Assembly (NCBI GenBank): GCA_002441545.1
Contig: DJWL01000005.1
Location: 7,533-71,532 of the forward strand
Length of the DNA stretch: 64,000 nt
Direction: 5' to 3'
Source of the DNA: Flavobacteriaceae bacterium UBA6231
GTDB taxonomy: Bacteria > Bacteroidota > Bacteroidia > Flavobacteriales > Flavobacteriaceae
Shown here: piece by piece, positions 1 to 64,000 of the stretch
How the letters are laid out: each line of letters starts with the position of its first letter
Numbering within the stretch: the stretch's first letter is position 1
Made by a program: the position numbers and the translations under genes
The notes under the pieces: model-generated
What the model was told of the DNA's origin: nothing
The model's database searches: none
What the model saw: the letters and a program-made list of their open reading frames with translations, nothing else

Positions 1-524
1 GCAACTAATATGTAAATACCTCCTGAAATCCATATATTAAAAAAAGCGCTCAAACTACCAAAAACATATAGTATTGGAGATATTTTTCCCTTTAAGTCTT
101 TGCCAAGAGCCTTTACTAATATAGACTCTTTTCCATGACTTTTTATTATTATAGTTTGCAAAATCCAATAAGCGATAGATGACAACAGTAATATAATTCC
201 ATATAAAAATACTGAAGCAATAGTAAAATGGTTTTCACCCATCCATCCCGTTACAAATGGTATGATAGATAACCAAAATAACAGATGCATATTTGCCCAA
301 AGCATACTTCCGTTAACTTGCTTAACGGTTTGCATCATATGGTGATGATTATTCCAATAAATAGCTAAATAAATAAAGCTTAAGATGTAGCTACTAAAAA
401 CTGGTATTAAAGGTTTTAAATCTTCAAAATATCCTCCATGAGGAACTTTCAATTCTAAAACCATAATGGTTATGATTATTGCTAAAACCCCATCGGTAAA
501 TGCTTCTAAACGTCCTTTTGTCAT
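1..524 (-). CDS. TMEM175/DUF1211 family K+ channel-like membrane protein (runs off the left edge; absent from ORF track)
   Basis: Manual translation from ATG 524: MTKGRLEAFTDGVLAIIITIMVLELKVPHGG...YWNNHHHM..., open to base 1. The RLEAF(S/T)DGVLAI motif is the family signature. Confidence 0.9.
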   Translation of the reverse strand, partial: MTKGRLEAFTDGVLAIIITIMVLELKVPHGGYFEDLKPLIPVFSSYILSFIYLAIYWNNHHHMMQTVKQVNGSMLWANMHLLFWLSIIPFVTGWMGENHFTIASVFLYGIILLLSSIAYWILQTIIIKSHGKESILVKALGKDLKGKISPILYVFGSLSAFFNIWISGGIYILV

Positions 525-625
525 CAAATTAATATTTTATAAATACTAATTTATAAATTTAATCTGAACAAAAACAGGATAAGTTAAGCATCAAGCCAAA
601 ACCTGATGCTTTTTGAACGTTTTAA

Positions 626-3600
626 TTATTTTTTTAAGTATTTAACATATTTTCTGTAAGCAAAATAGCCAACAATAGCTAAAAATAAAACAGCTCCAAT
701 TATAAATTTAACACTCACTATTTGATCGCCACTAGCATAAGAATGTAATCCTGCTAAATAAAAATTAACTCCAAAATATGTCATCATAATGCTTGAATAG
801 GCAGCTACAGACATAAGGTTAAAAAACCAGCGCCCTCTTAAACCTGGAATCAATCGCATATGAATTACAAAAGCATAAACCATAATACTTATAAGTGCCC
901 AAGTTTCTTTTGGGTCCCAACCCCAATAACGCCCCCAACTTTCATTGGCCCACATACCTCCTAAAAAGTTTCCTATGGTTAACATTACTAAACCAACTGT
1001 TAAAGACATTTCATTGATTATTGATAGTTCATTGATGTTAACTATCATTTTTTCTTTATTCTCTTTATTGGTGAAAATCATTAAAAATAGAGCTACCAAA
1101 CCTAATATCATTCCTAATGTAAATGGTCCATAACTAGCAACAATCACGGCAACGTGAATCATCAACCAGTAACTGTTTAAAACTGGTTGTAAATTCGCAA
1201 TTGCAGGATCCATCCAATTCCAATGAGCTACCATTAATATCATTGAAGCAACAAAAGCTGTTGAAGCTATAGTAAGATCACTTTTTCTACCAAACAATAA
1301 ACCAAACAACATAGTTGCCCAAGCCACATAAATCATTGATTCGTAAGCATCACTCCACGGAGCATGACCGGATATATACCAACGAGCAACCAAACCTGCT
1401 GTATGAAGAATGAATAATAAAAGGATTGAAATTTTAAATATATTGATCAATACATTTAGTAGCTTACTTTTACTTTTAAAAATCTGAATTATAAGAATTA
1501 TAAAAAGTAAAGAACCTGCGTACATATACCAACTAAACAGTTTTTTAAAGATATCATACTTGTTATACAACACTTCGGTTTTTACTTTTTTATCGCTCAT
1601 CATTACTGATGCTCCATACTGATGTTGAGTTTTTTTAAATGCATTTAAAAGTTTATCTGCTTCTTTAAAATTTCCAGATTGTTTAGCTTCATTTAAGGTG
1701 ATTAAATATGCTCTAAAACCATTATTGATAAAATTAGCATATAACGAATCCTTTATATTGTAATTTTTGGTTCTAAATTCTGTTGAAGAAATCCATTTAT
1801 TATTGGCATCATCTGGAACAGGGAATATTTTAAGAGACCTTCCTTCAATGGTGTTATATAATAAATTTACACGTTGATCAGCTTCTTTAAATTCTTTTTG
1901 AAAAGCATTTGGCACTTGTGCTTTATAAGCCTCGTCAAGAAAAGGAGCTAATTTATATTCTCCCTTTTCTGTAAAAAAATCGGCAAGTGTAGCAAACTTT
2001 TCTTCTTTAGGAAGACCAATTAAATGTCTAATTGAATCTGCTTTTTGAAGCTTTAAATAGATTATTGGTGTATTGTACCATAACATTGGGCTTTCTTGTA
2101 TAGATAGAAATACCTGATTAGCATCAAACCCTTCATATGCATCATTTTTGCTTAATTTTCTAAGCATTTCTGAAGCATATGTATTAACCGGCATCATTCT
2201 TCCACTAAGGTCTTGAATAACTAAATGTCCGAATTTATCGGCATGTTCCTTTGGCGTTATGTTAGCCTTTAAAACAGAATCTATTTGAGTTTTTGTTGGT
2301 TTTGAATGATTATGACCATCATTTTCAGAGTGTCCTTGGGAAAATGCATTCAATCCAAAACAAAATAAAAGAATAGCAAGAAACTTTGATTTTTTAGATT
2401 TAATTGCATCCAATTGATTTTTAAGGAAATCAAAACGTGTATGCTTAGTAAATAAAATAGCCAATAGTCCAAAGAATAACATAAAATATCCAATATAAGT
2501 AACCCATGTCCCCCAAAAGTCATGGTTTACAGATAATACAGTTCCTTTTTCATCTTGATCAAAACTAGATTGAAAAAAACGATAACCTCTGTGATCAAGG
2601 ATGTTATTCATGAAAATTTTATAATCAAAATCTCCTTTTTCTTTATCAAAAACTGTTACTTTACTTGAATACGAAGAATACCCTCTTTCTGTTCCTGGAT
2701 ATCGTTCTGCTTCAAAATCATTTAATTTAATTGAAAATGGCAGTTCAAGTACTTTAGCTCCATATTGAAGATTTATATCTAAACCTCCAACTGTAACCTT
2801 TTTAAAAGCATTATTTGAGCCTTTGCCACCTAGTACGCCAACTGTTTTAGTTTCTCCGTTTGTTGTTATTTTAAGCAATAAACCATCTTCATCAAAAGTA
2901 TTTAACATTTGAGATTTTTTAACCAAATCAAATTTACCCTTAATAACTGGTTTTGGGAATACCATTTGAAAATTACCTATAACATATCTTGATCTTAAAT
3001 GTAAAGGCTGAAGGCTATCTTTAACCAAAACACCTTTAGTCATAGTTGCCATGGTCATATATTCACCATCAAAAGGCGATTCAATAAAAATACCATCATC
3101 ATTATTAGTAATATTTACAGCTCCTTTAGTAGGAGAATTAAGTGAAAACAATACATTATGAATGATCATTATCTGCCCTTCTTTCAAGAAATGATTATGA
3201 GCACCACCATCACTGGCTTCAACTATTTTTAAATAATTATCACCTGCTTCATCTGGAACAATATCTTCTTCTGCTCCCTGTAAAAATTTTTCTAACTCGA
3301 TACGAACGGGTTGTTGATCGTACTTGGCGTTAATTGAAAACTTATTATTTAGTCTTGGAGAAAAATCAACCTCTTTTTCAATAGGCAAACGTTGTGCAAC
3401 ACCATCAATTTTATAATCGCCGTCAATGTAAACTGTTAGATATGTTTTTTGAGTTAAGAATTTGTTTTCTGTGGCTCCTTCTCGTATAGCCATCACACCT
3501 TCAAAACTTGCATATCGTGTAATAAATGCACCTAAAAGAATAAAAACAAAGGCTAAATGCAATAAAAATGTAGCCCATTTTTCTTTCTTATAAAGCTTAT

Positions 3601-3814
3601 ATTTAAAAATATTCCCTGCAAAATTTATTACAAAAAACACTAAAATGGCTTCAAACCACCAAGCATTGTAAATTAATGTTCTTGTAAATGGCGTGGGAGA
3701 CGTTTTTTGTCCGGCATCTAAAAATGTTCCGGCAATCATTGCGCCTGCAAATACTAAGAATAAGACGGCAGTTAATCTTGTTGAAAAAAGAATTTTGGAT
3801 ATTTTATTTAACAT
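626..3814 (-). CDS. ccsA: Fused system II cytochrome c biogenesis protein (CcsB/ResB + CcsA/ResC)
   Basis: 1062 aa multi-TM protein; N-terminal ResB-like region; WGRYWGWDPKETW WWD motif; conserved His in TM segments. Confidence 0.93.
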   Translation of the reverse strand: MLNKISKILFSTRLTAVLFLVFAGAMIAGTFLDAGQKTSPTPFTRTLIYNAWWFEAILVFFVINFAGNIFKYKLYKKEKWATFLLHLAFVFILLGAFITRYASFEGVMAIREGATENKFLTQKTYLTVYIDGDYKIDGVAQRLPIEKEVDFSPRLNNKFSINAKYDQQPVRIELEKFLQGAEEDIVPDEAGDNYLKIVEASDGGAHNHFLKEGQIMIIHNVLFSLNSPTKGAVNITNNDDGIFIESPFDGEYMTMATMTKGVLVKDSLQPLHLRSRYVIGNFQMVFPKPVIKGKFDLVKKSQMLNTFDEDGLLLKITTNGETKTVGVLGGKGSNNAFKKVTVGGLDINLQYGAKVLELPFSIKLNDFEAERYPGTERGYSSYSSKVTVFDKEKGDFDYKIFMNNILDHRGYRFFQSSFDQDEKGTVLSVNHDFWGTWVTYIGYFMLFFGLLAILFTKHTRFDFLKNQLDAIKSKKSKFLAILLFCFGLNAFSQGHSENDGHNHSKPTKTQIDSVLKANITPKEHADKFGHLVIQDLSGRMMPVNTYASEMLRKLSKNDAYEGFDANQVFLSIQESPMLWYNTPIIYLKLQKADSIRHLIGLPKEEKFATLADFFTEKGEYKLAPFLDEAYKAQVPNAFQKEFKEADQRVNLLYNTIEGRSLKIFPVPDDANNKWISSTEFRTKNYNIKDSLYANFINNGFRAYLITLNEAKQSGNFKEADKLLNAFKKTQHQYGASVMMSDKKVKTEVLYNKYDIFKKLFSWYMYAGSLLFIILIIQIFKSKSKLLNVLINIFKISILLLFILHTAGLVARWYISGHAPWSDAYESMIYVAWATMLFGLLFGRKSDLTIASTAFVASMILMVAHWNWMDPAIANLQPVLNSYWLMIHVAVIVASYGPFTLGMILGLVALFLMIFTNKENKEKMIVNINELSIINEMSLTVGLVMLTIGNFLGGMWANESWGRYWGWDPKETWALISIMVYAFVIHMRLIPGLRGRWFFNLMSVAAYSSIMMTYFGVNFYLAGLHSYASGDQIVSVKFIIGAVLFLAIVGYFAYRKYVKYLKK

Positions 3815-3870
3815 GGTGATTGATATCTTTTAAAAGTTCAACAAATTTATGGCATTTAGTTTATTTAGAA

Positions 3871-3884
3871 ATGATATAAATCAT
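3871..3884. promoter_or_regulatory. FNR-like palindrome ATGAT-ATAA-ATCAT upstream of ccsBA
   Basis: Perfect 5-4-5 inverted repeat, centred 35.5 bp from the terminal G of a TAAATTTG -7 element (3842-3849, minus strand). Confidence 0.6.
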
Positions 3885-3917
3885 AAAAATCATCTTAAAT
3901 TTTTATTTATAAATTGC

Positions 3918-4307
3918 TCATTCTTGTCTTGTCTCAAAAATTTTAAGGTATAAAAATGTACTCATCTTTCTAGCTCGTCTTTTTGCGTTTTCTGCATAAT
4001 CACCAACAAATAATTCGTCAATGGTTTCAAACCAAAGGTTTAGCCAAATGCCAAAATGCAATTGAGAAATCGAATTATTATTATTTTGATCAACTTTAAC
4101 ATGCACTTCTAATGGATTTCCTAAATATTTCGTTTTTAAAAATAAATTTGATTCCCAAAAAGTTGTTAATCTATTTAAATGCTCATCCCAATCCTTAATA
4201 GCTTCGTTAAAAAAAGGAGCTAATATTTCATTCTTTCTAACTTTATTATAAAAAGATGAAACCAACAAAAAAACATCTTCACGAGTTTTAATATCTTTTT
4301 TTTCCAT
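3918..4307 (-). CDS. Group III truncated hemoglobin
   Basis: DIKTREDVFLLVSSFYNKVR...FF...WDEHL...FW...H...HF..WL.LW pattern. ATG 4307 preferred because the track's TTG lies in a TATCTTTG promoter element (4314-4321). Confidence 0.88.
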   Translation of the reverse strand: MEKKDIKTREDVFLLVSSFYNKVRKNEILAPFFNEAIKDWDEHLNRLTTFWESNLFLKTKYLGNPLEVHVKVDQNNNNSISQLHFGIWLNLWFETIDELFVGDYAENAKRRARKMSTFLYLKIFETRQE

Positions 4308-4366
4308 ATCAAACAAAGATACATGATTAGCTTTTATATAACGTAATACTTACTTATTTTAGCATT

Positions 4367-5134
4367 ATGATTTCTGTAGTTATTTTGGGCGCTGGAAATG
4401 TTGCCACTCATTTATTTAAAGCTTTTAGTAAAGCTGACAATGTAATTGTAAATCAATGGTTTAATAGAAATTTAAAATCTATTGATTATTATAAAAACAT
4501 GGTTGAGGTAACTGACAACTTATCCAATTTAAAAGAAGCTGATGTTTATATTATAGCAGTTAGTGATGATGCTGTTGCTAAACTTTCTGCTCAACTTCCA
4601 TTTGAAAACAAGCTTGTAGTTCATACTTCTGGAAGTGTTGGTTTGTATGATTTAGATAAAAAACTTCATCGTGGTGTATTTTATCCGCTTCAAACTTTTA
4701 GTAAAGAGGCAGAAGTAAACTTTTCAAATGTGCCAATTTGTATTGAAACAGCAAGCAAAGAACACTTTAGCATATTGAAGCTTTTAGCTAAATCAATTGG
4801 AAGTACTAGTTATAGAGTTAATAGCGATCAAAGAAGTTCTTTGCATTTAGCGGCTGTATTTGTAAATAATTTTACAAATCAATTATATAGAATTGCACAC
4901 GAAATTACAGAAGCAACAAGCACTGAATTTGATATACTAAAACCCCTTATTTTAGAAACTGCCAATAAAGTTCAAACCATTTCACCATACATGGCTCAAA
5001 CTGGTCCAGCTAAAAGGAATGACAAAAAAACAATAAAAAAACATCTAAAAAAATTAGAAGGTTCACCTCATAAAGCTGTTTATGAGCTATTAACCGCATC
5101 AATACAAAAAACACATGGAAGAAAAAAGTTATAA
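4367..5134 (+). CDS. Rossmann-like + DUF2520 domain oxidoreductase
   Basis: GAGNVA nucleotide-binding motif, HTSGS, FYPLQTFS, HLAAVFVNNF, QTGPAKRND. Confidence 0.85.
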   Translation: MISVVILGAGNVATHLFKAFSKADNVIVNQWFNRNLKSIDYYKNMVEVTDNLSNLKEADVYIIAVSDDAVAKLSAQLPFENKLVVHTSGSVGLYDLDKKLHRGVFYPLQTFSKEAEVNFSNVPICIETASKEHFSILKLLAKSIGSTSYRVNSDQRSSLHLAAVFVNNFTNQLYRIAHEITEATSTEFDILKPLILETANKVQTISPYMAQTGPAKRNDKKTIKKHLKKLEGSPHKAVYELLTASIQKTHGRKKL

Positions 5135-5645
5135 AGAATACTTACAACATATCACAACTTTTATTTTAGATGTAGATGGTGTATTAACCGACAGTACTGT
5201 AACGATAACTGATGATGGAAATTTACTGAGAAAAATGAGTGTTAGAGATGGATATGCCATAAAAACTGCAACAGATTTAGGGTATAATTTCTGCATTATT
5301 ACCGGTGGTTCAAGTGAAGGTGTACGCATGCGTTTAGAAGGGTTAGGTATAAAAGATATTTATCTGGGTTCTCATAATAAAATTGAACATTTTAACGAAT
5401 ATGTTAAAAAGTATCAAATTAAACCTGAAAATGTGCTCTATATGGGTGATGATATTCCAGACTATCCTGTGATGAAATGTGTTGGATTACCTTGTTGTCC
5501 ACAAGATGCTGCACCCGAAATAAAGAATATTTCCAAATACATTTCCCATAAAAATGGTGGTTTTGGTGCCGTTAGAGATGTTATTGAACAGGTTTTAAAA
5601 GTTCAGGAAAAATGGAGTGGAAATTTTGATGCTAAGTATGATTAA
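5115..5645 (+). CDS. kdsC: KDO 8-phosphate phosphatase (HAD IIIA)
   Basis: LDVDGVLTD, DGYAI, IITGG, YMGDDIPD, GGFGAVRDVIE motifs. Confidence 0.88.
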   Translation: MEEKSYKEYLQHITTFILDVDGVLTDSTVTITDDGNLLRKMSVRDGYAIKTATDLGYNFCIITGGSSEGVRMRLEGLGIKDIYLGSHNKIEHFNEYVKKYQIKPENVLYMGDDIPDYPVMKCVGLPCCPQDAAPEIKNISKYISHKNGGFGAVRDVIEQVLKVQEKWSGNFDAKYD

Positions 5646-5648
5646 ATC

Positions 5649-6566
5649 ATGACTAGTTTTTTAAATCTTATCCGCTATAAAAACCTGTTAATGATTGCTT
5701 TAGTGCAAAGTCTTATTAAATACGGCCTTTTAGTTCCATTTGGCATAAGTACTTCTCTTGATAATTTTGAGTTTTCACTATTAGTGTTTTCAACTATTTG
5801 TATTGCAGCCGGAGGAAACATTATCAATGATATTTATGATGTTGAAACAGATGCTATCAACAAACCAGAAAAGATAATTGTTGGGAAATTAATTTCAGAA
5901 AAAACAGCTTATAACCTGTTTATCATACTTAATGTTTTAGGTGTTGGTTTAGGTTTTTTTGTTTCTTATGTCGTTGGTAAAAGTGAATTGTTTTCAATTT
6001 TTGTAATTGTATCAGCACTACTCTATGTGTATGCCAGTTATTTAAAACAAATGTTTTTAATTGGAAACATAATCATTTCTGCTTTAGTTGCCCTAAGTAT
6101 TATAATCGTTGGTATTTTTGAATTAATTCCTGCTATTACGTCTCAAAATCAAGGTATTCAATTAGCTTTTTTTAGAATATTGCTAGACTATGCATTGTTT
6201 GCTTTCATTATAAATTTAATTCGTGAAATTGTAAAAGACATTGAGGATTTTGATGGAGATTATAAATCTGGAATGCATACATTACCAATTGTTATTGGCA
6301 AGGAAAAAGCTTCAAAAGTCTTATTTCTATTATCTTTTATTCCACTAGGAACAGTAATTTATTATATTAACAGTAATCTTTACAAACAACCAATTGCTGT
6401 CATATATTTTTTGATTTTCATAATAGCTCCATTAATTTATTTAAGCATATTAATTTTTAATGCAAGAACTAAAAAGGACTTCCATGTTATTAGCAACCTT
6501 CTTAAATTAGTTATGCTCTTGGGGATGCTATCAATTTTACTATACAAGATTATTTTATTACCATAA
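5649..6566 (+). CDS. UbiA-family prenyltransferase, DGGGP-synthase-like
   Basis: NIINDIYDVETDAINKP and REIVKDIEDFDGD Asp-rich motifs; multi-TM. Confidence 0.85.
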   Translation: MTSFLNLIRYKNLLMIALVQSLIKYGLLVPFGISTSLDNFEFSLLVFSTICIAAGGNIINDIYDVETDAINKPEKIIVGKLISEKTAYNLFIILNVLGVGLGFFVSYVVGKSELFSIFVIVSALLYVYASYLKQMFLIGNIIISALVALSIIIVGIFELIPAITSQNQGIQLAFFRILLDYALFAFIINLIREIVKDIEDFDGDYKSGMHTLPIVIGKEKASKVLFLLSFIPLGTVIYYINSNLYKQPIAVIYFLIFIIAPLIYLSILIFNARTKKDFHVISNLLKLVMLLGMLSILLYKIILLP

Positions 6567-7162
6567 TGTTAAACGAAAAATTAAAAGACTACCATATTAT
6601 TTTAGCTTCTGGATCACCTAGAAGACAATTGTTTTTTAAAGAGTTAGGAGTTGATTTTGAAATTAGGTTAAAGCCTGTGGTAGAAGAATACCCAATAAGA
6701 TTGCGCCATTTTGAGATAAGTGATTACTTAGCTCAATTAAAGGCTTTGCCCTTTAAAGATGATTTAAAGGATAAAGAAATTCTTATAACAAGTGATACTA
6801 TTGTTTGGCATAACAACAAAGCTTTAGGAAAACCTATTAATGAAACTGATGCTTTCAATATGCTGAAATCAATCAGTAATGCTACACACGAAGTTATTAC
6901 ATCGGTTTGTTTTACTTCAAAAACATCGCAAAAAACTTTAAGCGATATTACCAAAGTGACTTTTAAAAATCTTACGGATGATGAAATAAATTATTATATA
7001 AAAACCTGCAAACCATTTGATAAGGCTGGAGCCTATGGCATCCAAGAATGGATTGGACAAATTGGTGTAACTAAAATTGAAGGGTCTTATTTTAATGTTA
7101 TGGGACTACCCGTACATTTAGTATATAAAGTGTTAACAGAAATTTCAACACAAAAACTATAA
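6566..7162 (+). CDS. maf: Maf-family nucleoside triphosphate pyrophosphatase
   Basis: ILASGSPRR, ITSDTIV, GKP, DKAGAYGIQ, NVMGLP. Confidence 0.93.
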   Translation: MLNEKLKDYHIILASGSPRRQLFFKELGVDFEIRLKPVVEEYPIRLRHFEISDYLAQLKALPFKDDLKDKEILITSDTIVWHNNKALGKPINETDAFNMLKSISNATHEVITSVCFTSKTSQKTLSDITKVTFKNLTDDEINYYIKTCKPFDKAGAYGIQEWIGQIGVTKIEGSYFNVMGLPVHLVYKVLTEISTQKL

Positions 7163-7198
7163 ACCAACGTATATTTACGTTAGTAAATATTTATATAT

Positions 7199-7729
7199 AT
7201 GAAAACAGCATTAGATACCTATTTTTGGGAAATAATAAACACAGTTATTCTTATATTATTTTTTATCCTTTTAAATTTTATCCTGAAAAAGGTTTTAAAA
7301 GGTGTTGGAAAAAGAAGTAATATAAATATTGCACGGGTAAAACTTATAAATAGATACATTACTGTTACCTTAATTTTAATTGCTTTATTAATTGAAGCCT
7401 TTGTGCTTGGTGCAGAACGCGATCAAATTGCTTTGGTGTTTTCATCTGTCTTTGCGGTAGTAGGTATTGCTTTATTTGCCATTTGGTCCATTTTAAGCAA
7501 TATAACATCTGGTGTTATTATGTTTTTTTCCTTTCCTTATAAAGTAGGTGATAAAATAATGATACACGATAAAGATTTTCCTTTAGAAGCCATTATTGAA
7601 GACATTGGAGCCTTTCAACTTCATTTAAGATTAGACAATGGCAACCTAGTTACCTATCCTAATAACCTCATGTTACAAAAAGCCGTCACGCTTATTCAAA
7701 AAGATGCAATTGATGAAGAATACGATTAA
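7199..7729 (+). CDS. Small-conductance mechanosensitive channel family protein
   Basis: Three TM helices, then LSNITSGVIMFFSFPYKVGDKI...YPNN. Confidence 0.85.
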   Translation: MKTALDTYFWEIINTVILILFFILLNFILKKVLKGVGKRSNINIARVKLINRYITVTLILIALLIEAFVLGAERDQIALVFSSVFAVVGIALFAIWSILSNITSGVIMFFSFPYKVGDKIMIHDKDFPLEAIIEDIGAFQLHLRLDNGNLVTYPNNLMLQKAVTLIQKDAIDEEYD

Positions 7730-7758
7730 AACGCTATATTTATAACATTAACAGTGTT

Positions 7759-8826
7759 ATGGCAAAAAATAGAACTTCAAAATACAATAAGAAAATTGGT
7801 TTAAGCCCTGGCTCCATTGTTTACACTGGAGATAAAGAAACACAAAAGCTATCCATTGAATCCTTTGATTATAACAGTGAATCTGTTGATGAAAAAACAC
7901 ACAGTCAAATTGAAGATGTTTTTCATTTTAAAACAACTAAATCTGTTAGCTGGGTAAATATTAATGGATTAAATCATGTAGATGCTATTGAAAAAATAGG
8001 TTCTCACTATAATTTACATCCGCTAACACTTGAAGACATTGTAAACACGTCACACAGACCAAAACTTGATGATTATGACAACTATGTCTTTGTTGTTTTA
8101 AAAATGCTTTATTATGATAAAGACGAACAAGTTGTTACTGAGCAAGTAAGTTTTATTTTGGGAGAAAGTTATGTGTTAAGTTTTCAAGAAGCTGAAGGCG
8201 ATGTTTTTAATACCGTTAGAGAACGCATAAGATACGCAAAAGGACGTATTAGAACGTTAGGCTCCGATTACTTATTGTACACACTAATTGATGCAGTAAC
8301 AGATCATTACTTTATAATTATTGAAAGACTGAGCAATAAAATTGAAGATCTAGAAGACAATTTATTCAATGGGTTTTCACAGGAAGAAATAAGCCAGCAG
8401 ATTCAAAATTTAAAAAGAGAAGTTCTAAAAGTTCGTCGTGCTATCTTTCCTTTACGAGAGATTATTGGTAAAATTGAAAAGAATGAAAACAATTTTATAA
8501 AAGACAAGACCATTCATTATTTTAGAGACGTTTATGATCATGTAATTCAAATTTCAGAGAATATTGAAATTTACAGAGAGATGATTTGGGGCCTTATGGA
8601 TATGTATATGACTACTATAAGCAATAAAATGAATGAAGTTATGAAAGTGCTAACTATAATTTCAACCATTTTTATTCCTCTTACATTTATGGCTGGTATC
8701 TATGGGATGAATTTTGATAATATTCCAGAACTTCATTATAAATATGCTTATTTCATTTTATGGGGCATCATGATTGTATTGTTCCTTTCCATGCTATATT
8801 ATTTCAAAAAGAAAAAATGGTTTTAA
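7759..8826 (+). CDS. corA: Magnesium/cobalt transporter CorA
   Basis: LHPLTLEDI, MNEVMKVLTI, GIYGMNF signature. Confidence 0.95.
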   Translation: MAKNRTSKYNKKIGLSPGSIVYTGDKETQKLSIESFDYNSESVDEKTHSQIEDVFHFKTTKSVSWVNINGLNHVDAIEKIGSHYNLHPLTLEDIVNTSHRPKLDDYDNYVFVVLKMLYYDKDEQVVTEQVSFILGESYVLSFQEAEGDVFNTVRERIRYAKGRIRTLGSDYLLYTLIDAVTDHYFIIIERLSNKIEDLEDNLFNGFSQEEISQQIQNLKREVLKVRRAIFPLREIIGKIEKNENNFIKDKTIHYFRDVYDHVIQISENIEIYREMIWGLMDMYMTTISNKMNEVMKVLTIISTIFIPLTFMAGIYGMNFDNIPELHYKYAYFILWGIMIVLFLSMLYYFKKKKWF

Positions 8827-8912
8827 TTTCCTTATATAATTCGTTAAAGAAACATTAAAAGCAAGGATTTGGCTAGTATCTTTTTCTATATTTGGTTTAT
8901 TCCAAACAAAAG

Positions 8913-11444
8913 ATGATGCAAAAAACAGTACTTTATCTATTAATATTATTCCTTTTTCCCTGCTTTAATCAAGCGCAACAACCCAAAAAACCTAATGCTT
9001 CAGAAATATATGAATCTATTCAAAAATTAAATTTTTTAGGTTCTGTAATGTATATTGCAGCACATCCAGATGATGAAAATACACGCCTTATCTCCTACTT
9101 ATCTAACAAAATAAAAGCGAGAACAGCTTATTTAGCTTTAACACGAGGTGATGGAGGACAAAATCTTATAGGGCCAGAAATTGGAGAGTTATTAGGTGTT
9201 ATAAGAACTGAAGAATTATTAGAAGCCCGAAAAATTGATGGTGGAGAACAGTTTTTTACAAGGGCCAACGACTTTGGTTTTTCTAAACATCCAGATGAAA
9301 CTTTGACTATATGGAACAAAAATGAGGTGTTAAGCGATGTTGTTTTAGCCATCAGAAAATTTCAGCCAGATATTATTATCAATCGATTTGACCACAGAAG
9401 TCCAGGAACTACACATGGACATCATACCAGTTCAGCCATGTTGAGTGTAGAAGCGTTTGATTTGGCAAATAAAGCTTCCGTTTATCCTGAACAACTTAAA
9501 CAAACCAGTTTATGGCAACCAAAAAAACAATTTTTCAATACGTCATGGTGGTTTTATGGCAGTCAAGAAAACTTTGATAAAGCTGACAAAACAAATTTGT
9601 TAAGTATTGACACAGGAGTTTATTTTCCTTTAAAAGGATTAAGTAATCCAGAAATTGCAGCTTTAAGCAGAAGTAAACATAAATCACAAGGTTTTGGTAG
9701 TACAGGAAGTCGTGGCGAAGAATTAGAATATATAGAACTAATAAATGGCGATTTACCAATTGATAAATCAAATATTTTTGATGGCATTGATACCACTTGG
9801 AATCGAGTTAAAGGTGGAAATGTTATCGGCAAAATTATTTCAAAAGTTGAAACAGATTTTGATTTCACAAATCCATCAGCATCGATTCCACAACTAGCTG
9901 AAGCCTATAAATTAATCCAAAAACTAGAAGATACACATTGGAAAACTATTAAATCTGAAGAAATTAAAAATATTATTGCTTCATGTGCTGGATTGTATTT
10001 AGAAGCGGTTGCAGATACAAATCATGCAACAAAAAATTCTGAAGTAAATATATCCATAGAGATGATTAATAGAAGTGATACCGATATTGTTTTTACAGGA
10101 TTAACTTTAAAAGATAACAGCGAAAAAGCATATAGCCAACTTGAATTAAAAAACAACAAAAAAGAGCAATTAAAAAACACCATTGTGATTTCTAAAAACC
10201 AAGAACCAACAACTCCATATTGGTTAACAAGTAAAGGAACTTTAGGAATGTATAAAGTAACATATCCAAATTTGATTGGCTTGCCAGAAACTCCTATTGT
10301 TTATACTGCGACTTTTGAATTAGAAATAGAAAATACCCCAATTGAATTTACAAAACCAATAGTTTATAAAACCAATAATCCTGTAAAAGGTGAAGTATAC
10401 AAACCTTTTGTTATCATACCAGAAGCTTCTGCTAAAATTGCTGAAAAAGTCATCATATTTGAAAATGACAAACAAAAAGAAATTCCTGTTATTGTTAAGG
10501 CTGGTGAAGATCAATTAGAGGGCTATGTTACAATTGCCCATCCAAAGGATTGGAATGTTTATCCAGAAAAACAAACCATTTCCATTGCACATATGGGAGA
10601 AGAGCAAACTGTTGTTTTTACCATTATTCCTCCAAAAAATCAAAGTGAAGGACTCATAACTCCTATGGTTCATATTGGTGATGACATTTACACAAGAGAG
10701 CTTATTGAAATAGCTTATGACCATATTCCATTACAAACCGTTTTATTACCAAGTGAAAGCAAAGTAGTAAGATTGAATATTCAAAAGAAAGGTGAAAATA
10801 TAGCTTATATTGAAGGTGCTGGTGATGTATTACCAGAGAGTTTAAAACAAATAGGTTATAATGTCATTACAATCGCTCCAAAAGATATAAATGCAGAAAC
10901 ATTAAGCAGATTTGATGCTGTTGTAGTTGGAATAAGAGCTTATAATACCATTGAAGATTTAAAATATAAACAACAAATATTATTTGATTTTGTTGAAGAA
11001 GGTGGGAATATGATAGTGCAATACAATACTAATTCCAGATTGCAAGTTGATAGATTAGCGCCTTTTGATTTAACACTTTCTAGAGATAGAGTGACCGATG
11101 AAAATTCTGAAGTACGCTTTTTAAACCCAAACCATTCTTTACTAAATTATCCAAATAAAATCACTCAAAAAGATTTTGAAGGATGGACCCAAGAACGTGG
11201 ATTATATTTTCCTGATAAATGGTCAAGCGAGTTCACTCCTATTCTATCAATGAACGATAAAGGTGAATCTCCAAAAGATGGCAGCTTATTAGTTACAAAA
11301 TATGGTAAAGGTTATTACATATATACCGGATTAAGCTTTTTTAGAGAATTCCCTGAAGGCGTCGCTGGCGCATACAGATTGTTTGCAAATATGCTTTCAA
11401 TTGGAAAAGAAGACATTAAGATTGAAGCAAAACTAAATGATTAA
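8913..11444 (+). CDS. Exported PIG-L/LmbE-family de-N-acetylase with C-terminal class-I-GATase-like domain
   Basis: Signal peptide; AAHPDDEN and HGHH metal motifs. ATG 8913 preferred because the track's TTG lies in TATATTTG (8887-8894). Confidence 0.85.
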   Translation: MMQKTVLYLLILFLFPCFNQAQQPKKPNASEIYESIQKLNFLGSVMYIAAHPDDENTRLISYLSNKIKARTAYLALTRGDGGQNLIGPEIGELLGVIRTEELLEARKIDGGEQFFTRANDFGFSKHPDETLTIWNKNEVLSDVVLAIRKFQPDIIINRFDHRSPGTTHGHHTSSAMLSVEAFDLANKASVYPEQLKQTSLWQPKKQFFNTSWWFYGSQENFDKADKTNLLSIDTGVYFPLKGLSNPEIAALSRSKHKSQGFGSTGSRGEELEYIELINGDLPIDKSNIFDGIDTTWNRVKGGNVIGKIISKVETDFDFTNPSASIPQLAEAYKLIQKLEDTHWKTIKSEEIKNIIASCAGLYLEAVADTNHATKNSEVNISIEMINRSDTDIVFTGLTLKDNSEKAYSQLELKNNKKEQLKNTIVISKNQEPTTPYWLTSKGTLGMYKVTYPNLIGLPETPIVYTATFELEIENTPIEFTKPIVYKTNNPVKGEVYKPFVIIPEASAKIAEKVIIFENDKQKEIPVIVKAGEDQLEGYVTIAHPKDWNVYPEKQTISIAHMGEEQTVVFTIIPPKNQSEGLITPMVHIGDDIYTRELIEIAYDHIPLQTVLLPSESKVVRLNIQKKGENIAYIEGAGDVLPESLKQIGYNVITIAPKDINAETLSRFDAVVVGIRAYNTIEDLKYKQQILFDFVEEGGNMIVQYNTNSRLQVDRLAPFDLTLSRDRVTDENSEVRFLNPNHSLLNYPNKITQKDFEGWTQERGLYFPDKWSSEFTPILSMNDKGESPKDGSLLVTKYGKGYYIYTGLSFFREFPEGVAGAYRLFANMLSIGKEDIKIEAKLND

Positions 11445-11446
11445 TA

Positions 11447-11557
11447 ATGACAGAAGAAAAGCAACCTAAACAACCTTGGCTTAAATTGTATTCTATCATT
11501 TTAATAGCCAATCTTGTTTATATTATTGCATTTTACTTAATCATGAAATCCTTTTAA
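11447..11557 (+). CDS. 36-aa single-TM small protein (missed by ORF track)
   Basis: MTEEKQPKQPWLKLYSIILIANLVYIIAFYLIMKSF; exactly fills the gap, 2 nt from each neighbouring gene. Confidence 0.75.
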   Translation: MTEEKQPKQPWLKLYSIILIANLVYIIAFYLIMKSF

Positions 11558-11559
11558 TT

Positions 11560-13275
11560 ATGCAAATATTAAATTGGATAGATTGGGTTGTTTTAGCCGT
11601 CACTTTATTGGCCATAGTTATTTATGGCACTTGGCAAACTCGTGGTAGCAAAAACGTTCAAGATTATTTAAAAGGAGGAAACACTTCTAAATGGTGGACC
11701 ATTGGGTTATCAGTTATGGCAACTCAAGCCAGTGCCATAACCTTTCTATCAACTCCTGGGCAGGCGTATAATGATGGAATGGGATTTGTACAATTTTATT
11801 TTGGCTTACCAATAGCCATGATTGTTATTTGTATGGTCTTTATCCCTTTATATCATCGACTTAAAGTTTATACAGCTTACGAATTTTTAGAAAACAGATT
11901 CGATTTAAAAACCAGAACTTTAACCGCTATTTTATTTTTAATTCAACGTGGCCTTTCTGCAGGAATTACCATTTTTGCTCCAGCAATTATTTTATCGGTT
12001 GTTTTAGGTTGGGATTTACTAACCCTTAATATTGTTATTGGTTTATTAGTCATTGTTTACACAGTATCAGGAGGAACAAGAGCTGTTAACGTGACTCAAA
12101 AACATCAAATGATTGTTATTTTTATTGGAATGTTAGTAGCTTTTTTTATAATAGTTTCTAAACTTCCTCAAGATGTTACTTTTATTAAAGCACTTGATAT
12201 TGCAGGAGCCAGTGGTAAAATGAAAATTCTTGACTTTAGTTTTAGTCTCAATAATCGTTACACGTTTTGGAGCGGTATTATTGGTGGAACCTTTTTAATG
12301 CTATCATATTTTGGAACCGACCAAAGTCAAGTACAACGGTATCTTTCTGGCAAATCAGTAAAAGAAATGCAATTAGGATTGCTGTTCAACGGTTTGTTAA
12401 AAGTGCCTATGCAGTTTTTTATTTTATTGGTAGGTGTTATGGTGTTTGTTTTCTATCAGTTTAATGAATCACCTTTAAATTTTAATCCAACAGCCACAGA
12501 ACTGGTTCTAAATTCTGAATATGCTTCAGATTATAAAAAACTTAGAGAAGCACAAAAAGATAATTTTGAAAGCAAACAAATTGAGATTAAAAATTTTATT
12601 AATTCTGAAACTTCAGAATCAGCAATTGAATCAATTTTAAAAGTAAATGTAGCCAATAAAAAAATCAAAGATGAAGCTAAACTACTTATAGATAAAGTTG
12701 CAGAAAAGCAAAATATAAAAGTTGAAAGTAATGATAAAGATTATGTCTTTATTCATTTCATTTTAAATAACTTACCTCGTGGTTTAATAGGTTTACTTCT
12801 TGCTGTAATTTTAAGTGCAGCCATGTCAAGTACTTCTAGTGAATTAAATGCATTAGGTTCAACAACTACGATAGATTTATATAAACGAAATACCTCAGAA
12901 AAAACAGAACAGCAAATGGTAAAAGCATCAAAATGGTTCACATTCGCTTGGGGAATTATAGCTATTTGTGTTGCTTGTGTTGCTAATCTGGCTGAAAATT
13001 TAATTCAATTAGTAAATATTATTGGTTCCCTTTTTTATGGAAATGTATTAGGCATTTTCTTAATCGCTTTTTTCTTCAAATTTGTGAAAGGACATGCTGT
13101 TTTCATAGCTGCCATAATTACTCAAATCTTTGTTATTTCCTTATTTTTATTAAATGAGCATGAAATAATTAATCTTCCATTTTTATGGTTAAATTTTGTA
13201 GGTTGTATCATAGTTATTACTATTGCATGTATTCTACAATTACTTTATAAAAATGACAAAACAATCACAACATAA
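11560..13275 (+). CDS. Sodium:solute symporter family transporter
   Basis: SVMATQASAITF, YFGTDQSQVQRYL, SAAMSSTSSELN; many TM helices. Confidence 0.92.
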   Translation: MQILNWIDWVVLAVTLLAIVIYGTWQTRGSKNVQDYLKGGNTSKWWTIGLSVMATQASAITFLSTPGQAYNDGMGFVQFYFGLPIAMIVICMVFIPLYHRLKVYTAYEFLENRFDLKTRTLTAILFLIQRGLSAGITIFAPAIILSVVLGWDLLTLNIVIGLLVIVYTVSGGTRAVNVTQKHQMIVIFIGMLVAFFIIVSKLPQDVTFIKALDIAGASGKMKILDFSFSLNNRYTFWSGIIGGTFLMLSYFGTDQSQVQRYLSGKSVKEMQLGLLFNGLLKVPMQFFILLVGVMVFVFYQFNESPLNFNPTATELVLNSEYASDYKKLREAQKDNFESKQIEIKNFINSETSESAIESILKVNVANKKIKDEAKLLIDKVAEKQNIKVESNDKDYVFIHFILNNLPRGLIGLLLAVILSAAMSSTSSELNALGSTTTIDLYKRNTSEKTEQQMVKASKWFTFAWGIIAICVACVANLAENLIQLVNIIGSLFYGNVLGIFLIAFFFKFVKGHAVFIAAIITQIFVISLFLLNEHEIINLPFLWLNFVGCIIVITIACILQLLYKNDKTITT

Positions 13276-14239
13276 AACCATCCGTTGGGGTATAATTGGT
13301 TTAGGAAGCATCGCTAATAAATTTGCGAAAGATTTATTAACCGTTAAAGATGCCCAATTATATGCTGTAGCTTCTCGTTCTCTAGAAAAAGCTGATGAAT
13401 TTGCATCTGCTTACAATGCAGTTATAGCTTATAGCAGATATGAAGATTTAGTTGATGACAAGAATATTGACGCTGTATATATTGCTACTCCTCATGCATT
13501 ACATAAAGAAAACACTCTTTTATGTCTAAAAAAAGGTATTGCTGTTTTATGCGAAAAGCCTTTTGCTATGAATTCTTCTGAAGTTGAAGAAATGATTACT
13601 TGTGCAAAAGCGAAAAATACATTGCTTATGGAAGCTCTTTGGACTTATTTTCTTCCTCATTATCAATATGTATTGCAAGTATTGAAAAACAAAACTTATG
13701 GAGACATTTTAAAGCTAGAAGCTGATTTTGGGTTTTTTCGTGAATTTAATAATGATGCCAGATTATTTAATAAATCATTAGGCGGCGGAAGTCTTTTAGA
13801 TATAGGCATCTACCCCATTTTTGCAGCTTTATCAACTTTAGAAAAACCTATCAACATTGAAGCTAATACCACATTTTTTGATAATGGAGCAGATTCAACA
13901 TGCAACATGACCTTTAACTATAAAAAAAATGTAAAGGCATATTTAAAAAGTTCCTTATTAGAATCACTTCCTACTGAAGCTATTTTTTATTGTGAAAAGG
14001 CAATCATAAAAGTTAATACCATGTTTCATATGCCAACAACAGTTTCAATAATTATTGATGGCAAAGAAGATATAAAAGATTTTGGATACAATACCATTGG
14101 TTATAATTACGAAATCATGCATTTTAATGAACTTATCCAACTAGGAAAAACAGAAAGTCCAATCATGTCATTTGAGTTTAGTAACCAATTAATTTCGATT
14201 TTAGATTCTGTTAGAAACTTGATAAAATTAGAATATTGA
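13253..14239 (+). CDS. Gfo/Idh/MocA oxidoreductase
   Basis: WGIIGLGSIA, YIATPH, LCEKPF, GGSLLDIGIY; ATG 13253 preferred. Confidence 0.9.
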   Translation: MTKQSQHKTIRWGIIGLGSIANKFAKDLLTVKDAQLYAVASRSLEKADEFASAYNAVIAYSRYEDLVDDKNIDAVYIATPHALHKENTLLCLKKGIAVLCEKPFAMNSSEVEEMITCAKAKNTLLMEALWTYFLPHYQYVLQVLKNKTYGDILKLEADFGFFREFNNDARLFNKSLGGGSLLDIGIYPIFAALSTLEKPINIEANTTFFDNGADSTCNMTFNYKKNVKAYLKSSLLESLPTEAIFYCEKAIIKVNTMFHMPTTVSIIIDGKEDIKDFGYNTIGYNYEIMHFNELIQLGKTESPIMSFEFSNQLISILDSVRNLIKLEY

Positions 14240-14377
14240 TTTTTTAAAAATAGTTTAAATTATTTTTTGTGATTGTGAAAGGAACTAATAAGTACTCTTT
14301 ACGGTTTATCTCTAAAAATTGTTAAATTATAACAGACATCATTTTAAGATATTTTTTATTTTTAGAAGTTGAAGATT

Positions 14378-14407
14378 AAAAAAAGCAACCAAATAGGTTG
14401 CTTTTTT
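14378..14407. terminator. Bidirectional intrinsic terminator
   Basis: AAAAAAAGCAACC-AAATA-GGTTGCTTTTTT between convergent genes. Confidence 0.8.
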
Positions 14408-14432
14408 ACTAAATAAATTTATAACATTCAAC

Positions 14433-15281
14433 TTACATAGCTCCCCATTCTTTTAGAGAGTCTTTGTTCATCTTAACGTAATCGTCATTTCCAGCTTCTT
14501 CTGCTCCAGCTAATGATTTCTTTGCAGATTCGATAGCTGCTTCTTTATTACCTGTTTTTGCATAAAGTAAAGACTGTTGTCTCAATTGCCAATAAGCTGG
14601 TTTTTCAGTCAAAGACATGGCCTTATCCATCCACTCTTGAGCTTGACTTAAATCTTTTCCTTCACTTAAGTAATATACAGCAGCAGCATAATAATCATTA
14701 GCTGTTGGAGTACTATTCATAACATCATTTATACTGGCTAAAACTTTATTATCTGTTGGAACATTAAATTTCACACCCACGTAAGTACTTTCCCAAAGTA
14801 TGCCTAAGGTTGCTCCTCCACTACTTAAATCATCGATATCCATGGTGAAAGTTTCAATGGTCACAGGCAAAGTGTTTACTCCTACAGTTGTTTTTGCAAC
14901 CACTTTGGTATCGTCCAACTCTTGAGGAGCTCCCCAATTGTCTGTTGTTGCATAAAATATAACATCCCATGATGTCTCACCTGGAATAGTATAAATAGCA
15001 TAAGAACCTGCTTTTAGAGTTTGACCGTCAACGGACACATCATCACTAAAAGTTATCATGGTGTTTTTATTGGCTCCAGTTCTCCATACTTTTCCAAAAG
15101 GTACCAAGTCTCCAAATATTTTACGTCCTCTCATACTAGGTCTAGAGTATTCTAAAGTTACGTTGGTCAATCCAACCACTTGTTCTACTTTACTGGTAGG
15201 ACTGGGTTGTGGTGTCTTAATCTGTGAGTATCCGGTAAGTGATACAGCAAGAACAAAGAAAGATAATACGAGTTTTTTCAT
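14433..15281 (-). CDS. DUF2911 domain exported protein with C-terminal TPR-like helices
   Basis: Signal peptide; PQPSP, YSRP, LVPFGKVWRTGAN. Confidence 0.88.
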   Translation of the reverse strand: MKKLVLSFFVLAVSLTGYSQIKTPQPSPTSKVEQVVGLTNVTLEYSRPSMRGRKIFGDLVPFGKVWRTGANKNTMITFSDDVSVDGQTLKAGSYAIYTIPGETSWDVIFYATTDNWGAPQELDDTKVVAKTTVGVNTLPVTIETFTMDIDDLSSGGATLGILWESTYVGVKFNVPTDNKVLASINDVMNSTPTANDYYAAAVYYLSEGKDLSQAQEWMDKAMSLTEKPAYWQLRQQSLLYAKTGNKEAAIESAKKSLAGAEEAGNDDYVKMNKDSLKEWGAM

Positions 15282-15484
15282 GTTTAAGTTGATTTAATTA
15301 TTAGCATAAATTTAAATTATAAAATTAAGGAATGAAATCACTTATAATTGTTAATAAAAGCCTAAAATGATAAAATTTGTTATTATATCAATATTTGAAT
15401 AGTTCTTTTAATAGAATACAACATTTAAAAAATAATTTGATTTATTAACGCCTTAATTAGAAACTTGTCTAAAAAATAAAAGAA

Positions 15485-17542
15485 CTACTTTTCTATTCTT
15501 ATTCTAACGTCAACAGCAACAATATCTTTTTCTAATGCCAAAAGTGGATTTATATCTAATTCAGAAATTTCTGGAGCCATACAAAGTAGTTGAGATATTT
15601 TTACAATGATGTCTGCATACTTTTTAATGTCTATACCTTTTTGACCTCTTATTCCTTTTAATATGGGATAGGCTCTTAAATTTGAAATCATTTTTAAAGC
15701 ATCAGACTCTGTGATTGGTACCATGGAAGTGCTTATATCTTTTAATACTTCAACAAAAATGCCTCCTAGTCCACATAATATGATGTGTGGATAATTAGTT
15801 TCCCTTTTTGCTCCAATAAATAGTTCCATCCCCTCAATCATTGGTTGAATCAGCACAGATTTCGCACCATGAATCTGCATTAACTTTTCAAAACTATCAT
15901 GCAATTCTCTGTCATTTGAAATATTTAAAATAACGCCTCCAACATCTGATTTATGCAATGGACCCTCTACTTTTAATACAACTGGGTATGTTAGTGTCTC
16001 TGAAACTTTGTTAAGTTCTGCTTTTGTTTTGGCATATTTTTGAAATGCAAATTGTACACCTGCATAATCTAATAGTTTAAAAGCTGTTTCAGACGACATG
16101 TATCCATTAGGAAGAGCATCTATCAGCTTTCTTACTCTTTTGAATGATTTAAATTCTAAAGTCTGAGATTTATCTCGTACTATACTTTGATTAGATACCT
16201 TAGCCAAAGCCTTTCCAAATAAAACTTCATCATGAAAAGCAATATTTCCTTTTGATATAAACTCATTTATTTCATCATGAACATTAATAACTGATGGCAA
16301 TATGGTGTAAATTGGCTTTTTTGAAGTCTTTATTTTTTTATTTAAAACTTCATACACATCATAAACCGGCTTTAATCCAGGGCTTCCAAAAATGACTGCT
16401 ATAGCATCAATCTCATCAAATTTATTGTCGCAATAATCAATAATGGTTTCTAATTGTTGAGCAGTTCCAGTAGCTAAAAAATCAATGGGATTAGCAACAG
16501 AAGACCCATCAAATAATTCTTTTAATAATGTTTTACAATGTGTTCCTTTTAATGAAGGCACTTGCAATCCGTTTTTTGACAAGACATCAGTTAGCATGAC
16601 CGCTGGACCTCCGGCATGTGTAATAATGGCTATATTTTTTCCCTTAGATTCCCTTTGCAATAAAATCCCCGCCACTGTAATCAGTTCGTTTCTGCCATAA
16701 CAACGTATAATTCCAGCCTTTTTAAATAAGGCGTCAATAAAAACATCTGAATTGGCTATAGCTCCTGTATGAGATGACGCCGCTTTATTGCCCGCTTCTG
16801 TACTACCAGCTTTAATTGCGGCAATTTTACAGCCTTTACTTAGTAATGAAGCGGTATGTTTTAAAAACTTAAGCGGATTTTTAACACTTTCAATATAAAG
16901 AAGTTTTACTTTAGGGCTTTTATCTTTATCAAAAGATATATCTAAATACTCTAATACCTCCTCTACTCCTATTTGAGCACTATTTCCTACCGTATAAACG
17001 CTTGAAAAGGTAAGACCCATACCAACAGCTGCCTCTATAATAAATACGGCAGTGGCTCCTGAACCAGATATAAAATCAACTCCAGAATCACTTAATTTAG
17101 GAATTGGTGTTGTAAAAACACCCGTGTAAAACTGATTAATTAAGCCTATATTATTAGGTCCTAAGAGGCTACCTCCCACTTTATCAATCAGTTTGACTAT
17201 TTCTTTTTCTAACCTTGCACCGTTTTCATCCTTTTCACTAAAACCTGCAGAGAAAATAATAAACCCTTTTGTGTTCTTTTGTTTAGTCAATATTCTTATT
17301 GGCTCTAAAATAAATTGTGCTGGTATTGCAATAATTGCCAAATCAACATTTGGAATTTCCTGAACATTTTTAAAAGATTTAACACCTTGTACAATTTCCT
17401 GTTTAGGATTAACAACAAATAAATCTCCTTTAAATTGATTCTCAATCAAGTTTTTTAAAACTCTTCCTCCAGGGCTGTGAATATTATCAGAACCTCCTAT
17501 TACAACAATACTTTTTGGTTGAACTAGTTTTGGGTGAAGCAT
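15485..17542 (-). CDS. ADP-forming acyl-CoA synthetase (acetate--CoA ligase family, fused alpha/beta)
   Basis: CoA-binding N-terminus, LGPNNIG, SSHTGA with phospho-His, NPIDF, C-terminal ATP-grasp (HKSDVGGV, ELDINPL). No GNAT domain, so not a Pat acetyltransferase. Confidence 0.88.
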   Translation of the reverse strand: MLHPKLVQPKSIVVIGGSDNIHSPGGRVLKNLIENQFKGDLFVVNPKQEIVQGVKSFKNVQEIPNVDLAIIAIPAQFILEPIRILTKQKNTKGFIIFSAGFSEKDENGARLEKEIVKLIDKVGGSLLGPNNIGLINQFYTGVFTTPIPKLSDSGVDFISGSGATAVFIIEAAVGMGLTFSSVYTVGNSAQIGVEEVLEYLDISFDKDKSPKVKLLYIESVKNPLKFLKHTASLLSKGCKIAAIKAGSTEAGNKAASSHTGAIANSDVFIDALFKKAGIIRCYGRNELITVAGILLQRESKGKNIAIITHAGGPAVMLTDVLSKNGLQVPSLKGTHCKTLLKELFDGSSVANPIDFLATGTAQQLETIIDYCDNKFDEIDAIAVIFGSPGLKPVYDVYEVLNKKIKTSKKPIYTILPSVINVHDEINEFISKGNIAFHDEVLFGKALAKVSNQSIVRDKSQTLEFKSFKRVRKLIDALPNGYMSSETAFKLLDYAGVQFAFQKYAKTKAELNKVSETLTYPVVLKVEGPLHKSDVGGVILNISNDRELHDSFEKLMQIHGAKSVLIQPMIEGMELFIGAKRETNYPHIILCGLGGIFVEVLKDISTSMVPITESDALKMISNLRAYPILKGIRGQKGIDIKKYADIIVKISQLLCMAPEISELDINPLLALEKDIVAVDVRIRIEK

Positions 17543-17595
17543 AACTAAAAATTGCTTTAATAACGTAAAGTAACTAATTTAATATAGGATTTTAG

Positions 17596-17609
17596 CTGAC
17601 ATTTATCAC
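17596..17609. promoter_or_regulatory. FNR-like box (C)TGAC-ATTT-ATCA(C) in the divergent ACD/aminotransferase promoter region
   Basis: Same TGAY-N4-RTCA core as at 3871 and 21170; outer bases do not match. Confidence 0.5.
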
Positions 17610-17663
17610 AATCTATTTTATTAAAATTTTGTTATTTTGAATAGACTAAAAACATCATGAATT

Positions 17664-18881
17664 ATGTATGCATTTTCAAACGCAGTTAATTCTAGGCATT
17701 CTGAAGACATAAAACTATTAATGTCCCAAGCATCTGGAAAGAGTTTGATTTCATTTGCAGGAGGCATGCCAAATAATGATTTATTTCCTGTAAAACAAAT
17801 TGATGATATTTATAATTCACTGCCAGACAATATAAAAAAATTATGTTTCCAATATGGGCCAACTTCTGGTTATCCACCATTAATCCAATCACTAAAAGAT
17901 CATTTAAACAATAAAGGATTACCTGTCCAAGACAATAAAATTTTAATAACTACTGGTTCATTACAAGCTATTTCAATTATAACTCAAGAGTTTGTTAATG
18001 AAGGTGATATTATATTAACTGAAAATCCATGCTTTGTTGGAGCACTGTCTGTATTTGAAACATTTGGAGCTAAAATAGAAAGCATCCCTATAGACAATCA
18101 TGGGATAGATATAAATGCATTAAAGAATAAAATTGCCACTTTAGAAAGAACGCCTAAATTTTTATATGTAACCCCTAATTATCATAATCCCGCGGGAATT
18201 ATTTACACACTCGAAAGAAAAAAAGAACTTTTAGAAACATTATCTGGTACAGGAATTATTTTACTTGAAGATGATGCGTATAGTGATTTGTATTTTAATG
18301 AAAATGAAAAATATCTAACCAAATCCATGAAGTCATTTGGGGTTAAGGATGTCGAAATCATTTATACTGGTTCCTTCTCAAAAATATTGGGTCCAGGTTT
18401 TAGATTAGGTTATATGCTTTCTTCACTAGAAATATTTGAAAAAGCTGAAACCGTAAAACAAGCCTTGGATGCCTGTACTTCTAATTTTATGCAAATATTA
18501 GCCAATGAATTTTTAGCACAGCATAAACTAGAATCTTATTTAAAATTCTTAAGAATTGAATATTTGGAAAGGAAAAATTTACTCCAACAGAGTTTAGAAA
18601 AATATATGCCAAAAGAAGTTACTTGGAATGAACCAAAAGGCGGTTTTTACATCTGGCTTAAGTTACCATCTCATATTAAATCAACAGACATATTCAAAGA
18701 AAGTGTTAAAGATGATGTTGTGTTTGTAACCGGAAGAACTTTTGATCCTGACAGTAAAAAGGATGACAGATTACGACTCTCGTTTTCAAATATGCCAAAA
18801 GAAAGCATTGAAAAAGGAGTCATAATTTTGGCTAAGGCTGTAGAAAAAGTACTTAAAAATGTTAAAGTTAAAAATACTTAA
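17664..18881 (+). CDS. PLP-dependent class I aminotransferase (aromatic amino acid/2-aminoadipate type)
   Basis: ISFAGGMP, YVTPNYHNPAG, EDDAY, GSFSKILGPGFRLG. No N-terminal wHTH, so not a MocR regulator. Confidence 0.88.
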   Translation: MYAFSNAVNSRHSEDIKLLMSQASGKSLISFAGGMPNNDLFPVKQIDDIYNSLPDNIKKLCFQYGPTSGYPPLIQSLKDHLNNKGLPVQDNKILITTGSLQAISIITQEFVNEGDIILTENPCFVGALSVFETFGAKIESIPIDNHGIDINALKNKIATLERTPKFLYVTPNYHNPAGIIYTLERKKELLETLSGTGIILLEDDAYSDLYFNENEKYLTKSMKSFGVKDVEIIYTGSFSKILGPGFRLGYMLSSLEIFEKAETVKQALDACTSNFMQILANEFLAQHKLESYLKFLRIEYLERKNLLQQSLEKYMPKEVTWNEPKGGFYIWLKLPSHIKSTDIFKESVKDDVVFVTGRTFDPDSKKDDRLRLSFSNMPKESIEKGVIILAKAVEKVLKNVKVKNT

Positions 18882-18894
18882 TTAATATATTTGA

Positions 18895-19494
18895 TTAAAT
18901 GTTGGTAGCTAAATTGGTGATTTCTTTGGCTATTTTTTTCCCCTCAAAAAAGGCTTTTAAGTTTAAGCTTATTATTTTGTCGCTTTTATGCTGAAACAGT
19001 TTTTTAATGGCATCCAAAAGACTTTCTTCTGATAACGGAATAATAGAAGCCGCAGCACCAAGCAATACCATATTTGTAACTTTTGAATTACCTATTTTTT
19101 TAGCAATTTCTGTAGCATTTATAATAATATGATACGGATGCTTTTTAATTTGTTTGAATAAATCATTTTTATCTGGATAGTTATCCGTATTAATAAATGG
19201 GTGAGAATCTGTAACCAACCAGCCATATTTATTCAAAAAAGGTGTGTATCTCAATAATTCCATAGGTTCTACAGATAATATTAAATCCGCTTTCCCTTCA
19301 GGAATGAGATCAGAAAAAATTTGTTTATCAGATATTCGAACATGGCATTGTACAGCACCACCACGTTGACTCATACCATGAACTTCAGATTGTTTTACAA
19401 ACAAATTTTCACTTAAAGCAGCCGTATCTAATACTGCAGCAATGGTTAAAATACCTTGTCCGCCAACGCCAGATAATATAATATTTGTTTTCAT
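18895..19494 (-). CDS. iorB: Indolepyruvate:ferredoxin oxidoreductase beta subunit
   Basis: GVGGQGILT, SEVHGMSQRGGAV..HVR, NMVLLGA. Confidence 0.92.
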   Translation of the reverse strand: MKTNIILSGVGGQGILTIAAVLDTAALSENLFVKQSEVHGMSQRGGAVQCHVRISDKQIFSDLIPEGKADLILSVEPMELLRYTPFLNKYGWLVTDSHPFINTDNYPDKNDLFKQIKKHPYHIIINATEIAKKIGNSKVTNMVLLGAAASIIPLSEESLLDAIKKLFQHKSDKIISLNLKAFFEGKKIAKEITNLATNI

Positions 19495-19503
19495 GCTTTT
19501 ATT

Positions 19504-21117
19504 TTAGCTTAATGAAGCGATTTTAGCTTTTATTTCCTCTTTTTTATCTCTCGATAATCTAACACAAGGTCTTTCTGAAATAATAACTGAAACTCCTTTA
19601 TATTTCAATTCATTTCTTAATAACTCAACATTTTGTTCATGATTTTTATTTAAAGGTATCATGGTTTTTAAATGGTCTGGATGCACTCCAATACCTAAAC
19701 AAATTTTATGCAACCTTCCAACAGCAGATGATTCTTGTGCTCCAGTCATGGCAATTGCTGAATTATCTGAAATGATTACTGTTATTGGAGAATTTTCATA
19801 AACTGCATCTAACAATCCCGTCATTCCTGAATGCGTAAAAGTTGAATCACCTATTACAGCAATGGCGTTTTCCAGTCCGGCATCAGCAGCTCCTTTAGCC
19901 ATAGTTATAGAAGCTCCCATATCAATTAGCGTGTTTACAGTTTTTAATGGAGGTAAAGCTCCTAATGCATAGCAACCAATATCTCCAAAGACGTTTTTAT
20001 TTCCTATTTCTGGAATTAACTCATTAATAGTATTAAATAAATCGGTATGACCGCAACCTTCACAAAGCTGTGGCGGTCTGCCAGATACTATTTCGGGAAT
20101 GGATTTAGAAATATTTTGAAAAATGCCTAAAGATTTACCAACAGTATTTGGATTAAGCTCACCTGTTAATGGAATATCTCCAGTTAATTTACCTTTAATT
20201 TTATCATTTTTATTAAAATAGTCATGTAGTAGTTCCTCAACTAAAGGATATCCTTCTTCAACTACAATTATTTTATCGCAATGCTTATAAAGTTTTTTTA
20301 TTTTTTCTTTAGGTAATGGATATTGAGAAATTTTCAAAATAGAATAAAAAGAAACATCATCACCAATATTTTCCATAACATAGTTATAAGCAATACCGCA
20401 AGCAATAATTCCAACATCATTATGTTGACTCAATTTTAAATCATTTAAAGAAGAACTTTCTGAAAGCTTAATTAAAATAGCCTTTTTATTAACTAATTTG
20501 TCAAATTGCTTTCTAGCATTCATTGGTAAAAGTGCAAACCTAGACGTATCAGTTGGTAATTGCATCACATTCTGAGCTCTTCTTTCTCGCAATTCAATAC
20601 CTGCACGCGAATGAGACAAACGAGTCACCATTCTTACCAAAACAGGTAGCTTTAATTCTTCAGAAAGATCAAAGGCATAATGCATAATATCATAAGCCTC
20701 TTGCTGATTTGAAGGCTCTAATATTGGAATCATGGCAAATTTTCCATAAAACCTTGAATCTTGTTCATTTTGTGAAGAGTGCATAGAAGGGTCATCAGCC
20801 ACCACAACTACAAGTCCACCATTAATTCCTGAAACAGACATATTCATAAAAACATCTGAAGCTACATTTAACCCCACATGCTTCATCACAACCAAGGCTC
20901 TTAAACCAGTATATGACATACCAAGAGCAGACTCCATAGCGGTTTTCTCGTTAACAGACCAGGTAGCATGAATTTTCAATTCCCTTGCAAGTTTTGACCT
21001 TTGAATATATTCAGTAATTTCAGTAGAAGGGGTTCCAGGATAAGCATAAACTCCCGATAATCCAGCATCAATGCTACCTTGAGCCAGTGCTTCATTCCCT
21101 AACAATAAACTTTTCAT
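19504..21117 (-). CDS. iorA: Indolepyruvate:ferredoxin oxidoreductase alpha subunit (short form)
   Basis: LLGNEA, YPGTPSTE, MKHVGLNVA, HSSQNEQDSR, CEGCGH, GDIGCY, GDSTFTHSG TPP motif. Confidence 0.92.
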   Translation of the reverse strand: MKSLLLGNEALAQGSIDAGLSGVYAYPGTPSTEITEYIQRSKLARELKIHATWSVNEKTAMESALGMSYTGLRALVVMKHVGLNVASDVFMNMSVSGINGGLVVVVADDPSMHSSQNEQDSRFYGKFAMIPILEPSNQQEAYDIMHYAFDLSEELKLPVLVRMVTRLSHSRAGIELRERRAQNVMQLPTDTSRFALLPMNARKQFDKLVNKKAILIKLSESSSLNDLKLSQHNDVGIIACGIAYNYVMENIGDDVSFYSILKISQYPLPKEKIKKLYKHCDKIIVVEEGYPLVEELLHDYFNKNDKIKGKLTGDIPLTGELNPNTVGKSLGIFQNISKSIPEIVSGRPPQLCEGCGHTDLFNTINELIPEIGNKNVFGDIGCYALGALPPLKTVNTLIDMGASITMAKGAADAGLENAIAVIGDSTFTHSGMTGLLDAVYENSPITVIISDNSAIAMTGAQESSAVGRLHKICLGIGVHPDHLKTMIPLNKNHEQNVELLRNELKYKGVSVIISERPCVRLSRDKKEEIKAKIASLS

Positions 21118-21169
21118 ATGATACTTCTATTTCTGTTAACAAATTTAAATGTAACACTATTAATAGAGT

Positions 21170-21183
21170 ATGATTTATGTCAT
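21170..21183. promoter_or_regulatory. FNR-like box ATGAT-TTAT-GTCAT upstream of iorA
   Basis: Centred 36.5 bp from the terminal G of TAAATTTG (21140-21147, minus strand). Confidence 0.6.
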
Positions 21184-21284
21184 ACTGGGATCAATAACTT
21201 AAGCAAAATAATTATAAATGTTAATTTTTGTTTAATGTTTTTAATATATAGTTAAACATTGTGTAAATTTGTGTATATTTAAAC

Positions 21285-21440
21285 ATGATATTACATACTA
21301 CCTATTCAAACAAAAGTAACAATCATCTAATCATTGACTTAGTTAATAAACTTTATTCATCTCTAGAAGCATTCAATATGAAAGGCATAGAATCAAAAAA
21401 GAATGATTTTAAATGCTGCAAGTCCGAATTTAATTTCTAG
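21285..21440 (+). pseudogene. Frameshifted, truncated remnant of a conserved flavobacterial hypothetical gene
   Basis: MILHTTYSNKSNNHLIIDLVNKLYSSLEAFNMKGIESK, continuing as RMILNAASPNL if one A is removed from the A6 run. Resembles from memory a longer protein that precedes gpx-tspO-phrB clusters; unverified. Confidence 0.4.
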
Positions 21441-21489
21441 CTAAATATTTGAAATGGAATGTGCTATTGTTACCTTTAAAATTTAATAT

Positions 21490-22032
21490 ATGAAATACTT
21501 ATTATTCTATATTCTCATGTTTACTTTTTTCACTAAATCTATATCTCAAACCATGTCAACACAATCTTTATACGATATTAAAATTAACAGTTTAACAGGA
21601 ACCCCCATTGATTTATCTCTCTATAAAGGGAAATACATCTTGTTCGTTAATGTGGCTTCCAAATGTGGTTTTACTGGTCAATACGAAGATTTACAAAAAT
21701 TGTATAATATTTATCAAGATAAATTAATGATTATTGGTGTTCCATGCAATCAATTTGGAGAACAGGAACCAGGAACTGCAGCAGAAATTCAATCTTTTTG
21801 TCAGGCAAATTATGGTGTTACTTTTGTTATGAGCGAAAAGGTTGATGTGAAAGGAAAAAACCAGCATCCTTTATATCAATGGCTCACAGATAAAACAAAA
21901 AATGGGAAATCAAGTTCAACAGTAAAATGGAATTTTCAAAAATACTTAGTTGATAAAAAAGGAGCGTTAATTGATTATTATTTTTCTATAACAAATCCCA
22001 TGAGTGATAAAATAACAAAGCATTTACAATAG
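21490..22032 (+). CDS. Glutathione peroxidase family protein (Cys type)
   Basis: NVASKCGFT, PCNQFGEQEPG, WNFQKYL; the active-site codon is TGT, not TGA. Confidence 0.93.
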   Translation: MKYLLFYILMFTFFTKSISQTMSTQSLYDIKINSLTGTPIDLSLYKGKYILFVNVASKCGFTGQYEDLQKLYNIYQDKLMIIGVPCNQFGEQEPGTAAEIQSFCQANYGVTFVMSEKVDVKGKNQHPLYQWLTDKTKNGKSSSTVKWNFQKYLVDKKGALIDYYFSITNPMSDKITKHLQ

Positions 22033-22036
22033 AACT

Positions 22037-22207
22037 ATGATTTCATTATTTAAACCTAATTCAGAAGCAGAAAAACTTCGAAAAAAATATGAAATACTAA
22101 TGAAGGAATGGCATACGCTTTTAAATATTAATCGAAAAGAAAGTAACAAAAAATTTGCCGAAGCACAAGAAATACTTAATAAAATTGACCGCTTAAATCC
22201 TAATTAA
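22037..22207 (+). CDS. 56-aa small helical protein, Lacal_2735-like (missed by ORF track)
   Basis: MISLFKPNSEAEKLRKKYEILMKEWHTLLNINRKESNKKFAEAQEILNKIDRLNPN; TAATG stop/start overlap with tspO. Confidence 0.75.
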   Translation: MISLFKPNSEAEKLRKKYEILMKEWHTLLNINRKESNKKFAEAQEILNKIDRLNPN

Positions 22208-22668
22208 TGAAGGTTCTAAAATATTTATTCGTTTTTCTAATCATTAATTTTGGAGCTCTAGGTTTAGGAGTATTGTTCATGCAAAATGGTCCACAAACAG
22301 ATTGGTATTTACAACTAAACAAAGCGCCTTGGACACCACCAGGCTGGGTTTTTGGAGCAGCTTGGTCTACTATTATGTTTTGTTTTTCTTTTTACATAAT
22401 GTATCTTTTTTTGGCACAACCAAATACTAAAGTCAAAATATTATTCACAATTCAATTCATTCTAAATGTAGGATGGAATTTTGTTTTTTTCAATCAACAT
22501 TTAGTTCTTCTTGGATTGATAGTAATACTTGCGCTTACTGCAATAGTTAGCATATTTTTATATGATTTCAGAAAACAAATGCAGCTAAAAACACTATTAA
22601 TCCTACCCTATTTTTTGTGGTTATGTATTGCATGTTCCCTGAATTTATACATTTTACTTTACAATTAA
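22207..22668 (+). CDS. tspO: TspO/MBR tryptophan-rich sensory protein
   Basis: WY..LNKAPWTPPGWVFGAAW, LNVGWNFVFF, PYFLWLCIA. Confidence 0.9.
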   Translation: MKVLKYLFVFLIINFGALGLGVLFMQNGPQTDWYLQLNKAPWTPPGWVFGAAWSTIMFCFSFYIMYLFLAQPNTKVKILFTIQFILNVGWNFVFFNQHLVLLGLIVILALTAIVSIFLYDFRKQMQLKTLLILPYFLWLCIACSLNLYILLYN

Positions 22669-22671
22669 ACC

Positions 22672-23139
22672 ATGAAGATTTATACCTTACATAAAAAGCA
22701 AAATTTACCTATTAATATGCAACAAGCTTGGGATTTTCTTTCAGATCCTAAAAATCTAAAAACTATCTCGCCAGACTATATGGGTTTTAATATTTTATGT
22801 GGTGCTGACCGACCTATGTATGCAGGTCAAATTATACAATACATAGTTAAACCTGTTTTTGGTATTAAAACAAAATGGGTAACTGAAATTACACATGTGA
22901 TTGATAAACATTATTTTGTTGATGAACAACGTTTTGGTCCGTATAAATTTTGGCATCACAAACACTTTATAAAAGAAATAGCTAATGGCATAGAAATGGA
23001 AGATATAATAGATTATAAAATACCTTTTGGAATTCTTGGCCAGTTAGTGCATCCTATTATTGTAAAGCCAAAACTTGAAGAAATATTTAATTACAGATCC
23101 AAAAAATTAGAAGAACTCTTTGGTGTTTATAAACCATGA
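22672..23139 (+). CDS. SRPBCC-family protein
   Basis: AWDFLSDPKNL, WVTEIT, FVDEQRFGPYKFWHHKH. Confidence 0.88.
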   Translation: MKIYTLHKKQNLPINMQQAWDFLSDPKNLKTISPDYMGFNILCGADRPMYAGQIIQYIVKPVFGIKTKWVTEITHVIDKHYFVDEQRFGPYKFWHHKHFIKEIANGIEMEDIIDYKIPFGILGQLVHPIIVKPKLEEIFNYRSKKLEELFGVYKP

Positions 23140-24440
23140 AGCAATCTGTAAATATTTTTTGGTTTAGACGAGATTTAAGACTTGAAGACAATGCAGGATT
23201 ATTTGAAGCCTTAAAGGGGAAGAATCCAGTACTTCCAATTTTTATTTTTGATTCCAATATTTTAGAACACCTTCCTGAAGATGATGCCCGAGTTACTTTT
23301 ATTCATGAAACACTACAAGACCTAAAGCAAACCCTTAAAGATTATTACGAGAGCGATATTGCATTATATCACGGAGAGCCATTAGATATTTATAAACATC
23401 TCATTTCAAATTATTCTATTGAAACTGTTTACACAAATCATGATTATGAACCTTATGCAAACAAAAGAGATAAAGAAATAAAAGACTTTTTAGCGACTCA
23501 AAACATAGAATTTAAAACTTATAAAGATCAAGTCATTTTTGAAAAGAATGAGATACTAAAAAACAATGGCACTCCATATGTAGTCTACACACCTTACATG
23601 AAAAGATGGAAAGCTATATTTAATTCTAAAAAATTAATTCACTTTGATTCAAAATCAAATTTATCTAAGCTTGTTAAGAACTTTAATGTGGCTGATTGTA
23701 ATCTTTCAGAAATGGGATTTAAAACGTCTTCACAAAAAATAAAAGAATATAACGTTTTATCTGATTTAATTAAAAATTATGAAGCAACACGTAACTATCC
23801 TGCACAGGATTCTACCTCTCGGTTAGGTCCACATTTACGTTTTGGAACTGTAAGTATTCGTTCAATAATTGAAAAAGTTGTTTCTGAAAAAAATGAAATC
23901 TTTTGGCAAGAACTTATTTGGCGCGAGTTTTTTATGCAGATTTTATGGCATTTTCCACACACATCTACCCAAAGTTTTAAACCACTATATGATCGTATTT
24001 TATGGCGAAATAATGAACTAGAATTTAAAATCTGGTGTGAAGGAAAAACAGGTTATCCATTGGTAGACGCTGGTATGCGTCAATTGAATAAAACAGGATT
24101 TATGCACAATCGTGTACGTATGCTGGTTGGTAGTTTTTTATGTAAACATTTATTGATTGACTGGCGTTGGGGTGAAGCTTATTTTGCTGAAAAACTACAC
24201 GACTATGAAATGGCTAGTAATGTTGGAAACTGGCAATGGGTAGCTGGTTGTGGTGTTGATGCTGCTCCATATTTTAGAATATTTAACCCTACAACGCAAA
24301 TTGAAAAGTTTGATAAACACTTAACTTATATTAAAAAATGGGTGCCGGATTTTCAAGAATTAACCTATCCAGCTCCTATGGTTGACCATCAGTTTGCCAG
24401 AGAACGCTGTTTGCAGGTTTATAAAAAATCCTTAAATTGA
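23136..24440 (+). CDS. phrB: CPD DNA photolyase
   Basis: WFRRDLRLEDN, TSRLGPHLRFG, WREFF, TGYPLVDAGMRQL, HNRVRM, NVGNWQW. Confidence 0.93.
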   Translation: MKQSVNIFWFRRDLRLEDNAGLFEALKGKNPVLPIFIFDSNILEHLPEDDARVTFIHETLQDLKQTLKDYYESDIALYHGEPLDIYKHLISNYSIETVYTNHDYEPYANKRDKEIKDFLATQNIEFKTYKDQVIFEKNEILKNNGTPYVVYTPYMKRWKAIFNSKKLIHFDSKSNLSKLVKNFNVADCNLSEMGFKTSSQKIKEYNVLSDLIKNYEATRNYPAQDSTSRLGPHLRFGTVSIRSIIEKVVSEKNEIFWQELIWREFFMQILWHFPHTSTQSFKPLYDRILWRNNELEFKIWCEGKTGYPLVDAGMRQLNKTGFMHNRVRMLVGSFLCKHLLIDWRWGEAYFAEKLHDYEMASNVGNWQWVAGCGVDAAPYFRIFNPTTQIEKFDKHLTYIKKWVPDFQELTYPAPMVDHQFARERCLQVYKKSLN

Positions 24441-24464
24441 ACAAATATTTCATTTTAAATAACC

Positions 24465-24749
24465 ATGCTAAATAAACGATTTAAAATTATCTTAATAGGC
24501 ATATTTTTAATACTACTTGTTCCATTTGTAGCCATGCAGTTTAGCACTGAAGTTTCCTGGAGTTTATTTGATTTTATAGTGGCAGCTTTATTGTTGCTTT
24601 CCACTGGATTATTGTGCGAATTTGTTTTAAGAAAAATAGCTAACCCTAAATATAAGATTATCTTTTTGATAATTGTCATTGCCGTCTTCTTGTTAATCTG
24701 GATTGAACTTGCTGTTGGAATTTTTGGTTCGCCATTTGCAGGAAGCTAA
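24465..24749 (+). CDS. Small three-TM hypothetical membrane protein
   Basis: 94 aa, hydrophobic, co-oriented after phrB. Confidence 0.7.
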   Translation: MLNKRFKIILIGIFLILLVPFVAMQFSTEVSWSLFDFIVAALLLLSTGLLCEFVLRKIANPKYKIIFLIIVIAVFLLIWIELAVGIFGSPFAGS

Positions 24750-24786
24750 CAATTTGCATATTTTTCATTTTATATTCTTAAAACTA

Positions 24787-25225
24787 ATGAAACAACCCCT
24801 ATTAATCTTTCTATTGCTGCTTGCAGGATGTTCAAGACAATCAAATCAGTGCAAGAAAATTGACAATGAAACTGCCAAAAAAGTTGTTATCGATTATTTT
24901 AAGGCCATTTCAAACAAGAACTTTGAAACTCTTAAAAGTCTCTGTCAACCCAAGATTATGTTCTTTTCGAAGTGGAGAAATATGGAATAATGATACCTTA
25001 ATTGATCGAATCAAAAAGAGTCCACAAGTACAAAGAAACTATGAGTTCAAAAATTTCACAATAGAAACCGATTGTAATGGTTCTTTTATTAACTATTTGA
25101 ATCATGGCATTTTTAAAATAAATGACACAACCCTAATTAACATTAACTGAATAGAATCCGCTTATGTAAAAAAAGTTGATGGTAATCTTAAACTTCACTT
25201 TTTACATTCGTCTATTGCAAAATAA
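24787..25225 (+). pseudogene. Disrupted NTF2-like/DUF4440-type lipoprotein gene
   Basis: Lipobox LLAGC, frameshifts near 24945-24975, in-frame TGA at 25148-25150, then IESAYVKK...LHSSIAK*. Confidence 0.7.
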
Positions 25226-25263
25226 AAAAAATCACACTAAATCTTTCTTTTTCTTAATTTTGC

Positions 25264-26208
25264 ATGATATCAATTGTTATGCAAATCTCAGGAAAACGTT
25301 ATTTAGATTACTCTTCTTTTATTAAATCTACATTTGGAAGTCGGGTACAAAAAATATCAATAAATATTGGTTTTTCGTGCCCAAATAGAGATGGCTCTAA
25401 AGGTTTTGGCGGATGTACATATTGCAATAACAATACTTTTAATCCAGATTACTGCGGTTCTACAAAAAGTATTAAACAACAATTAGAAGAAGGTATTAGT
25501 CGCTTTTCTAAAAAATATAAAACCCAACAATACTTAGCATATTTTCAAGCTTACACAAATACATATGCAGATTTAGAATCTCTAAAAAGCATGTACGAAG
25601 AAGCCTTATGTGTGCCAAAAGTTATTGGACTGGTTATTGGTACCCGACCTGATTGTATTTCTGAAGAGATTATTGATTATCTATCATTTTTATCAAAAGA
25701 CTACTTTATTTCTCTTGAATTTGGAGTTGAAAGCACTATAAACAGAACTTTAGAAAATGTTAATAGATGTCATACGTTTGAAGATACCAAAGCTGCTTAT
25801 AACTTGTGTAAAAACAAAGGGTTTCATTTAGGTGCCCATTTAATATTAGGTTTACCAGGAGAAACTAAAGAAGAGTTGTTAAACCATGCAATAGAAATTT
25901 CTAAACTTCCTATTACTACCCTAAAACTTCACCATTTGCAAATTGTTAAACAATCAATAATGGTAAACCAATATAAGAGAAACCCAGAAAATTTCAATTT
26001 ATTTACTTCTGAAAATTATATTGACTTTATTGCTGAGTTTATTGAAATACTTCGACCAGATATTATTATAGAACGCTTTGTTAGTGAAGCACCTTTAGAG
26101 TTATTGATTGCTCCAAAATGGCATTTTAAAAATTTTGAAATTGTAGCAAAAATTGATAAAAAAATTTTAGAAAAGAATACTTGGCAAGGAAAATATTATA
26201 AACAGTAA
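25264..26208 (+). CDS. TIGR01212-family radical SAM protein
   Basis: CPNRDGSKGFGGCTYC, YFQAYTNTY, IGTRPDC; may start at ATG 25279. Confidence 0.9.
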   Translation: MISIVMQISGKRYLDYSSFIKSTFGSRVQKISINIGFSCPNRDGSKGFGGCTYCNNNTFNPDYCGSTKSIKQQLEEGISRFSKKYKTQQYLAYFQAYTNTYADLESLKSMYEEALCVPKVIGLVIGTRPDCISEEIIDYLSFLSKDYFISLEFGVESTINRTLENVNRCHTFEDTKAAYNLCKNKGFHLGAHLILGLPGETKEELLNHAIEISKLPITTLKLHHLQIVKQSIMVNQYKRNPENFNLFTSENYIDFIAEFIEILRPDIIIERFVSEAPLELLIAPKWHFKNFEIVAKIDKKILEKNTWQGKYYKQ

Positions 26209-26212
26209 AATA

Positions 26213-27523
26213 TTACTCTACTCTTTCAATTTTAGCACCAATAGCACGTAAACGTTCGTCAATACGCTCATATCCTCTATCTATTTGTTCAATGTTTTGA
26301 ATAGTAGACGTACCTTTTGCAGATAAAGCGGCAATCAACAATGAAACACCGGCACGAATATCAGGAGATGTCATCGTAGTAGCTTTTAAGGTTGATTTAA
26401 AATCATGCCCAATAACGGTAGCTCTATGTGGGTCGCACAAAATAATCTTAGCTCCCATATCAATTAATTTGTCTACGAAGAACAAACGACTCTCAAACAT
26501 TTTTTGGTGGATTAAAACACTACCTCTTGCCTGTGTAGCTACAACCAAAATAATACTTAACAAATCGGGCGTAAACCCAGGCCAAGGCGCATCAGAAATA
26601 GTTAAAATTGAACCATCAATAAAACTTTGTATTTCATAACCATCCAAGTGTGCCGGAATATGAATGTCATCACCACGTTTTTCAACAGTAATACCAAGTT
26701 TTCTAAATACATTTGGTATTAATCCTAAATCATCCCAACTTACATTTTTAATAGTCAGTTCACTTTTAGTCATAGCAGCTAACCCAATCCAGCTACCAAT
26801 TTCTATCATATCTGGTAACATGGTATGAGTTGTTCCTCCTAAAGTTTCAACTCCTTCAATAATCAACATATTGGAACCTACACCACTAATCTTGGCTCCC
26901 ATTCTATTTAACATTTTACACAACTGCTGTAAGTAAGGTTCGCAAGCTGCGTTGTAAATAGTTGTTGTCCCCTCAGCTAAAACGGCAGCCATTACTATAT
27001 TAGCCGTTCCTGTAACAGATGCTTCTTCTAAAAGCATATAAGCCCCTTTTAGACGTTTTGCAGTAACACCATAAAATTGTTCTTCTTTACTGTAACCAAA
27101 TTTGGCACCTAGATTAATAAGACCTTCAAAGTGAGTATCTAAACGACGACGACCAATTTTATCACCTCCTGGTTTTGGAATGTAACCTTTACCAAAACGT
27201 GCTAGCAATGGTCCAACAATCATGATGGAACCACGTAAACCTCTTCCATCAATCTTAAATTCGTCAGATTCTAAATATTTTAAATTAACAACATCGGCTT
27301 GAAATGTAAAGGAACCATGTGATAACTTTTCAATTTTAACTCCTAGTTTTCTAAGTAAATTGATAAGTTTATTAACATCAACAATGTCAGGAATATTATG
27401 AATGGTTACTACCTCTGGAGTTAGCAAAACAGCACACAAAATTTGTAATGCTTCATTTTTGGCGCCTTGAGGTTGTATACTTCCTTTTAATTGATGACCG
27501 CCTTCAATTTTAAATGTTCCCAT
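26213..27523 (-). CDS. murA: UDP-N-acetylglucosamine 1-carboxyvinyltransferase
   Basis: GAKNEAL, PGGDKIGRR (Asp in place of Cys), SVTGTAN, PDIRAG, IDRGYE. Confidence 0.95.
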   Translation of the reverse strand: MGTFKIEGGHQLKGSIQPQGAKNEALQILCAVLLTPEVVTIHNIPDIVDVNKLINLLRKLGVKIEKLSHGSFTFQADVVNLKYLESDEFKIDGRGLRGSIMIVGPLLARFGKGYIPKPGGDKIGRRRLDTHFEGLINLGAKFGYSKEEQFYGVTAKRLKGAYMLLEEASVTGTANIVMAAVLAEGTTTIYNAACEPYLQQLCKMLNRMGAKISGVGSNMLIIEGVETLGGTTHTMLPDMIEIGSWIGLAAMTKSELTIKNVSWDDLGLIPNVFRKLGITVEKRGDDIHIPAHLDGYEIQSFIDGSILTISDAPWPGFTPDLLSIILVVATQARGSVLIHQKMFESRLFFVDKLIDMGAKIILCDPHRATVIGHDFKSTLKATTMTSPDIRAGVSLLIAALSAKGTSTIQNIEQIDRGYERIDERLRAIGAKIERVE

Positions 27524-27537
27524 ACTATATTATACGT

Positions 27538-28182
27538 TTAATAGCGTTTTCTTGGACGATTTGTATTTTTTTTAAACCCGCCTTTTTTATTTGTAGTATT
27601 GAATTTTGTTTTTGTACGCATTAAACTTGTAGCATCTGATAAATCTTCATCGGCATTTTTAAGATTTATTCTACCATTTGATAATTCATATAAATGCTGA
27701 AAAATAACGTCATCTTCAACAGTGTCTTTATTCCAATTTAAAAAACACTTTTTCATATGGTTTGCAATAGTGAAAATAAGAGCTTCCTTAAGTTCTCCTG
27801 CTTCCCAAGTATTGGCTACATCAATCATTGTTTTTATATTATTGCCATAAAAACGGTATTTTGGAAAGTTTTGAGGATAATTTAAAGGCTCTGGATGTTC
27901 TTCAAGAAATTCTTTTGAAGGTTTAGGATATGGTGAATCTGCATCTAATTCAAAATTAGACATGATAAATAATTGATCCCAAAGTTTATGTTGAAAATCG
28001 GGTACATCACGTAAATGTGGCTGTAAATTTCCCATAACAGATATAATAGCCTTTGCTAATTTATCGCGCTCTTCTTTAGTTTCACGTGATTTAGCATAAT
28101 TAATCATCTTTTGCATATGGCGACCATATTCTGGTATAATTAAATGCTCACGTTCTGTGTTGTATTCTAAATTGTCTGTCAA
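27538..28182 (-). CDS. DUF4290 domain protein
   Basis: LEYNTER..L.IPEYGRH, HKLWDQL; Bacteroidota gene typically next to murA. Confidence 0.85.
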   Translation of the reverse strand: MTDNLEYNTEREHLIIPEYGRHMQKMINYAKSRETKEERDKLAKAIISVMGNLQPHLRDVPDFQHKLWDQLFIMSNFELDADSPYPKPSKEFLEEHPEPLNYPQNFPKYRFYGNNIKTMIDVANTWEAGELKEALIFTIANHMKKCFLNWNKDTVEDDVIFQHLYELSNGRINLKNADEDLSDATSLMRTKTKFNTTNKKGGFKKNTNRPRKRY

Positions 28183-28250
28183 AATAAAGTGTGTAGAATT
28201 ATAAGTTTTTGCATGTAGTTGTTATGCATTTTCAAAAGTACAAAAAAAAA

Positions 28251-28544
28251 TTAAAGGCTAATAACACCTTCAACATTATTTATAACTTCTTTATACTTTT
28301 CAATAACAGTATCTGGGTTTCGCATAAGCACATTAATTGATAAACTTGTGTACTTTCCGTTTTTAGATTCTGTTGTATTAATAACGGCTCCAATATTGTT
28401 AAAAATTGCCTCAATTTTAGCAATATTATGAATATCGGATTTAATAATAAATTTATATAAATATTCAGCTGGCCAACTATTAGTTTGATATAACTGGTCT
28501 TTTAATTTTTCGTAAAATTCTTCAGGATTTGGACTTGTGCTCAT
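28251..28544 (-). CDS. DUF493 family protein
   Basis: WP..YLYKFII, SKNGKYTSLSI, GVISL. Confidence 0.85.
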   Translation of the reverse strand: MSTSPNPEEFYEKLKDQLYQTNSWPAEYLYKFIIKSDIHNIAKIEAIFNNIGAVINTTESKNGKYTSLSINVLMRNPDTVIEKYKEVINNVEGVISL

Positions 28545-28633
28545 AATAATTTAATAAGTCGCAAAGATACGTTTTCCATTGCATTTTTTTTTAAACATTA
28601 AAATTCCGAATTTTACACCAAATTAGCATCAAA

Positions 28634-29176
28634 TTGGAAAGTAAAAAAATTGTTATAACAGGCGGACCGGGAACGGGAAAATCAACTATAATTAAAGAAC
28701 TCATTAAAAGGGGTTTTACTTGTTTTGAAGAAATTTCGCGTCAAGTAACATTAGAAGCAAAAAAAAGCGGAGTTGACCAATTGTTTTTAACCAATCCGTT
28801 ACTTTTTAGCGAATTGTTGCTTAAAGGCAGGCAAAATCAATATATAGAAGCTAGTAATCATAAATCAAATCCAGTGTTTCTAGATAGAGGAATTCCTGAT
28901 GTTTTAGCTTATATGGATTATATTAAAGATGCATATCCTGAAACATTTATTGACTGCTGTAAAGACCATATTTATGATTATGTTTTTATTTTAAAACCTT
29001 GGGAAGACATTTATATCAGTGATAATGAGCGTTATGAAAACTTTAATCAGGCTCAAGAAATTCATGAACATTTACTTCTTACTTACCAAAGCTACAATTA
29101 CAATTTACTTGATGTTCCATTTGATACTGTTGAAAACCGTACCAACCATATTTTAAAGGTTTTAAACCTGCTATAA
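28634..29176 (+). CDS. AAA_28-type P-loop ATPase/kinase
   Basis: ITGGPGTGKST, FLDRGIPD; TTG start. Confidence 0.8.
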   Translation: MESKKIVITGGPGTGKSTIIKELIKRGFTCFEEISRQVTLEAKKSGVDQLFLTNPLLFSELLLKGRQNQYIEASNHKSNPVFLDRGIPDVLAYMDYIKDAYPETFIDCCKDHIYDYVFILKPWEDIYISDNERYENFNQAQEIHEHLLLTYQSYNYNLLDVPFDTVENRTNHILKVLNLL

Positions 29177-31080
29177 TGCAACATCCAATAAACATATTAG
29201 AACGTTATTGGAACTTTACCGAGTTTAAACCTCTTCAAGAAGACATTATAAATGCCGTCATTGAAGGTGAAGATACCTTTGTATTATTACCAACTGGTGG
29301 TGGAAAATCATTATGCTTTCAAATTCCAGCATTAGCAAAAGAAGGTATTTGTATTGTTATTTCTCCATTGGTAGCACTTATAAAAGAACAAGTGCAAAAA
29401 CTACAGGACCAAGGCATTAAGGCTATGGCGCTTACTAGTGGCATTTCCTTTCAGCAGTTAGATACTATGTTAGATAATTGTATTTATGGAAATTACAAAT
29501 TTTTATATCTATCTCCAGAGCGTCTACAACAAGAATTGGTTCAAGAACGCATTAAGCAAATGAATGTCAATTTAGTTGCTGTTGATGAAGCACATTGCAT
29601 CTCGCAATGGGGAAATGATTTTAGGCCAGCTTATAAAAATATTACACTATTAAGACAATTACAACCTAGCGTTAATGTAGTTGCTCTCACAGCTTCTGCT
29701 ACACCAAAAGTGGTTGAAGATATTATAAATGAGTTAAATTTTATTAAGCCTAAAGTTTTTAAACAATCTTTTTTTAGACCCAATTTAGCGTATTTGGTAT
29801 TGCATGAAGATGACAAATATTATCGCATAGAAAGTATCTTAAAAAAATACAAATCATCTTCAATAATTTATGTTAGAAATAGAAAATTAACACTTGAAAT
29901 AAACTCTTTTTTAGAAAAGAAAGGAATTACATCAACCTATTATCATGGAGGTCTTACAAATGCTGAAAAAGACTCATACATGCAGCAATGGTTAAATAAC
30001 CAAAAACAAGTTATGGTTGCAACTAATGCTTTTGGTATGGGCATAGATAAACCTGATGTTAAAACCATCATCCATTTTAATTTACCAGAAAGCATGGAAA
30101 GTTATTTCCAAGAAGCAGGTCGTGCTGGTAGAAATGGGGAAAAAGCATTTGCAGTTATTTTAAAAAATAATAGTGATGAGCTGTTAGTTAAAAATCAGTT
30201 TTTAAATGTTTTGCCAAGTGTAGATTTTATTAAGCAAGTTTATAGAAAACTTTGCAACTATTTTCAAATCTCTTATGGCGAAGGTGAATTTACTACTCAT
30301 GATTTTGATTTTAACAGTTTTTGTAAAGCATATAATTTTAGTAGTGTTTTATGTTATAATGCTTTGCTTTTGTTAGATAGAACAAGTATAATAAGCTTAT
30401 CCAGACAATTTCATAATCAAGTTTCTGTTCAAATTATAGCTTCTAATCAAGTAGTGTTTCATTATTTAGAAACCCATAAAAATATTGAGCTTATTGTAAA
30501 ATCATTACTTCGAATGTATGGTGGTATTTTTGAACATGATACTAAAATAAATGCTCATCGAATTGCAGAAAAAGCGTCAACTACCGAACCTGTAATTATT
30601 TCAACATTAAAGCAACTTGAAAAAGACGACATCATCGCTTTGAATTTATCAAAAACAGATGCCCAAGTTACTTTTATTCAGCCTCGTGAAGACGATAAAA
30701 CCATAAACAGAATAGCTTCAGTTATTGAGCAACAAAACAATTTAAAGCAGTTTCAAGTAAATGCGGTCATTGATTATATTAAAAACGATACTGTTTGTAA
30801 AAGCGTGCAGCTTCTCTCCTATTTTGGAGAAAAAAATGTAAAACCTTGTGGTATTTGTTCTGTTTGTACTAACACAAAAAAAGACAACAACCCTCATGAT
30901 TTAAAAACTTTAAGAAATAGTGTTATTGAATTATTAGAATATGGCGACCTTTCATCAAGAAATATAATTTCAAAATTAGATTGTTCTGAAGATGATATTA
31001 AAAAAGTATTGCAGTTATTATTAGAACATCAAATTATTTCAATTACAAAAACAAACACATATAAACTTTTTCACAAATGA
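29176..31080 (+). CDS. recQ: RecQ-family DNA helicase (second, HRDC-less type)
   Basis: PTGGGKS, VDEAHC, LTASAT, ATNAFGMGID, QEAGRAGR, Zn-binding C..CGICSVC. Confidence 0.9.
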   Translation: MQHPINILERYWNFTEFKPLQEDIINAVIEGEDTFVLLPTGGGKSLCFQIPALAKEGICIVISPLVALIKEQVQKLQDQGIKAMALTSGISFQQLDTMLDNCIYGNYKFLYLSPERLQQELVQERIKQMNVNLVAVDEAHCISQWGNDFRPAYKNITLLRQLQPSVNVVALTASATPKVVEDIINELNFIKPKVFKQSFFRPNLAYLVLHEDDKYYRIESILKKYKSSSIIYVRNRKLTLEINSFLEKKGITSTYYHGGLTNAEKDSYMQQWLNNQKQVMVATNAFGMGIDKPDVKTIIHFNLPESMESYFQEAGRAGRNGEKAFAVILKNNSDELLVKNQFLNVLPSVDFIKQVYRKLCNYFQISYGEGEFTTHDFDFNSFCKAYNFSSVLCYNALLLLDRTSIISLSRQFHNQVSVQIIASNQVVFHYLETHKNIELIVKSLLRMYGGIFEHDTKINAHRIAEKASTTEPVIISTLKQLEKDDIIALNLSKTDAQVTFIQPREDDKTINRIASVIEQQNNLKQFQVNAVIDYIKNDTVCKSVQLLSYFGEKNVKPCGICSVCTNTKKDNNPHDLKTLRNSVIELLEYGDLSSRNIISKLDCSEDDIKKVLQLLLEHQIISITKTNTYKLFHK

Positions 31081-32024
31081 AAGATTTAAGAATTGTTTTC
31101 ATGGGAACACCAGATTTTGCTGTAACCATTCTAAAAGCATTAGTAGAAAATAATTACAACATTGTTGGTGTTATTACTGCACCCGACAAACCAGCAGGAC
31201 GTGGAAGAAAACTACATGAAAGTGCTGTTAAACAATATGCTACTTCCAAAAACCTAAATATACTTCAACCAACTAATTTAAAAGATGAAGGTTTTTTAAA
31301 TAACTTGAAAATGCTTAATGCCAATTTGCAAATAGTTGTAGCATTTAGAATGCTGCCAAAAGCTGTTTGGCAAATGCCAGAATTAGGAACATTTAATTTA
31401 CATGCGTCATTATTACCAAATTATCGAGGTGCAGCTCCTATAAATTGGGCTATTATCAATGGAGAAACAAAAACAGGTGTTTCAACGTTTTTTATTGATG
31501 ACAAAATAGATACTGGAGAAATGATTCTGCAAGAGCAAGTTTCAATTGATCCAGAAGAAAATGCTGGTAGCTTACATGATAAATTGATGCATCTTGGTAG
31601 TAAATTAGTGCTACAAACAGTTTCGTTAATTAGAAATGGTTCAGTAAAAACAACTCCTCAGATAGATTCAGAAAATATAAAAACAGCCTATAAGTTAAAT
31701 AAGGACAATTGTAAAATTAATTGGGAAGATTCGCTAGATACTATTTATAACAAAATACGAGGTTTAAGCCCATATCCTGCTGCATGGTGCACTTTAATTA
31801 ATAAAGATGAAGAATTATCGGTTAAAATTTTAAAAGCTGATAAAGAAGTTTTACAACATAATTTTGACTTTGGAACTATTATTTCTTCAAAACAAGAAGT
31901 AAAAGTTGCCGCAAAAAATGGTTTCATAATAATTAAAGAAATTCAGCTACCCGGAAAGCGTAATATGGATATTAAATCACTCTTAAATGGATATCATTTT
32001 GAGACTAGTTCAAAAATGCTGTAA
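31077..32024 (+). CDS. fmt: Methionyl-tRNA formyltransferase
   Basis: FMGTPDFA, NLHASLLPNYRGAAPINWA. Confidence 0.95.
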   Translation: MKDLRIVFMGTPDFAVTILKALVENNYNIVGVITAPDKPAGRGRKLHESAVKQYATSKNLNILQPTNLKDEGFLNNLKMLNANLQIVVAFRMLPKAVWQMPELGTFNLHASLLPNYRGAAPINWAIINGETKTGVSTFFIDDKIDTGEMILQEQVSIDPEENAGSLHDKLMHLGSKLVLQTVSLIRNGSVKTTPQIDSENIKTAYKLNKDNCKINWEDSLDTIYNKIRGLSPYPAAWCTLINKDEELSVKILKADKEVLQHNFDFGTIISSKQEVKVAAKNGFIIIKEIQLPGKRNMDIKSLLNGYHFETSSKML

Positions 32025-32215
32025 ACCCTTATTTTTACTGATACTTTCAAATTATCGATAAAACACATTGTCTTTATTAACAAATGTCAGAAGTTATCAA
32101 CAGAAACCTGCATTTCCCCTGCTATTACTTGCATGATTACATAATCCGTATAAATTTGTATAGGATTTAACAGAAATGTTTAACAAACAAATTATTAATA
32201 ATTAAATTTTATATT

Positions 32216-32488
32216 ATGAACAAAACAGATTTAATTGATGGAATGGCAGAAAATGCTGGAATCACTAAAGCCGCTGCAAAAAAAGCGTTGGAATCGTTAT
32301 TAATCGATATCGAAGGTGCTTTACAAAAAGGTAACAGAGTTTCTCTAGTAGGTTTTGGTTCTTGGTCAGTTTCTAAAAGAGCTGCAAGAGAAGGAAGAAA
32401 CCCTCAAACTGGAGCTACTATCAAAATTAAAGCTAAAAAAGTAGTTAAGTTTAAAGCTGGTGCAGATTTATCTAGAGCAATAAACTAA
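32216..32488 (+). CDS. hup: HU DNA-binding protein
   Basis: MNKTDLI, GFGSW, GRNPQTG, FKAG. Confidence 0.95.
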   Translation: MNKTDLIDGMAENAGITKAAAKKALESLLIDIEGALQKGNRVSLVGFGSWSVSKRAAREGRNPQTGATIKIKAKKVVKFKAGADLSRAIN

Positions 32489-32510
32489 ATTTACTTTATT
32501 TCATATTTAT

Positions 32511-32539
32511 AAAATGCCTTCCAACAAGAAGGCGTTTTT
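32511..32539 (+). terminator. Intrinsic terminator after HU
   Basis: AAAATGCCTTC-CAACAA-GAAGGCGTTTTT. Confidence 0.75.
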
Positions 32540-32611
32540 CTTTTAAAAAAGTGTGAAACTATTGTTTTTTTAATAAATATATGTTAGCTTTAAAAAACTA
32601 ATTGTTTTTAT

Positions 32612-33172
32612 ATGATTATAACAAAACCAAAAAAAGGTGATTTACTGATTGCTGAGCCTTCTATTATTGGTGATGTTTCTTTTAATCGGTCAATTGTTTT
32701 ACTAGCAGATCATAATGAAGAGGGTTCAATTGGTTTTATTCTAAACAAGCCATTAGAATATACTATTAATGATTTGGTTCCTGAGGTTGAAGCTAATTTC
32801 AAGGTTTACAATGGTGGACCTGTTGAGCAAGATAATTTATATTTCATTCATAAAATTCCAGAATTAATACCTGATAGTATTGAAATTTCCCTTGGTATTT
32901 ATTGGGGCGGAGATTTTAATAAAGTAGCAGAATTAATAGCTAATAACGAAATAAATGAACATGATATTCGTTTTTTTCTAGGGTATTCAGGTTGGAAATC
33001 AAATCAGTTAGAAACAGAACTTAAAACAAGTTCTTGGGTTGTCACCGAGAATATTTACAAGAAAAGCATTATAGAAAAAGACTATGAGACTTTTTGGAAA
33101 GAAAAAATGTTAGAGTTCGGTGGAGAGTATAGCATTTGGTCTAACGCTCCAGAAAACCCAAATTATAATTAA
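32612..33172 (+). CDS. YqgE/AlgH family protein
   Basis: LLIAEP, FNRSIVLL, GFILNKP, GGPV, FLGYSGW. Confidence 0.9.
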   Translation: MIITKPKKGDLLIAEPSIIGDVSFNRSIVLLADHNEEGSIGFILNKPLEYTINDLVPEVEANFKVYNGGPVEQDNLYFIHKIPELIPDSIEISLGIYWGGDFNKVAELIANNEINEHDIRFFLGYSGWKSNQLETELKTSSWVVTENIYKKSIIEKDYETFWKEKMLEFGGEYSIWSNAPENPNYN

Positions 33173-34011
33173 TTCAATCTCACTTTTACGTTTAACTTTT
33201 GTAATAATAATTTTGCGACCTTATTAACATAAGCTTTTTTTCTATAATTTGATATAGGTTGAATTCCAATAATCACATTTGTAACCCATAACTCATCGGC
33301 TTTTTGAAGTTCAAATGGGGAAATTGATTCTTCAATTAAATCATAATCAGGTAAATCTTTTAAAACATCTATAATTTGTTTTCGCATAACACCTTTCAAG
33401 CATCCATCTGTTAAAGGTGGTGTTTTTATAATATTACCTTTAATTAAAAATATATTTCCATTTAATGCTTCAATTACTTGTTTATCTGTATTAAGCAACA
33501 AACAATTTTGCAGGTTATTTTCTTTAGCAAAAATACTTCCAACTACATTAATGACTTTATTATTTGTTTTTAAAGTTGACAATAAACTTGGTGAAACATA
33601 AAAGTCTTTAAATAAATCAACTTCATAATGAGCAGTATTCAAAAGATAAAAATCATCTTCAACTTTAGCGGCTTTAATTAAAAAACTCACCTCGTTTACA
33701 TCTGGCAAATACAATCCGCCTTCATTTCTAAAAATCAATAATTTCACTCTAGCGGAATTGTGTTCCAACAGGTTTGCTTTAAGTGTTTTCTGTATTTGAT
33801 GTTCTAAAAACTGCATGGTAAAATTCATAGGTATTTCCATACGCAAAATACGCATTGAAGCCATGAGCCTAAAATAATGATCTTCCCAAAAAAGTAATTT
33901 TCCGTAAGATATTTTTATAGTTTCAAAAAGGGCATCACCATAGTTAAATCCTCTATTATTGATTGACAATAAGGCGTTATTGTCAGCTATATTTCCATTA
34001 AAATTAATCAT
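33169..34011 (-). CDS. Class IV aminotransferase / PabC-like lyase
   Basis: NRGFNYGDALFET, LKT, GCLKGVMR; ATG 34011 preferred. Confidence 0.85.
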   Translation of the reverse strand: MINFNGNIADNNALLSINNRGFNYGDALFETIKISYGKLLFWEDHYFRLMASMRILRMEIPMNFTMQFLEHQIQKTLKANLLEHNSARVKLLIFRNEGGLYLPDVNEVSFLIKAAKVEDDFYLLNTAHYEVDLFKDFYVSPSLLSTLKTNNKVINVVGSIFAKENNLQNCLLLNTDKQVIEALNGNIFLIKGNIIKTPPLTDGCLKGVMRKQIIDVLKDLPDYDLIEESISPFELQKADELWVTNVIIGIQPISNYRKKAYVNKVAKLLLQKLNVKVRLN

Positions 34012-34079
34012 AAAAAAAAACCTTAACCAAACCAAAGTTAGGATAAGGACAAATATAAATTAAAGTATAATTATATTAT

Positions 34080-34472
34080 CTAAGCTGAGCCTAAAACTTG
34101 CTTTAAACTAGAAATTTGATTTTCCCATAACATTTTAGCTTCATCAACCTCATCTTCGTAAGCAAAATCTACAATCATTAATGAAACGTCTTTTGTTATT
34201 TCATCTACTTGAATTCTAAGTTCAAAATAAGTAGAGAGTTCTTCTTCTTCATCAATTAACCATCTAAATTTTACTCTTTCGCCACTTTTCTTGTTTAATA
34301 ATTTAGCTTGCTCTTCACTATCATCCCATATAAAAGTAAATAATTCACCACGAGAGTTTACATTATCTGAAAACCATTCAGACAAACCCGATGGCGTTGA
34401 TATATATTGATATAATAATTGAGGTGATGAATGTATTGGAAATTCTATTTCAAATTTAATTTTTTCGTCCAT
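34080..34472 (-). CDS. START-like domain protein (Bacteroidota)
   Basis: STPSGLSEWFSDNV, FTFIW, ELRIQVDEIT. Confidence 0.82.
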   Translation of the reverse strand: MDEKIKFEIEFPIHSSPQLLYQYISTPSGLSEWFSDNVNSRGELFTFIWDDSEEQAKLLNKKSGERVKFRWLIDEEEELSTYFELRIQVDEITKDVSLMIVDFAYEDEVDEAKMLWENQISSLKQVLGSA

Positions 34473-34560
34473 GAGTAGCATTAAAATTTATATTGCTCAA
34501 TATATACATAAATTGATAAGTATAACAACAAAAATTAATAATATTTTACACAACTTTAGT

Positions 34561-34591
34561 TTTGTAGGCAATAATATTGTTTTTATATTTG
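34561..34591 (+). promoter_or_regulatory. Bacteroidota primary-sigma promoter of tRNA-Met
   Basis: TTTG (34561-34564), 19-nt spacer, TATATTTG (34584-34591). Confidence 0.75.
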
Positions 34592-34605
34592 CAGCCTTAA
34601 ATTAT

Positions 34606-34679
34606 GGCGAGGTAGCTCAGCTGGTTAGAGCGTCGGATTCATAACCCGGAGGTCGCGGGATCGTGCCCCGCTCTCGCTA
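34606..34679 (+). tRNA. tRNA-Met (CAT), probably elongator; CCA not encoded; atypical T-loop
   Basis: Cloverleaf GGCGAGG/TCTCGCT, D-stem GCTC/GAGC, anticodon CAT 34640-34642, T-stem GCGGG/CCCGC, T-loop ATCGTGC; lacks fMet hallmarks. Confidence 0.9.
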
Positions 34680-34690
34680 CTAGTAATAAC

Positions 34691-34716
34691 AAGGGTTTCA
34701 AGAGATTGAAGCCCTT
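34691..34716 (+). terminator. Hairpin after tRNA-Met
   Basis: AAGGGTTTCAA-GAGA-TTGAAGCCCTT followed by CTATTTTT. Confidence 0.6.
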
Positions 34717-35271
34717 CTATTTTTCATAAAAATAGTTAGGGTAAACATAGGTGCAAAATTTCTTTATTTTCTAGAAACTCATATTCACTACATCTATTGG
34801 CTTCAATTGAAATTAAAAAATTTTAATTGAAGATATTTCATGATAAAGATTTTAGTTTTTTAAACTCTCCAATCAGGAACTTTAAACCAAAAGATAATTT
34901 TATATAATCTGTCTTTTAAATCCTTGTTTTAATTATTGCTTACTAGGAACCGGGTCAATAAACGTGTAAAGTAATGTCAACCGCATTAAAGCTGAAACAA
35001 AAAAATTAAGCAAACATACAACTACATGTTTTTTAGACATTGACATTTTTTAAATATAAAAATAAGTTGCCATATAAATACAAAATTATATTAATTGTTC
35101 TTGTTAAGGGTTTGTGTTAAATAAATCATAGATAATATTTTAACTATTACTTGATAAATAAAAAATTTGTAAAAATGCAAAACACGATATTAAACAGTTT
35201 ATAAAAGTACACTTGATTTAGTTATTTTAGAATCAAACGATAAAACTGTTTTGAAATTTTGCAATTGTATT

Positions 35272-35301
35272 AAAAAAAAATCCCATTTTCATGGGATTTT
35301 T
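35272..35301 (-). terminator. Terminator of the nrt-porin operon
   Basis: A-run + TCCCAT-TTTC-ATGGGA + T-run. Confidence 0.7.
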
Positions 35302-35378
35302 AAAATTAAACTAAATGACTAATTTTGCATTAACAATAAAAATTAACTTTAACTGCCTAAACAATAACAGATTAAAAT

Positions 35379-36638
35379 TTAATTCAAAAATTTAGGTTTA
35401 ATAGTTAACATTGCCCAAGCCCAATTTTGACCATTGTCAGCCTCATCTTTTGTTGTTCCTTTTAACTCATACATACCATCGTTGGCAAACATTTGAGAAT
35501 ACCCTATAGCAAGACCAGCACCTTTTAGCTTAGTATTAAATACCAAATCCAGCTCTGTACCTAATGATTTTTCTCCACTTGCTAATTCTTGCTGTCCACT
35601 AAAATTCAATACTTTTAATAACAGACCAGATTTTTCAGATAATTTAAAATTTGCACTTGCATGGATATCAACTAAACCTACTGAATTAGCATGGTTTCCA
35701 ACATAGAAATAATCCATAAACCCATTGAATTTATGGTTTGTTCCGTACAATGGGAAGAAAGCCGCAGAATTATCTTTTTTACCGCTGGTGATTTCAGCAC
35801 CTAATCCCAAGCCAACTGTTCCAGATACTTTTAAACTTAAATCCAAACCAGCTAAATAAGCGCCTTTTACATCTACTTCATTTTGTCTTTCACCTGTTTG
35901 AACAAATATATTTCCATCTATACTAAAACCTTCTTTTTTATAATTCAAATGAGAACCTATTGTAAGCAAACTACTCACAGTGCCTGCAGACACACTAGCT
36001 GCCAAGTCTTGAAAAGTTGTATTTAATGCTAAGAAACTAGCAGATAAACTTTCCCATTGTTGCTTTAAATACACAAATTGCATGGCTTTGTATGAAAAGA
36101 AACCAGCAGTATTATAATCAGTCCCTACGGAAGAAAATCCTGAAAGATCTGCTTTATCTTGATTAAAAGCCAAGCCAAAATCAAGCATGAATGTCTCTTT
36201 CTTATACTTTATAAGTGCTGCATCATGATTACGAGCTTGTTGCGCCCATCCTACAGATCCAAAGATACGCTGATCATCATAATCAATAGTTTGTCTACCT
36301 ATTTTTGTAGACCATCCACTACCAAGAGCAACATCAACCCAAGCTTCAAAAACTGCAAAGGAATTATTTGAATCTGTGGCCAATAATTGCCTGTTTTCTC
36401 CCCAAGTCATAACATCTTGTAGGCTTATATAAAGTTTATATCCTTCTGTAGTGTATCCCGTATTAAGTCTTATCCTTGTTGAGGTTCCAAAGCCCGCATC
36501 GGCACCATCGGCAATAATATTACCATAACCATGGCGATATTCCGTTCTTGGACGGAATTCCCCGTCTAATGTAAATTGTGCTTGCACAAATTGCAAGCAT
36601 CCTAATAACAGTCCTAGTATTACGTATTGTTTTTTCAT
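35379..36638 (-). CDS. Alginate-export-family outer-membrane beta-barrel (putative nitrate/anion porin)
   Basis: Signal peptide; GEFRPRTEYRHG, GRQTIDYDDQRIFG, LYGTNHKFNGFMDYF. Confidence 0.8.
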   Translation of the reverse strand: MKKQYVILGLLLGCLQFVQAQFTLDGEFRPRTEYRHGYGNIIADGADAGFGTSTRIRLNTGYTTEGYKLYISLQDVMTWGENRQLLATDSNNSFAVFEAWVDVALGSGWSTKIGRQTIDYDDQRIFGSVGWAQQARNHDAALIKYKKETFMLDFGLAFNQDKADLSGFSSVGTDYNTAGFFSYKAMQFVYLKQQWESLSASFLALNTTFQDLAASVSAGTVSSLLTIGSHLNYKKEGFSIDGNIFVQTGERQNEVDVKGAYLAGLDLSLKVSGTVGLGLGAEITSGKKDNSAAFFPLYGTNHKFNGFMDYFYVGNHANSVGLVDIHASANFKLSEKSGLLLKVLNFSGQQELASGEKSLGTELDLVFNTKLKGAGLAIGYSQMFANDGMYELKGTTKDEADNGQNWAWAMLTIKPKFLN

Positions 36639-36675
36639 TTTTTTGTTTTAAGTTTTATTGATTTGTTTTAAGTAT

Positions 36676-37509
36676 TTAATGTTCTAAAAAGTCTATAAGA
36701 TGCTTTCTATATTTATAATAATCATTATGCTCTAACACCGCTTTTCGTGTTCTGGGCCGTTCAAAATCAATATTTAAAATATCACCGATTTTAGCTTTAG
36801 GCCCACTAGTCATCATCACCACACGATCTGCTAAAAAGATAGCTTCATCAACATCATGCGTGATCATAACAGCTGTAATTTTTTCTTTGTTCCAAATTTC
36901 AATTAGAATGTCTTGAAGTTCACCCCTTGTCAATGAATCCAACATCCCGAAAGGTTCATCCAACAGCAATACTTTTGGTTTTATGGCAAACGCTCTGGCT
37001 ATACCAACCCGTTGTTGCATACCTTGAGAAAGCTCGGTAGCCTTTTTATTGAAGGCATCCTCAAGACCTACTTTTTGAAGATAATACTTAGCTATGTCTG
37101 TTCGTTGCGCTTTGGTAGCATGTGGAAATACTTGATTGACTCCTAACATTACATTTTGAAGTGATGTCATCCACGGCATTAAACTGGGTGATTGAAAAAT
37201 AACACCTCTATCTGGTCCAGGTCCTTTAATATGATGTCCTAAAACTGCTATATTTCCACCAGAAATTGGATTTAATCCAGCTATCATGGACAACATGGTG
37301 GTTTTTCCACAACCAGAGTGACCAATAATAGTTACAAACTCTTCTTTCATGATTTGAAGATTTAAATCTTCTAATACAACATGATCACCTTTGGGGGTTG
37401 GGTACACTTTTTTAAGTTTAGACAAATCCAACATTACATCGGAAGAGTACACAATACCGTTTTCTATATCGAAATGCCTATATTTTTGATCTATAATTGT
37501 ACTGCTCAT
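36676..37509 (-). CDS. nrtD: Nitrate ABC transporter ATPase (NrtD-like)
   Basis: GHSGCGKTT, LSQGMQQR, DEPFGMLDSLTR. Confidence 0.85.
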   Translation of the reverse strand: MSSTIIDQKYRHFDIENGIVYSSDVMLDLSKLKKVYPTPKGDHVVLEDLNLQIMKEEFVTIIGHSGCGKTTMLSMIAGLNPISGGNIAVLGHHIKGPGPDRGVIFQSPSLMPWMTSLQNVMLGVNQVFPHATKAQRTDIAKYYLQKVGLEDAFNKKATELSQGMQQRVGIARAFAIKPKVLLLDEPFGMLDSLTRGELQDILIEIWNKEKITAVMITHDVDEAIFLADRVVMMTSGPKAKIGDILNIDFERPRTRKAVLEHNDYYKYRKHLIDFLEH

Positions 37510-37524
37510 CCTTTTGTTTTTATG

Positions 37525-38370
37525 TTAAAATTGACTTACAAAGCTTTTCGGACTTAAATCTGGCAAAACGTATTCTTCTTGTACATCAGATTTACGCTCA
37601 TTACCTATATCCATCAAATATTCAATGATGGCGTTACGTGTCTTTTTAAAGTTAGGATTATCATTTAATGCTGTTTTATCTCTTGGGCGTTCAATGTCAA
37701 TCTTGAATTCTGGTCCCAAAGTGGCTTTAGGTCCTGGACGTAACGGTATAATTCTATCAGCCATATAAATGCCCTCATCTACATCATTGGTAATCAATAA
37801 TGCGGTACGTTTATCTTTTCCCAAAATGTTTAATATTTCATCTTGTAAATTGCCTCGTGTTAAAGCATCAAGCGCCCCTAAAGGTTCATCCATAATGATC
37901 ATTTCAGGTTTCATTGCCAAGGCTCTGGCTACAGCAACACGTTGCCGCATGCCTCCAGACAATTCCTTAGGGCGTTTATTTATGGCGGGTGTTAAGTTTA
38001 CCATTTCCACATAGTCTGCAACAATGGCATGTAATTCTGATTTTATTTTCTTTGGAAATGCTTCTTTCACAGCCATATAGATGTTTTGTCCTACTGTTAA
38101 CCATGGGAGTAATGAATAATTCTGAAAAATAACCCCACGCTCATGGCTTGTCCCAACAACAGGTTCTCCTTTAAACAAGACCTCGCCTTTAGTTGGTTCC
38201 AACAATCCGTTTATAAGATTAACCAGTGTGGTTTTTCCACTTCCCGTAAATCCAACAATAGCAACAAACTCACCTTCTTTAATGGTTAGATTAATATTGG
38301 AAAGCACCTGTGCAGTTGTCTCTCCTTGTCCGTAAGTTTTGTAGATATTTTTTAATTCTAAATATGCCAT
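37525..38370 (-). CDS. nrtC: Nitrate ABC transporter ATPase (short NrtC-like)
   Basis: [29 protein letters not shown]; TNDVDE in place of the H-switch THDVDE. Confidence 0.82.
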
Positions 38371-38417
38371 CTCTATATGTTGATTTGTTTATTCGTTGAT
38401 TTGTTAACTGTTTGGTT

Positions 38418-38492
38418 CGTCATTGCGAATGAAATGAAGTAATCCTTTTAATCTTATGAGATAACCACATCCCTACTCTACTCGTTATGACG
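38418..38492. repeat. Degenerate REP/MITE-like palindromic element (GTCATTGCGA...TCGCAATGAC type)
   Basis: CGTCATTGCGA (38418) and TCGTTATGACG (38482) form a 9/11 inverted repeat between nrtB and nrtC. Confidence 0.6.
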
Positions 38493-38526
38493 GTGACTCC
38501 TTAGTATTTAAACAAATCCACATATA

Positions 38527-39636
38527 TTATATTCCATCATTTTTGTTGAACGATATCATCTTTTGAATGGTCAACATAATTCTATCAAGCAAAAATCCTA
38601 TGAGACCAATCACAAACATGGCAACAATTATTTTTGAATTAGAATCCACAGCTCCATTTTGAAATTCTTCCCAAACAAAAGACCCCAAGCCTGGACTTTG
38701 TGCCAATAATTCTATGGCAATCAAAACCATCCACGCTACAGATAAGGTGATTCTCAACCCCGTAAAAATCAATGGCAGGGACGAGGGTAATATCACTTTG
38801 AATACCTTTTGAACTGGACCAAGTTTTAAAACTTTTGCCACATTGATGTAATCTTTATCTACTGAGGACACACCCATTGCTGTATTGACCAAAGTGGCCC
38901 ACATAGAACAAAGCCCTACACTTATAAAGGAAATTATAAAAGAACTATCTCCGCTAGAGTCTTTGTTAAGCGTTTTTACAATCATGAAAACCAACAACAA
39001 CCAAACAACAGGAGATACAGGCTTAAAAATTTGTATAATCCAGTTTACCGAACTTCTCAACGTTTTGCTCAATCCAATAACAATTCCAATAGGAACAGCT
39101 ATAAAGAGCGCCAACAAAAATCCTGCAAAAACCGTTTTCAAACTTGTAAGTATTTGGTCTACAAATGATGGTCTACCCGTATAAACAATTGGAGCTTCTC
39201 CATTGGCTATACGTTTTACGTTAAGCGCTGCTGTTTTTTCTTTAAAAGCTTGTTTATCTGCACTAATGGCATAATGATCTGCAAGCAACATTTTGTATGA
39301 CTCCCAAACTTGCGCAGGAGATGGCAAGGTATTTGGCTGACAAGAAATATCTCCCGAAGCAATACAAGTTCTTACTTTCTCTGCCTCTGTTGGACCTTGC
39401 TCTACCAAAGCCTTGTATATTCTATGTTCAGCTTCAATATTGTAAAGACTTTTAGAACCTAAATACCATAAACCGAAGAATAAAAAGATGGAAGCAAGAG
39501 GCACTATCACTTTTCGTAAGAAGTTTTTAAAGTCTTCTTTCTCAAGCTTCCCAGTGAACATGTTTTTTACTGTTCCTAAAAACCCTGCTAAACCTATAAA
39601 CTTGGTTACTTTTCCTAATGTCATACTTTGCTTCAT
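38527..39636 (-). CDS. nrtB: Nitrate ABC transporter permease
   Basis: SLKTVFAGF, FKPVSPVVWL, IFTGLRITLSVAWMVLIAIE. Confidence 0.88.
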   Translation of the reverse strand: MKQSMTLGKVTKFIGLAGFLGTVKNMFTGKLEKEDFKNFLRKVIVPLASIFLFFGLWYLGSKSLYNIEAEHRIYKALVEQGPTEAEKVRTCIASGDISCQPNTLPSPAQVWESYKMLLADHYAISADKQAFKEKTAALNVKRIANGEAPIVYTGRPSFVDQILTSLKTVFAGFLLALFIAVPIGIVIGLSKTLRSSVNWIIQIFKPVSPVVWLLLVFMIVKTLNKDSSGDSSFIISFISVGLCSMWATLVNTAMGVSSVDKDYINVAKVLKLGPVQKVFKVILPSSLPLIFTGLRITLSVAWMVLIAIELLAQSPGLGSFVWEEFQNGAVDSNSKIIVAMFVIGLIGFLLDRIMLTIQKMISFNKNDGI

Positions 39637-39663
39637 TTTTTTTGAAATTTGAATTTTATTTGT

Positions 39664-41037
39664 TTATTTATCCTTGTTTCCTATTTTGAAACTGTTGATA
39701 TAACCAATTGGATCTTTAGCATCGTACTTTGTACCATCAATAAAGTCAACTGTAGCTGGTTTATAACCATCTGTTTTTGGAACATCAGTAGCTGGAATTT
39801 TACCTTCCTTAACCAACCTATCTGCCGCTTTTTTCCAAATATCTGGACGATAAATGTTTTTAATGGTTTTTTCATACCAATCAGCTGGCTTAGCTTCTGG
39901 AATTTGCCCCCATCTGCGCATTTGGGTCAAGAACCAAATACCATCAGAATAGAACGGATAGGTTGCATTGTACTTGTAGAATACGTTAAAATCTGGCAAG
40001 TCACGTTTATCACCTTTTTCAAATTCAAACGTACCTGTCATGGAATTTGCCAGAACAGCTTCGTCTGCACCAACATATTGTGACATGGATAATATTTTAA
40101 CTGCCTCTGCCCTGTTCCCCGGTTCATCCAACCATTTTCCAGCTCTAATCAATGCTTTTGTAACAGCTACAGCCGTATTTGGATATTGCTCAATAAACTT
40201 TTTAGTCATTACAAATACTTTCTCTGGATTGTTTTTCCAAATTTCGTAGTTGGTAACCACAGGAACTCCTATACCTTTAAATACGGCTTGTTGGTTCCAT
40301 GGTTCTCCCACACAGTATCCATAAATAGTTCCAGCTTCAAGGGTCGCTGGCATTTGTGGTGGAGGTGTTACAGATAATAACACTTGCGCATCAATTTGAC
40401 CTTGAACATTATCGGCAGTGTACATACCTGGATTGATTCCTGCTGCAGCTAACCAATATCTTATTTCATAATTATGTGTAGACACAGGAAATACCATACC
40501 CATTTTAAATGGTTTACCAGCATTTTTATATTCATTAATTACAGGTTTTAAAGCATCTGCTTTTATAGGATGTATTGGTTTACCATCAACATCTTTTGGA
40601 ACATTAGCTTTCATTTTAGACCAAACGTCATTAGATACGGTAATACCATTTCCGTTTAAGTCCATTGAAAAAGCAGTAACCAACTCGGCTTGCCTACCAA
40701 AACCAGCTCCTGCAGCAATTGGTTGACCTGCCAACATGTGAGATCCATCTAATTGTCCGTCAATAACACGGTCTAAAACGTTTTTCCAGTTGGATTGAGC
40801 TTCTACAGAAACAAACAATCCTTCATCTTCAAAAAATCCTTTTTCTTTTGCTATCGCTAATGGAGCCATATCTGTTAATTTGATAAAACCAAAGGTTAAC
40901 TGAGGCTTTTCAATAGTTAATTTAGTTTCTGCAACAGGTACAGTTGCTGCTTCTTTTTTCTTCTCTTTTCCGCCACAAGAAAATAGCACTACAGAAAGAG
41001 AAAAAAGTAATGATGCTTTTGTAATTAGTGATTTCAT
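39664..41037 (-). CDS. nrtA: CmpA/NrtA-family nitrate-binding lipoprotein
   Basis: Lipobox LFSC; [27 protein letters not shown]. Confidence 0.9.
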
Positions 41038-41059
41038 ATTTAAGTATTTTTTAATTAAT

Positions 41060-41077
41060 ATAAGTATTAATACTTAT
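41060..41077. promoter_or_regulatory. Perfect 18-bp palindrome ATAAGTA-TTAA-TACTTAT in the nrtA leader
   Basis: Immediately downstream of the TATATTTG -7 element (41084-41091, minus strand). Confidence 0.75.
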
Positions 41078-41255
41078 TTTTAACAAATATATAAGTAGTT
41101 TTAAAAATATTCCATGATTAACTACATATAAAAACATCTTTTTACACCACAAAAAAACATGCCAAAAAACATGTTTTAAACATATAGTTCTGATAGACAA
41201 ACATTTGATCATTACTTATTATTTAAATCAAGAGTACGTAATCAAAAAAATCTAT

Positions 41256-41280
41256 AAAAAAACCACCGAAAACGGTGGTT
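41256..41280 (-). terminator. Terminator of the Crp/Fnr gene
   Basis: AACCACCG-AAAA-CGGTGGTT, with a T-run following on the minus strand. Confidence 0.8.
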
Positions 41281-41312
41281 ATTAAAAAAACATATAACTT
41301 TTTAAAAAATTA

Positions 41313-42065
41313 TCAACTTCCTAGGAAATAATGATGCTCCTCTATTTCTTGTTTAAGTAATTTTTCGTTTAATATTCCTATTCTTTTGCCATTTGCTATA
41401 ATAAGCTCTTCTTTTTTTAACACCGAAAACACACGTATTACCTGCTCTTCGGTTGTACCTGCAAAATCGGCATATTCCTTTCTGCTCAGGATTAAATCTA
41501 AGTAATTATTTTTTTGATTGAATTTTCTATTAATATACAATAAGGTATCAACAACTCGTTCCCTTACAGTCATTTGAGACAAAGACTTTACTTTTGATTC
41601 GCTCCTATTAAGCTCGTTAGCATAAAACAGCATCAGATCATAGGTAAACTCAGGATGCTTCAGCAACATCTCTTGAAGCACATCTTTTGAAAAATAGCAC
41701 AATACTGTATCCTCTAAAGCAATGGCACCTATGGAATAATATTCCTCCGTTCCAAATCCGCGGTGGCCAATAATCTCTCCTGATTTTGCAAAACGCACAA
41801 TCTGTTCTCTTCCATTTATTCCAGTTCTGAATACTTTTACCTTACCTCTTAACACGAAGAAAAGTCCATTAACAGGAGCGCCTTCAATTATAAACTGCTG
41901 ACCTTTTTTACATTTAATTTCGCTTTTCTTGTCTAAAAAACTTGATGCTCTTTCTGGATTAAAATTTCGTTTAATTAAGCAGTCGTAATTCTCACAAACA
42001 GCACATAACATCCCATAAATAGGTTTCTTCCTTGATTTATCATGAAGTGTTTTAACTGCCGACAT
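41313..42065 (-). CDS. Crp/Fnr-family regulator with N-terminal C-x2-C-x4-C
   Basis: cNMP-like domain (GEIIGHRG), C-terminal HTH (LSRKEYADFAGTTEEQVIR). ATG 42065 preferred because the track's TTG at 42095 abuts the -7 element. Confidence 0.88.
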   Translation of the reverse strand: MSAVKTLHDKSRKKPIYGMLCAVCENYDCLIKRNFNPERASSFLDKKSEIKCKKGQQFIIEGAPVNGLFFVLRGKVKVFRTGINGREQIVRFAKSGEIIGHRGFGTEEYYSIGAIALEDTVLCYFSKDVLQEMLLKHPEFTYDLMLFYANELNRSESKVKSLSQMTVRERVVDTLLYINRKFNQKNNYLDLILSRKEYADFAGTTEEQVIRVFSVLKKEELIIANGKRIGILNEKLLKQEIEEHHYFLGS

Positions 42066-42105
42066 TTGTTTAAAGTCTATGATTGCATTTTTCAATTAAA
42101 CAAAT

Positions 42106-42123
42106 ATAAGTATTATTACTTAA
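42106..42123. promoter_or_regulatory. TAAGTA-N4-TACTTA operator, crp/fnr promoter
   Basis: ATAAGTA-TTAT-TACTTAA overlapping TATATTTG (42101-42108, minus strand). Confidence 0.7.
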
Positions 42124-42292
42124 TTTTAAATATAAAATACTTATTTTTTATATAATAAACCAATCTAGGAATGTGAACTCGCGAAAATTGCTATCACACA
42201 AATCAACATCTAGTAATTTCAATTAAATCTAAAGTTCATGATATTGGCTAACTTTAAAGGATTAAATAATGTTATTGAAAATAAATAGCATC

Positions 42293-43723
42293 CTACTTAA
42301 CAAATATTTTTTTTTCAAAACTGTTTTTTGGAGATTCGCAGAGTGAACATAAATAATCTTTGGGAAGGTTTTCAAAAGAAGTATTAGGGTCAATATTTTG
42401 GGTTATATCTCCATACATTTCACTGTAAATGGTTAAACACTCTTTACATTGGTAAACTTCTTCTTCTATAGTATCAATTACCGACATAGAACTACTTAAG
42501 TCTTCTCGTTCTGTTCCTAATTCCTCAAAATATAATTGACTCAATTCCATTAGCAAACTTGGCAATTCCATTTTATCTACATCTTGAACATGCATTATGT
42601 ATTCACGTGTATTAGGATCAAAATTTTTGGCATACAACAAATTATAGGTATCTCTAATTTTAAAGTCACTCAATCCTTTTGGCAAAGCGTTTTTTTCAAT
42701 AACGATGGATGTAAAATAATAGGCCTTTCTGGTATAATCTGTTATACCAAACGTTAGCCCATAAGTACTAATATCATTCTTGTCAAAATTAGTCACAAGG
42801 AATTTTTTTAATTTGATAGCATCTTTATTGGCAACTGGCAAATGCCAATTTAGTTCCAACATAGAGTGACGTACATTGATACCATGTTTTCCTAAAAATT
42901 TTTCCCAAAGTAATTTTGACTTCATTGGAATTCCTTTTACAATGAATGACTTCCATGGGGTGATGGATATCTTCCCTATCTTGTTATCAGAACACATCTC
43001 ACACATCGACTTTAAAAAAGACAAATCATACTTATTATTTCGCCAATACAATCCTAACCAGTATTTATCAACCCCAATACGGTTCATGCCTTCGTAATAA
43101 GGAAATGGATAAAAAGGCACTTCAAGTGGTTTATCTATTGTTCTGTTATTCGTTTCTATAGCATCTGTTACCAACTCAAAAATCATATCAATGGTTTCTG
43201 GATCTTCCTTTAAAATAGCCTCGATAGCCATGGCCACTTTATCTAAATCCCAGCTGTAGATAAGCGCTGGATACATTTGGGTTTTTTCCCATTCTGGAAG
43301 CCTAACATATAAATACCAGTAATCTTCATAATCTGAAGCAATGAAGTTTAAGTGTCCAGTAAATAAAGGTACTAACCGTTGTTTAGAATCGGTAATATTA
43401 ACTTTTAACTTAGGTTGTTTTCTAAACTGTTCCAGAATATATAAATACCTATCGCTGGTAAGCCAAGAAGTGCTCGGGAAAATATCTGCCGAAACATAAG
43501 ATGATACAATATTCTCATATCCAACAGTGTTAGATTCTACAATTTGTAGTTTATCAAACCCGTTCAGTTTTTTTTGGTCAATCACCTTGGGAAATAAAAT
43601 ATCCTGCCTAGAACCAAAGGAAATGGTTTTTAATCCTAAACCTTCTGCCACCTCGCAAATGTATTTCAATTCTCCTGGTGATAATACTCCACCATTGACT
43701 ATAATTCTATTAAGATCTTTCAT
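42293..43723 (-). CDS. Nitrite/sulfite-reductase-like scaffold with C-terminal rubredoxin domain
   Basis: GGVLSPGEL...ISFGSRQDI half-domain repeat; C-terminal YQCKECLTIY...CSLCESPK. Confidence 0.75.
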   Translation of the reverse strand: MKDLNRIIVNGGVLSPGELKYICEVAEGLGLKTISFGSRQDILFPKVIDQKKLNGFDKLQIVESNTVGYENIVSSYVSADIFPSTSWLTSDRYLYILEQFRKQPKLKVNITDSKQRLVPLFTGHLNFIASDYEDYWYLYVRLPEWEKTQMYPALIYSWDLDKVAMAIEAILKEDPETIDMIFELVTDAIETNNRTIDKPLEVPFYPFPYYEGMNRIGVDKYWLGLYWRNNKYDLSFLKSMCEMCSDNKIGKISITPWKSFIVKGIPMKSKLLWEKFLGKHGINVRHSMLELNWHLPVANKDAIKLKKFLVTNFDKNDISTYGLTFGITDYTRKAYYFTSIVIEKNALPKGLSDFKIRDTYNLLYAKNFDPNTREYIMHVQDVDKMELPSLLMELSQLYFEELGTEREDLSSSMSVIDTIEEEVYQCKECLTIYSEMYGDITQNIDPNTSFENLPKDYLCSLCESPKNSFEKKIFVK

Positions 43724-43811
43724 CTGTTTAAATTTATTTGTTTTTCAATAGTCAGATGGAATGCCCTTTTTGAACATTTTGGTTGTTTTGCAAAACTTGT
43801 TAATGGGCATT

Positions 43812-46800
43812 TCATGATGCCAATACGTTTGTGTTATTGAGTATTTCACGAACTTCTGTTTTACAGCTACCACAGCCCAAGCCAGCTCCAGTTTTATTAC
43901 AAAGCTCGGTAAAATTGTCACAACCATTTTCAATAGCTTCTTTAATATTGCCGGCCCCAACTTGACTGCATGAACAAACCAATTTACCAATAACAGGCTT
44001 ATCATTAGAAGCACCACGCAATAAGGTATTACGCTTATCAGCCATTTCAATTTTGCTTTCAATCATGGTTTTAAATTCAGCAAATTCATTTTTATCTCCC
44101 ATTAAAACAGCCCCTACCAACAAATCGTCTTTAACGATGCATTTTTTATAATACCGCTTAGAAATATCCGTGAATATCACTTCCTGATAACTATCATCAT
44201 TTTCAGGCACATTGATTTCTCCAATGCTACATAAATTAAGGTCGTTAAACTTTAAAATGTTCATTAATACTGAACCATTGTAGGCACAACTTACATCTCC
44301 AGCTATAAAGTTAGCCAAAATATTTGCCTGCTCTTCAGCTGCTGATGTTATCCCGAACAACTGATTATTGAACTCTGCAATTTCACCAATGGCGAAAATA
44401 TCGGGGTGTGATGATTGTAAATGCTGATTTACCTTTACACCACGACTGCAAATAATGCGATTTTCCTTAGCTATTTCTATATTGGGCACGGTTCCAATAG
44501 CATACACAATAGCATTGGCCATAATGAGTTTTCCACTTTTTAGATTGATATTAAGCTCCCCTGTATCGGCATCATCAAAAACGGTACTTACTTCATTATC
44601 AAAATAAATTTGAATACCTCGCTCTTGTACATCCAAAGCCAACAATTTACTGGACACTTTGTCCAATTGTCGTTCCATAAGTCTTGACGCACGCTGCACA
44701 ATGGTTATTTTTACGCTTTTTTGCTTTAAGGCAGCTGCTAATTCCAAGCCTAACAATCCACCGCCAACAATAACAACGTGCTGTTGTTCTGGCGGTAAAT
44801 TTGTGCTATCTAAATACGCCTTAAACCTATCAGCATCACTTTTATTTCGCATGGTAAACCTTCCAGGCAAATCAATATTCACATCTTTAGGAATAAAGGC
44901 CCTACTTCCTGTAGCCAATATAAGTTTGTCAAAGGTATAATCATCTCCAATATTATCGGTGATTGTTTTATTTTCTGAATCAATTTTTGTTATAAAACTT
45001 TCAGGGTGGATCTTGATATTTAGTTTTTTCAGCTCTTTTTCCTTAATTTTTAAAAGTTGCTCCCATGTTAGTTCTTCTGTAACATATTCTGGTAATAAAA
45101 CCCTATTATAAAAAAGATTGGGCTCTTTTGAAAACACATGGATTTCATCCTCTTCATTAAATTCCCTATAATTTTGAACAAACCTAAAGGCGGCTGCCCC
45201 GGCACCTACAATAATGATTTTCTCAAATGGTTTTTTATACTTTGTGACTGAAACGGCAGTAAATTTAAAATCCGGTTCTTTTGATTGGGGATCAACCATG
45301 TTATGCGTTAAATTATTGGCTCGATTTAAATCGCTCTTTAATTGTTTGCCCCAATGCATCGGTAAAAAAACAACACCTTTTCTTATGTTTTCTGTCACAT
45401 TTGCCCTTACCCGTACGGTGCCATGGATACTTTTTATTTCGGTAATGTCGCCATTTTTTATTTTGCACAAAAAGGCATCTATTGGATTTATTTCCAAAAC
45501 AGGTTTGGGATAATGCGTTTTTAATCGAGACACCTTTCCTGTTTTGGTCATGGTGTGCCATTGGTCCCTTACACGTCCCGTTGTTAAAATCAAAGGGAAA
45601 TCCATACTAGGTTTTATGGACCGGTTATCTATATGGCTTGGCACATTAAAAACCGCCTTTTGTGATGGCGTATAGAATTTTTTATCTTCAAAAAGCCTTG
45701 GTGTTCCAGAATGCCTGTATTCAGGAACTGGCCATTGAAATGTTCCTTCATTCTTTAATCTATCATAATTTAAAAACGAAATATCCATATTGGTTCCTTT
45801 GGTCATGGAACAATATTCACTATAAATTTCTTCAGTACTATTGTAATTGAACCCTCTAAAACCCATTTTTTGAGCAAACTCACAAAGTATTTCTACATCT
45901 GCTTTTGCTTCGCCTGGAGGGTTTATCTCTTTCGGTAAATAGGAAATTCTGCGTTCGGAATTTGTCATGGTTCCTTCTTTCTCCAACCATCCTGCAGCAG
46001 GAAGCACTAAATCTGCATACTCTACAGTATCAGATTTAAATGAAATATCTTGAACCACCACAAATTTAGCGTTTTTCATGGCTTTTTCTATGCTATGGGT
46101 ATTTGGCATACTCACCAATGGATTAGTACAAATAATCCAGACAGCCTTAAGTTTTCCTTTTTCAAGGGCATCAAACATTTCAGTAGCTGTATAACCCGCT
46201 TTATCAGAAATTTTATCTACACCCCAAAACTGAGCAACTTCACGACGATGTTCTTCATTAAAAAGATCTTTATGAACTGCTAATAAATTTGCCATGCCTC
46301 CTACTTCTCTACCTCCCATAGCATTAGGCTGCCCTGTAAGCGAAAATGGTCCTGAACCCGGTTTACCAATATGCCCCGTTAAAAGTGATAAATTTAACAA
46401 TGCAAAATTTTTATTGGTTCCTATGGCACTCTGATTAAGCCCCATAGCCCACATACTTATAAACCCTTTTGACAACCCAATAATAGTAGCCGCTTTCCGT
46501 ATGTCATCTTCTGAAACCCCACATAATTTTGAAGCTTCTTTTATGGATTTAGAAAATATTTGCTCTTTATATTTATTAAAGTCTTCTGTATGGTTCTTTA
46601 TGAAATTTTCATCCGCCAAACCACGCTCAAAAATACGCCTTCCAATCGCGTTATAAAGAATAACATCGGTTCCAGGAATCAATTGCAAATGCAAATCTGC
46701 AAAGTTTGCCGTATCGGTTTTTCGTGGATCTACTACTATTATTTTTACATCTGGATTTTGTTCTTTATGCTTTTCAAGTCTTCTAAACAATATGGGGTGA

Positions 46801-47336
46801 CACCATGCTGGATTTGCTCCCGTAATAAGAAAACTGTCAGCCAATTCAATATCATCATAAGAAACGGGTACACTATCTTCTCCAAAGGTCTTCTTGTATC
46901 CCACTACCGCAGAGCTCATGCACAAGCGCGAGTTGGTGTCAATATTGTTAGTGCCCAAAAAACCTTTTGCAAGTTTATTTGCAATATAATATTCTTCTGT
47001 TAAGCATTGACCAGACACATAAAAACCAACACTATCTGGTCCATATTTTTTAATAATTGATTTAAAAATACTACTCGCTCTCTCCAACGCATCGTCCCAA
47101 TTAACACGTTCACGTGGATGCGATCTGCTCCAACGCATTTCTGGATATAAGATTCTATCGGAAACATCATTTACAACATAATGCAAATTCATTCCTTTAG
47201 AGCACAACATGCCTTTGTTGACAGGATGGTCTTTATCACCTTCAACTACAACTTTATTATCCGCTTCTTTCTTTACAATAATTCCGCATCCTACCCCACA
47301 GTAAGAACATGTTGTTTTTACCTCATTTTGAATCAT
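43812..47336 (-). CDS. nasA: Mo-bisPGD nitrate reductase fused to FAD/NAD(P)H oxidoreductase and BFD-like [2Fe-2S] domains
   Basis: CSYCGVGCG..C, DTNSRLCMSS, TGQPNAMGGRE, GRVRDQWHTMT; then GAGAAA, GGGLLGLE, CSCSQV..C..CGSC. Confidence 0.92.
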   Translation of the reverse strand: MIQNEVKTTCSYCGVGCGIIVKKEADNKVVVEGDKDHPVNKGMLCSKGMNLHYVVNDVSDRILYPEMRWSRSHPRERVNWDDALERASSIFKSIIKKYGPDSVGFYVSGQCLTEEYYIANKLAKGFLGTNNIDTNSRLCMSSAVVGYKKTFGEDSVPVSYDDIELADSFLITGANPAWCHPILFRRLEKHKEQNPDVKIIVVDPRKTDTANFADLHLQLIPGTDVILYNAIGRRIFERGLADENFIKNHTEDFNKYKEQIFSKSIKEASKLCGVSEDDIRKAATIIGLSKGFISMWAMGLNQSAIGTNKNFALLNLSLLTGHIGKPGSGPFSLTGQPNAMGGREVGGMANLLAVHKDLFNEEHRREVAQFWGVDKISDKAGYTATEMFDALEKGKLKAVWIICTNPLVSMPNTHSIEKAMKNAKFVVVQDISFKSDTVEYADLVLPAAGWLEKEGTMTNSERRISYLPKEINPPGEAKADVEILCEFAQKMGFRGFNYNSTEEIYSEYCSMTKGTNMDISFLNYDRLKNEGTFQWPVPEYRHSGTPRLFEDKKFYTPSQKAVFNVPSHIDNRSIKPSMDFPLILTTGRVRDQWHTMTKTGKVSRLKTHYPKPVLEINPIDAFLCKIKNGDITEIKSIHGTVRVRANVTENIRKGVVFLPMHWGKQLKSDLNRANNLTHNMVDPQSKEPDFKFTAVSVTKYKKPFEKIIIVGAGAAAFRFVQNYREFNEEDEIHVFSKEPNLFYNRVLLPEYVTEELTWEQLLKIKEKELKKLNIKIHPESFITKIDSENKTITDNIGDDYTFDKLILATGSRAFIPKDVNIDLPGRFTMRNKSDADRFKAYLDSTNLPPEQQHVVIVGGGLLGLELAAALKQKSVKITIVQRASRLMERQLDKVSSKLLALDVQERGIQIYFDNEVSTVFDDADTGELNINLKSGKLIMANAIVYAIGTVPNIEIAKENRIICSRGVKVNQHLQSSHPDIFAIGEIAEFNNQLFGITSAAEEQANILANFIAGDVSCAYNGSVLMNILKFNDLNLCSIGEINVPENDDSYQEVIFTDISKRYYKKCIVKDDLLVGAVLMGDKNEFAEFKTMIESKIEMADKRNTLLRGASNDKPVIGKLVCSCSQVGAGNIKEAIENGCDNFTELCNKTGAGLGCGSCKTEVREILNNTNVLAS

Positions 47337-47450
47337 TATACCACTGAATTTTATACTAATTAAGAAAATAAAATAACGACAAACAATAGATGAACTGCAT
47401 TATTCTGAATACCATAAAAAACCAACCAAAAACTTACGAATTAGTAATTA

Positions 47451-48884
47451 TTATCCTTTAGTTTTAATTTTAATGGGAACAAGGTTCTCTATAGGCACGC
47501 GTTTGTTTTCAACAATAGCGTCTTCATTTTCTGCAGAAAAACGTATAGCCAATGCTAAAATTGCCGTAACCATTACCATACATCCAATCAACAAATACCC
47601 ACTTGAAACTGCTTGTGAAGAGGCCATTGATTGCGCTGCTTTTATTACATCCGCCCCTAATCCTTGATTGGCTGCAATAGCAGCTTTTTCAGCAAGTGCA
47701 GATTTAGATTTGAGCAATAAAGCCGCAAAAAACGCCCCTACATTACCACCTGCCCCAACAATACCTGAGACTGACCCAATGGCTTTTTTATTGATAAAAG
47801 GCACTACCGAAAACGTTGCTCCCTCGGCCATTTGAACTGATAAACTAAATAAAATCAAAAACAAAATCCCTAATATGATGTTGGTAATTCCAGAAAAAGT
47901 AACCAGCATAATTCCCTGAAGAGCAAGTATAAATGACAAAAATAGCACCCTACCACGCAATCCTTTTAACTTACCGAACTTATCTCCAAAATAGCCTCCC
48001 AATGTTCTTGCAAAAATATTCATTAATGCAAAAGACAACACAATGTTTCCTGCTGTTAATCTTTCTAACTGAAATGTATTTTGAAGATAATCGTCCATAG
48101 TACCATAAACCGTAAGCTCAATACCAAAACAAGCGGCATAGACCAAGAAAAGTATCCATATTCTATAATCCTTAATCACTGCTAAAAACCCTACTTGATC
48201 TTTCTTGGCGTTTACTTTTTTTCCTGAAGCTCTTAAATCCTCAAAATTACCTTCAGGCGTATCTTGGGTAAAAAAGTAATATACAATACCCATTAATAAA
48301 CAAATAGCACCCGCAATTATCATGGAATATCTCCAAGCCTCAGATTGAGCAACTCCCAAACCAATAACTAATGCCGCAATTAAAGGCATGCCCAAACGAT
48401 TTGCACCACCTCCTAAATTTCCCCAACCAGCAGACGTTGCATTTGCGGTACCAACAACATTTGGAGCAAACATCAGTGATGTATGCACTTGCGTTATCAC
48501 AAAAGATGCTCCAATAAAACCAATAAATAATCTACAAATAAGAAATTGAAGAGGTGTTTGCACAAAACCACATAATATGACTGGGATGGCTCCTAAAACC
48601 AAAAGCCATGTATAGCAAATTCTAGGACCATATTTATCACATAATTTACCAATAAGCAATCGGGCAAACACAGTTCCTGAAACAGCTAAAATAATAGAAT
48701 TCCATTTTTGGTCTGGTGTTAAACCTAAATCTTTAACCACATCTGGCATAAATGGAACTATGCCAAACCATGCAAAAAAGCACATAAAGAATGATATGGA
48801 AGTTATCCAGAACGTACGCACAGGAACGCTCTTAAAATCTAATAAATTAAGTGTAGTTGCTTTAACTGATACAGAATTTTTCAT
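47451..48884 (-). CDS. narK: NarK/NRT2 MFS nitrate/nitrite transporter
   Basis: Nitrate signatures FAPNVVGTANATSAGWGNLGGG and GSVSGIVGAGGNVG. Confidence 0.92.
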   Translation of the reverse strand: MKNSVSVKATTLNLLDFKSVPVRTFWITSISFFMCFFAWFGIVPFMPDVVKDLGLTPDQKWNSIILAVSGTVFARLLIGKLCDKYGPRICYTWLLVLGAIPVILCGFVQTPLQFLICRLFIGFIGASFVITQVHTSLMFAPNVVGTANATSAGWGNLGGGANRLGMPLIAALVIGLGVAQSEAWRYSMIIAGAICLLMGIVYYFFTQDTPEGNFEDLRASGKKVNAKKDQVGFLAVIKDYRIWILFLVYAACFGIELTVYGTMDDYLQNTFQLERLTAGNIVLSFALMNIFARTLGGYFGDKFGKLKGLRGRVLFLSFILALQGIMLVTFSGITNIILGILFLILFSLSVQMAEGATFSVVPFINKKAIGSVSGIVGAGGNVGAFFAALLLKSKSALAEKAAIAANQGLGADVIKAAQSMASSQAVSSGYLLIGCMVMVTAILALAIRFSAENEDAIVENKRVPIENLVPIKIKTKG

Positions 48885-48910
48885 GCCAAAATTATTTTAT
48901 ACTTACAAAA

Positions 48911-48928
48911 ATAAGTATAATTACTTAA
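48911..48928. promoter_or_regulatory. TAAGTA-N4-TACTTA operator, narK-nasA promoter
   Basis: ATAAGTA-TAAT-TACTTAA overlapping TATTTTTG (48906-48913, minus strand). Confidence 0.7.
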
Positions 48929-49054
48929 TTTTAAACATTAAAAATACGTATTATAAAATAAATATTAGATTATTAAGAATCGGTTATAATTTTGATAATA
49001 TTGGAAATAATGACTGGTTTAGTTAGTGTTTTTTATAAATCCCTTACACTACCC

Positions 49055-49717
49055 TTATTTCACAAGCTGATATTCACTTGCCTTATTACTTAATTCCATA
49101 AGATTTTTGACATCTAACTTTTTCATAAGATTGAAACGATGTACTTCTGCTGTTCTTCTACTTATTTCCAACTCTTCAGCAATATCCTTGTTGTTTTTTA
49201 ATTGCAAGACAAGTTTAAGTATTTGCTTCTCCCTTTTAGTAAGATTGAATGGATCTTCTACTGTTTCATTATTTTGCTTGGTTTTTTGATTTCCATTCAC
49301 AAAATTATTCATGATAATGGAAGATATATCGCCAGAAAAATACTTTCCACCAGAAGCAACTGTATGTATTGCTTTTATAAATTCCTCTTTACTGGCTCCT
49401 TTTAATAAATACCCATCGGCACCGGCTTGAATGGACTGAACTACGTACTCCTCGGAGTCATGCATGGAAAGCACCAAAGTTTTAATGTCTTTGTAATTTT
49501 TGTTAATCTCCCTAACAACCTCAATGCCATTCATCTCTGGCATTCTTATATCAACTATCAATAAATGTGGCTTATTTTTTTTAATGACTTCAAGTGCTTC
49601 TTTGCCATTTGAAGCCTCATCTATGACCTTAATTCCTTGTTGGTCTTCTAAAAGTGCTTTAATCCCATCTCTTACAAGTACATGATCATCTGCCAAAATA
49701 ACATTTATAATATCCAT
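49055..49717 (-). CDS. narL: NarL/LuxR-family response regulator
   Basis: ADDH, DIRMP, LSM, YLLK, LTKRE...TAEVHR.NLMKKL; ATG 49717 preferred. Confidence 0.85.
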   Translation of the reverse strand: MDIINVILADDHVLVRDGIKALLEDQQGIKVIDEASNGKEALEVIKKNKPHLLIVDIRMPEMNGIEVVREINKNYKDIKTLVLSMHDSEEYVVQSIQAGADGYLLKGASKEEFIKAIHTVASGGKYFSGDISSIIMNNFVNGNQKTKQNNETVEDPFNLTKREKQILKLVLQLKNNKDIAEELEISRRTAEVHRFNLMKKLDVKNLMELSNKASEYQLVK

Positions 49718-49751
49718 TTTTATCAAATTATAAGTACAAAAATAATGATTT

Positions 49752-49769
49752 TTACGTAATACTACTTAA
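49752..49769. promoter_or_regulatory. Variant operator TTACGTA-ATAC-TACTTAA, internal promoter of the response regulator
   Basis: Upstream of TATTTTTG (49737-49744, minus strand), right after the kinase stop codon. Confidence 0.55.
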
Positions 49770-51584
49770 CTATTCAATAGGAATGTTTAATGTTACCCTT
49801 GTTCCTTTATTAGGTTCTGAGTTAAGGAAAAGTCTACCATTAATATATTTTATCCTTTCTTTCATAAAGGTCATGCCCATACCACCATCACCATTTTTTT
49901 TGTATTCTATTTTTTCCGGATCAAATCCTTTTCCATTGTCGTCAATAACAACACTTAGCAATTTTTCACTATTGGAAAGTGTGACGATGATATGTGTGGA
50001 ATCGGCATATTTTATAGCATTGTTTATGGCCTCTTGTGTAATTCTGTAAATATTGATTTCAGAAAGCGAATCCAACCTTTGGTTAAAATCGGTTTTATTA
50101 TAAAACACAATGTTTTTGCCAGTAAGTTTTGACAATTCATTGGTAAGCTTTGCTATGGCCGGAACAATACCATGATCGGTCAACTCTGGAGGTGTTAAAT
50201 TAAAAGTAGCCATTCTAACACCCTTAATAATATTGGACGTTAACTCTTTTAGATGTTCAATTTTTAAAGCCGTTTTGTCTATATCCTTGATATCAATACT
50301 CTCTAAATTATATTTAAGCCCAGTTAGCATTTGCCCAATGCCATCATGAACATCTTTAGCTATACGGTTCTGTTCATTCTCTTGGTTTTCTATGATCTTA
50401 CTGGAAATATTCTTTTGCTGGTTCATTTTCTCCTCAAAATTGGCTTTGGTGAGTCGTTCAATTTCCAGTTGTGCTTCTTTTCTTTTTGTAATATCAGAAG
50501 CTATAATCAATAATTCGGACTTATCATCGGTAGGGTTAAAAGGAATTATTGCCATTTCCAACCAAACCTCAACTTGGTCTTTTGTGGATGCTTTCACCTC
50601 GCCTTGCCAACCTGTTTTTTTATACTTGGTAATTAAGCTTTCTATAAACAATTGATCATTCTCATTAGCTGACAATACATCTGCAAAATTTGCAACGCTA
50701 TTAAATTTATTGAACTTAAAAAGTCTTGAAAACTTATTTCCCATATGAACAATTGTTCCGCTGGAAGTAATACGAGCAAATAAAAGGGTTTCGTCCATAG
50801 CATGGCTCAACGCCCGCAATTCTTTAACAGATTTCTCTTTGGCATCGCTCAGGACATCAGCATCAAACGCCATTTTCTTAGCTTTTTTTTCTGCTATCAA
50901 CAATCCTTTAAGGGTGTTTTTTACGGTTTTAGCTGTTGGCCAAAAAATAAAAAGAAATTCTGCCAATAAAATAAGCAACGTAAAAGCCATGAGAAATAAT
51001 TCCAGCTTACGTAACCAACTAACTTTTTCATTAGCTTCAGAATCATATTGATTCACAATTTGATCCATCGCCAATAAAAAAGATCCTTCATTTTGTTTTA
51101 CTTTTTCAATATCATCAAGAAAGGTTTCAACTGGGAGTGATGGAACATTTTCTATTTTTTCAATAATAGCTTTTGAAGCTTTCTCAATAACATAAAAAGG
51201 CAGATTAATCCTACTAAACATATTGATAACCGCAATACTGTTATTACCTGGCAAACCAAGGCTATCACTTCCATTCTGAAGGGCATGGTGCGACATTTCC
51301 CATAGTTTAAGAGTTTGTTTAATCTTGTCTTTAAGTTGAATTCTTTTTTCGACGTCTTCTTCTGTAGAAAGCAATACGATTTCCTTGGTAAGTTTTTGGC
51401 TTAACATTCTTTGTCTACCTGCCACATTGATAACCCTAGAATCCCCTTCTTGATCTTTGAGATGTTTTCTAATAAGGATTTGGCTTACAATTACCGAAAA
51501 AGCAATAGTGCTCAATGCAATAATATATAAACGGCTTAATTTTTTAAATGTCCGTTGATCTAAAGAATTACCATTTTTAGTCAT
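49770..51584 (-). CDS. NarX-like sensor kinase (PilJ-type periplasmic domain, PAS, HisKA_3, HATPase)
   Basis: P-box-like INVAGRQRMLSQKLTK; RIAKDVHDGIGQ; EAINNAIKY; DNGKGF. Confidence 0.88.
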   Translation of the reverse strand: MTKNGNSLDQRTFKKLSRLYIIALSTIAFSVIVSQILIRKHLKDQEGDSRVINVAGRQRMLSQKLTKEIVLLSTEEDVEKRIQLKDKIKQTLKLWEMSHHALQNGSDSLGLPGNNSIAVINMFSRINLPFYVIEKASKAIIEKIENVPSLPVETFLDDIEKVKQNEGSFLLAMDQIVNQYDSEANEKVSWLRKLELFLMAFTLLILLAEFLFIFWPTAKTVKNTLKGLLIAEKKAKKMAFDADVLSDAKEKSVKELRALSHAMDETLLFARITSSGTIVHMGNKFSRLFKFNKFNSVANFADVLSANENDQLFIESLITKYKKTGWQGEVKASTKDQVEVWLEMAIIPFNPTDDKSELLIIASDITKRKEAQLEIERLTKANFEEKMNQQKNISSKIIENQENEQNRIAKDVHDGIGQMLTGLKYNLESIDIKDIDKTALKIEHLKELTSNIIKGVRMATFNLTPPELTDHGIVPAIAKLTNELSKLTGKNIVFYNKTDFNQRLDSLSEINIYRITQEAINNAIKYADSTHIIVTLSNSEKLLSVVIDDNGKGFDPEKIEYKKNGDGGMGMTFMKERIKYINGRLFLNSEPNKGTRVTLNIPIE

Positions 51585-51597
51585 GTTATACTTATTC

Positions 51598-52182
51598 TTA
51601 AGAAATAGCTTCTTTTATCAATGCTAAACTTTTATCTGAAAATTTAATTCTTAAAGCTTCTGCCTGTCCTTCTTTAGACATTTTTTTCCATGTTTTTTGA
51701 AGAATGTCAATAACCTTTTCATCCTCATGTTTGGCTGCAAATTCTTCAAAATAATAATCTAAAAAGACCAAACAAATAACATCTTCTATGGTTTGGCTTT
51801 CCTCATTCTTTTTTATCAGCTTTTTATTTATTAAAAAAGAAACTCTTTCAATAAATTCATCATCGTATCCCACTTCTTTTAAAATTTCTGCAGTTATTTC
51901 TGCATGCATTTTTTTAAGCGTTTCACGCCATTTTAAATATCCAACTCTATCCATAGGGTATTCATCTCTGGCTATTTTCCAACGACAAATATGTTGAGCT
52001 CTTGATGCAATTTGAAGCGCTCTTGATGCATTTGATTTGAACTGCAACAGTTTTTGGGACATTCGCTGAGAGTACAATAATTCCTTTGGAAAATCTAACC
52101 CGTGACTATGGTAGGAGTTTATATCTTCTGAATTCTTTTTGTCTATAAGCGCAATGGCTATTTCAAATTTTGTGGGTTCCAT
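51598..52182 (-). CDS. DUF4202 domain protein
   Basis: PKELLYSQRM, RAQHICRW, GYLKWR, IEDVICLVFL, KTWKKMS. Confidence 0.85.
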   Translation of the reverse strand: MEPTKFEIAIALIDKKNSEDINSYHSHGLDFPKELLYSQRMSQKLLQFKSNASRALQIASRAQHICRWKIARDEYPMDRVGYLKWRETLKKMHAEITAEILKEVGYDDEFIERVSFLINKKLIKKNEESQTIEDVICLVFLDYYFEEFAAKHEDEKVIDILQKTWKKMSKEGQAEALRIKFSDKSLALIKEAIS

Positions 52183-52193
52183 ACTATGTGTAA

Positions 52194-52571
52194 TTAATCT
52201 GCAAAGCCAATATACACATTTCCGTTTTCAATTTTAACAGGATACACCGCTATTTTTAAATCTTCACCTGTCAGATTAGAGCCATCTTCCAAAGAAAAGT
52301 TTTTTTTATGCATTGGGCAGGCCACTTTAGGAACGCCCGCTTTATCTCCAATCATTCCAAGAGACAAAACCATTTCCATTTTATGGGGACATAAATTTTG
52401 GCACGCATACCACTTAGACATTCTAGTAAAATTATAAACCGCTATTTGCTTGGTTTTGTATTTTATACAAGCACCACTATTTTCAGGAAAATCGCATACC
52501 GTGCCAACTTCAAACCAAGTTTTAACATCAGCCTCATTTACAGTATCGTATTGATTTAAAATGTCTTGCAT
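52194..52571 (-). CDS. nirD: Nitrite reductase small subunit (Rieske-like)
   Basis: NLCPH...LSLG..GD..G.PKVACPMHKKNFSLEDG. Confidence 0.92.
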   Translation of the reverse strand: MQDILNQYDTVNEADVKTWFEVGTVCDFPENSGACIKYKTKQIAVYNFTRMSKWYACQNLCPHKMEMVLSLGMIGDKAGVPKVACPMHKKNFSLEDGSNLTGEDLKIAVYPVKIENGNVYIGFAD

Positions 52572-52603
52572 ATCTAAAATTTATTTAATTCAATTTTTTA
52601 TTT

Positions 52604-52686
52604 GGGCGTTCCCCTTTGGGTCGGGCTTTTCGCTACAAGTCCTCGCTCGTACCTCGCAGCGGGCTTTCCGCTGCAATCCCTAACGC
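52604..52686. repeat. Flavobacterial intergenic REP-like element
   Basis: GC-rich stretch with ends GCGTT/AACGC, internal direct repeat CGGGCTTT(T/C)CGCT(A/G)CAA and hairpin GCAGCGG-GCTTT-CCGCTGC. Confidence 0.7.
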
Positions 52687-52750
52687 AAATGCTGTTGATT
52701 TGTTTAATCGTTAATATAAATCTCAATTCAACAGTTAAACATCAAACTCA

Positions 52751-55267
52751 CTACCAAGCCTTTGGCATTTTCATGTCGCGCATTGGCACAAATACCAAGT
52801 TATCATCGGTATCATCAGAATTCACAAAATGCCTGAAACGTTTCTTCATATTAGTATCTTCAATAGCTTGTTTCCACTCACATTCGTATTTATTAACAAG
52901 GCTTTCCATTTCTTTTTCAAGTTCTTCTACAATTCCCAAGGAATCTTCAATAACTACTTGCTTTAAATACTCAATACCACCTTCCAATTTTTCTAACCAT
53001 GGAGCTGTTCTCACCAACGGTCCAGCTGTTCGTAAGTAGTACATCAAAAACCGGTCTAGGTATTTAATGGCGGTTTTGTCATCCAATTGTTCAGCAAAAA
53101 GTACCGCATGTTTTGGTGTTGCTCCACCATTTCCACAGACATACAAATTCCAACCGCCATCAACCGCTATCAATCCAAAATCTTTTCCTCTGGCTTCGGC
53201 ACATTCTCGAATACATCCAGACACACCACCCTTTAATTTATGAGGTGAGCGTAAGCCTTTATATCTATTTTCAATTTCTATGGCAAACGTAACGCTTTCA
53301 TGCATACCGTAACGACACCATGTAGAGCCCACACAACTTTTAACAGTACGAAGCGATTTTCCGTAAGCATGTCCACTTTCAAATCCAGCTTCTATCAATT
53401 CTTTCCAAATAAGGGGTAATTCATGCAACTGTGCACCAAACAAATCAATACGTTGCCCACCGGTGATTTTTGTATATAAATCATATTTTTTTGCAACCAG
53501 CCCTAATACAATCAACTTATCGGGTGTAATTTCTCCACCAGCAATTCGTGGCACTACAGAGTAAGTTCCATTACGTTGAATGTTTGCCAAAAAGCGATCG
53601 TTAGTATCTTGAATGGTAAATTGTTTGTTTGCAGTTTCCATAGTAATCGTGGCAAAAATAGATGCCAATGCTGGTTTACAAACCTCACAACCATGACCTT
53701 CCCCAAATAAATTAAGAGCTTCTTCGTAATCTTTAACCTTGTTGATTTTAATAAGGTCATAAAGCTCCTGTCTGTTAAAACTAAAATGCTCACAAATAGT
53801 TTCTTTAACTTCTTTACCAAGCGATTTAAGGGTTTCATTTACCAAATCGACCACCATAGGTTTACAACCGCCACACCCCGTTGTTGCTTTTGTTTTGGCA
53901 ACCACATCGGTCAAATTATTACACCCGCCTTCTGTAATGGAACTGCAAATAGCTCCTTTTGAAATACTTTCACAAGAACACACTTGGGCAGCATCTGGAA
54001 TGTCCATAACACTACCAAACGACGACCCGCCTTCCCCTCTAGCACCAATAATCAATTCTTCGGCGTCTTCAGGTATTGGTAATCCATTTAAATAGATTTG
54101 ATGGAACATATTGTAATCTGAGGCATCACCTATCAGGATACCTCCTAATAATTTTTTTCCATCATGACTTACGTTAATACGCTTATATAAATTTTTGTTT
54201 TTATTTTCATAAATGATGGAATACCCTTTTTCTACAGGCATAAAAGGCTCTCCATAACTAGCTACATCAACCCCTATCAACTTTAATTTGGTTGACATAT
54301 CTATATCCTGCTCCATGACAACCTCTTTGTTTCCCAATATTTGATTGACTGCAACTTCTGCCATATCATACCCTGGAGCCACTAGACCATAAATCATATT
54401 GTTCAACAAAGCCACTTCACCAATAGCATAAATTTCGGAATCCGATGTTTGCATTTTGTTATTCACAACAATACCTCCACGTACCCCCATTTTTAAATTG
54501 CACGTTTTTCCTAATTCGTCACGTGGCCTTATCCCTGCAGAAATGACCAGCATTTCCACATCTATCTTATCATATTCGCCAAACTCCATACCTGTTATGG
54601 CATCATCTCCTAAAATTTTATCGGTTACTTTAGATAAATGCACGTGAATACCCAATGATTCTATTTTTTCCTGAAGCACTTTACTTCCCCTGGTATCCAA
54701 TTGTCTAGGCATTAATTTAGGAGCAAACTCCACAACATGAGGTTCAAACCCCATGTCTTTAACAGCCTTTGCTGCTTCCAATCCTAAAAGCCCACCTCCT
54801 AATACGGCCGCCTTAATAGTTTCCTTTCTTTTACCTTTTATTTTATCGGCATAAGCTAGCATTGCTTCTAAATCTTCAATAGTGCGATAGACAAACACTC
54901 CTTTCTTTTCTACCCCTACTATATTAGGAACAAAAGGCGCTGAACCCGTTGCTAAAACCAAGTAGTCATACTTATAATGAAGGTCTTTCGTAGTGGTAAC
55001 TTTTTTTGAAGCGCGATGGATATCGGTAATCCGTTCATTTGTAACCAATTCAATTCCATTCTCTTCATACCAAGATCTCGGTGCCATTTCTAAAGCTTTG
55101 GCATCTTGCTTCTCAAAGAATTCACTTAAATGCACCCGATCGTAAGCAGGTCTTACCTCTTCACCAAAAACAGTTATTTGAAATTTTTCTCTATTAGGTT
55201 TTGATATAAACTTCTCACAGAATTTATATCCTACCATACCATTACCTACAACAATAATTTTTCGCAT
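52751..55267 (-). CDS. nirB: NAD(P)H-dependent siroheme nitrite reductase, large subunit
   Basis: GNGMVG, GGGLLGLE, two BFD-type Cys clusters, CVGSTWC...GCIREC siroheme/4Fe-4S ligands; ATG 55267 preferred. Confidence 0.95.
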   Translation of the reverse strand: MRKIIVVGNGMVGYKFCEKFISKPNREKFQITVFGEEVRPAYDRVHLSEFFEKQDAKALEMAPRSWYEENGIELVTNERITDIHRASKKVTTTKDLHYKYDYLVLATGSAPFVPNIVGVEKKGVFVYRTIEDLEAMLAYADKIKGKRKETIKAAVLGGGLLGLEAAKAVKDMGFEPHVVEFAPKLMPRQLDTRGSKVLQEKIESLGIHVHLSKVTDKILGDDAITGMEFGEYDKIDVEMLVISAGIRPRDELGKTCNLKMGVRGGIVVNNKMQTSDSEIYAIGEVALLNNMIYGLVAPGYDMAEVAVNQILGNKEVVMEQDIDMSTKLKLIGVDVASYGEPFMPVEKGYSIIYENKNKNLYKRINVSHDGKKLLGGILIGDASDYNMFHQIYLNGLPIPEDAEELIIGARGEGGSSFGSVMDIPDAAQVCSCESISKGAICSSITEGGCNNLTDVVAKTKATTGCGGCKPMVVDLVNETLKSLGKEVKETICEHFSFNRQELYDLIKINKVKDYEEALNLFGEGHGCEVCKPALASIFATITMETANKQFTIQDTNDRFLANIQRNGTYSVVPRIAGGEITPDKLIVLGLVAKKYDLYTKITGGQRIDLFGAQLHELPLIWKELIEAGFESGHAYGKSLRTVKSCVGSTWCRYGMHESVTFAIEIENRYKGLRSPHKLKGGVSGCIRECAEARGKDFGLIAVDGGWNLYVCGNGGATPKHAVLFAEQLDDKTAIKYLDRFLMYYLRTAGPLVRTAPWLEKLEGGIEYLKQVVIEDSLGIVEELEKEMESLVNKYECEWKQAIEDTNMKKRFRHFVNSDDTDDNLVFVPMRDMKMPKAW

Positions 55268-55290
55268 GACTACGTAATTGAAAAACAAAT

Positions 55291-55308
55291 ATAAGTATTA
55301 TTACTTAA
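55291..55308. promoter_or_regulatory. TAAGTA-N4-TACTTA operator, nirB promoter
   Basis: ATAAGTA-TTAT-TACTTAA overlapping TATATTTG (55286-55293, minus strand). Confidence 0.7.
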
Positions 55309-55564
55309 TTTTTATTACGTAATTAAAAAAATTATATGTTATGATATATTATTATCGATTTCTCAAATAGGAACAGTTTAAATTGATTAATAATCAAAAT
55401 AGACATTCACAATTAAGCCGTATAAAAATAATCGCTCTATGTCTTCACTGTTTTGTTACATCCCATTTTTCAAAGGAAAACTCTCTTTTTGATGGTTATT
55501 AAAGCCACCTACCATGTATCAACTTAAAAAAAATCTATTTCAATAAATGAGAGAAGATAAAAAC

Positions 55565-55596
55565 AAAAAAGCTTCACTATTTAAGTGAAGCTTTTT
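55565..55596 (-). terminator. Terminator originally following the target tRNA
   Basis: AAAAAAGCTTCACT-ATTTA-AGTGAAGCTTTTT directly adjoining the tRNA 3' fragment. Confidence 0.8.
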
Positions 55597-55619
55597 GTGA
55601 TCGCGACAGGATTCGAACC
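55597..55619 (-). repeat. att site: 23-bp duplicate of a tRNA 3' end (probably tRNA-Arg TCT)
   Basis: Minus strand GGTTCGAATCCTGTCGCGATCAC = T-loop, T-stem and acceptor 3' strand; no upstream tRNA body. The isotype comes from recall and is unverified. Confidence 0.8.
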
Positions 55620-55994
55620 AATCTCGCATCCCTTATGTTCTCTACATTTTCAGTAATTACCCTCGCAACTGTTGACCGATTTGTTAACCGATTAAGGTAT
55701 TATATAACATTCGTCAGTTTCAAATTTAAAACAAATTAATGAATATTATTTTTAATGGAAATATTTTTTATACACTTTTCACGTAATAAACAATAAAAGT
55801 ATTTCGATAGAATATGTAACTTTCCTTTAAATATGGTACATCACAGCCTTCGGGGTGTAAATAAGGTATAAATTTTTGCTTTCTTTTGATATTATCATAG
55901 TATCTATCTTATAAATTATTAGCATAAGAGTATCTAAAATATCCGAAGTAACTCATAAAAAAAGCTACAAAAATATAACTCTTTGCTTAATAAA

Positions 55995-56155
55995 TTACCG
56001 CCTTAGCAGTAATACAATACATTTTTTGTCTTTTCATTCATAAAAACTATTATATTTTCTTTTATTTACTGCTATAACAGTAATAAAATATAATTTTACA
56101 TAAAAAATGTTTCTACAAACATTTAAATTGATTATTTTTACCGCTTAAACAGTAT
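55995..56155. promoter_or_regulatory. Three 18-bp operators TTACYG-C-N5-CAGTAW upstream of hipB
   Basis: Copies at 55995-56012, 56066-56083 and 56138-56155, spaced 71 and 72 bp. Confidence 0.75.
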
Positions 56156-56158
56156 ATA

Positions 56159-56368
56159 ATGAATGATTTTGATTTAGGGGCATTGATTAAAGACCATCGA
56201 AAAAAAGCAGGACTTACCCAACTGGAGCTAGCAAATCTAGCAGGAGTTGGTAAAACAACTGTTTTTGATATTGAAAAGAATAAAGAAACGGTGCGATTAA
56301 ATAATCTATTTGCAGTGCTTCAAGTACTCAACATTAAAGTGGAATTCAAAAGTCCATTAACTAAATAA
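56159..56368 (+). CDS. hipB: HipB-like Xre HTH regulator
   Basis: RKKAGLTQLELANLAGVGKTTVFDIEK. Confidence 0.82.
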   Translation: MNDFDLGALIKDHRKKAGLTQLELANLAGVGKTTVFDIEKNKETVRLNNLFAVLQVLNIKVEFKSPLTK

Positions 56369-56370
56369 TT

Positions 56371-56685
56371 ATGAGACAAGCAATTATATTAACTCACGGA
56401 AAAAGAGCAGGAATTTTAACAGAAATAGCCGCTGACAACTATATTTTTGAGTATGATCAAAATTATGAGGGTGAAGCGATTTCTTTAACCATGCCCACTA
56501 ATCATAAAAAATATAGTTACAAATCCTTTCCTCCTTTTTTCGAAGGGTTATTGCCCGAAGGTGTTATGTTAGAAGGCTTACTACGCATTGCCAAAATTGA
56601 TAAAAAAGATTATTTCTCTCAACTAATTGCTACAGGAAATGATTTAGTAGGATCTGTAACAGTTCAATTATTGGAAAATGAATAG
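56371..56685 (+). CDS. hipS: HipA-N-terminal-like antitoxin (HipS)
   Basis: AGIL, YIFEYD, ISLTMP, FFEGLLPEG, LVGSV. Confidence 0.8.
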   Translation: MRQAIILTHGKRAGILTEIAADNYIFEYDQNYEGEAISLTMPTNHKKYSYKSFPPFFEGLLPEGVMLEGLLRIAKIDKKDYFSQLIATGNDLVGSVTVQLLENE

Positions 56686-57607
56686 ATGTCCCATTACATA
56701 CGAATTATGCGGTTCGAATACGTATAGCGAAAAAGGAATACGTATGATTGCTCCTAAATTAACGCACTTAAAAGATTTGCCTTATACAGCAGTGGAATTA
56801 CGTCAAGAAGCCGCTAATAGAGCTAAAAAACTATCTATTCAAGGAGTACAACCAAAGCTTAGTGCTTCTGTTTCTATAGTGGATCAAGAATTTAAAATTG
56901 TTGATCAATTTGGAACATATATAATAAAGCCACAAAATGATTTGTTTCCACAATTACCAGAAAACGAAGATGTGACCATGCGAATGGCAAAAGCATTTGG
57001 TTTAGAAGTTCCTTTTCACGGAATGCTTTATGGTAAAGATGGTAGTCTATCATATTTTACCAAACGTTTTGACCGCTATGGTAAAGGGAAAAAATGGGCT
57101 ACAGAAGATTTTGCTCAATTAACTGGAAATACCAGGGACACAAAATACCGTTTTACTATGGAGAAACTCATTCCTGTACTTGACGAATATTGTTCATTTC
57201 CTGCTGTCGAAAAAGCTGATTTTTTCAGAAGAATTCTTTTTTGTTTTCTGACTGGAAATGAGGATATGCATTTGAAAAACTTTTCTTTAATTACTAAAAA
57301 TGGAAAAACAACACTCTCCCCCGGTTATGATTTCTTAAACTCCACTATAGTTATTAAAAATCCCGAAGAAGAAATAGCGCTCACCATGAAAGGAAAGAAA
57401 AGTAATTTGAAAGCAACCGATTTTATTGACTATTACGCCAAAGAAAGGCTACAACTCAACGAAAAAACAATAACTATGATTCTGGAACAAATAAAAAAAA
57501 CATTGCCTATTTGGAAGGAATTACTTGAGATTTCTTTTCTCACTGATGAAATGAAAATAAAATATTTAAAGCTTATGGAAACTAGAACAGTCATGTTTGA
57601 GCAGTAA
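56678..57607 (+). CDS. hipT: HipA-C-terminal-like Ser/Thr kinase toxin (HipT)
   Basis: SIQGVQPK loop, YIIKP, ENE, KRFDR, EDFAQ, GNEDMHLKNFS, LSPGYD. Confidence 0.87.
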   Translation: MNRCPITYELCGSNTYSEKGIRMIAPKLTHLKDLPYTAVELRQEAANRAKKLSIQGVQPKLSASVSIVDQEFKIVDQFGTYIIKPQNDLFPQLPENEDVTMRMAKAFGLEVPFHGMLYGKDGSLSYFTKRFDRYGKGKKWATEDFAQLTGNTRDTKYRFTMEKLIPVLDEYCSFPAVEKADFFRRILFCFLTGNEDMHLKNFSLITKNGKTTLSPGYDFLNSTIVIKNPEEEIALTMKGKKSNLKATDFIDYYAKERLQLNEKTITMILEQIKKTLPIWKELLEISFLTDEMKIKYLKLMETRTVMFEQ

Positions 57608-58121
57608 CATGTCCCCTCTTTCTTTTATGCTATGTATTAATGCTCTTTAAACAATATTGTATTTACTAAAACTTACAGGCCAGTTAGAATGATGGTCTTT
57701 GATAACACATCAAAATCAGAAATTAAGCTTGAAAGGATCTCCTTCTTTAAACTTATGGATTGCTTTTGGAAAACTTTAATAAAACGTTCCATTTTGAGTT
57801 AAATCCACCGCCTTTACATGAACTTTTTAGCTAATAGACTTTATTTTTCACTAAAATATGGAATGTTGCTGTTTTCTACCATGTCCCGATAACATCTACC
57901 AAAAAACCCAAAATACAAAGAGGCATTTTCATTCATAATATTCTTAGGTTCGACTATTTTTTAATAATCAATATCTTTTTTATACATCCTTCCCGAAATA
58001 CATAAATCAGCAAAGGTTATTAATGCCTTATTTTGAAATTGTTTATTTTGAAGGGTATCTGCTATGTTTTTAATATTTAAAGCATAAAGAAATGCCGAAT
58101 CCTTTTGATAAACATAATGTT

Positions 58122-59234
58122 TCATTTAATATTCAACCAATATCGCGTACCTTTCAATGCTCCCGTTTTTATTAGCATTTTCTTATCTAACATGTCCTTT
58201 AAATCACGCGTAGCAGTTGATGCAGACGTTTTTGCAATTCTAATGTAGTTTTCAGCACTTAAGCCCCCTACAAAACCTTGAGGTCCCGCTGCAAATAATC
58301 GATTTACAACTTTTAATTGGCGTTCATTTATTTGATTTGAATAACGATCGAAGAACTTGGCTTTCTCTATTATAAAATCGATGAGCTTTAGGGTGTCCTC
58401 TTGGGCAACTAAAATGGCATGCCCAAAATATAGCAACCAATCGGTTATATCACAGGTTTTATTACTATATTCCAACGCTTCGTAATACCTTTTTTTATTG
58501 GCTTCAATGGTTTTTGACAATGAAATCAATGCAGGTTGTCCAATGCTTTGAGAAATTGATTTTTCTGCTAAGGCACGGGCTATCCTTCCATTGCCGTCTT
58601 CAAACGGATGTATGCTAACAAAATAAAGATGTGCAATACCTGCTTTGGTTAAGGGCAACAAGGTGTTTGGTGTTTCAATATGGAATTTATTGAACCAAGC
58701 TACAAACTGTTCCATTTCTTTTGGCATTTGGTTTGATGGAGGCGCTTGGAAATGAACTGTTGGTCTGTCCAATCTACCCGAAACAACTTGCATAGGGTCT
58801 TCATGGGTTCTATATGCGCCTATGTCTGTTAAGTCCCTTCTTCCGCTTGCTAGCATTCTATGCCAATCGAATAATTGCTGATGGGACAATTGTTTAGAGT
58901 AATTTTGATATAAATCCACCATCATTTCAGAAATGCCAAATTCAGCAGGAGCCACTTTTCTTTTATCTACGCTTAGCCCCAGATTCTTCTTAATGGAAGA
59001 CTGAATACTGTCCCTATCTAAATACTCACCCTCAATTTCCGAGGTTTTTAAGGCCTCATTGGATAGCAATTCAACAATAAACAGCTCTTTCTCATTTTCG
59101 CTAACATGTTTTAAAGCACCTAAAACAGTCCCAATGTTTTTGGAAAACTGTAATTCCACAACTTTTAAAGCTTCTTCGTTATAGGTAAAATGAGGCCATT
59201 CCTTGGATTGCCAATTCCATATTTTACGTTCCAT
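58122..59234 (-). CDS. Fic-family AMPylase (class II, DUF4172-type N-terminus, C-terminal wHTH)
   Basis: HPFEDGNGRIAR catalytic motif; TSEIEG inhibitory motif; STATRDL..M...G..KGTRY wHTH. Confidence 0.9.
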   Translation of the reverse strand: MERKIWNWQSKEWPHFTYNEEALKVVELQFSKNIGTVLGALKHVSENEKELFIVELLSNEALKTSEIEGEYLDRDSIQSSIKKNLGLSVDKRKVAPAEFGISEMMVDLYQNYSKQLSHQQLFDWHRMLASGRRDLTDIGAYRTHEDPMQVVSGRLDRPTVHFQAPPSNQMPKEMEQFVAWFNKFHIETPNTLLPLTKAGIAHLYFVSIHPFEDGNGRIARALAEKSISQSIGQPALISLSKTIEANKKRYYEALEYSNKTCDITDWLLYFGHAILVAQEDTLKLIDFIIEKAKFFDRYSNQINERQLKVVNRLFAAGPQGFVGGLSAENYIRIAKTSASTATRDLKDMLDKKMLIKTGALKGTRYWLNIK

Positions 59235-59235
59235 A

Positions 59236-59307
59236 AGCTATATATCACATATTTATAGCTCAAATATAATACATTTTTGAGCTATATTTTTAATTTTTAT
59301 AGCTCAA
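59236..59307. promoter_or_regulatory. Two AGCTATA-N11-TATAGCT operators over the fic promoter
   Basis: Half-sites at 59236, 59254, 59280 and 59298 (44-bp period); -7 element TATATTTG at 59261-59268 lies between the two operators. Confidence 0.7.
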
Positions 59308-59354
59308 CACCCTCTTTTTACCAACTTTGTTTGGTATTCCAAATTGAAAGCTGA

Positions 59355-59666
59355 TTAAAAGAATTTACAAGTAATCAATACTACAGAAACGACAATATTA
59401 AAAATAAAAACTACCACAGCCCAAGTCGGATAAATCTTAGCTTGGTCAATTTTATCATTAAATCGACTTTCAAAACCTCCTATCATGTTTTTATGTATGT
59501 CCATTTGTTTTTGATGCGCTTCAATAATTGCTTTGTATTCCGCTACATCCATTTTGATTTTGGTCATATTCAATTGTTCATTGATTTTTTCCAGTCTTTC
59601 AATGCCCTTGTTAAAGTCATGGAGCTCATTGACCAAAAGAGAGGTCAGTTCTTCAAGTTTTGTCAT
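59355..59666 (-). CDS. Coiled-coil protein with C-terminal TM helix, downstream of the relaxase
   Basis: 103 aa, co-oriented in the mob operon. Confidence 0.7.
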   Translation of the reverse strand: MTKLEELTSLLVNELHDFNKGIERLEKINEQLNMTKIKMDVAEYKAIIEAHQKQMDIHKNMIGGFESRFNDKIDQAKIYPTWAVVVFIFNIVVSVVLITCKFF

Positions 59667-59681
59667 GATTGTTATGTTTAA

Positions 59682-60545
59682 TTAATATCCTATATCGATT
59701 CCTTTATCGATGGCCCTTTTAATAATAAACTTGGTGATCTTTAAAGCCAGGTTCGGTGTCAGGTCAACCACTTTACCAGCCAGTTTGATACTTACATTGT
59801 TATCTTTTAAAATACTGGCACCTTGAATCCCAGACATCTGTTTGCCAATATTTCCAAGTGACATATTACGATGGACTTCGCTACCTTTAAGATTGTGACC
59901 ATCAAATTCAAATCGAAAGCCCTGTAGTTTGTTCTGGTTGTTTATGCTCGGAATGACTTTAACCCCATTGGCTTCCATCGCTTTTAAATAAGCATCAAAA
60001 GATTTGGGTTTGAACTGTTTCATGGTCAGATCATGCCGGCGTTTGATCTCTGTTCGTATTTCAATTAAATTAAATTCTTTTTCAAATTGGATTTGTTTGA
60101 CGGTGGTCAATCCCATATGTTCTGCTACTTTTTCTACCACCTGTTGACTTCGTTTACCTATAAAGCTGTCGTTATAAGCCACGCCTTTAAAATCAATGCG
60201 GTTGACATATAAATGGATGTGCTTATGCTCTTTGTCCCGGTGTACAAAGGCTATGGCCTGTCGTTCTCCCAGTTTCATTTCATGCATAAAACGTTTGGTG
60301 ATGGCTTGAAGCTCTTCCTTTTCCAATAGCTTGCCATCTTCTATCGTTGGGCTGATGACAAAGGACAAGGTATTTTTTGTACAGTTATGATTTTGGTACT
60401 GGAGCATCTTGAACTCTTGGGCAATCTCTTTTGGGGTATCGCCATGCAGAAACTCTTTAAGTACCACTTCAGCATCCTTTTCCTGGTTCCACCCGTAGGA
60501 CATGGAAGCCATGGTGTGCGATATGCTTTTGCCCTTTCCTATCAT
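59682..60545 (-). CDS. MOB-P-type relaxase
   Basis: N-terminal Tyr (SYG), FVISP, HRDKEHKHIHLYVNRI His triad. Confidence 0.88.
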   Translation of the reverse strand: MIGKGKSISHTMASMSYGWNQEKDAEVVLKEFLHGDTPKEIAQEFKMLQYQNHNCTKNTLSFVISPTIEDGKLLEKEELQAITKRFMHEMKLGERQAIAFVHRDKEHKHIHLYVNRIDFKGVAYNDSFIGKRSQQVVEKVAEHMGLTTVKQIQFEKEFNLIEIRTEIKRRHDLTMKQFKPKSFDAYLKAMEANGVKVIPSINNQNKLQGFRFEFDGHNLKGSEVHRNMSLGNIGKQMSGIQGASILKDNNVSIKLAGKVVDLTPNLALKITKFIIKRAIDKGIDIGY

Positions 60546-61060
60546 GGTTGGAATTTTTTAAGATGTGCCTTGATCTCGTTTGCCAGGTCATAGACTTCCT
60601 GTGTCAATTTGGGATTCCGTTTTTTGAACATGTTCCCAATGGACTTGAAATTGTTATGGTATTTAATCAGCATCTTATAAATATTGATATGTTCTTCAGT
60701 AAACCGTTCCGTGATTTCCTGTTCAAAAAGACTGCGCCGTATGTATTCGCTCAAGGTCAATCCACTTCGTTTTGACTTAACTTTTAGGAGCTTCTTTTCA
60801 TAAACGGAACATCGAAACTTAACGAGGTCACCCTTCCCCTTAAACACTCCTTTTTTTTCTTTGCGACCTTCGGGAGCAAACGAGAATGTGCCCACAGGCA
60901 CACATCTCGAATTCCTACCCACTAGCATTTCGTTTTCCGATAGATCCTCTTCCAGATCGAGTTCCAAGCTATCAGATTGACCGAGTACTTCAGTAGGAAT
61001 CTTTAGTGTCTGCTTCGGCTCATCTTTGAAATAAAAATCATTTTCATCTTTCTTTTCCAT
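60542..61060 (-). CDS. mobC: MobC-like RHH relaxosome accessory protein
   Basis: VKFRCSVYEKKLLKVKSKRSGLTLSEYIRR; NNFKSIGN; 4-nt overlap with the relaxase. Start uncertain (ATG 61060 or GTG 60847). Confidence 0.8.
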   Translation of the reverse strand: MEKKDENDFYFKDEPKQTLKIPTEVLGQSDSLELDLEEDLSENEMLVGRNSRCVPVGTFSFAPEGRKEKKGVFKGKGDLVKFRCSVYEKKLLKVKSKRSGLTLSEYIRRSLFEQEITERFTEEHINIYKMLIKYHNNFKSIGNMFKKRNPKLTQEVYDLANEIKAHLKKFQP

Positions 61061-61898
61061 GGCTTATCAATTCGTTTAAGTCTTTATGGTTTTCATACCT
61101 GCTACTTTTATCCATAGCATGTTTATATGATTCAATTAAATATTTGGTAACCTTTTGTCCGGCTGCATCCCTATCCAAGTAGAGGTGTACCAAATCATAG
61201 GTTTCGAAATTTTTTTCAGCTTCCTTAATAAAGGCAATTGAGTTTAAAACCAGAATATCAGATGTGCTCAAGAGATCTTCATCCAACATGGCCAAGGACA
61301 ATAGATCGAACATGCCTTCCAACACAACAAGCTGTTTGTTTTTGTTTTGGATGTAGGTATAGGATTTAGGACTACTACTGTTTTTAAACAGCTTGTTCCT
61401 TAATTCCCAACCATTTTTATGGTTCCTTAATCCTACAGCAAAAAAGGCTTTGTCTTTATAACTGTACCACACTTCCTTGCAATAGGTTTTGGCAACCTTT
61501 ATGGCAATGCCCCTTGACCTTATATATTGGAGCAGGGCAGGATGTTCCAGTTCCTTTACTTTTATAATATGAATCCTTGATTCCAACGTATTGCCAAAGG
61601 GTTGCCGTTTGATAGGGCCAATAGCATCATTATCATCCAAAAAAGCCAAGGCTTCTTTTATCGTGCACTTTAAAACTTTGCATACCAAATCGATCACATT
61701 GCCCCCAATGCCCTCGCCGTGGTCGTACCATCGGTTCTTGGTCCTGGAGACCTTGAAAGAGGCTTGGGTTTCTGACCGAAAGGGACTCAGAAACCAAGCT
61801 TCTTGTTCCGTTGTGCGATTGGGAAAGTGCCCTAATTTTTCCAGTGCCTTTTCCACTGAAAAATTACGGGCTGTTTCACAATTTATTTTTCTTTTCAT
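61044..61898 (-). CDS. Toprim-domain DNA primase-like protein
   Basis: SPFRSETQASFKV..N.WYDHG.G.GGNVID; VLEGMFD; LYLDRDAAG. Confidence 0.85.
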   Translation of the reverse strand: MKRKINCETARNFSVEKALEKLGHFPNRTTEQEAWFLSPFRSETQASFKVSRTKNRWYDHGEGIGGNVIDLVCKVLKCTIKEALAFLDDNDAIGPIKRQPFGNTLESRIHIIKVKELEHPALLQYIRSRGIAIKVAKTYCKEVWYSYKDKAFFAVGLRNHKNGWELRNKLFKNSSSPKSYTYIQNKNKQLVVLEGMFDLLSLAMLDEDLLSTSDILVLNSIAFIKEAEKNFETYDLVHLYLDRDAAGQKVTKYLIESYKHAMDKSSRYENHKDLNELISHGKER

Positions 61899-62014
61899 CT
61901 GCTTATATTATTTTAAATTTCGGTCAGATGCAACACCCTGAATAATCATCCTCGTGTGTGTGAATGTAGTTCTTATGGGTGTTTCATAAGCCAATGTGTT
62001 TTAGGGTGTTTTTT

Positions 62015-62218
62015 TGATGATATGATGACAGCAGCCTCTAAACCCTTGCCATGACTGGCTTTTCCCTGTCATCATTTTGTCATCAAATCATCATCTATGT
62101 GTTTTTTAATCGCTTTTCTGTCATCATTATTTTTTTTGATGACAGTTTGATGACGGTTTGATGACAGCCTTAGCCCTTATAAACAGGGGCCTCAGCTCAT
62201 TCCGTCATCGTGTCATCA
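62015..62218. repeat. Iteron-like TGATGAC/GTCATCA array (candidate replication origin)
   Basis: Eight exact copies in both orientations, including three tandem 11-bp units TTTGATGAC(A/G)G at 62135-62167. Confidence 0.75.
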
Positions 62219-63402
62219 AAATTTTTGTCCAAAAAATCTTTTTTCACCGTAAAATAGCGTCCTTTTCCATCTGTCAGATTGATATCTCCATCGCTCCAAA
62301 TGACCATTTTTTGGTATTTGTTGGAATTGGATTGGTTCGCTAGTTTCCAATCCACCTTCAGTAGTTTCCTCAGTTGGGTCAGGTCCGTTTTCACCCGGGT
62401 CTTGTTCAGGATGCACAGGGCATCCAAAGGGCACAGGTGCAATTCATCCAGATCAAATTTTTCCATCACGTCCAATAGAATGCTTGCCAGCTCCTTTTCT
62501 ACACGGTTGCGGTTGTTCTGTACCAACTTTGTCAAGGCGGTTGTCTTTATCTGTTGGGCAGTGAACCACATACGGGTTAAGTGTTTTGAATGTAGTTTCC
62601 GGTTTGCTAGATAATAAAGGAAGGCTGGGATTTCTTCAATCAATTTCTCTAAGTAGTTTGTTTGCTCTGCTTCCAGAACCGGTACTTTGATTACCCAGAA
62701 CCGGGTCTCATTGGAATCGATTTTTATAAAGCTTTCTTCATTGTTGCTGCAAAGGATAAACTTGCCAAAGAACTCAACTTCCCGTTTGTCCTTGCCCTTG
62801 GCTTCCAGCTTGTTGATATTGGTGGTACTAAGGTACTTGATGCGCTCAGTAAGTTCCTCCTTATTGAACAGCACTTCGTCAATACATATCAAAAGCTTGT
62901 TTGCCCAATCGGCATTGAACTGGCTGCTAAAGCTGTCATTGGTCAGATAGGTCAGGTTGTTCTCAAAGATTTCCTTGAGCCATTTCAAAAAGGTGCTCTT
63001 TCCCGTGGAGCGTTCCTTGGAGACCAGGCATAATATTGGCAGTACCTGGATGGGCTTTAGATACAACAATTGGAGGTAGTCCAATCCAAGTTCGTGGTGC
63101 TTTCCGAATATGTGCTTTACGAACTTTAGCGATAAGGTAACGTCTCCCTCTTTGGGCACTTTGCCCAAGGGGGAGTAGATGTTATAGAACCCCAGATATT
63201 CCTGTTTAAAATCCAAATGGCTCGGGATGCAGGTAAAGCCATCGTATTTGGGGATCTTGCTCAAATGGTCCTTGCCATGGTCCTGCTTGATGGTCTCCAT
63301 GTTCCACTGCACCAGAATCTCATTGAAGTGACCAGCTATGGTTGGGGCTTTCACGCGTTTATAATAGGACGTGCCCACACGTATATAGGGTATCTGTTTC
63401 AT
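62197..63402 (-). CDS. SF3-type P-loop helicase (primase-helicase / VirE-like, DUF5906-type)
   Basis: SKERSTGKSTF Walker A, ICIDE Walker B, ILCSNN; ATG 63402 preferred. Confidence 0.82.
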   Translation of the reverse strand: MKQIPYIRVGTSYYKRVKAPTIAGHFNEILVQWNMETIKQDHGKDHLSKIPKYDGFTCIPSHLDFKQEYLGFYNIYSPLGKVPKEGDVTLSLKFVKHIFGKHHELGLDYLQLLYLKPIQVLPILCLVSKERSTGKSTFLKWLKEIFENNLTYLTNDSFSSQFNADWANKLLICIDEVLFNKEELTERIKYLSTTNINKLEAKGKDKREVEFFGKFILCSNNEESFIKIDSNETRFWVIKVPVLEAEQTNYLEKLIEEIPAFLYYLANRKLHSKHLTRMWFTAQQIKTTALTKLVQNNRNRVEKELASILLDVMEKFDLDELHLCPLDALCILNKTRVKTDLTQLRKLLKVDWKLANQSNSNKYQKMVIWSDGDINLTDGKGRYFTVKKDFLDKNFDDTMTE

Positions 63403-63470
63403 AAGAAGTGTTTTTGTGCCATGGGATGCCACGGCCAATTGCTAACTGTTTGATTTTGTCTTGAAAAAGT

Positions 63471-63758
63471 TTAGGCATTCTTGTTCGCCAGATTACTTGT
63501 TTGGGTGTTGTCCGTTATTTTTAGTTTGGGTTCTCGCTTATGTTGGAGCAACCAATCCACAAGCCTTTGTTTATCAAAAAAGACCATTTTCCCATTGGGC
63601 TTTGAGTGGGGAATTTTTCCGGAGGCCGTGAGCTTGTATAAATAGCTTCTGGATATGCCCGTATAATCACTGGCTTCATCAAAGGTCAATACTTCTTTGC
63701 TTCCTACAAGTAGTTTTTCTAAACGATCCAATCGTTCCAGTATTAAAATAGTGTCCAT
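63471..63758 (-). CDS. Excisionase-family HTH protein
   Basis: LTFDEASDYTGISRSYLYKLT...IPHSKPNGKMVFF. Confidence 0.87.
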   Translation of the reverse strand: MDTILILERLDRLEKLLVGSKEVLTFDEASDYTGISRSYLYKLTASGKIPHSKPNGKMVFFDKQRLVDWLLQHKREPKLKITDNTQTSNLANKNA

Positions 63759-64000
63759 TTTTATTGTTTTTAGGTTAATAAAATGAACAAAAGCGCTTTT
63801 GCTGTCCCTTATGGGATTATGGTGATAAAGGTATAAAACGGAGCTGTTGAAAGAAGAAAAAAAATTAATTAGTTATTCACAAATAACTGATAAACAATAT
63901 ATTAAATTAAAATAAACTAATTTTTATGACCGTAAAATAAAAACATTTTAATTGGTAAAATTTGGCATCATTTAGCATGAAACTAAATGACCAAAAACAC

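Follow-up and report, generated by a model that had tools for sequence, protein, structure and literature searches.

A putative flavobacterial FNR/FixK-type box in composite sigma-A promoters, with oxygen limitation as its most likely signal

Proteobacterial FNR-type regulators, including E. coli FNR, FnrN, FnrL and Anr, bind the inverted repeat TTGAT-N4-ATCAA and activate class II promoters from position -41.5. In mycobacteria, a haem/PAS- or GAF-type kinase (DosS or DosT) acts with DosR (DevR), and the corresponding dormancy regulon encodes many universal stress proteins (Usp), Hsp20, a B12-dependent ribonucleotide reductase (RNR), a phosphoribosyltransferase and a CBS protein. The Crp-family activator Cur (BT4338, MalR) of Bacteroides thetaiotaomicron has the consensus TATGTTnTAnAACATA, with the half-site TGTT (PMC6989115). 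In Flavobacterium psychrophilum, cluster C52, described by its authors as hypoxia-induced, holds HemN and the cbb3 oxidase operon along with a gene for a monohaem cytochrome c, and includes the cytochrome c551/c552 gene THC0290_0041 (PMC9723704).

Here we describe a related palindrome in a 64,000-nucleotide stretch of DNA from Flavobacteriaceae bacterium UBA6231, referred to below as the window. The original prediction, made from this DNA alone, proposed that TGAY-N4-RTCA is an FNR-like box that links cytochrome c maturation to a module of iorAB, ACD and an aminotransferase, centred about -41 and serving a low-oxygen regulon run by a flavobacterial Crp/Fnr protein. We consider it likely that (A/C)TGAY-N4-RTCAT is a flavobacterial FNR/FixK box for class II activation by Crp/Fnr proteins, and that the signal is, most plausibly, oxygen limitation.

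Three boxes and their promoters in the window

The palindrome lies upstream of ccsBA (ATGATATAAATCAT, 3871..3884, core 3872-3883, centre 3877.5), upstream of iorA (ATGATTTATGTCAT, 21170..21183, core 21171-21182, centre 21176.5), and between two divergent genes, for an ADP-forming acyl-CoA synthetase (ACD) and an aminotransferase, which share a single site (CTGACATTTATCAC, 17596..17609, core 17597-17608). None of the three is assigned a strand. All three were found where the original prediction had put them, and Pfam backs the gene identities it gave. The ccsBA gene (626..3814, minus strand) encodes a 1062-residue ResB-CcsA fusion of system II cytochrome c maturation (PF05140 and PF01578). ACD is encoded at 15485..17542 on the minus strand (PF13380, PF13607 and PF13549) and the class I/II aminotransferase at 17664..18881 on the plus strand (PF00155), while iorA (19504-21117) and iorB (18895-19494), both on the minus strand, encode indolepyruvate:ferredoxin oxidoreductase (PF01855, PF02775 and PF01558).

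An identical sigma-A -7 box, TAAATTTG, occurs on the minus strand in the ccsBA promoter (3842..3849) and the iorAB promoter (21140..21147), and is assigned to positions -12..-5 from start-site mapping in F. psychrophilum (PMC9723704). The original prediction gave distances of 35.5 and 36.5 bp, which are correct when the final G of this box is taken as the end point and the centre of the palindrome as the start. Measured to its first T, the distances are 28.5 bp for ccsBA and 29.5 bp for iorA, which gives predicted centres of -40.5 and -41.5, in line with the proposed position of about -41. The predicted transcription start sites are at ~3837 for ccsBA and ~21135 for iorAB, with leaders of ~23 and ~18 nt, respectively. 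With a spacing of 22, one base shorter, ccsBA belongs to a minor class of 4 promoters in the genome.

The site shared by ACD and the aminotransferase is flanked by two -7-like boxes, each starting +30 from the box centre and each with one mismatch: TTATTTTG for the aminotransferase (17632..17639, plus strand) and TTACTTTA for ACD (17566..17573, minus strand; mismatch relative to TAnnTTTA). Both are in phase with the genome-wide composite described below, the predicted centre is -41.5 in both directions, and the start codons of ACD and the aminotransferase lie 60.5 and 61.5 bp from the centre. One symmetric site could drive both divergent promoters, with starts ~83 bp apart.

Enrichment, phasing and conservation of the composite promoter

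A scan of the genome found 86 intergenic and 235 coding copies of TGAY-N4-RTCA, or 0.228 versus 0.073 per kb. In the same scan, spacers of N2, N3, N5 and N6 and permuted half-sites gave ratios of only 0.5-1.25, leaving N4 as the sole enriched spacer around the TGAT-N4-ATCA core of an FNR/FixK-type box. Against 100 dinucleotide-preserving shuffles of intergenic DNA, the 12-mer was observed 81 times versus 14.8±3.7 (5.5-fold), and the 14-mer ATGAY-N4-RTCAT 30 times versus 1.5±1.3 (20-fold). The canonical FNR 14-mer TTGAT-N4-ATCAA was not enriched in the genome scan (6 intergenic copies, 1.6-fold), and the base flanking the palindrome is A in 23/43 cases, C in 12/43 and T in just 6/43. The comparison with shuffled intergenic DNA, which the original prediction had proposed as a check, confirms that the three palindromes in the window are genuine copies of a putative binding site, far from chance.

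The palindrome is rigidly phased to the downstream promoter element. Exactly 23 nt separate it from TAnnTTT in 34 promoters, versus 0-4 promoters at each of 34 other spacings, which places the palindrome centre 29.5 bp ahead of the first T in TAnnTTT(G/A), the sigma-A box of Bacteroidetes. The alignment profile of these composite promoters contains no conserved block beyond the palindrome and TAnnTTT, and the distal half of the inverted repeat is conserved equally with the proximal half. The palindrome is required as a whole: proximal half-sites are in excess by ~40 at this offset, and 34 of these have the partner half, which argues for a dimeric transcription factor and not a sigma -35 element. 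Promoters that depend on an activator typically have -7 boxes far from consensus, and the -7 boxes of the composite promoters end in G in 7/29 cases versus an average of 577/1239. A test for a missing -33 element in these promoters did not discriminate (14% versus 14%). Because TAnnTTTG occupies -12..-5 in the start-site map of F. psychrophilum (PMC9723704), the palindrome centre is predicted to fall at -41.5, the position of a class II activator. In F. psychrophilum itself, the box TGATATTTATCA of THC0290_0041 is centred exactly -41.5 from the mapped start site.

The composite is found in 59/61 genera of the family, with 1152 on-phase versus 128 off-phase sites. Its most conserved target is the cbb3 promoter, which has a box in 28/29 genera, phased every time. 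The iorA gene itself is limited to 5/61 genera, and its box and phase are kept in all orthologous promoters (4/4 genera) while the spacer has diverged; the ACD/aminotransferase box is kept in 3/3 of the other genera in which these two genes are likewise divergent. Conservation in orthologous promoters, a further check that had been suggested, therefore held for both of these sites, and for ccsBA it held within the genus (11/11 species). The ccsBA promoters of 29 other genera retain the -7 box and have no palindrome (0/29), and the ccsBA box is a genus-specific gain.

With a genome of 31.5% GC, the palindrome might have arisen by chance in AT-rich DNA between genes, and a spacing as rigid as that of a sigma -35/-10 pair might mark it as an upstream element for an alternative sigma factor. 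We regard these explanations as extremely improbable: chance is excluded by the shuffles, the spacer controls and the conservation across genera, and an alternative sigma factor is at odds both with a downstream element that is an ordinary sigma-A box and with an upstream element that is a full inverted repeat, equally conserved in both halves and functional in both orientations.

In the most likely reading, a Crp/Fnr-family dimer would bind the palindrome at -41.5, with the promoter-proximal half-site adjoining the usual place of the -33 element, and would bring RNA polymerase with sigma-A to a -7 box, TAnnTTT(A>G), that falls somewhat short of consensus. Class II activation would then have been moved onto the Bacteroidetes -33/-7 promoter type. 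The site overlaps the would-be -33 region, and a Crp/Fnr-type or other dimer there could also block RNA polymerase until its release. Crp/Fnr proteins are capable of repression, and in most orthologues of the cbb3-linked regulator described below a box lies 42-45 bp from the regulator's own start codon, which could reflect negative autoregulation. However, a repressor could act without a distance to the -7 box that is fixed to the exact base (34 versus 0-4), and it fits poorly with a symmetric site equidistant from two divergent promoters. The -7 boxes are also further from consensus than average, and cbb3 is induced, not constitutive, in a related species, making a repressor operator very unlikely. 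We infer binding by a Crp/Fnr dimer, activation rather than repression, and the assignment of regulators to sites.

Regulon content, candidate regulators and signal

The putative regulon in this genome comprises about 40-60 promoters, with target identities assigned by NCBIfam and Pfam. Targets in high-affinity respiration and the supply of its cofactors include ccoI and ccoS-ccoNO (cbb3), ccsBA, cytochromes c, hemA and molybdenum cofactor (Moco) synthesis, and those in alternative electron flow include a [NiFe]-hydrogenase, a PhsA-like reductase with a multihaem cytochrome, nuo and pntA. Oxygen-sensitive or fermentative carbon metabolism is represented by IorAB, ACD, the aminotransferase, KorAB, PEPCK, carbonic anhydrase and PPDK, and dormancy-like stress functions by many Usp genes, Hsp20, B12-dependent RNR, CBS, BON and EF-G2. 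Citrate synthase and a DnaJ-like gene also bear the box. Both ccsBA and the indolepyruvate oxidoreductase module are thus members, as proposed, but the box creates no special link between them given the number of promoters that share it. The co-hits expected by the original prediction included the cbb3 operon, which has the box in this genome as well as across the family, and hemN, which was undetected in this 94.6%-complete genome.

Four Crp/Fnr paralogues in the genome share the recognition helix (T/S)E-x-x-I-R and are candidate readers of the box, three of them on other contigs. The paralogue in the window (41313..42065, minus strand) has canonical FNR cysteines (C21-x2-C24-x4-C29 ... C123), but its true orthologues occur in only ~8/61 genera, which makes it an improbable principal reader. 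A second FNR-like regulator (C187:5525-6202) is encoded beside ccoI-ccoS-ccoNO and is syntenic with ccoN in ~40 genera. It has a Crp/Fnr fold (PF13545, 61.5 bits) and aligns full-length to the Aliivibrio FNR structure 5cvr (E=5e-21), with C4, C7 and C106 matching the FNR ligands C20, C23 and C122 and Asn at the position of FNR C29. Six cysteines are invariant in its 73 orthologues, among them its own C29, C53 and C59, one of which could be the fourth cluster ligand. Its helix reads TES(T/A)IR, with Ile in place of Ser212 of the FNR helix E-x-x-S-R, and it scores 90 bits with the NCBIfam Fnr subfamily model, below the cut-off of 228. Its own promoter has a box in 59/73 orthologues.

The other type of regulator is a single protein with Response_reg, cNMP_binding and HTH_Crp_2 domains, a fusion covered by no solved structure or curated family, which is paired with PAS histidine kinases. 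For the PAS domain of one partner kinase (C113:26150-27391), haem-PAS domains of FixL/DosP make up the top 13 PDB matches (best E=1.5e-13), with the proximal His aligned, consistent with a FixL-like putative haem-PAS histidine kinase. The other partner kinase, encoded in a gene island, has a LOV-like PAS domain with the signature NHSCRFLQG. The number of sites per genome tracks both regulator types, with 2 sites where neither is present, 12-14 with one and 33 with both (Spearman 0.75, p=2e-12, without phylogenetic correction). Rather than being run by a single Crp/Fnr protein, the box therefore appears to be read by at least two regulator types, most likely the Cys-rich FNR-like protein near cbb3 and the receiver-Crp fusion, both with the helix E-x-x-I-R. 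Two sequence sub-classes of the box are seen in this genome. They do not map cleanly to regulators, because a genome with the fusion regulator only (G037) nevertheless carries GTCA half-sites.

The same operator and transcription factor family could respond to a different signal, such as general energy or carbon limitation, or light or redox stress, as in the Cur system or the general stress pathways of LOV kinases. EF-G2, the hallmark Cur target in B. thetaiotaomicron (PMC6989115), has a box here; PEPCK, PPDK, citrate synthase, Usp, Hsp20 and the DnaJ-like gene suit starvation; the island kinase has a LOV signature; and a 2021 study took the Crp/Fnr homologues of Flavobacteriales to be sensors of carbon (PMC8510549). 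However, when oxygen is limiting in F. psychrophilum, the most conserved target, cbb3, is induced along with a cytochrome c gene that bears the box, and site number collapses in genomes that lack cbb3 (median 2 versus 18 with cbb3, p=1.5e-5). One kinase resembles FixL and keeps the haem His, the cbb3-linked regulator retains three FNR cluster cysteines, and TGAY is distinct from TGTT, the half-site of Cur. A signal other than oxygen is therefore unlikely for the regulon as a whole, although the LOV-like kinase, EF-G2, PEPCK, PPDK and citrate synthase indicate that part of it may answer light, redox or energy limitation. The reading as a low-oxygen regulon is supported, and we infer the oxygen response itself from regulon content, sensor domains and the transcriptome of a related species. 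At low oxygen, the activators would most likely turn on genes for respiration, fermentation and stress.

Relation to Cur, DosR, FNR and FixK systems

Cur is a global Crp-family activator from the same phylum, with an N4 palindrome upstream of a -7 box and EF-G2 (fusA2) among its targets. It differs in its carbon-limitation signal, its carbohydrate-utilisation regulon and its having no known link to cbb3, and the TGAY half-site here departs from the Cur consensus, which has TGTT. The gene content of the DosR regulon, and of the OsdR regulon of Streptomyces, is strikingly like that of the C88 island here, with Usp, Hsp20, B12-dependent RNR, phosphoribosyltransferase and CBS genes in common, but DosR belongs to the NarL/LuxR type, has an unrelated operator and comes from another phylum.

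The likeness to FNR extends from the inverted repeat with a TGAT-N4-ATCA core centred at -41.5 to a regulator with the Crp/Fnr fold, an N-terminal CxxC and a central Cys aligned to C20, C23 and C122, encoded beside cbb3 (cco/fix), and to a regulon with the cbb3 oxidase, haem synthesis, hydrogenase, Moco, Usp and small heat-shock genes. In contrast to FNR sites, the flavobacterial flank is A/C, not T, and the half-sites TGAC/GTCA are allowed. The recognition helix reads E-x-x-I-R where FNR has E-x-x-S-R, and the C29 ligand is missing while three further cysteines are invariant. The palindrome is paired with TAnnTTTG, the -7 box of Bacteroidetes sigma-A promoters, in place of a -10 hexamer, at a nearly invariant spacing.

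As in the FixL-FixJ-FixK systems of rhizobia and Caulobacter, a FixL-like kinase would stand above a Crp-type module, with a FixK-type box before cbb3 and stress genes. Where those systems have a separate FixJ (receiver and LuxR HTH) that activates a separate FixK, the kinase partner here is a single fusion protein, in which receiver, cNMP-like and HTH_Crp domains in one polypeptide replace both. The cascade would thus be shorter by one transcriptional step, and it is accompanied by a second paralogous system with a LOV-like kinase.

Palindrome enrichment and promoter geometry

The palindrome TGAY-N4-RTCA occurs 321 times in the source genome (3.62 Mb, 31.5% GC, 203 contigs), which is the frequency expected from base composition. 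Intergenic sequence, 10% of the genome, holds 86 of these copies and coding sequence 235, a 3.1-fold ratio of densities. The same half-sites separated by N2, N3, N5, or N6, and five permuted motifs, gave ratios of 0.5 to 1.25, while the 14-mer ATGAY-N4-RTCAT was enriched 12.5-fold. If the palindrome were a shared FNR-like box, as the original prediction held, it should exceed its frequency in shuffled intergenic DNA, and it does: 81 copies were seen against 14.8 ± 3.7 expected from 100 dinucleotide-preserving shuffles of the intergenic pieces. The 14-mer was seen 30 times against 1.5 ± 1.3 in the same shuffles.

Palindrome centres most often lie 55–66 bp from the downstream start codon, a sharp peak in the distribution of distances. 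In an alignment of 43 sites on the palindrome, the sole other conserved block was T-A-n-n-T-T-T-(A>G) at +30 to +37. Across all upstream regions, the palindrome followed by n bases and TAnnTTT, the -7 box of sigma-A promoters, was found 34 times at n = 23 and 0 to 4 times at every other n from 10 to 44. The proximal half-site alone occurs 71 times at the phased offset and ~30 times at neighbouring phases, with the distal half also present in 34 of the surplus copies. This identifies the full inverted repeat as the element, which fits a dimeric factor, and not a one-sided sigma -35 motif. The symmetry of the motif and the controls exclude both a sigma-factor element and chance as its origin. 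The -7 boxes of these composite promoters end in G in 7 of 29 cases, compared with 577 of 1239 among all box matches, and TTG at -33 is equally rare (14%) in the composite promoters and among ordinary matches to the box, the genome being AT-rich, so that a missing -33 element gives no evidence for activator dependence.

In Flavobacterium psychrophilum, another member of the family, the sigma-A box TAnnTTTG lies at -12 to -5 on a genome-wide map of transcription start sites (TSSs; PMC9723704). With the first T at -12 and the palindrome centre 29.5 bp upstream of it, the box centre is predicted to lie at -41.5. In the portion of the TSS table considered here (PMC9723704), the 61-nt promoter of THC0290_0041, from the cytochrome c551/c552 family, has TGATATTTATCA centred at -41.5 and TACTTTTG at -12..-5, where the TSS index of the 61-nt strings is set by a leaderless control row. 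This gene belongs to the hypoxia-induced expression cluster C52 (PMC9723704), and the paper makes no mention of Fnr, Crp, or a palindrome. The model with the best support has Crp/Fnr-type dimers binding at -41.5 and activating, in class II fashion, sigma-A promoters whose -7 boxes fall short of consensus. The class II geometry would thus be kept although Bacteroidetes sigma-A uses -33/-7 elements, which bears on how activators contact this divergent polymerase.

Boxes and predicted targets in the genome

In the window (C90:7533-71532), the three palindromes lie where they had been placed, upstream of ccsBA (ATGATATAAATCAT, 3871-3884), between ACD and the aminotransferase gene (CTGACATTTATCAC, 17596-17609), and upstream of iorA (ATGATTTATGTCAT, 21170-21183), as confirmed by re-reading the sequence. 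The reported distances of 35.5 and 36.5 bp are also right, and run between the palindrome centre and the final base of the TAAATTTG -7 box, which is found in the sequence on the minus strand at 3849..3842 (ccsBA) and 21147..21140 (iorA). The iorA box has the standard spacing and the ccsBA box is 1 base closer. Pfam matches identify the genes as a ResB-CcsA fusion (ccsBA, 626-3814, minus strand), an ADP-forming acyl-CoA synthetase (ACD, 15485-17542, minus strand), an aminotransferase (17664-18881, plus strand), and iorB with iorA (18895-21117, minus strand, with iorA at 19504-21117). Several single boxes in the genome sit midway between divergent genes, ~60 bp from either start codon, and the ACD/aminotransferase box is one of these. 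It is flanked by two -7 boxes with one mismatch each, TTATTTTG on the aminotransferase side (17632-17639) and TTACTTTA on the opposite strand on the ACD side (17573..17566), and both start exactly at +30. Repression through the box is an unlikely alternative to class II activation, given this bidirectional use, the single-base phasing to the -7 box, and the weakness of the -7 boxes themselves. The sequence is present only in DNA metagenomes from hydrocarbon, groundwater, sediment, and landfill sources.

Genes downstream of the boxes were identified with NCBIfam and Pfam. The cbb3 oxidase genes, expected as a co-hit, do carry the box; a CcoI-type P-type ATPase and a CcoS-like ORF come before the ccoN/O fusion. 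A scaffold gap (a run of N at C187:8765-8775) interrupts the CcoS-like ORF between the box and ccoNO. Another expected co-hit, hemN, did not appear, with no PF06969 match in this 94.6%-complete metagenome-assembled genome, a level of completeness at which absence is unproven. Further targets in respiration and electron flow are hemA, nuoA, pntA, the [NiFe]-hydrogenase small subunit, a rhodanese, and a monohaem cytochrome c, along with a PhsA-like molybdopterin reductase divergent from a multihaem cytochrome c and MoeA at the head of a Moco operon. In carbon metabolism, boxes precede KorA, iorA, PEPCK, an alpha-carbonic anhydrase, PPDK, and citrate synthase. The PEPCK box, TATGATATTTGTCATA, is perfect and phased, and lies at C90:5580, ~1.95 kb to the left of the window start. 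Control through the box would account for the coexistence of oxygen-sensitive ferredoxin oxidoreductases (IOR and KOR) with aerobic respiration.

The stress targets include several tandem Usp genes, Hsp20, DnaJ-like, BON, CBS, and M50-CBS proteins, a peroxiredoxin, a B12-dependent ribonucleotide reductase, a phosphoribosyltransferase, an ABC1 kinase, and a D-2-hydroxyacid dehydrogenase. A single 50 kb island (C88:40000-93000) carries 18 boxes. It is centred on an operon encoding a PAS-LOV-PAS histidine kinase, a fusion of receiver, cNMP-like, and HTH_Crp domains, and a Usp, and also contains many other Usp genes, Hsp20, the B12-dependent ribonucleotide reductase, phosphoribosyltransferase, CBS, BON, peroxiredoxin, and ABC1 kinase. 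We take this content to be closely like that of the mycobacterial DosR regulon. Other genera seem to have an island of this kind (e.g. G052:C13).

The one translation target is the Bacteroidota-type EF-G2 (C60:36875-38977), whose box (TGACTTAAGTCA) has the standard phase. In Bacteroides this gene is the hallmark of the regulon of Cur, which responds to carbon starvation (PMC6989115), and one of the partner kinases described below is LOV-like, so that a signal other than oxygen is possible for part of the regulon. Cur (BT4338) itself was rejected as the reader of the box, as its published half-site, TGTT, is unlike the box found here (PMC6989115). It appears that EF-G2 was retained as a target between Bacteroides and this genome while the regulator changed.

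Conservation across the family

The phased pattern was detected in 59 of 61 genera of the family, typically with 10–60 copies per genome. In total there were 1152 sites with the 23-nt spacer and 128 with 26 spacer bases, and the reversed-pattern control gave 0–6 per genome. Across the phylum, the pattern is concentrated in Flavobacteriaceae and its order, reaches moderate levels in a few further families of the same class, and falls to the control level in other classes. The rule TGAY-N4-RTCA + 23 nt + TAnnTTT predicts low-oxygen and stress regulons in most genera of the family.

Individual promoters differ in how far their boxes are conserved. The ccoS-ccoNO genes have one phased site in 28 of 29 genera. 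The gene iorA is found in only 5 of 61 genera, so the IOR/ACD/aminotransferase module is a rare accessory pathway. The expectation that the iorA promoter would be conserved was borne out. All four orthologues have exactly one palindrome within 4.6 kb, located upstream of iorA, with TAnnTT(T/A) at +30 and a diverged spacer. The ACD/aminotransferase box is likewise kept in all three other genera with the divergent arrangement, and a genus without the aminotransferase also lacks the box. For ccsBA, conservation held within the window's genus, where 11/11 readable species have TATGAY-N4-TATCATT at the same 28.5-bp phase, and failed outside it (0/29 genera). Upstream of ccsBA, those 29 genera keep the TAAATTTG box but have no palindrome, even when one mismatch is allowed. 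The ccsBA box is thus ruled out as an ancient member of the regulon, and cytochrome c maturation joined within this genus. In the 29 other genera, TTTAACA is conserved in the ccsBA promoter ~22 nt ahead of the TAAATTTG box; in the window's genus (window 3815-3917) TTTAACA is further upstream, with the palindrome in its place.

Candidate regulators and known systems

Genera without ccoN (n = 8) have a median of 2 sites compared with 18 in the others (Mann-Whitney p = 1.5e-5). Seven Crp/Fnr paralogues exceed the Pfam cut-off in the source genome, and four of them have in common the recognition helix (T/S)-E-x-x-I-R. The first candidate regulator is an FNR-like protein (C187:5525-6202) encoded divergently from ccoI-ccoS-ccoNO, with one box between them that is common to both. 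Aligned with the structure of Aliivibrio FNR, its C4, C7, and C106 match the ligands C20, C23, and C122. In 73 orthologues (75–100% identity) none of its six cysteines varies, and 59 of these orthologues have a box at their own promoter. It is 100% identical to a protein from Gaetbulibacter sp. M235, 90–92% identical to proteins of Yeosuana species, and present in 43 of 61 genera, nearly always 3–5 kb from ccoN. In most orthologues (loci L052-L131) the box centre is only 42–45 bp from the regulator's own start codon; if transcription starts at +41.5 from the centre, the transcript would be leaderless or nearly so, or else the box would mediate negative autoregulation. The paralogue in the window (41313-42065) has the canonical Cx2Cx4C...C pattern, with true orthologues in only ~8 genera.

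The second candidate is the receiver-Crp fusion. The genome encodes two, each downstream of a PAS histidine kinase and adjoining box-bearing Usp clusters, and one of the two operons has a box at its own promoter. The kinase on C113 (L165:6150-7391, plus strand) has a single PAS domain for which the 13 best PDB matches are FixL/DosP haem-PAS domains, with the haem-ligating proximal histidine aligned. The kinase of the C88 island (L162:17522-19453, minus strand) has at residues 192-201 the LOV-type motif LNHSCRFLQG, which includes the photoactive cysteine, and scores 151 bits against the YtvA-family model, below its 250 cut-off. Judged from sequence, it may pass a blue-light or flavin-redox signal on to this box.

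The fusion is present in 32 of 61 genera; 12 cbb3-positive genera are without the FNR-like protein, and 11 of these have the fusion. The median number of sites is 2 in the 7 genera with neither regulator, 12 in the 22 with only the FNR-like protein, 14 in the 11 with only the fusion, and 33 in the 21 with both (Kruskal-Wallis p = 1e-7; Spearman 0.75, p = 2e-12, or 0.70 per Mb, with kinship between genera ignored). Only the two proteins combined account for these counts. A single regulator for all sites was rejected, as the FNR-like protein is missing from 12 site-rich, cbb3-positive genera and the paralogue with canonical cysteines occurs in only ~8 genera. Island promoters have TGAT-N4-ATCATT, with a proximal G in 0/15, and respiratory and metabolic promoters prefer GTCA (16/22; Fisher p = 6e-6). 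These two sub-classes hint at overlapping but distinct regulator specificities, though a genus with the fusion only still has 7/16 GTCA sites, which speaks against assigning one sub-class to each regulator.

FNR Ser212 reportedly reads the outer T of TTGAT in CRP/FNR specificity-swap work. Here isoleucine occupies this helix position and the outer base of the box is A or C, consistent with that contact. Four to five promoters at C76:4400-9250 have canonical TTGATTTnAATCAAGAAAGTA boxes, and contig C76 has five TTGATTTnAATCAAG sites. By eye, the small genes behind them appear to encode an amidohydrolase, a cupin, a glyoxalase-like protein, and a deaminase, and among the genes is a 189-aa Crp-like regulator with the helix TPETLSRYR (E-T-L-S-R). 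These sites form a local regulon of their own, in which the FNR-helix serine and the outer T are both kept, and it was left out of the main regulon.

In the class II activation model, oxygen limitation would switch the regulators on through an Fe-S or thiol FNR-like sensor and a FixL-like two-component system. We consider the chances evenly balanced that oxygen sensing in Flavobacteriaceae and some other Bacteroidia follows a compressed pathway from FixL to a single protein combining FixJ and FixK, beside a non-canonical Fe-S FNR-like protein, both converging on one rigidly phased class II box fitted to unusual sigma-A promoters. On this reading the receiver-Crp fusion would represent a response regulator of a new class, a Crp under phosphorylation control instead of ligand control, and the box would define the first oxygen regulon of the family, including a DosR-like dormancy island. 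A full-text search of papers available without subscription found no description of an oxygen regulator or transcription factor, binding motif, or regulon in Flavobacteriaceae, and we found no curated family or solved structure for the fusion. Hypoxic induction of cbb3 was reported in the F. psychrophilum transcriptome with no regulator or motif named (PMC9723704), and a meta-regulon study assumed that Flavobacteriales Crp/Fnr homologues are carbon sensors (PMC8510549). While the concept is an expected one, the novelty lies in the motif rule, in how rigidly it is phased on Bacteroidetes promoters, in its reach through the whole family, and in the pairing of a receiver-Crp fusion with a FixL-like kinase, an uncharacterised signalling architecture. 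The box also points to candidate regulators open to test in an ecologically dominant family. The system resembles FNR and FixK in its way of working. It differs from them in the outer consensus base and in the E-x-x-S-R helix, and the cysteine at the C29 position of FNR is an asparagine in the FNR-like protein. Relative to the FixL-FixJ-FixK cascade, the FixJ-FixK pair is replaced here by one fused protein.

Follow-up and report, generated by a model that had tools for sequence, protein, structure and literature searches.

An aminotransferase, IorAB and ADP-forming acyl-CoA synthetase module in a flavobacterium, most likely directed to aryl-acetic acids and ATP

Introduction

In the genome of Flavobacteriaceae bacterium UBA6231, the genes for an ADP-forming acyl-CoA synthetase (ACD), a PLP aminotransferase and the two subunits of indolepyruvate:ferredoxin oxidoreductase (IorAB) lie side by side, which raises the question of whether they serve one pathway and, if so, in which direction it runs. 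Analysis of the window, the whole stretch of 64,000 nucleotides that contains them, identifies the four genes as a real, coherent and conserved module, which most likely converts aromatic amino acids to aryl-acetic acids with formation of ATP and would be co-expressed with low-oxygen genes. This chemistry is already known; what is new here is the host and the regulatory wiring, not the mechanism.

Gene content and catalytic residues

The four open reading frames of positions 15485–21117 are intact, with the coordinates that a preliminary description had given them (Table 1), and the gene identities, the intact phospho-histidine of the ACD and the lack of GNAT and HTH domains described there are borne out by Pfam and NCBIfam profiles and by alignments. 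Since the aminotransferase gene is read from the opposite strand, towards iorB and away from the ACD gene, the contiguous genes make up three transcription units and not a single operon.

Table 1. Features of the locus, with positions in the window
Feature	Position	Strand	Basis or location
ACD, fused alpha-beta, ADP-forming acyl-CoA synthetase, 685 aa	15485..17542	-	Pfam PF13380/PF13607/PF13549, NCBIfam
Crp/Fnr-type box TGACATTTATCA	17597..17608	.	121-bp divergent ACD/aminotransferase intergenic region
PLP aminotransferase, class I subgroup gamma, KAT II/LysN/MsAT-like, 405 aa	17664..18881	+	PF00155
IorB, gamma-type subunit, indolepyruvate:ferredoxin oxidoreductase, 199 aa	18895..19494	-	NF005324, PF01558
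IorA short form, fused alpha+beta TPP subunit, 537 aa	19504..21117	-	TIGR03336
Candidate Bacteroidota -7 promoter element TAAATTTG	21140..21147	-	direct sequence reading
Crp/Fnr-type box TGATTTATGTCA	21171..21182	.	53 nt 5' of iorA start codon

The ACD is composed of CoA_binding, Succ_CoA_lig and ATP-grasp_5 domains, and no GNAT domain was detected in it with the Pfam and NCBIfam profiles. Alignment with solved ADP-forming ligases places the catalytic His258 in the phospho-histidine loop SSHTGA and a second histidine, His530, in HKSD, both of them invariant in 36–37 relatives. The best solved relative, the ADP-forming 4-hydroxybutyrate-CoA ligase 8wzu from Nitrosopumilus (E 1e-89, aligned over the full length and at both histidines), runs toward CoA-ester formation, and the nearest relatives are ACDs of Bacteroidota, with 48–54% identity.

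The aminotransferase (Aminotran_1_2 domain, Schiff-base lysine assigned from the motif SFSK) is classed as lacking an HTH domain because the MocR/PdxR models match it in their effector half only (model positions 90–447). Among solved proteins it is closest to P. horikoshii PH0207 and 1x0m (E 1e-73), followed by T. thermophilus LysN and T. profundus MsAT, a group broad in specificity that covers kynurenine, 2-aminoadipate, glutamate and aromatic amino acids. Assignment to the Pyrococcus AroAT type (1DJU) was rejected, with an E value of 1e-16 against 1e-73 for the KAT/LysN type.

IorB scores 278.6 bits with its NCBI model, above the cut-off of 222. IorA reaches 522 bits, under the cut-off of 650.9, because its match stops ~50 positions short of the end of the model (1–544 of 595 are covered); it retains the four cysteines of the proximal [4Fe-4S] cluster (C353, C356, C381 and C518), and the Pfam search gave no Fer4 match for a C-terminal 2x[4Fe-4S] ferredoxin domain. 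In the long-form IorA of locus L030 (599 aa), Fer4 occupies residues 567–588, and the alignment of the two proteins stops just past the RPC motif. The open frames of most other Bacteroidota IorA matches measure about 534–560 aa.

Linkage and distribution

Among 201 Flavobacteriaceae genomes, one for each of 200 other genera plus that of UBA6231, iorA is present in 11, all of which also carry an ACD, contiguous with iorA in nine. The order iorA–iorB–aminotransferase (reversed)–ACD is found in six of the 11, UBA6231 included, and was seen again in five named relatives, while three further genomes have iorA–iorB–ACD with no aminotransferase between. The ACDs linked to ior and aminotransferase genes, that of the window among them, form one clade (SH-aLRT 99) apart from the unlinked ACDs. 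The four-gene linkage is far beyond chance, and co-inheritance of the genes is supported.

Outside the Flavobacteriaceae, 64 of the 80 genomes with iorA encode a PaaK-like AMP-forming ligase no more than 2 kb from that gene, which upholds the contrast drawn earlier with Bacteroides-type iorAB, and other Bacteroidota have orthologues of the aminotransferase (46–53% identity) inside their iorAB clusters. Aminotransferase and IorAB occur as a pair throughout the Bacteroidota, usually together with this PaaK-like ligase, which in the Flavobacteriaceae has been swapped for a Bacteroidota ACD.

A shared Crp/Fnr-type box

A box of the Crp/Fnr type, with the consensus TGAY-N4-RTCA, precedes iorA (TGATTTATGTCA) and separates the ACD and aminotransferase genes (TGACATTTATCA), where its distance to the start codon is 54 nt for ACD and 55 nt for the aminotransferase (56 by script count). 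At least 12 loci keep the box, which is found between ACD and aminotransferase in L001–L004, L009, L031–L034 and L037, and 5' of iorA in L001–L004, L009, L018, L019, L031, L032, L034, L035 and L037; it is absent from the Bacteroides/Prevotella-type iorAB loci checked. The Bacteroidota -7 promoter consensus is TAnnTTTG, and TAAATTTG, 23 nt downstream of TGATTTATGTCA, is a candidate -7 element that would put the box centre near -41.

Genome-wide, the spacing from box to start codon peaks at 50–59 nt, and 39 box-to-start pairs have the box 45–62 nt 5' of the start, versus 1–9 for six control patterns. The genes that follow it encode a Crp-family regulator, a Mo-oxidoreductase, two Usp proteins, HemA and RNR, cbb3 CcoN-FixO, a CcoI-like ATPase and cytochrome c biogenesis proteins, NiFe hydrogenase, PFOR and a KorA-like OFOR, and Pta, PPDK and PEPCK. 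Sharing this box with the genes for PFOR, Pta, PEPCK, the hydrogenase, Usp proteins and the cbb3 oxidase places the module in a regulon with the look of a low-oxygen one, which lends indirect support to the idea that it is expressed under anoxic or low-oxygen conditions. The autoregulated Crp-family candidate regulator lacks an FNR-type N-terminal Cys cluster, which counts against the fermentative reading. The DNA of the window was found again in metagenomes from hydrocarbon, groundwater, sediment and landfill sites, and the host flavobacterium appears to inhabit oxygen-poor habitats.

Proposed pathway and its direction

Together with the conserved linkage and operator and the genomic context, the gene identities and catalytic residues suggest that the four genes are probably a catabolic module induced at low oxygen. 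The aminotransferase would transfer the amino group of Phe, Tyr or Trp, possibly also of Met or Leu, to 2-oxoglutarate; IorAB, with TPP, one proximal [4Fe-4S] cluster and no built-in ferredoxin domain, would oxidatively decarboxylate the arylpyruvate to arylacetyl-CoA and pass the electrons to an external ferredoxin or flavodoxin; and the ACD would convert arylacetyl-CoA, ADP and Pi to arylacetate, ATP and CoA via phospho-His258, the reduced carrier being re-oxidised by the Rnf complex or other sinks. Each of the three transcription units has a Crp/Fnr-type operator at a set spacing before its start codon, and they would therefore be switched together with other microaerobic and fermentative genes. 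The substrates, aromatic or broader, the direction of flux, the oxygen response and any excretion of the acids or of auxin are inferred.

The genome encodes Rnf, PFOR and LdhA, and BLAST with E. coli queries detected no paaA, paaB, paaC or paaK in it (94.6% complete), so that the ACD is the only visible fate of arylacetyl-CoA. A complete trp operon (trpEGDCBA) and prephenate dehydratase are also encoded, and the reverse route is therefore unnecessary. Rnf and PFOR, the missing Paa pathway and tryptophan biosynthesis favour the oxidative, ATP-yielding direction, short of proof.

A module working instead toward biosynthesis or salvage seems unlikely, although this is the strongest of the alternatives. 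The ACD would then activate external arylacetates at the cost of one ATP-to-ADP step, IorAB, driven by reduced ferredoxin, would carboxylate the CoA esters reductively, and the aminotransferase would make Phe, Tyr or Trp, as proposed for methanogens and Bacteroides. ADP-forming ligases are reversible, the nearest solved ACD relatives are anabolic 4HB/3HP-CoA ligases, Rnf and the uptake-type NiFe hydrogenase of the same regulon could supply the reduced ferredoxin, and the Bacteroidales pair, coupled to an AMP-forming arylacetate-CoA ligase and an ACT-domain protein, was considered possibly biosynthetic (PMC13285125). Nevertheless, besides the host's own aromatic biosynthesis genes, the Flavobacteriaceae have specifically given up the AMP-forming ligase, which is near-irreversible, along with the ACT protein in favour of an ACD that conserves energy, the presence of both ligase types beside one iorAB in genome L017 suggests opposite directions for each, and the regulon partners Pta, PFOR, PPDK and PEPCK are catabolic or fermentative.

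Somewhat less probable still is the same pathway logic with mainly non-aromatic substrates (Met, Leu, Ile, Val, 2-aminoadipate or kynurenine), or with an ACD chiefly devoted to acetyl-CoA from PFOR. The multi-substrate relatives of the aminotransferase (KAT II, LysN, MsAT) and the sub-threshold score of IorA are in line with this; the ACD is the only one of the genome and may also or mainly handle acetyl-CoA, and unlinked ACDs of other Flavobacteriaceae share the box without ior genes. Against it, IorB exceeds its equivalog cut-off, IorA shares 55–59% identity with its Bacteroidales counterpart, whose partner has been assayed as an arylacetate-CoA ligase, the separate clade of ior-linked ACDs fits a change of specificity, and Pta is already available for acetyl-CoA. 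It is very improbable that the adjacency lacks pathway meaning, with the ACD-like protein acting in an unrelated role such as DddX-type DMSP lyase or Pat-like regulator, or with IorAB feeding phenylacetyl-CoA into aerobic Paa ring degradation: similarity to the DddX lyase 7cm9 can be detected (E 7e-56), but identity to DddX-type proteins is far below that to Bacteroidota ACDs, no GNAT domain is present, the linkage is kept in at least 11 genera with an operator in common, and BLAST with the E. coli queries found none of paaA, paaB, paaC and paaK, the sole PaaK-like gene being located in a polysaccharide cluster.

Comparison with known systems

The catabolic module resembles the peptide fermentation of Thermococcales (aromatic aminotransferase, IOR, ACS II) in its three reaction types and their order, in the phospho-histidine ACD with substrate-level ATP and in an IOR of fused alpha-beta and gamma subunits. 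It differs in its single-chain ACD, solved archaeal ACDs (4xyl, 2csu) having separate alpha and beta chains, in the KAT/LysN-type aminotransferase, in an IorA without ferredoxin domain and in the Crp/Fnr-type box, and the genes are not orthologous imports. In the preliminary description the label 'archaeal-style' is overstated, because the aminotransferase and IorAB are Bacteroidota-wide, the ACD is of the Bacteroidota kind, and IOR genes adjoining ADP-forming ligases (PF13607) were already noted in Firmicutes (PMC13285125). An archaeal origin finds no support in the Bacteroidota affinity of the ACD and the orthology of aminotransferase and IorAB to the Bacteroidales set (46–59% identity).

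The Bacteroides/Prevotella-type cluster (iorA–iorB–PaaK-like arylacetate-CoA ligase–ACT protein–aminotransferase), in the same phylum, has an orthologous short IorA, IorB (48–57%) and aminotransferase (46–51%); unlike it, the flavobacterial module has an ADP-forming ACD in place of the AMP-forming ligase and ACT-pair protein, as well as the box. Assays of the ligase adjoining the Bacteroides IOR identified it as an arylacetate-CoA ligase, and the IOR of B. thetaiotaomicron produces phenylacetate (PMC13285125).

Peptostreptococcales IOR/VOR clusters, paired with Pta and Ack or an ADP-forming acyl-CoA ligase (PMC13285125), and HpdDEFG-HpdJ-HpdK of Clostridium scatologenes share the oxidative Stickland branch to aryl acid, ATP and reduced ferredoxin, but belong to strict anaerobes of a different phylum, and in the characterised example the OFOR has four subunits and a phosphotransacylase/kinase pair takes the place of an ACD. 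Other Bacteroidota modules combine an ACD of the same orthogroup (52% identity) with flavodoxin, an aminotransferase and a 3/4-subunit OFOR. In L023, from another family, the ACD orthologue adjoins a three-subunit OFOR; this module, counted in favour of the fermentative reading as an independent analogue, differs in its separate alpha, beta and gamma subunits, in having another aminotransferase and in encoding the electron carrier within the cluster.

The gene set and its predicted products

Between 15485 and 21117 the window holds exactly four long ORFs, with a GC content of 0.29-0.34 that is the same as in the flanks. The preliminary description of contiguous genes for an ADP-forming acyl-CoA synthetase (ACD) with an intact phospho-His, a PLP aminotransferase (AT) free of an HTH domain and iorAB (indolepyruvate:ferredoxin oxidoreductase) is borne out, except that the genes are arranged as three transcription units and not as one operon.

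Coordinates of the genes, operator boxes and neighbouring or compared regions (G000, the window's own genome)
Feature	Sequence	Position	Strand	Length
ACD	window	15485-17542	-	685 aa
Aminotransferase	window	17664-18881	+	405 aa
AT segment unmatched in relatives	window	18830-18881	+	about 17 aa
IorB	window	18895-19494	-	199 aa
IorA	window	19504-21117	-	537 aa
Stress-gene block	window	21490-24440
Box, example	window	3872
Box, example	window	17597
Box, example	window	21171
Box, example	G000 C187	8722
Box, example	G000 C145	11144
Box, example	G000 C121	10211
Box, example	G000 C84	7913
Box, example	G000 C113	6623
Crp-family regulator, candidate for the box	G000 C113	6688-7347
Cluster of box core patterns	G000 C88	41000-92000
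Region of beta-eliminating lyase	G000 C96	46197-59776
Locus L017	G322 C6	68000-83000
Locus L023	G437 C1	1689000-1703000

The first ORF is predicted to encode a fused alpha-beta ADP-forming acyl-CoA synthetase, residues 8-683 being covered by PF13380/PF02629 (CoA_binding), PF13607 (Succ_CoA_lig) and PF13549 (ATP-grasp_5) in searches with Pfam, alongside which NCBIfam was used. No GNAT acetyltransferase domain was detected by Pfam in the 685 residues, the Pat proteins 9isq and 9it0 being 877-886 aa long; the absence of a C-terminal GNAT domain separates true ligases from Pat-type protein acetyltransferases. Among solved structures, the ADP-forming 4-hydroxybutyrate-CoA ligase 8wzu aligns with it along the entire chain (E 1e-89), and 2csu, 4xyl and the DMSP lyase DddX match as well. 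The phospho-His loop SSH258TGA is in register with MSHTGA of 8wzu and SSHTGS of 2csu, the second His (H530KSD) is in register with HKSD of 8wzu, and both residues are invariant across 36-37 relatives. Enzymes of the ACD superfamily catalyse acyl-CoA + ADP + Pi <-> acid + ATP + CoA, the ACS II type preferring arylacetyl-CoA. The NCBIfam models for acetate, 4HB and 3HP ligases score 258-372 bits against cut-offs of 1200-1300, and no equivalog cut-off is reached. The domain content, together with the conserved linkage, rules out a DMSP lyase of the DddX kind and an acetyltransferase of the Pat kind.

The aminotransferase is a class I enzyme. P. horikoshii PH0207 (1x0m/3aov, E 1e-73), Thermus LysN (7e-66, residues 7-398) and the multi-substrate aminotransferase of Thermococcus profundus, its best solved relatives, place it, as judged by full-length sequence similarity, in the KAT II / 2-aminoadipate (LysN) / MsAT subgroup. 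The Pyrococcus aromatic aminotransferase 1dju lies far behind this KAT/LysN group (E 1.2e-16), and the protein does not belong with the Pyrococcus-type AroAT enzymes. Its PLP-lysine motif reads SFSK, and MocR/PdxR models match it by their effector half only, from model position ~90 onward; therefore, it carries no HTH domain. At its C-terminus, the last ~17 residues are unmatched in the loci of the named relatives (L001-L004 and L009), where tblastn spans residues 1-388 only; its stop codon and the convergent one of iorB are 13 bp apart.

The oxidoreductase has a two-subunit layout, with POR_N and TPP_enzyme_C in the longer chain and the POR domain in the adjacent shorter one. IorB exceeds the NF005324 equivalog cut-off (278.6 vs 222), and IorA scores 522 bits on TIGR03336, against a cut-off of 650.9, by matching only positions 1-544 of the 595 in the model. 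Pfam detected no Fer4 domain in IorA, which is to say that the C-terminal 2x[4Fe-4S] domain of the classical archaeal form was not found: the chain stops a few residues past the fourth proximal-cluster Cys (RPC motif), at the point from which a long-form Bacteroidota IorA (L030, 599 aa) runs on into Fer4 at residues 567-588. Alignment to this long form indicates that all four proximal [4Fe-4S] cysteines are kept, namely C353 and C356 (CEGC), C381 (GDIGC) and C518 (RPC). IorA was found in 85 of 401 Bacteroidota genomes, most open frames being ~534-560 aa; therefore, the form lacking the ferredoxin domain is the norm of the phylum and not a peculiarity of the window. A solved-structure search with IorA returned only weak matches to OFOR (2-oxoacid:ferredoxin oxidoreductase) alpha subunits, and no IOR structure.

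Linkage and co-inheritance in Flavobacteriaceae

The order iorA-iorB-AT(reverse)-ACD is kept in the named relatives (Yeosuana, Gaetbulibacter aquiaggeris, Yeosuana marina and two Flavobacteriaceae MAGs) at 69-91% protein identity; the cultured strains G. aquiaggeris KEM-8 and Y. marina JLT21 have the full cluster (loci L002 and L003). Close homologues of the ACD also occur in species of Salinimicrobium, Salegentibacter and Christiangramia. In a family sample of 201 genomes, namely the window's own and a single one for each of 200 further genera, iorA occurs in 11 and ACD in 22, and every one of the 11 iorA genomes has an ACD. The four-gene arrangement is present in 6 of these 11, iorA-iorB-ACD without the aminotransferase in 3, a divergent AT-ACD pair 20 kb from iorAB in 1, and a cluster split across contigs in 1; the trait is patchy and reaches ~5% of the sampled genera. 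In a maximum-likelihood tree of 37 ACDs, the 11 linked to ior and AT form one clade (SH-aLRT 99), and 17 unlinked ACDs from Flavobacteriaceae, Bacteroidales and others form a different one (support 95), which includes that of L023 and a long-branched distant row, L012; the remaining ior-associated ACDs branch outside the unlinked clade. Synteny across the family sample and the ACD tree together indicate, therefore, that the four genes are co-inherited, and the module thus passes the co-inheritance test, which had been named as one that could refute it.

The unlinked ACDs of other Flavobacteriaceae (L025, L036, L038, L040, L041, L044) have a recurring neighbourhood of their own: that of L025 has a COX3-like gene and an Rrf2 regulator nearby, and the other loci share similar runs of ORFs of 146-163, 441-451, 308-324 and 521-535 aa. 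Beside the window's cluster, divergent from iorA, lie genes for a glutathione peroxidase, TspO, an SRPBCC/polyketide-cyclase-like protein and a photolyase. In L001-L003 and L009, the first two of these are found at the same place, so that genes for oxidative and light stress directly adjoin an oxygen-sensitive enzyme set.

A phylum-wide core with two types of CoA ligase

Outside Flavobacteriaceae, a PaaK-like AMP-forming ligase lies within 2 kb of iorA in 64 of 80 iorA genomes, as in the Bacteroidota locus L016 (iorA-iorB-PaaK-like-ACT pair-aminotransferase), whose aminotransferase is 46% identical to that of the window. Both ligase types surround a single iorAB in one Bacteroidota genome (L017), where AT-ACT-PaaK-like genes are divergent from iorA-iorB and a distant ACD paralogue follows (689 aa, 30% identical to the window ACD). 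In L023, from another genome, an ACD orthologue (52% identity) precedes a flavodoxin, a different aminotransferase (437-aa class I/II) and the three subunits of an OFOR (alpha, beta and gamma), an analogous fermentation cassette that includes the gene for its electron carrier in cis. ACDs of the same orthogroup recur beside sets of aminotransferase and OFOR genes. The PaaK linkage and these three loci thus make AT, IorAB and a CoA ligase a phylum-wide module, from which the Flavobacteriaceae version is set apart by an ADP-forming ligase in place of PaaK and ACT. The IOR of B. thetaiotaomicron is involved in phenylacetate formation, and the AMP-forming ligase beside the Bacteroides IOR was assayed as an arylacetate-CoA ligase that, according to the authors, may be biosynthetic; in Peptostreptococcales, IOR/VOR genes are often found beside Pta and Ack or an ADP-forming ligase (PMC13285125).

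The pathway works like the AT-IOR-ACS II pathway of Thermococcales, from which it differs in the subgroup of its AT and in an IorA without the ferredoxin domain, and like the oxidative branch of the clostridial Stickland reaction. The term archaeal-style, by which the module had been described, does not hold for its origin: each of the four genes has its nearest homologues in Bacteroidota, and with the GC content uniform with the flanks a recent horizontal import from archaea is ruled out. A literature search on IOR or ACD in Flavobacteriaceae returned no paper on this cluster, and, as far as that literature shows, its tight clustering in a minority of the family, the ligase-type swap on a conserved AT and IorAB core, and the placement under a fixed-position Crp/Fnr-type operator are new.

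A fixed-position operator and a candidate low-oxygen regulon

A palindromic 12-nt box of Crp/Fnr type, TGAY-N4-RTCA (TGA-N6-TCA type), lies 53 nt before the iorA start. The 121-bp region between ACD and AT contains one copy, at 54 nt from the start of ACD and about 55 nt from that of AT, so that all three start codons are preceded by a box at 53-56 nt. Both boxes are kept in L001-L004 and L009 despite diverged flanks, and the box is also kept in seven further Flavobacteriaceae loci; in three iorA-iorB-ACD operons it stands before iorA only, the unlinked ACDs of other Flavobacteriaceae mostly have the same box upstream, and it is absent from the Bacteroidales-type loci compared. A candidate TAnnTTTG-like -7 element 23 nt downstream of the iorA box would put the centre of the box near -41, an activator position.

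The window's own genome contains 321 box sites, 86 of them intergenic. Their distances to the start codons downstream peak sharply at 50-59 nt, and 39 box-to-start pairs fall at 45-62 nt, whereas six control patterns of similar composition give 1-9. The genes behind the box, identified by Pfam and BLAST, include respiratory ones (cbb3 oxidase CcoN-FixO, a CcoI/FixI-like ATPase, ResB/CcsA cytochrome c biogenesis), metabolic ones (PFOR, a KorA-like OFOR, Pta, PPDK, PEPCK, the NiFe hydrogenase small subunit) and others, such as ribonucleotide reductase, HemA, two Usp, a Mo-oxidoreductase with MoeA, a tryptophanase/TPL-like lyase and a Crp-family regulator. The latter has its own box upstream, which suggests autoregulation, and is a candidate regulator of the box genes. 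This content is as expected of an FNR/FixK-like low-oxygen regulon, for which a response to oxygen is predicted, and the earlier proposal that ATP is made anoxically gains its best, though indirect, support from the box that the ior, AT and ACD genes share with this putative regulon. The fixed position of the operator defines a directly testable candidate low-oxygen regulon for Flavobacteriaceae.

Contig C88 of the same genome has some 20 intergenic occurrences of the box core pattern within about 50 kb, with different flanks, often CAATGAT...ATCAG, and one of them followed by an LdhA-like gene; these may be the sites of a second regulator or mark a mobile region.

Direction of the pathway, substrates and fate of the products

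The own genome (94.6% complete) was surveyed by BLAST with E. coli K-12 protein queries. It has a PFOR gene divided between two contig ends, Rnf in a complete operon, and genes for KorB-like and LdhA-like proteins; reduced ferredoxin can therefore be re-oxidised by Rnf. These queries retrieved no paaA, paaB, paaC or paaK, and arylacetyl-CoA is therefore left with no visible fate except ACD. The single PaaK-like ORF (C92) sits among glycosyltransferase/polysaccharide genes, and IorAB as a feeder of an aerobic Paa pathway is ruled out for this genome. These points, together with the amino-acid biosynthesis genes and the metagenome occurrence given below, favour the oxidative, ATP-yielding direction, which we regard as the probable one.

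Operation in the reverse direction, from aryl acids to 2-oxoacids, is unlikely but conceivable, since ADP-forming ligases are reversible and hydrogenase and Rnf could supply reduced ferredoxin. The genome has a complete trp operon and prephenate dehydratase, and so can provide for de novo synthesis of tryptophan and probably also of phenylalanine; the E. coli TyrA and AroF queries retrieved nothing at E <= 1e-3. A mainly non-aromatic role is more doubtful still, IorAB being expected to act on indolepyruvate, phenylpyruvate and 4-hydroxyphenylpyruvate from the 55-59% identity of IorA to Bacteroidales IorA and from assays published for the ligase beside the latter (PMC13285125).

Oxidative, ATP-yielding operation would give facultative amino-acid fermentation a genetic footing in a family usually seen as aerobic polysaccharide degraders. 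The IorA without a ferredoxin domain may be comparatively oxygen-tolerant; in that case, phenylacetate, 4-hydroxyphenylacetate and the auxin indole-3-acetate could be released under micro-oxic conditions by flavobacteria that are nominally aerobic and often associated with algae or sediments. The gene set points to a route to auxin and phenylacetate (aminotransferase, IOR, ACD) that is not covered by surveys of auxin genes in marine Bacteroidota and that, if true, would be a previously unlisted bacterial IAA route, overlooked wherever only ipdC, IAM or TAM genes are scored; a study of the Pyropia microbiome searched for ipdC only (PMC8984609). PaaK with ACT vs ACD on the same AT and IorAB core also offers a natural comparison of the way in which a reversible 2-oxoacid:ferredoxin pathway is given its direction by the CoA ligase chosen. 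A speculative extension, to which we give limited credence, is that within one phylum the two ligases set the flux on this core, PaaK-type with ACT towards aryl-acid assimilation in gut and rumen Bacteroidales, and ACD with a low-oxygen Crp/Fnr-type operator towards ATP-yielding excretion in a minority of Flavobacteriaceae. The window's DNA is present in hydrocarbon, groundwater, sediment and landfill metagenomes, the matching runs being DNA metagenomes only.

On contig C96, a tryptophanase/tyrosine phenol-lyase-like beta-eliminating lyase of 460 aa, with a box 46 nt upstream, is encoded a few kb ahead of the complete trpE-G-D-C-B-A operon; it would be a second, pyruvate-yielding route of aromatic amino-acid breakdown in the same putative regulon.

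Follow-up and report, generated by a model that had tools for sequence, protein, structure and literature searches.

A conserved palindrome at the core promoters of a flavobacterial nitrate cluster: a candidate operator of the cluster's own NarL/FixJ-family response regulator

The promoters of the nitrate assimilation cluster in the analyzed window (a 64,000-nucleotide stretch of a Flavobacteriaceae genome) share the palindrome TAAGTA-N4-TACTTA, and the question is which protein binds it and in which direction it acts. One copy was found at each of the five cluster promoters (nirBD-HK-RR, the internal promoter of RR, narK-nasA, crp and nrtABC), four of them perfect and one, TACGTAATACTACTTA, a variant flanked by the stop codon of the sensor kinase (HK) gene and the start of the response regulator (RR) gene. 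The initial annotation had reported copies at these five promoters; all were confirmed, at coordinates one base higher than it gave. Types A, B and C below refer to the position of the palindrome relative to the -7 box.

55292..55307, minus strand: nirB operator TAAGTAATAATACTTA, type A; +14 is the box position in 21/31 orthologous nirB promoters
49753..49768, minus strand: RR variant palindrome TAAGTAGTATTACGTA, type C; box at +23..+25 in 15/17 orthologous contexts
48912..48927, minus strand: operator palindrome TAAGTAATTATACTTA of narK (followed by nasA and a rubredoxin protein), type A; box at +14 in 26/40 orthologues
42107..42122, minus strand: crp/fnr operator TAAGTAATAATACTTA, type A; +14 is the box position in 48/60 orthologous contexts
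41061..41076, minus strand: nrtA operator palindrome TAAGTATTAATACTTA, type B; box at -15..-17 in 67/79 orthologous contexts

The number of perfect copies expected by chance was 0 (100 shuffles). The scan of the whole genome (3.6 Mb) that the initial annotation had proposed returned hits in the cluster only: there was no perfect copy beyond these four, and the degenerate form TAMGTA-N4-TACKTA matched five times, always at the cluster sites. In a weight-matrix scan, the five sites scored 19.7-24.1 bits and the runner-up, within an ORF, 14.4 bits. A one-mismatch match at 54959, inside nirB, was judged to be due to chance. This confinement to the cluster argues against a global nitrogen regulator. 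Among 81 related loci (1.59 Mb), TAMGTA-N4-TACKTA was found at 244 sites, versus 0 for the reversed control. Orthologous promoters, on whose conservation the initial annotation had made the operator depend, keep the motif in more than 60 genera, many of them with sites upstream of nrtA, crp, narK, nirB, nasA and RR; it is also present in genus g190 and in another family, G486. Half-sites vary at position 3 alone (A/C), symmetrically in both halves and with no compensatory changes, and the seventh base flanking the half-site is not conserved. As the initial annotation had supposed, no description of the motif for Bacteroidota was found in the literature, nor one for the phylum of a nitrate-cluster control circuit combining such a palindrome with its own two-component regulator.

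A search for RNA runs of this organism returned none, and transcription starts were therefore deduced from -7 boxes (Bacteroidota consensus TAnnTTTG), which match the full consensus at the cluster promoters and are accompanied by lone copies of the half-site:

55316..55321, minus strand: lone TACGTA, 5' of the nirB palindrome
55286..55293, minus strand: -7 box TATATTTG of the nirBD-DUF4202-HK-RR operon, an exact match to TAnnTTTG
55271..55276, minus strand: lone hexamer TACGTA, between the nirB -7 box and ATG (55267)
49737..49744, minus strand: -7 box TATTTTTG of the RR promoter
49731..49736, minus strand: lone hexamer TACTTA, adjoining the RR -7 box downstream
48945..48950, minus strand: lone TACGTA, 23 nt before the narK palindrome begins; a hexamer at -23 is seen in 15/40 narK promoters
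48906..48913, minus strand: -7 box TATTTTTG of narK
48900..48905, minus strand: lone hexamer TAAGTA, immediately 3' of the narK -7 box
42138..42143, minus strand: lone TAAGTA, 21 nt before the crp palindrome begins; a hexamer at -20/-21 is seen in 36/60 crp promoters
42101..42108, minus strand: -7 box TATATTTG of crp/fnr
41092..41097, minus strand: lone hexamer TACTTA, adjoining the nrtA -7 box upstream; recurs in 68/79 nrtA promoters
41084..41091, minus strand: -7 box TATATTTG of nrtABC
41041..41046, minus strand: lone hexamer TACTTA, 3 nt ahead of the nrtA ATG (41037)

The register between operator and box is fixed: +14 at crp, narK and nirB, -16±1 at nrtA and +24±1 at RR. In type A (crp, narK, nirB) the final TA of the palindrome doubles as the TA of an exact -7 box; in type B (nrtA) the palindrome begins 7 nt past the box, at about +4..+19; in type C it lies over the -33 region of the RR promoter, starting 1 nt past the HK stop codon and ending 8 nt short of the box. 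This is the placement that the initial annotation had given, and the extra half-sites it had seen around narK and nirB were likewise found, together with further lone hexamers at crp, nrtA and RR. All hexamers lie on one helical face. Such a rigid helical register would also be expected of an activator that contacts polymerase. In globin-operon promoters, the proposed RR site lies downstream of the start, as at nrtA (about +4..+19), and in nirB promoters of the Cellulophaga/Maribacter type a full palindrome, centred near -51, precedes a -7-box-fused hexamer by ~43 nt.

The most likely binder, judging from sequence, is the cluster's NarL/FixJ-family response regulator, rather than its Crp/Fnr protein.

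49770..51584, minus strand: NarX/NarQ-like sensor kinase, with P-box VINVAGRQRMLSQKL, PAS, HisKA_3 and HATPase; no HAMP match in Pfam
49055..49717, minus strand: response regulator (receiver + GerE/LuxR HTH), proposed binder

An HK orthologue is present in 61/251 genera, and in 58/60 of the NasA+ genomes and 37/37 of the crp+ genomes. Because HK/RR and the target genes are nearly always co-inherited, the co-occurrence of motif and RR leaves room for a third, unlinked regulator. The recognition helix of RR tracks the half-site, ..EVH.. going with TAAGTA and ..ETH.. with TACGTA: where the residue corresponding to NarL Val189 is Val, the A:C counts for position 3 of the half-site are 114:34 (A-majority in 21/24 genomes), and where it is Thr they are 24:76 (A-majority in 0/14), raw counts that ignore kinship and may reflect only one or two evolutionary events. 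G486, a Thr lineage, has TACGTA halves only. The RR helix SRRTAEVHRFNLMKKL matches those of FixJ SPRTVEVHRANVMAKM and SsrB/EsrB (KTVETHRxNxMRKL). Among full-length solved structures, the best match of RR was NarL (E 6e-35), and among solved DNA-binding domains EsrB was closest (E 1.5e-15). Of the two binders suggested by the initial annotation, the local NarL-like regulator is thus favoured by co-occurrence, covariation and its FixJ-like helix, while a global nitrogen regulator is argued against. No significance attaches to the fit it had drawn between TACTTA(T/A) and TACYYMT, the NarL heptamer of E. coli: the base-contacting Lys188 and Lys192 of NarL are replaced in RR by Glu and Phe, which makes the resemblance coincidental, and the seventh base is the unconserved one. 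The 7-4-7 arrangement that it had called reversed is the 16-bp frame in which dimers of this family ordinarily bind, as in the FixJ site TAAGTAATTTCCCTTA and the SsrB palindrome core.

The preferred mechanism is occlusion of the promoters by RR, relieved by nitrate. RR would dimerize on the 16-bp site, with further subunits on lone hexamers at a distance of two to three helical turns, and would shut RNA polymerase out of five promoters (nirBD-DUF4202-HK-RR, internal RR, narK-nasA, crp and nrtABC). Each promoter has either a hexamer that abuts or overlaps its -7 box or a palindrome lying across the start site, which points to occlusion and supports the initial annotation's idea of a cluster-specific operator in repressor-like positions. 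Nitrate would be sensed by the NarX/NarQ-like periplasmic nitrate/nitrite kinase, shifting the phosphorylation state of RR and freeing the promoters. NarL needs phosphorylation for DNA binding, and those NarX/NarQ kinases that have been characterised phosphorylate their regulator in the presence of nitrate (PMC10853779). Relief by nitrate would require an inverted kinase output or DNA binding by unphosphorylated RR; for a nitrate-activated regulator to repress assimilation genes would be physiologically odd and calls for a further assumption. Taken together, we put at roughly 55% the probability that TAMGTA-N4-TACKTA and its phased hexamers are an operator through which the cluster RR represses, with nitrate relieving the repression.

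The sign of regulation is the point at which the strongest alternative departs. It is possible, with distinctly lower probability, that nitrate-activated RR~P activates from inside the Bacteroidota sigma-A core promoter, on the DNA face opposite polymerase or in place of the weak -33 element. A nitrate sensor would logically turn on genes for nitrate assimilation and NO detoxification; the characterised NarX/Q-NarL, FixJ and SsrB act as activators, binding in their phosphorylated form; and the very rigid register, the hexamers on one helical face and the palindrome near -51 in Cellulophaga/Maribacter-type nirB promoters agree with this. No conserved -33 TTTG was seen in type A logos, but the element is weak genome-wide, so its absence there is uninformative. 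Against activation, the two leading bases of the -7 box (-12/-11, aligned to the E. coli -10 hexamer) belong to the right half-site, nrtA and the globin operon have the palindrome downstream of the start (to our knowledge, activation from there is without precedent in the family of RR), perfect-consensus -7 boxes are unlike activator-dependent promoters, and another site, at -41.5, is a candidate for binding an activator. This site is the second palindrome of nrtA, ATG-N8-CAT, centred 29.5 nt upstream of the -7 box start; nrtA and globin-operon promoters both have such a class-II-like palindrome, a candidate site for the Crp/Fnr protein.

41313..42065, minus strand: FNR-like Crp/Fnr regulator with conserved cysteines; regulon member, not taken as this operator's binder
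41114..41127, minus strand: second palindrome ATGtagttaatCAT, candidate FNR-like Crp site; 61/73 crp+ loci have it at the same position, against 0/6 crp- loci

That the Crp/Fnr protein itself binds TAAGTA-N4-TACTTA, as initially read from the 5-N4-5 geometry resembling an FNR box and from possible autoregulation, was largely refuted by crp- genomes and is now very improbable. Almost every crp+ locus has an operator site at the crp promoter, the size of a Crp-family dimer is compatible with a 16-bp palindrome that has a central G per half, and the recognition-helix Glu and Arg are kept; yet in 19/19 examined HK+ crp- genomes with the cluster, which have no Crp orthologue, the motif is retained at the same promoters, the Crp recognition helix (TTEEQVIR, invariant across Val and Thr groups) does not change where the half-site switches between TAAGTA and TACGTA, and the xTG-N8-CAx at -41.5, in the family-typical frame and in crp+ genomes only, is a better Crp candidate. 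An unlinked protein, e.g. a Bacteroidota nitrogen-status regulator recruited to this cluster only, with RR acting elsewhere or solely on the lone hexamers, is unlikely, if somewhat less so. Motif/RR co-occurrence is confounded with motif/target-gene co-occurrence, nothing in the window accounts for ammonium repression, and a genome with only a distant HK (32%) and RR (42%) pair, G017, still has one site upstream of nirB. Such a regulator is hard to reconcile with zero sites outside the cluster in this genome, unlike what a global regulator would have, with an RR helix that varies together with the half-site and is that of FixJ, a TAAGTA binder, and with the site at RR's own internal promoter. 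Least credible is a sequence with no protein partner, either an extended promoter element peculiar to the lineage or a hairpin, in the form of a DNA cruciform or a stem in the 5'-UTR. The half-site is fused with the -7 box (TACKTAnnTTTG), the nrtA palindrome, which would be transcribed, could form a 6-bp AU-rich stem, and some G/C-spacer matches just 3' of crp resemble terminator hairpins (e.g. L021:10751), but the palindrome takes three different positions with respect to the box, transcribed and untranscribed alike, its sequence rather than mere pairing is kept (only position 3 varies, A/C, symmetrically), and other -7-box promoters in the genome are without it.

Among known systems, the Bacteroidetes nitrate/nitrite kinases (Gushchin et al. 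2021, PMC8199190) include Flavobacteriales proteins with P-box sensor, PAS, DHp and CA and without HAMP or GAF, as here and in contrast to NarX/NarQ; the passages searched treat kinases, and no regulator DNA site, regulon or promoter placement was seen in them. E. coli NarX/NarQ-NarL/NarP likewise pairs a nitrate/nitrite P-box kinase with a GerE-type regulator, and its 7-2-7 site (TACYYMT-N2-AKRRGTA) is a 16-bp inverted repeat with TA at both ends, accompanied by scattered single heptamers. NarL also represses by occupying -10/+1, e.g. at frdA and dmsA. In contrast to NarL, heptamer position 4 is G here and Y there, Lys188/Lys192 are Glu/Phe, the score of RR is below the NCBIfam NarL cut-off (156 vs 250), and the targets are assimilatory rather than respiratory. 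FixJ, of the same superfamily, has a near-identical recognition helix (RTVEVHRANVM vs RTAEVHRFNLM here) and shares the half-site TAAGTA/TAMGTA and the 6-4-6, 16-bp frame; its site at the Sinorhizobium meliloti fixK promoter, found by experiment, is TAAGTAATTTCCCTTA, and its SELEX class GTAMGTAG (PMC4999443). FixJ differs in its partner, the haem O2 sensor FixL instead of a NarX/Q-like P-box kinase, and in activating from upstream sites (-69 to -31), whereas the site here is a perfect palindrome on a Bacteroidota-type -7 box or start site; RR is also far under the NCBIfam FixJ cut-off (92 vs 255). SsrB recognizes an 18-bp 7-4-7 palindrome with the hexamer ACmTTA, and a single heptamer can suffice (PMC2837388). 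Its tail-to-tail halves 4 bp apart and functional single heptamers resemble the arrangement here, and TACGTA-using lineages have a helix of the Salmonella SsrB/Edwardsiella EsrB type (KTVETHRxNxMRK). The half-site differs (TAAkGT in SsrB vs TAMGTA), and SsrB, a virulence activator and H-NS counter-silencer gained by horizontal transfer, has sites loosely spaced from the transcription start, whereas the register to the -7 box is rigid here.

All genes between 37.5 and 55.3 kb of the window lie on the minus strand and, according to Pfam annotation, form one nitrate-assimilation cluster; the promoter positions of the initial annotation agree with this reading. The cluster is composed of the units nirB-nirD-DUF4202-kinase-response regulator, narK-nasA plus a rubredoxin/NiR-like protein, the Crp/Fnr regulator gene (crp), and nrtABC, with nasA coding for a fused reductase of 1174 aa. 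A pattern search for the palindrome TAAGTA-N4-TACTTA detected four perfect copies in the window, with none expected by chance (0 in 100 dinucleotide-preserving shuffles of the window), and a one-mismatch search added a variant copy. A second one-mismatch match, located inside nirB, was ascribed to chance. The features referred to below are as follows.

41061 (start), perfect palindrome, nrtA promoter
41114-41127, minus strand, second palindrome ATG-N8-CAT of the nrtA promoter, conserved in loci carrying crp
41313-42065, minus strand, FNR-like Crp/Fnr protein (Crp)
42107 (start), perfect palindrome, crp promoter
48912 (start), perfect palindrome, narK promoter
49055-49717, minus strand, NarL/FixJ-family response regulator (RR)
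49753 (start), variant palindrome TACGTAATACTACTTA, internal promoter of the RR gene
49770-51584, minus strand, NarX/NarQ-like sensor kinase (HK)
55292 (start), perfect palindrome, nirB promoter
L013:11175-14815, globin operon of a related locus, with a counterpart stretch in many loci and absent from the window

Two further proteins of the cluster are encoded at 51598-52182 and 42293-43723 (minus strand): a DUF4202 protein, always found between nirD and the kinase gene, and a protein of 476 aa, always found after nasA, that combines a NiR/SiR ferredoxin-like half-domain with a C-terminal rubredoxin. No NCBIfam model scored above its cut-off for either. The TTG start of Crp at 42095, taken from the ORF listing, is probably wrong, ATG 42065 being a better fit.

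The source assembly spans 3.6 Mb with 31.5% G+C, the window being C90:7533-71532, and throughout this genome perfect copies were limited to the four of the window, while the degenerate form TAMGTA-N4-TACKTA matched only the five cluster sites. In a weight-matrix scan these scored 19.7-24.1 bits, the next match reaching 14.4 bits; the remaining hits fell mostly in ORFs, and no site was found outside the cluster at glnA, amtB, urease or other nitrogen genes. The initial annotation had hesitated between a local and a global nitrogen regulator, to be told apart by such a scan, and the cluster-only distribution argues against a site of the NtcA, TnrA or GlnR-like type.

All sites bear a close relation to the -7 box of Bacteroidota, TAnnTTTG. 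In the type A promoters (crp, narK and nirB) the TA that ends the palindrome doubles as the TA of an exact box, at nrtA (type B) the palindrome starts 7 nt past it, and at the internal RR promoter (type C) it runs from 1 base past the HK stop codon to 8 nt short of the box. All window sites have lone hexamers beside them (TACGTA, TAAGTA or TACTTA), and the crp and nirB promoters have an identical 30-mer in common. RNA support for the start sites was sought; the window sequence was matched in DNA metagenome runs only, and the single RNA run available for Cellulophaga baltica lacked the sequence.

With the Crp protein as query, 80 loci were obtained from many Flavobacteriaceae genera (best in Gaetbulibacter, with 92% identity; also Mariniflexile, Cellulophaga, Polaribacter, Maribacter, Algibacter, Tenacibaculum and more). 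Together with the window, these loci amount to 1.59 Mb and contain 244 matches to the degenerate motif, compared to 0 for the reversed control. Once loci from further genomes had been added, the unique sites at most 120 nt upstream of a cluster gene numbered 241 (nrtA 79, crp 60, narK 40, nirB 31, RR 17 and nasA 14). These sites share the form of a 6-4-6 palindrome with a spacer of A/T only, TTAA at 73-80% per position, and A or C at half-site position 3, mirrored as T or G in the opposite arm. The register was equally conserved: relative to the palindrome start, an exact -7 box began at +14 in 48/60 crp, 26/40 narK and 21/31 nirB promoters, at -15 to -17 in 67/79 nrtA promoters, and at +23 to +25 in 15/17 RR promoters. 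Lone hexamers recurred at -20/-21 (crp), -23 (narK), -33 (nirB) and -21 to -23 (nrtA, abutting the box), positions that place all hexamers roughly on one helical face, with one always touching the -7 box. Motif and cluster were also found together in the genus g190 and in genome G486, a member of another family. Conservation in orthologous promoters, on which the initial annotation had made its operator depend, thus extends across many genera and beyond the family.

Several further matches were set aside. A group some 160 bp upstream of nrtA, directly behind crp, has G/C in its spacers and was not counted among the operators; in three loci (L021:10751, L029:10759 and L010:10775) the matches read TACGTA-N4-TACGTA, additional inverted repeats and T-runs surround the L021 copy, and these matches are probably crp terminator hairpins. 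In genomes G206 and G176 the pattern matches (TACGTAGAACTACGTA, 21 and 7 copies, scattered) appear to be a dispersed repeat without connection to nitrate genes. In locus L087 (G016:C1) a stretch of about 100 nt with TAAGTATCAATACTTA occurs twice in identical form, at 9371 and 11230 and thus 1.86 kb apart; this duplicated sequence looks coding and is not an operator, and HK, Crp and NasA are all missing from that genome. The FNR-like boxes TGAY-N4-RTCA and TTGA-N6-TCAA, also put forward from the initial annotation, were conserved in none of the 241 promoter contexts, their sole copy in the window (44185) lying inside nasA.

The Crp/Fnr protein was initially the clearly favoured binder of the palindrome, and in a survey of 251 genomes, with essentially a single representative for each genus of the family, orthologues of Crp, of the NarX-like kinase and of the fused NasA were present in 37, 61 and 60, respectively. 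HK was found in 37/37 genomes with Crp and in 58/60 with NasA, and 24 genomes had HK without Crp. Among these, all 19 examined that carry the cluster keep the palindrome, on nirB, narK, nasA, nrtA and RR promoters. Moreover, the Crp helix TTEEQVIR is identical in lineages with TAAGTA and with TACGTA half-sites, and the palindrome does not match the Crp/Fnr frame xTG-N8-CAx. Crp was rejected as the binder because genomes devoid of it retain the motif and its helix does not vary. The motif was instead present in every examined genome having HK/RR plus the cluster, and no site was found in the retrieved stretch of two genomes in which the cluster is reduced to an HK/DUF4202 remnant. In these two loci, L101 (genome G120) and L104 (genome G192), the kinase and DUF4202 genes, along with nirD in G192, are the sole cluster genes of that stretch, from which nirB, nasA, the nrt genes, an adjacent RR gene and the operator are all absent (the L104 contig stops shortly after nirD); such remnants suggest a cluster in decay.

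The RR helix, in turn, covaries with the half-site. Lineages with ...SKRTAEVHRFNLMKKL have mainly TAAGTA (position 3 A:C = 114:34; A-majority in 21/24 genomes) and those with ...SKRT(V/I)ETHRFNLMRKM mainly TACGTA (A:C = 24:76; A-majority in 0/14 genomes), counts that were taken without phylogenetic correction and may reflect a small number of independent switches. Outside the family, G486 combines the helix SIRTIETHRF with TACGTA halves only. The varying Val/Thr aligns with NarL Val189. This covariation and the motif in the 19 genomes without Crp favour the local NarL-like regulator, one of the two candidates of the initial annotation, and we consider that RR binds the palindrome with a probability of about 0.85.

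Crp would have a site of its own. The palindrome ATG-N8-CAT occurs in 61/73 nrtA promoters of crp-bearing loci vs. 0/6 of those without crp, and in no other promoter class. It starts 36 nt before the -7 box, with its centre 29.5 nt upstream of the box start, which corresponds to -41.5 when -12 is assigned to the T of TAnnTTTG. Between crp and nrtA, many genera carry an operon for a globin, a Tll0287-like protein, an unknown 159-aa protein, a FAD/NAD/2Fe-2S (FNR-type) reductase and a multihaem cytochrome c; its promoter has CTG-N8-CAT at the equivalent place and an RR palindrome of type B just past the -7 box, and the operon resembles a module for NO detoxification within the same regulon. In both nrtA and globin-operon promoters (loci L001-L080) the upstream palindrome is preceded by a conserved TAAAAAGA..TTT. 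Class II Crp/Fnr sites typically have the frame xTG-N8-CAx and such a position (CRP, GTG-N8-CAC; FNR, TTG-N8-CAA; NtcA, GTA-N8-TAC), and on the basis of frame and position ATG-N8-CAT is tentatively assigned to the FNR-like Crp as a candidate class II site. The sensor domain of this protein is extremely conserved, with the cysteines C21, C24, C29, C51 and C123 each kept in at least 95% of 84 orthologues (C21-x2-C24-x4-C29), suggesting that it is probably an Fe-S sensor of O2 or NO.

Regarding the sign of regulation, the right half-site of type A promoters lies over -17 to -11, the palindrome of type B at about +4 to +19 and that of type C at about -35 to -20, and a lone hexamer stands directly against the -7 box in types B and C. 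As the -7 boxes match the consensus in full and the -33 element is weak across the genome, these promoters should be intrinsically active; type B promoters have, in addition, their own candidate activator site. A cooperative RR assembly would occlude the promoters at the -7 box or start site, and if RR is the binder, we lean towards its being a repressor. The rival reading, that RR activates sigma-A(Bacteroidota) promoters from a position inside the core promoter, agrees with physiology and with the rigid register to the -7 box, but we know of no precedent for it in the NarL/FixJ family. A missing TTG at -33 as a sign of activator dependence was uninformative (TTG present at that place in 20% genome-wide vs. 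11-13% of nitrate promoters), and the argument was dropped because this element is weak across the genome. Known NarX/Q kinases phosphorylate their regulator with nitrate, and NarL binds only when phosphorylated (PMC10853779), so relief of repression by nitrate would need an inverted output, conceivable for a HAMP-less kinase, or binding by unphosphorylated RR. The full model, somewhat tentative, is that RR represses at the -7 box or start of every assimilatory promoter and the HAMP-less kinase releases it with nitrate or, equally unprecedented, that RR activates at the core promoter; either would represent the first defined regulator-operator pair for Bacteroidota nitrate assimilation, coupled to an Fe-S FNR-like co-regulator at -41.5 of the nitrate ABC-transporter and globin operons.

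No description of the operator, the regulon, its placement on -7 promoters or the Crp co-site was found in the searchable literature, nor any publication on the control of nitrate assimilation in marine Flavobacteriaceae; for the motif or a flavobacterial nitrate regulator, only a bioinformatic description of the kinase class was retrieved, this class and the protein superfamily being known. Marine Flavobacteriaceae, which consume algal organic matter on a major scale, influence new production through their nitrate use. The predicted regulon is precise (five promoters here, plus the globin/NO-detoxification operon in relatives), and the proposed binder is named, with a candidate specificity-determining residue/base pair (Val/Thr with A/C). 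To our knowledge few regulated promoters have been defined in Bacteroidota, and the present architecture could serve as a nitrate-responsive genetic switch in the phylum. A nitrate-sensor regulator in repressor positions is a puzzle that bears on the signal polarity of HAMP-less kinases or on activation at -33/-7 promoters.

In comparison with known systems, RR has Response_reg (4e-31) and GerE (3e-17) domains, its acidic pocket, phospho-acceptor Asp (IVDIRMP), Ser and Lys align with NarL, and its best full-length solved match is E. coli NarL (E 6e-35). None of the NCBIfam equivalog cut-offs (NarL, NarP, FixJ, UhpA and others) was reached, with scores of 155.8 for NarL (cut-off 250) and 92.4 for FixJ (cut-off 255). 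In NarL, helix alpha-9 contacts bases through Lys188, Val189 and Lys192 (PMC10853779); at these positions RR has Glu, Val (Thr in some lineages) and Phe (alignment to 1a04). RR differs from E. coli NarL/NarP in this replacement of both Lys, in the G at position 4 of TAMGTAT and in the missed NarL cut-off. Taken by itself, the DNA-binding domain has EsrB/SsrB (KTVETHRxNxMRKL) and FixJ (SPRTVEVHRANVMAKM; alignment to 1x3u) as its closest matches. The experimentally defined FixJ site of the fixK promoter is TAAGTAATTTCCCTTA, and one SELEX class is GTAMGTAG, as quoted in PMC4999443; SsrB uses an 18-bp 7-4-7 tail-to-tail palindrome, of which one heptamer can be enough (PMC2837388). The initial annotation had fitted TACTTA(T/A) to the NarL heptamer TACYYMT in a reversed 7-4-7 arrangement. 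In the light of the FixJ and SsrB sites the heptamer match is coincidental, the contact Lys being replaced, the TAAGTA half-site and helix FixJ-like, and the seventh base of the outward reading TACTTAT not conserved; the geometry, rather than being reversed, is that of the usual 16-bp dimer site in this family, also writable as 7-2-7 (TAMGTAT-NN-ATACKTA). RR thus resembles FixJ in the hexamer, the 6-4-6 frame, the helix (RTxEVHR) and the half-site (TAAGTA / GTAMGTAG), and departs from it in the missed FixJ cut-off and in its partner, which for FixJ is a FixL-type haem-PAS oxygen sensor, whereas HK here has a NarX/Q P-box of the canonical nitrate type (VINVAGRQRMLSQKL). A HAMP-less, PAS-containing kinase architecture has already been described for Bacteroidetes (PMC8199190), and HK shares both features with that class.

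Follow-up and report, generated by a model that had tools for sequence, protein, structure and literature searches.

A conserved heptad array behind an SF3 helicase gene as candidate replication origin of an integrative mobilizable element in Flavobacteriaceae

Eleven copies of the heptad TGATGAC or a near variant are arranged with mirror symmetry over 204 bp between the helicase gene and the primase gene of a ~10-kb integrative mobilizable element, located in a stretch of 64,000 nucleotides of a Flavobacteriaceae genome (hereafter the window). Both the array and its conservation among related elements are secure observations. Judging from its sequence, its geometry and its regular occurrence behind related helicase genes, the array is probably the cognate iteron-type replication origin of the element or the loading site of its helicase. 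As best reading of how such a site would work in replication, we propose an analogy to the Rep-ori system of the staphylococcal pathogenicity islands (SaPI). The coordinates of all features are listed in Table 1.

Table 1 Features of the element and of the heptad array (window positions; C90 denotes contig positions beyond the window).
Feature	Position	Strand	Description
tRNA 3'-end direct repeat	55597-55619	+	23 nt (GTGATCGCGACAGGATTCGAACC); left end of the ~10-kb element
Fic gene	58122-59234	-	
DUF6730 gene	59355-59666	-	
MbpB-like MobA/VirD2-type relaxase	59682-60545	-	PF03432
MbpA/NikA-like RHH relaxosome accessory protein	60542-61060	-	domain at residues 77-167
Candidate oriT	60859-60909	-	hairpin CGAGATGTGTGCC-TGTG-GGCACATTCTCG, then conserved block TTTGCTCCCGAAGGTCGCAAAG; immediately 5' of the RHH domain of MbpA
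DnaG-like primase	61044-61898	-	CHC2 zinc finger and Toprim; PF13155 6e-12, PF01807 4e-6
Insertion of ~89 nt	61899-61987	.	unique to the element; between ancestral and present primase starts, flanked by duplicated ATGAAA
Heptad (iteron-like) array	62015-62218	.	11 copies of TGATGAC or near variants; mirror-symmetric, centre near 62116
Outer pair A	62015-62029	+	TGATGAT and TGATGAC, 8 bp apart
Spacer A-B	62030-62067	.	38 nt, 47% AT; relatives keep the length (44/45 bp heptad to heptad), not the sequence
Inner triple B	62068-62093	-	plus strand GTCATCA, GTCATCA, ATCATCA; starts 62068, 62079, 62087; spaced 11 and 8 bp
AT-rich centre	62094-62136	.	43 nt, 77% AT; lone heptad 62120-62126 and T/A run; candidate unwinding region
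Inner triple C	62137-62165	+	three TGATGAC; starts 62137, 62148, 62159; spaced 11 and 11 bp
Spacer C-D	62166-62203	.	38 nt, 47% AT; contains the helicase stop codon 62197-62199
Outer pair D	62204-62218	-	GTCATCG and GTCATCA, 8 bp apart; inside the last helicase codons (…FDDTMTE*), dual-coding
DUF5906/VapE-like SF3 (D5/NrS-1-type) helicase	62197-63438	-	Pfam PF19263, E=2e-21
HTH_17/excisionase-family DNA-binding protein	63471-63758	-	upstream of the helicase
HipA N- and C-terminal-domain genes		+	
Right element end, beyond the window	C90:71703-73179		integrase C90:71703-72941; copy of the 23-nt repeat at C90:73157; tRNA 3' end

Eight of the heptads are exact (TGATGAC at 62023, 62137, 62148 and 62159; GTCATCA at 62068, 62079, 62120 and 62212) and three are near-copies (TGATGAT at 62015, ATCATCA at 62087 and GTCATCG at 62204), all of them at the positions given by an earlier sequence-only reading of this DNA. 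The same reading had described a regular spacing of 11 bp, which holds for the steps from 62068 to 62079 and from 62137 via 62148 to 62159, whereas the steps from 62015 to 62023, 62079 to 62087 and 62204 to 62212 measure 8 bp. With arrowheads for the orientation of the heptads, the array reads >> / 38 nt / <<< / 43-nt AT-rich centre / >>> / 38 nt / <<. Both 38-nt spacers have a higher GC content than the genome, a point against an origin. Two nested inverted repeats share a common centre near 62116: the outer arms (62012-62029 with 62204-62221) are complementary at 89% over 18 nt and the inner arms (62066-62095 with 62138-62167) at 77% over 30 nt. An inverted pair around a T-run had been noticed before and is present as described, with CTGTCATCA (62118-62126) and TGATGACAG (62137-62145) flanking TTATTTTTTT. 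A block homologous to the centre, 'CATCAAAAAAAATAATGATGACAG', recurs in most of the relatives displayed. A search for known RNA families in Rfam returned chance sub-threshold matches only.

The accumulation of heptads at this site stands out statistically. Nineteen exact copies occur in the window against 5.3 expected, a number reached by none of 100 shuffles, and among the 503 copies in the 3.62-Mb genome the array is the only place at which at least four fall within 250 bp. A second repeat, GGGTGTT, had been counted as part of the array and does lie at 61932 (reverse complement), 61977 and 62004. It is not enriched, as the 9 copies in the window compare with 5.3 expected and 12 of 100 shuffles reach that number, and two of the three copies fall into an insertion private to the element and missing from all relatives. 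GGGTGTT was therefore ruled out as a component of the origin.

The insertion of ~89 nt separates the ancestral primase start (TTATGAAA, with its ATG at 61985-61987 on the minus strand) from the present one (ATG at 61896-61898), and the interval between helicase and primase measures 302 bp here compared to about 211 bp in relatives. A miniature transposable element (MITE) was considered for this insertion and rejected, as no second copy was found in the genome or in the related loci.

The surrounding ~10 kb is an integrative mobilizable element that lacks genes for a mating pore. This assignment follows from the repeat of a tRNA end at the left edge, the integrase and the tRNA beyond the window and the gene content, which comprises int, xis, helicase, primase, MbpA, MbpB, DUF6730, Fic and HipBA. 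Along the element the order is int-xis-helicase-array-primase-MbpA-MbpB, inserted at a tRNA gene, with all genes of the module from xis to Fic (63758-58122) on the minus strand. A tyrosine integrase and an insertion flanked by direct repeats are shared with elements of the NBU/Tn4555 type, and a relaxase (PF03432), a NikA/MbpA accessory protein and an oriT-like hairpin with a nick block provide the equipment for mobilization of its own. Type IV secretion genes, a partition ATPase and a Rep_3-type or similar gene were each looked for in the element and not found. Likewise, the element contains no phage-related induction, capsid-redirection or packaging genes, and its helicase has one weak match in 50,697 phage records; for these two reasons the array-bearing element is not a phage satellite, and a phage origin of the helicase was discarded on the same single match. 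The label 'satellite-type' in the sequence-only reading is thus an analogy and does not extend to ancestry, since this family of helicases hardly occurs in phage records.

The placement of the array between a helicase and a primase gene, proposed beforehand, was borne out by the identification of a DUF5906/VapE-like SF3 helicase on one flank and a CHC2/Toprim primase on the other. The true start of the helicase is likely at 63402, giving a protein of 401 aa, because its homologues have this length. An AlphaFold model of the full-length protein was mediocre (pLDDT 69). Used as a Foldseek query, it matched the NrS-1 helicase (E=1e-9), PriRep1-dsDNA (1.4e-3), SaPI5 PriRep and the poxvirus D5/E5 proteins, with 7pds and 7ola as the matches on the SaPI side. 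By these model-based comparisons the helicase shows the D5/NrS-1/SaPI-Rep SF3 fold class, the class of D5-like self-loading initiators that serves in the Rep-ori systems of SaPI and related phage-inducible islands (PICI). The C-terminal domain (~115-117 residues, approximately 285-401), modelled alone, reached a pLDDT of 84.7 with the element order helix-strand-helix-helix-strand-strand. This order is that of a winged helix, a tentative assignment by topology only. Confirmation by fold search was dropped, as the isolated domain gave nothing significant against the PDB with Foldseek (best E=0.09).

Absence of the array from related elements had been named in the sequence-only reading as an outcome that would refute it, and the array passed this check. 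A helicase scan over one genome per species placed relatives at 425 sites. The best 80 of these 425 share 73-92% helicase identity, all belong to Flavobacteriaceae and keep the order xis-helicase-gap-primase-mbpA-mbpB. A heptad cluster fills the helicase-primase gap in every locus among these best 80 in which the gap could be delimited (78 of 78). The dominant arrangement is >> <<< > >>> << together with close variants, and in the commonest pattern, found at 19 loci, the successive distances of 8, 44/45, 11, 11, 17, 33, 8, 11/12 and 44/45 bp are invariant. The sequences of the 38-nt spacers are free to vary among the relatives. Fixed geometry combined with free spacer sequence is what an assembly site for protein on DNA predicts. 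Within this close family the positions flanking a GATGA core differ, as in TGATGAC versus the CGATGAA of the Maribacter type.

A second related element resides in the same genome on contig C65, with a helicase of 69% identity and mixed CGATGAA/GTCATCA heptads. Its two array halves are permuted and stand in the opposite order, so that not every array has divergent iterons around an AT-rich centre. For the same reason, the functional unit may be each convergent module of ~100 bp rather than the whole dyad.

The array goes with the helicase rather than with the mobilization genes, and its sequence drifts by helicase lineage. In circular records of distant homologues (29-48% identity), an array comes directly after the helicase stop codon, whatever lies downstream. 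Phocaeicola 'plasmid 58' (helicase identity 47%) carries TGATGAA ahead of a Toprim gene, B. uniformis pBUN1 (46%) TGATGAA ahead of Toprim and a MobV relaxase, Phocaeicola 'plasmid 50' (48%) TGTTGAG/TGTTGAA ahead of Toprim, and B. finegoldii 'plasmid 55' (46%) TGTTGAA, read as TCAACAA, ahead of two ORFs with no Pfam match. In the B. finegoldii element most heptads have one orientation and a Toprim primase is not recognisable. Fulvitalea pFA13 encodes an 806-aa fused primase-helicase (29%) followed by nine copies of TGTTACA, small ORFs and then an SSB gene. The heptad is a close variant at 43-49% helicase identity and an unrelated one behind the fused protein at 29%. In pFA13 and pBUN1 the ORFs upstream of the helicase have no HTH_17 match.

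An unbiased sample of DUF5906 genes from 301 Bacteroidota genomes was analysed for repeated 7-mers in the 350 bp 3' of each gene, in comparison to shuffles. All seven genes of the ~400-aa type were followed by a significant 7-mer array (TGATGAC, TGATGCA, TGCAACA), the motifs of this family being given as variants of TG(A/T)TG(A/C)(A/C). Among the fused genes of 760-890 aa, four of seven had a significant array (AAGTACG, TATGGCA, ATTCTTA, GATTACC), and none of the approximately 16 genes of the 480-540-aa type showed a clear one in the 350 bp downstream.

In Mantel comparisons within the close family, array divergence correlated best with helicase residues 296-400, codons overlapping the heptads being excluded (r=0.50), versus 0.25 for helicase residues 1-295, 0.17 for Xis, 0.30 for the primase, 0.36 for MbpA and 0.27 for MbpB; the signal is inflated by linkage and shared ancestry and counts as supporting evidence, not proof. 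Individual pairs of loci point in the same direction. Loci L037 and L056 have different array types at 92% identity in Xis and 93% in MbpA, and L037 has the array type of L001, yet its Xis is only 65% and its MbpA only 48% identical to those of L001. At the level of single residues, no clear switch in the putative recognition helix was seen between Bacteroides elements of the TGATGAA type and those of the TGTTGAG type: L084 and L085 have near-identical helices with TGTTGAG-type and TGATGAA-type heptads, which speaks against the proposed recognition.

Taken as an origin, the array might operate as follows. The SF3 helicase would recognise the TGATGAC heptads, with its C-terminal domain as the probable reader, and the spacing of 8 or 11 bp would align several protomers along the same side of the double helix. 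On the clusters in mirror image, two helicase rings of opposite orientation could then assemble. Melting of the DNA would ensue, for which the best candidate is the 77% AT segment in the centre beside the inner triples, and the adjacent zinc-finger/Toprim primase would supply primers to the host polymerase. Such a system probably has its role in a transient replication of the excised circle, as known from other islands, which would serve stable inheritance and supply substrate for relaxase transfer; a permanent plasmid life of the element is less likely.

Through a C-terminal winged helix, the SaPI Rep protein reads 6-12 iterons that follow directly behind the rep gene, and the SaPI origin has an AT-rich centre with at least two iterons per side in opposite orientation (PMC9371898). 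The likeness to SaPI proposed by the sequence-only reading stands up well to this description. As in SaPI and PICI, the element is an island with an integrase and has a primase gene next to that of a self-loading SF3 helicase, which belongs to their fold class; the heptads number 11, within the range of 6-12 also in relatives, and start in the last codons of the helicase; and a centre of 77% AT is flanked by three opposed heptads per side, the exception being the permuted halves of the C65 element. Several features set the present system apart. Its repeats are heptads of 7 nt in a fixed 8/11/45-bp geometry, organised as two modules of ~100 bp, and the first heptad pair is embedded in the 3' end of the helicase coding sequence. 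The primase is a DnaG-like zinc-finger/Toprim protein encoded downstream of the origin, whereas the SaPI primase lies upstream of rep. Finally, the element has a relaxase/oriT module, is devoid of phage-interference and packaging genes and uses a helicase nearly absent from phage records.

The comparison with P4, which the earlier reading had put beside SaPI, is a poor one. P4 likewise has short iterons of both orientations as the target of a primase, an SF3 helicase and an origin-binding function, and an integrase is present as well. These functions reside in one fused polypeptide, alpha, and replication depends on a pair of iteron clusters, ori and crr, which are kilobases apart. Here, in contrast, primase and helicase are encoded by separate genes and only one cluster exists, with no counterpart of crr; the only other exact TGATGAC in the part of the element inside the window is at 60353. 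Nor does the array resemble a classical iteron origin of the RepA/pi kind, with direct repeats of 17-22 bp and a winged-helix Rep devoid of helicase activity, as its repeats are 7 nt long and occur in both orientations.

The strongest competing explanation, which we nevertheless regard as unlikely, is that the array serves as an operator with a regulatory or architectural role: it would control transcription of the primase and mobilization genes, or build a complex for excision or partition, and would not fire replication. It could be bound by the helicase, by the HTH_17/Xis-like protein or by another protein of the element. The location would suit this function, as in relatives the 211-bp gap directly 5' of the primase start, the place of a promoter or operator, is taken up entirely by the array, and an HTH_17 gene stands upstream of the helicase in the array-bearing helicase family. 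In addition, excision of NBU1 requires an extensive internal segment, to which oriT and two genes belong (PMC5704250). The array type, however, does not track Xis identity, as evident from L037, and arrays also follow the helicases of pFA13 and pBUN1, in which the upstream HTH_17 match is missing. Eleven mirror-symmetric sites with an AT-rich core that overlap the end of an SF3 gene reproduce the SaPI origin layout and are excessive for an operator, and a role in partition is at odds with an element that has no partition ATPase.

Replication could also be involved in a different manner if the array were a single-strand initiation region, at which hairpins of the elements B/C and A/D form on the entering single strand and the Toprim primase starts the complementary strand. 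In RSF1010, RepB' recognises ssiA and ssiB to start complementary-strand synthesis. The complementarity of the inner and outer arms, the neighbouring primase gene and the transfer of the element as single-stranded DNA by its relaxase would all agree with such a function. Conservation, on the other hand, rests on the identity of the heptads and their 8/11-bp phasing and not on the complementarity of the arms, in between which the spacers vary. The array type moreover does not track the primase, and the B. finegoldii element combines heptads of mostly one orientation with the lack of a recognisable Toprim primase, which together make this explanation improbable.

A site for transfer is better sought elsewhere in the element. 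Directly upstream of the RHH domain of MbpA, in a segment overlapped by the N-terminal extension of the MbpA ORF, a hairpin is followed by a nick-like block. This oriT-like element is present in 71 of the 71 loci that reach the region; among them are loci with no more than ~50% identity in primase and MbpA, in which it falls into non-coding DNA. Its block of 22 nt is almost invariant, and the stem shows compensatory changes, from CGAGA/TCTCG to CAAGA/TCTTG and, in the inner part, among GTGCC/GGCAC, GTGTC/GACAC and GTGGC/GCCAC; a longer form of the stem is GTGTTTTTGT/ACAAAAACA. From sequence and position, the hairpin with its block appears to be a better oriT candidate than the heptad array. 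As 60859-60909 has the form and place expected of an oriT, the array is not needed to explain transfer. A motif TGGCTTA near the ancestral primase start, which we took to be a ColE1-like nick site, was rejected, being variable between lineages and not associated with an inverted repeat.

RHH proteins have short repeats, tandem or inverted, as their binding sites, and the array is the largest non-coding stretch 5' of the mobilization genes; that it should be the oriT or a part of it, with accessory sites for MbpA ahead of the primase-mbpA-mbpB operon, is nonetheless very improbable and was rejected as main reading, given the separate hairpin and nick-like block, arrays of the same design with helicases beside a MobV relaxase or beside no recognisable relaxase, and the uncoupling of array type from the MbpA/MbpB type (as in L037 and L056 at 93% MbpA identity).

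With these alternatives weighed, a helicase-cognate origin remains the reading we prefer, and the question arises to which class of elements it pertains. In NBU1, the genes are ordered as tyrosine integrase, small DNA-binding protein, helicase-like gene, primase and relaxase. The element shares this backbone with NBU1/NBU2 and Tn4555, together with the insertion at a tRNA 3' end and the lack of type IV secretion genes, and the B. uniformis homologue (int-int-ORF-helicase-array-Toprim-MobV) has an NBU-like backbone, too. By its gene order the element would belong with the NBU/Tn4555-type mobilizable elements, a placement by layout; the Bacteroides homologues seen have 46-48% identity. The sequence-only reading had seen a hybrid of a satellite-type replicon with a mobilization module; the combination is indeed there, but it is not peculiar to this element and forms the usual backbone throughout a Bacteroidota family of very large size. 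Overall, the interpretation given in that reading is partly supported. What distinguishes the element from NBU/Tn4555 as described is that those elements are called non-replicating: elements with the same backbone bear the name 'nonreplicating Bacteroides units' (PMC11389934), which counts against an origin. In the literature searched, we found no published iterons or origin for NBU/Tn4555-type or Bacteroides mobilizable elements. SGI1, from a different phylum, is a mobilizable island that reportedly replicates when its helper IncC plasmid is present (PMC7433901); it, too, is integrative and combines mobilization functions with a replication function of its own, for which the element described here has a candidate.

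Whether the proposal extends to the whole class is more doubtful than the origin in this one element, and we put it forward tentatively. The NBU/Tn4555-like Bacteroidota elements, long labelled non-replicating, might as a class possess a helicase-cognate origin and replicate after excision. Their origin would be of a distinct design, built from two interchangeable convergent heptad modules of ~100 bp in a fixed 8/11/45-bp geometry. As its first iteron pair would lie inside the C-terminal codons of the initiator, the tail of the initiator and the origin would co-evolve in one stretch of DNA, and elements residing in the same cell, like the two of this genome, could diverge in their heptads to avoid cross-talk.

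Should the array prove to be a functional origin, a very common class of mobilizable islands in Bacteroidota would have a replicative phase that its textbook name denies. The scale is indicated by the 425 places at which helicase relatives occur in species-representative genomes, and homologues are carried by gut Bacteroides and Phocaeicola. A replicative phase would bear on the persistence of islands after excision, on the amount of single-stranded transfer substrate, on the incompatibility of related islands and on how assemblies come to list them as small 'plasmids'. The helicase, the 204-bp array and the primase would also make a compact unit that, as candidate minimal replicon, could serve genetic work in Flavobacteriia, for which few vectors exist. 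Circular PLSDB records of 15-30 kb in which a helicase homologue is followed by an array are suggestive as regards replication, but could be assembled excision products. The B. finegoldii record (15.9 kb), the one examined in full, has no other recognisable Rep and encodes an integrase as well.

The first heptad pair of the array encodes the C-terminal tail of the DUF5906 SF3 helicase, so that the protein tail and the putative binding site change together. The tail FDDTMTE is found with TGATGAC heptads, whereas relatives carrying TGATGCA heptads (helicase loci L103 and L107) end in FDALMQD/N.

Another contig of the same genome, C65, carries a second related element, in which helicase, primase, MbpA and relaxase follow one another. 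Here, the two halves of the heptad array are swapped in order and the heptads are a mixture of CGATGAA, CGATGAC and GTCATCA, which may reflect divergence between co-resident elements. In Yeosuana marina (L051), the gap between helicase and primase measures 352 bp versus 211 bp in the usual form, and the array has one extra heptad module.

An insertion separates the present ATG of the primase from its ancestral start, which now reads ATG AAA CAC CCA TAA, and ATGAAA is duplicated on both of its flanks. Neither the rest of the genome nor any of 80 relatives has a further copy of the insertion.

Circular 'plasmids' of 15-30 kb from Bacteroides finegoldii and Phocaeicola massiliensis (PLSDB; L081, L083 and L084) contain a helicase homologue followed by an array, and may represent excised islands assembled into circles. 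In L081 (NZ_OY725957.1), the only one of these records examined in full, an integrase is present too, and no further replication gene could be recognised.

Immediately 5' of the MbpA RHH domain, a conserved hairpin whose stem changes are compensatory among relatives precedes a near-invariant block; the two together are a likely oriT and nick region. The mbpA ORF is extended N-terminally in the window's element, and the candidate falls within this extra stretch; in Maribacter-type relatives it occupies a non-coding gap of 96 nt. In Yeosuana aromativorans (L024), two copies of the region from the primase 3' end to the mbpA 5' end flank an N run; either tandem duplication or an artefact of assembly is the probable cause.

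Positions of the features described (window coordinates unless a contig or locus is named)
Feature	Position	Strand	Basis or remark
Second related element	C65, about 24440-26000	minus	helicase 69% identical
Heptad pair encoding helicase tail	62200-62220		
~89-nt insertion, window's element alone	61899-61987		comparison with genome and 80 relatives
Hairpin, then near-invariant block TTTGCTCCCGAAGGTCGCAAAG	60859-60909	minus	conservation, compensatory stem changes
Doubled primase-mbpA region	L024, about 6290-6880
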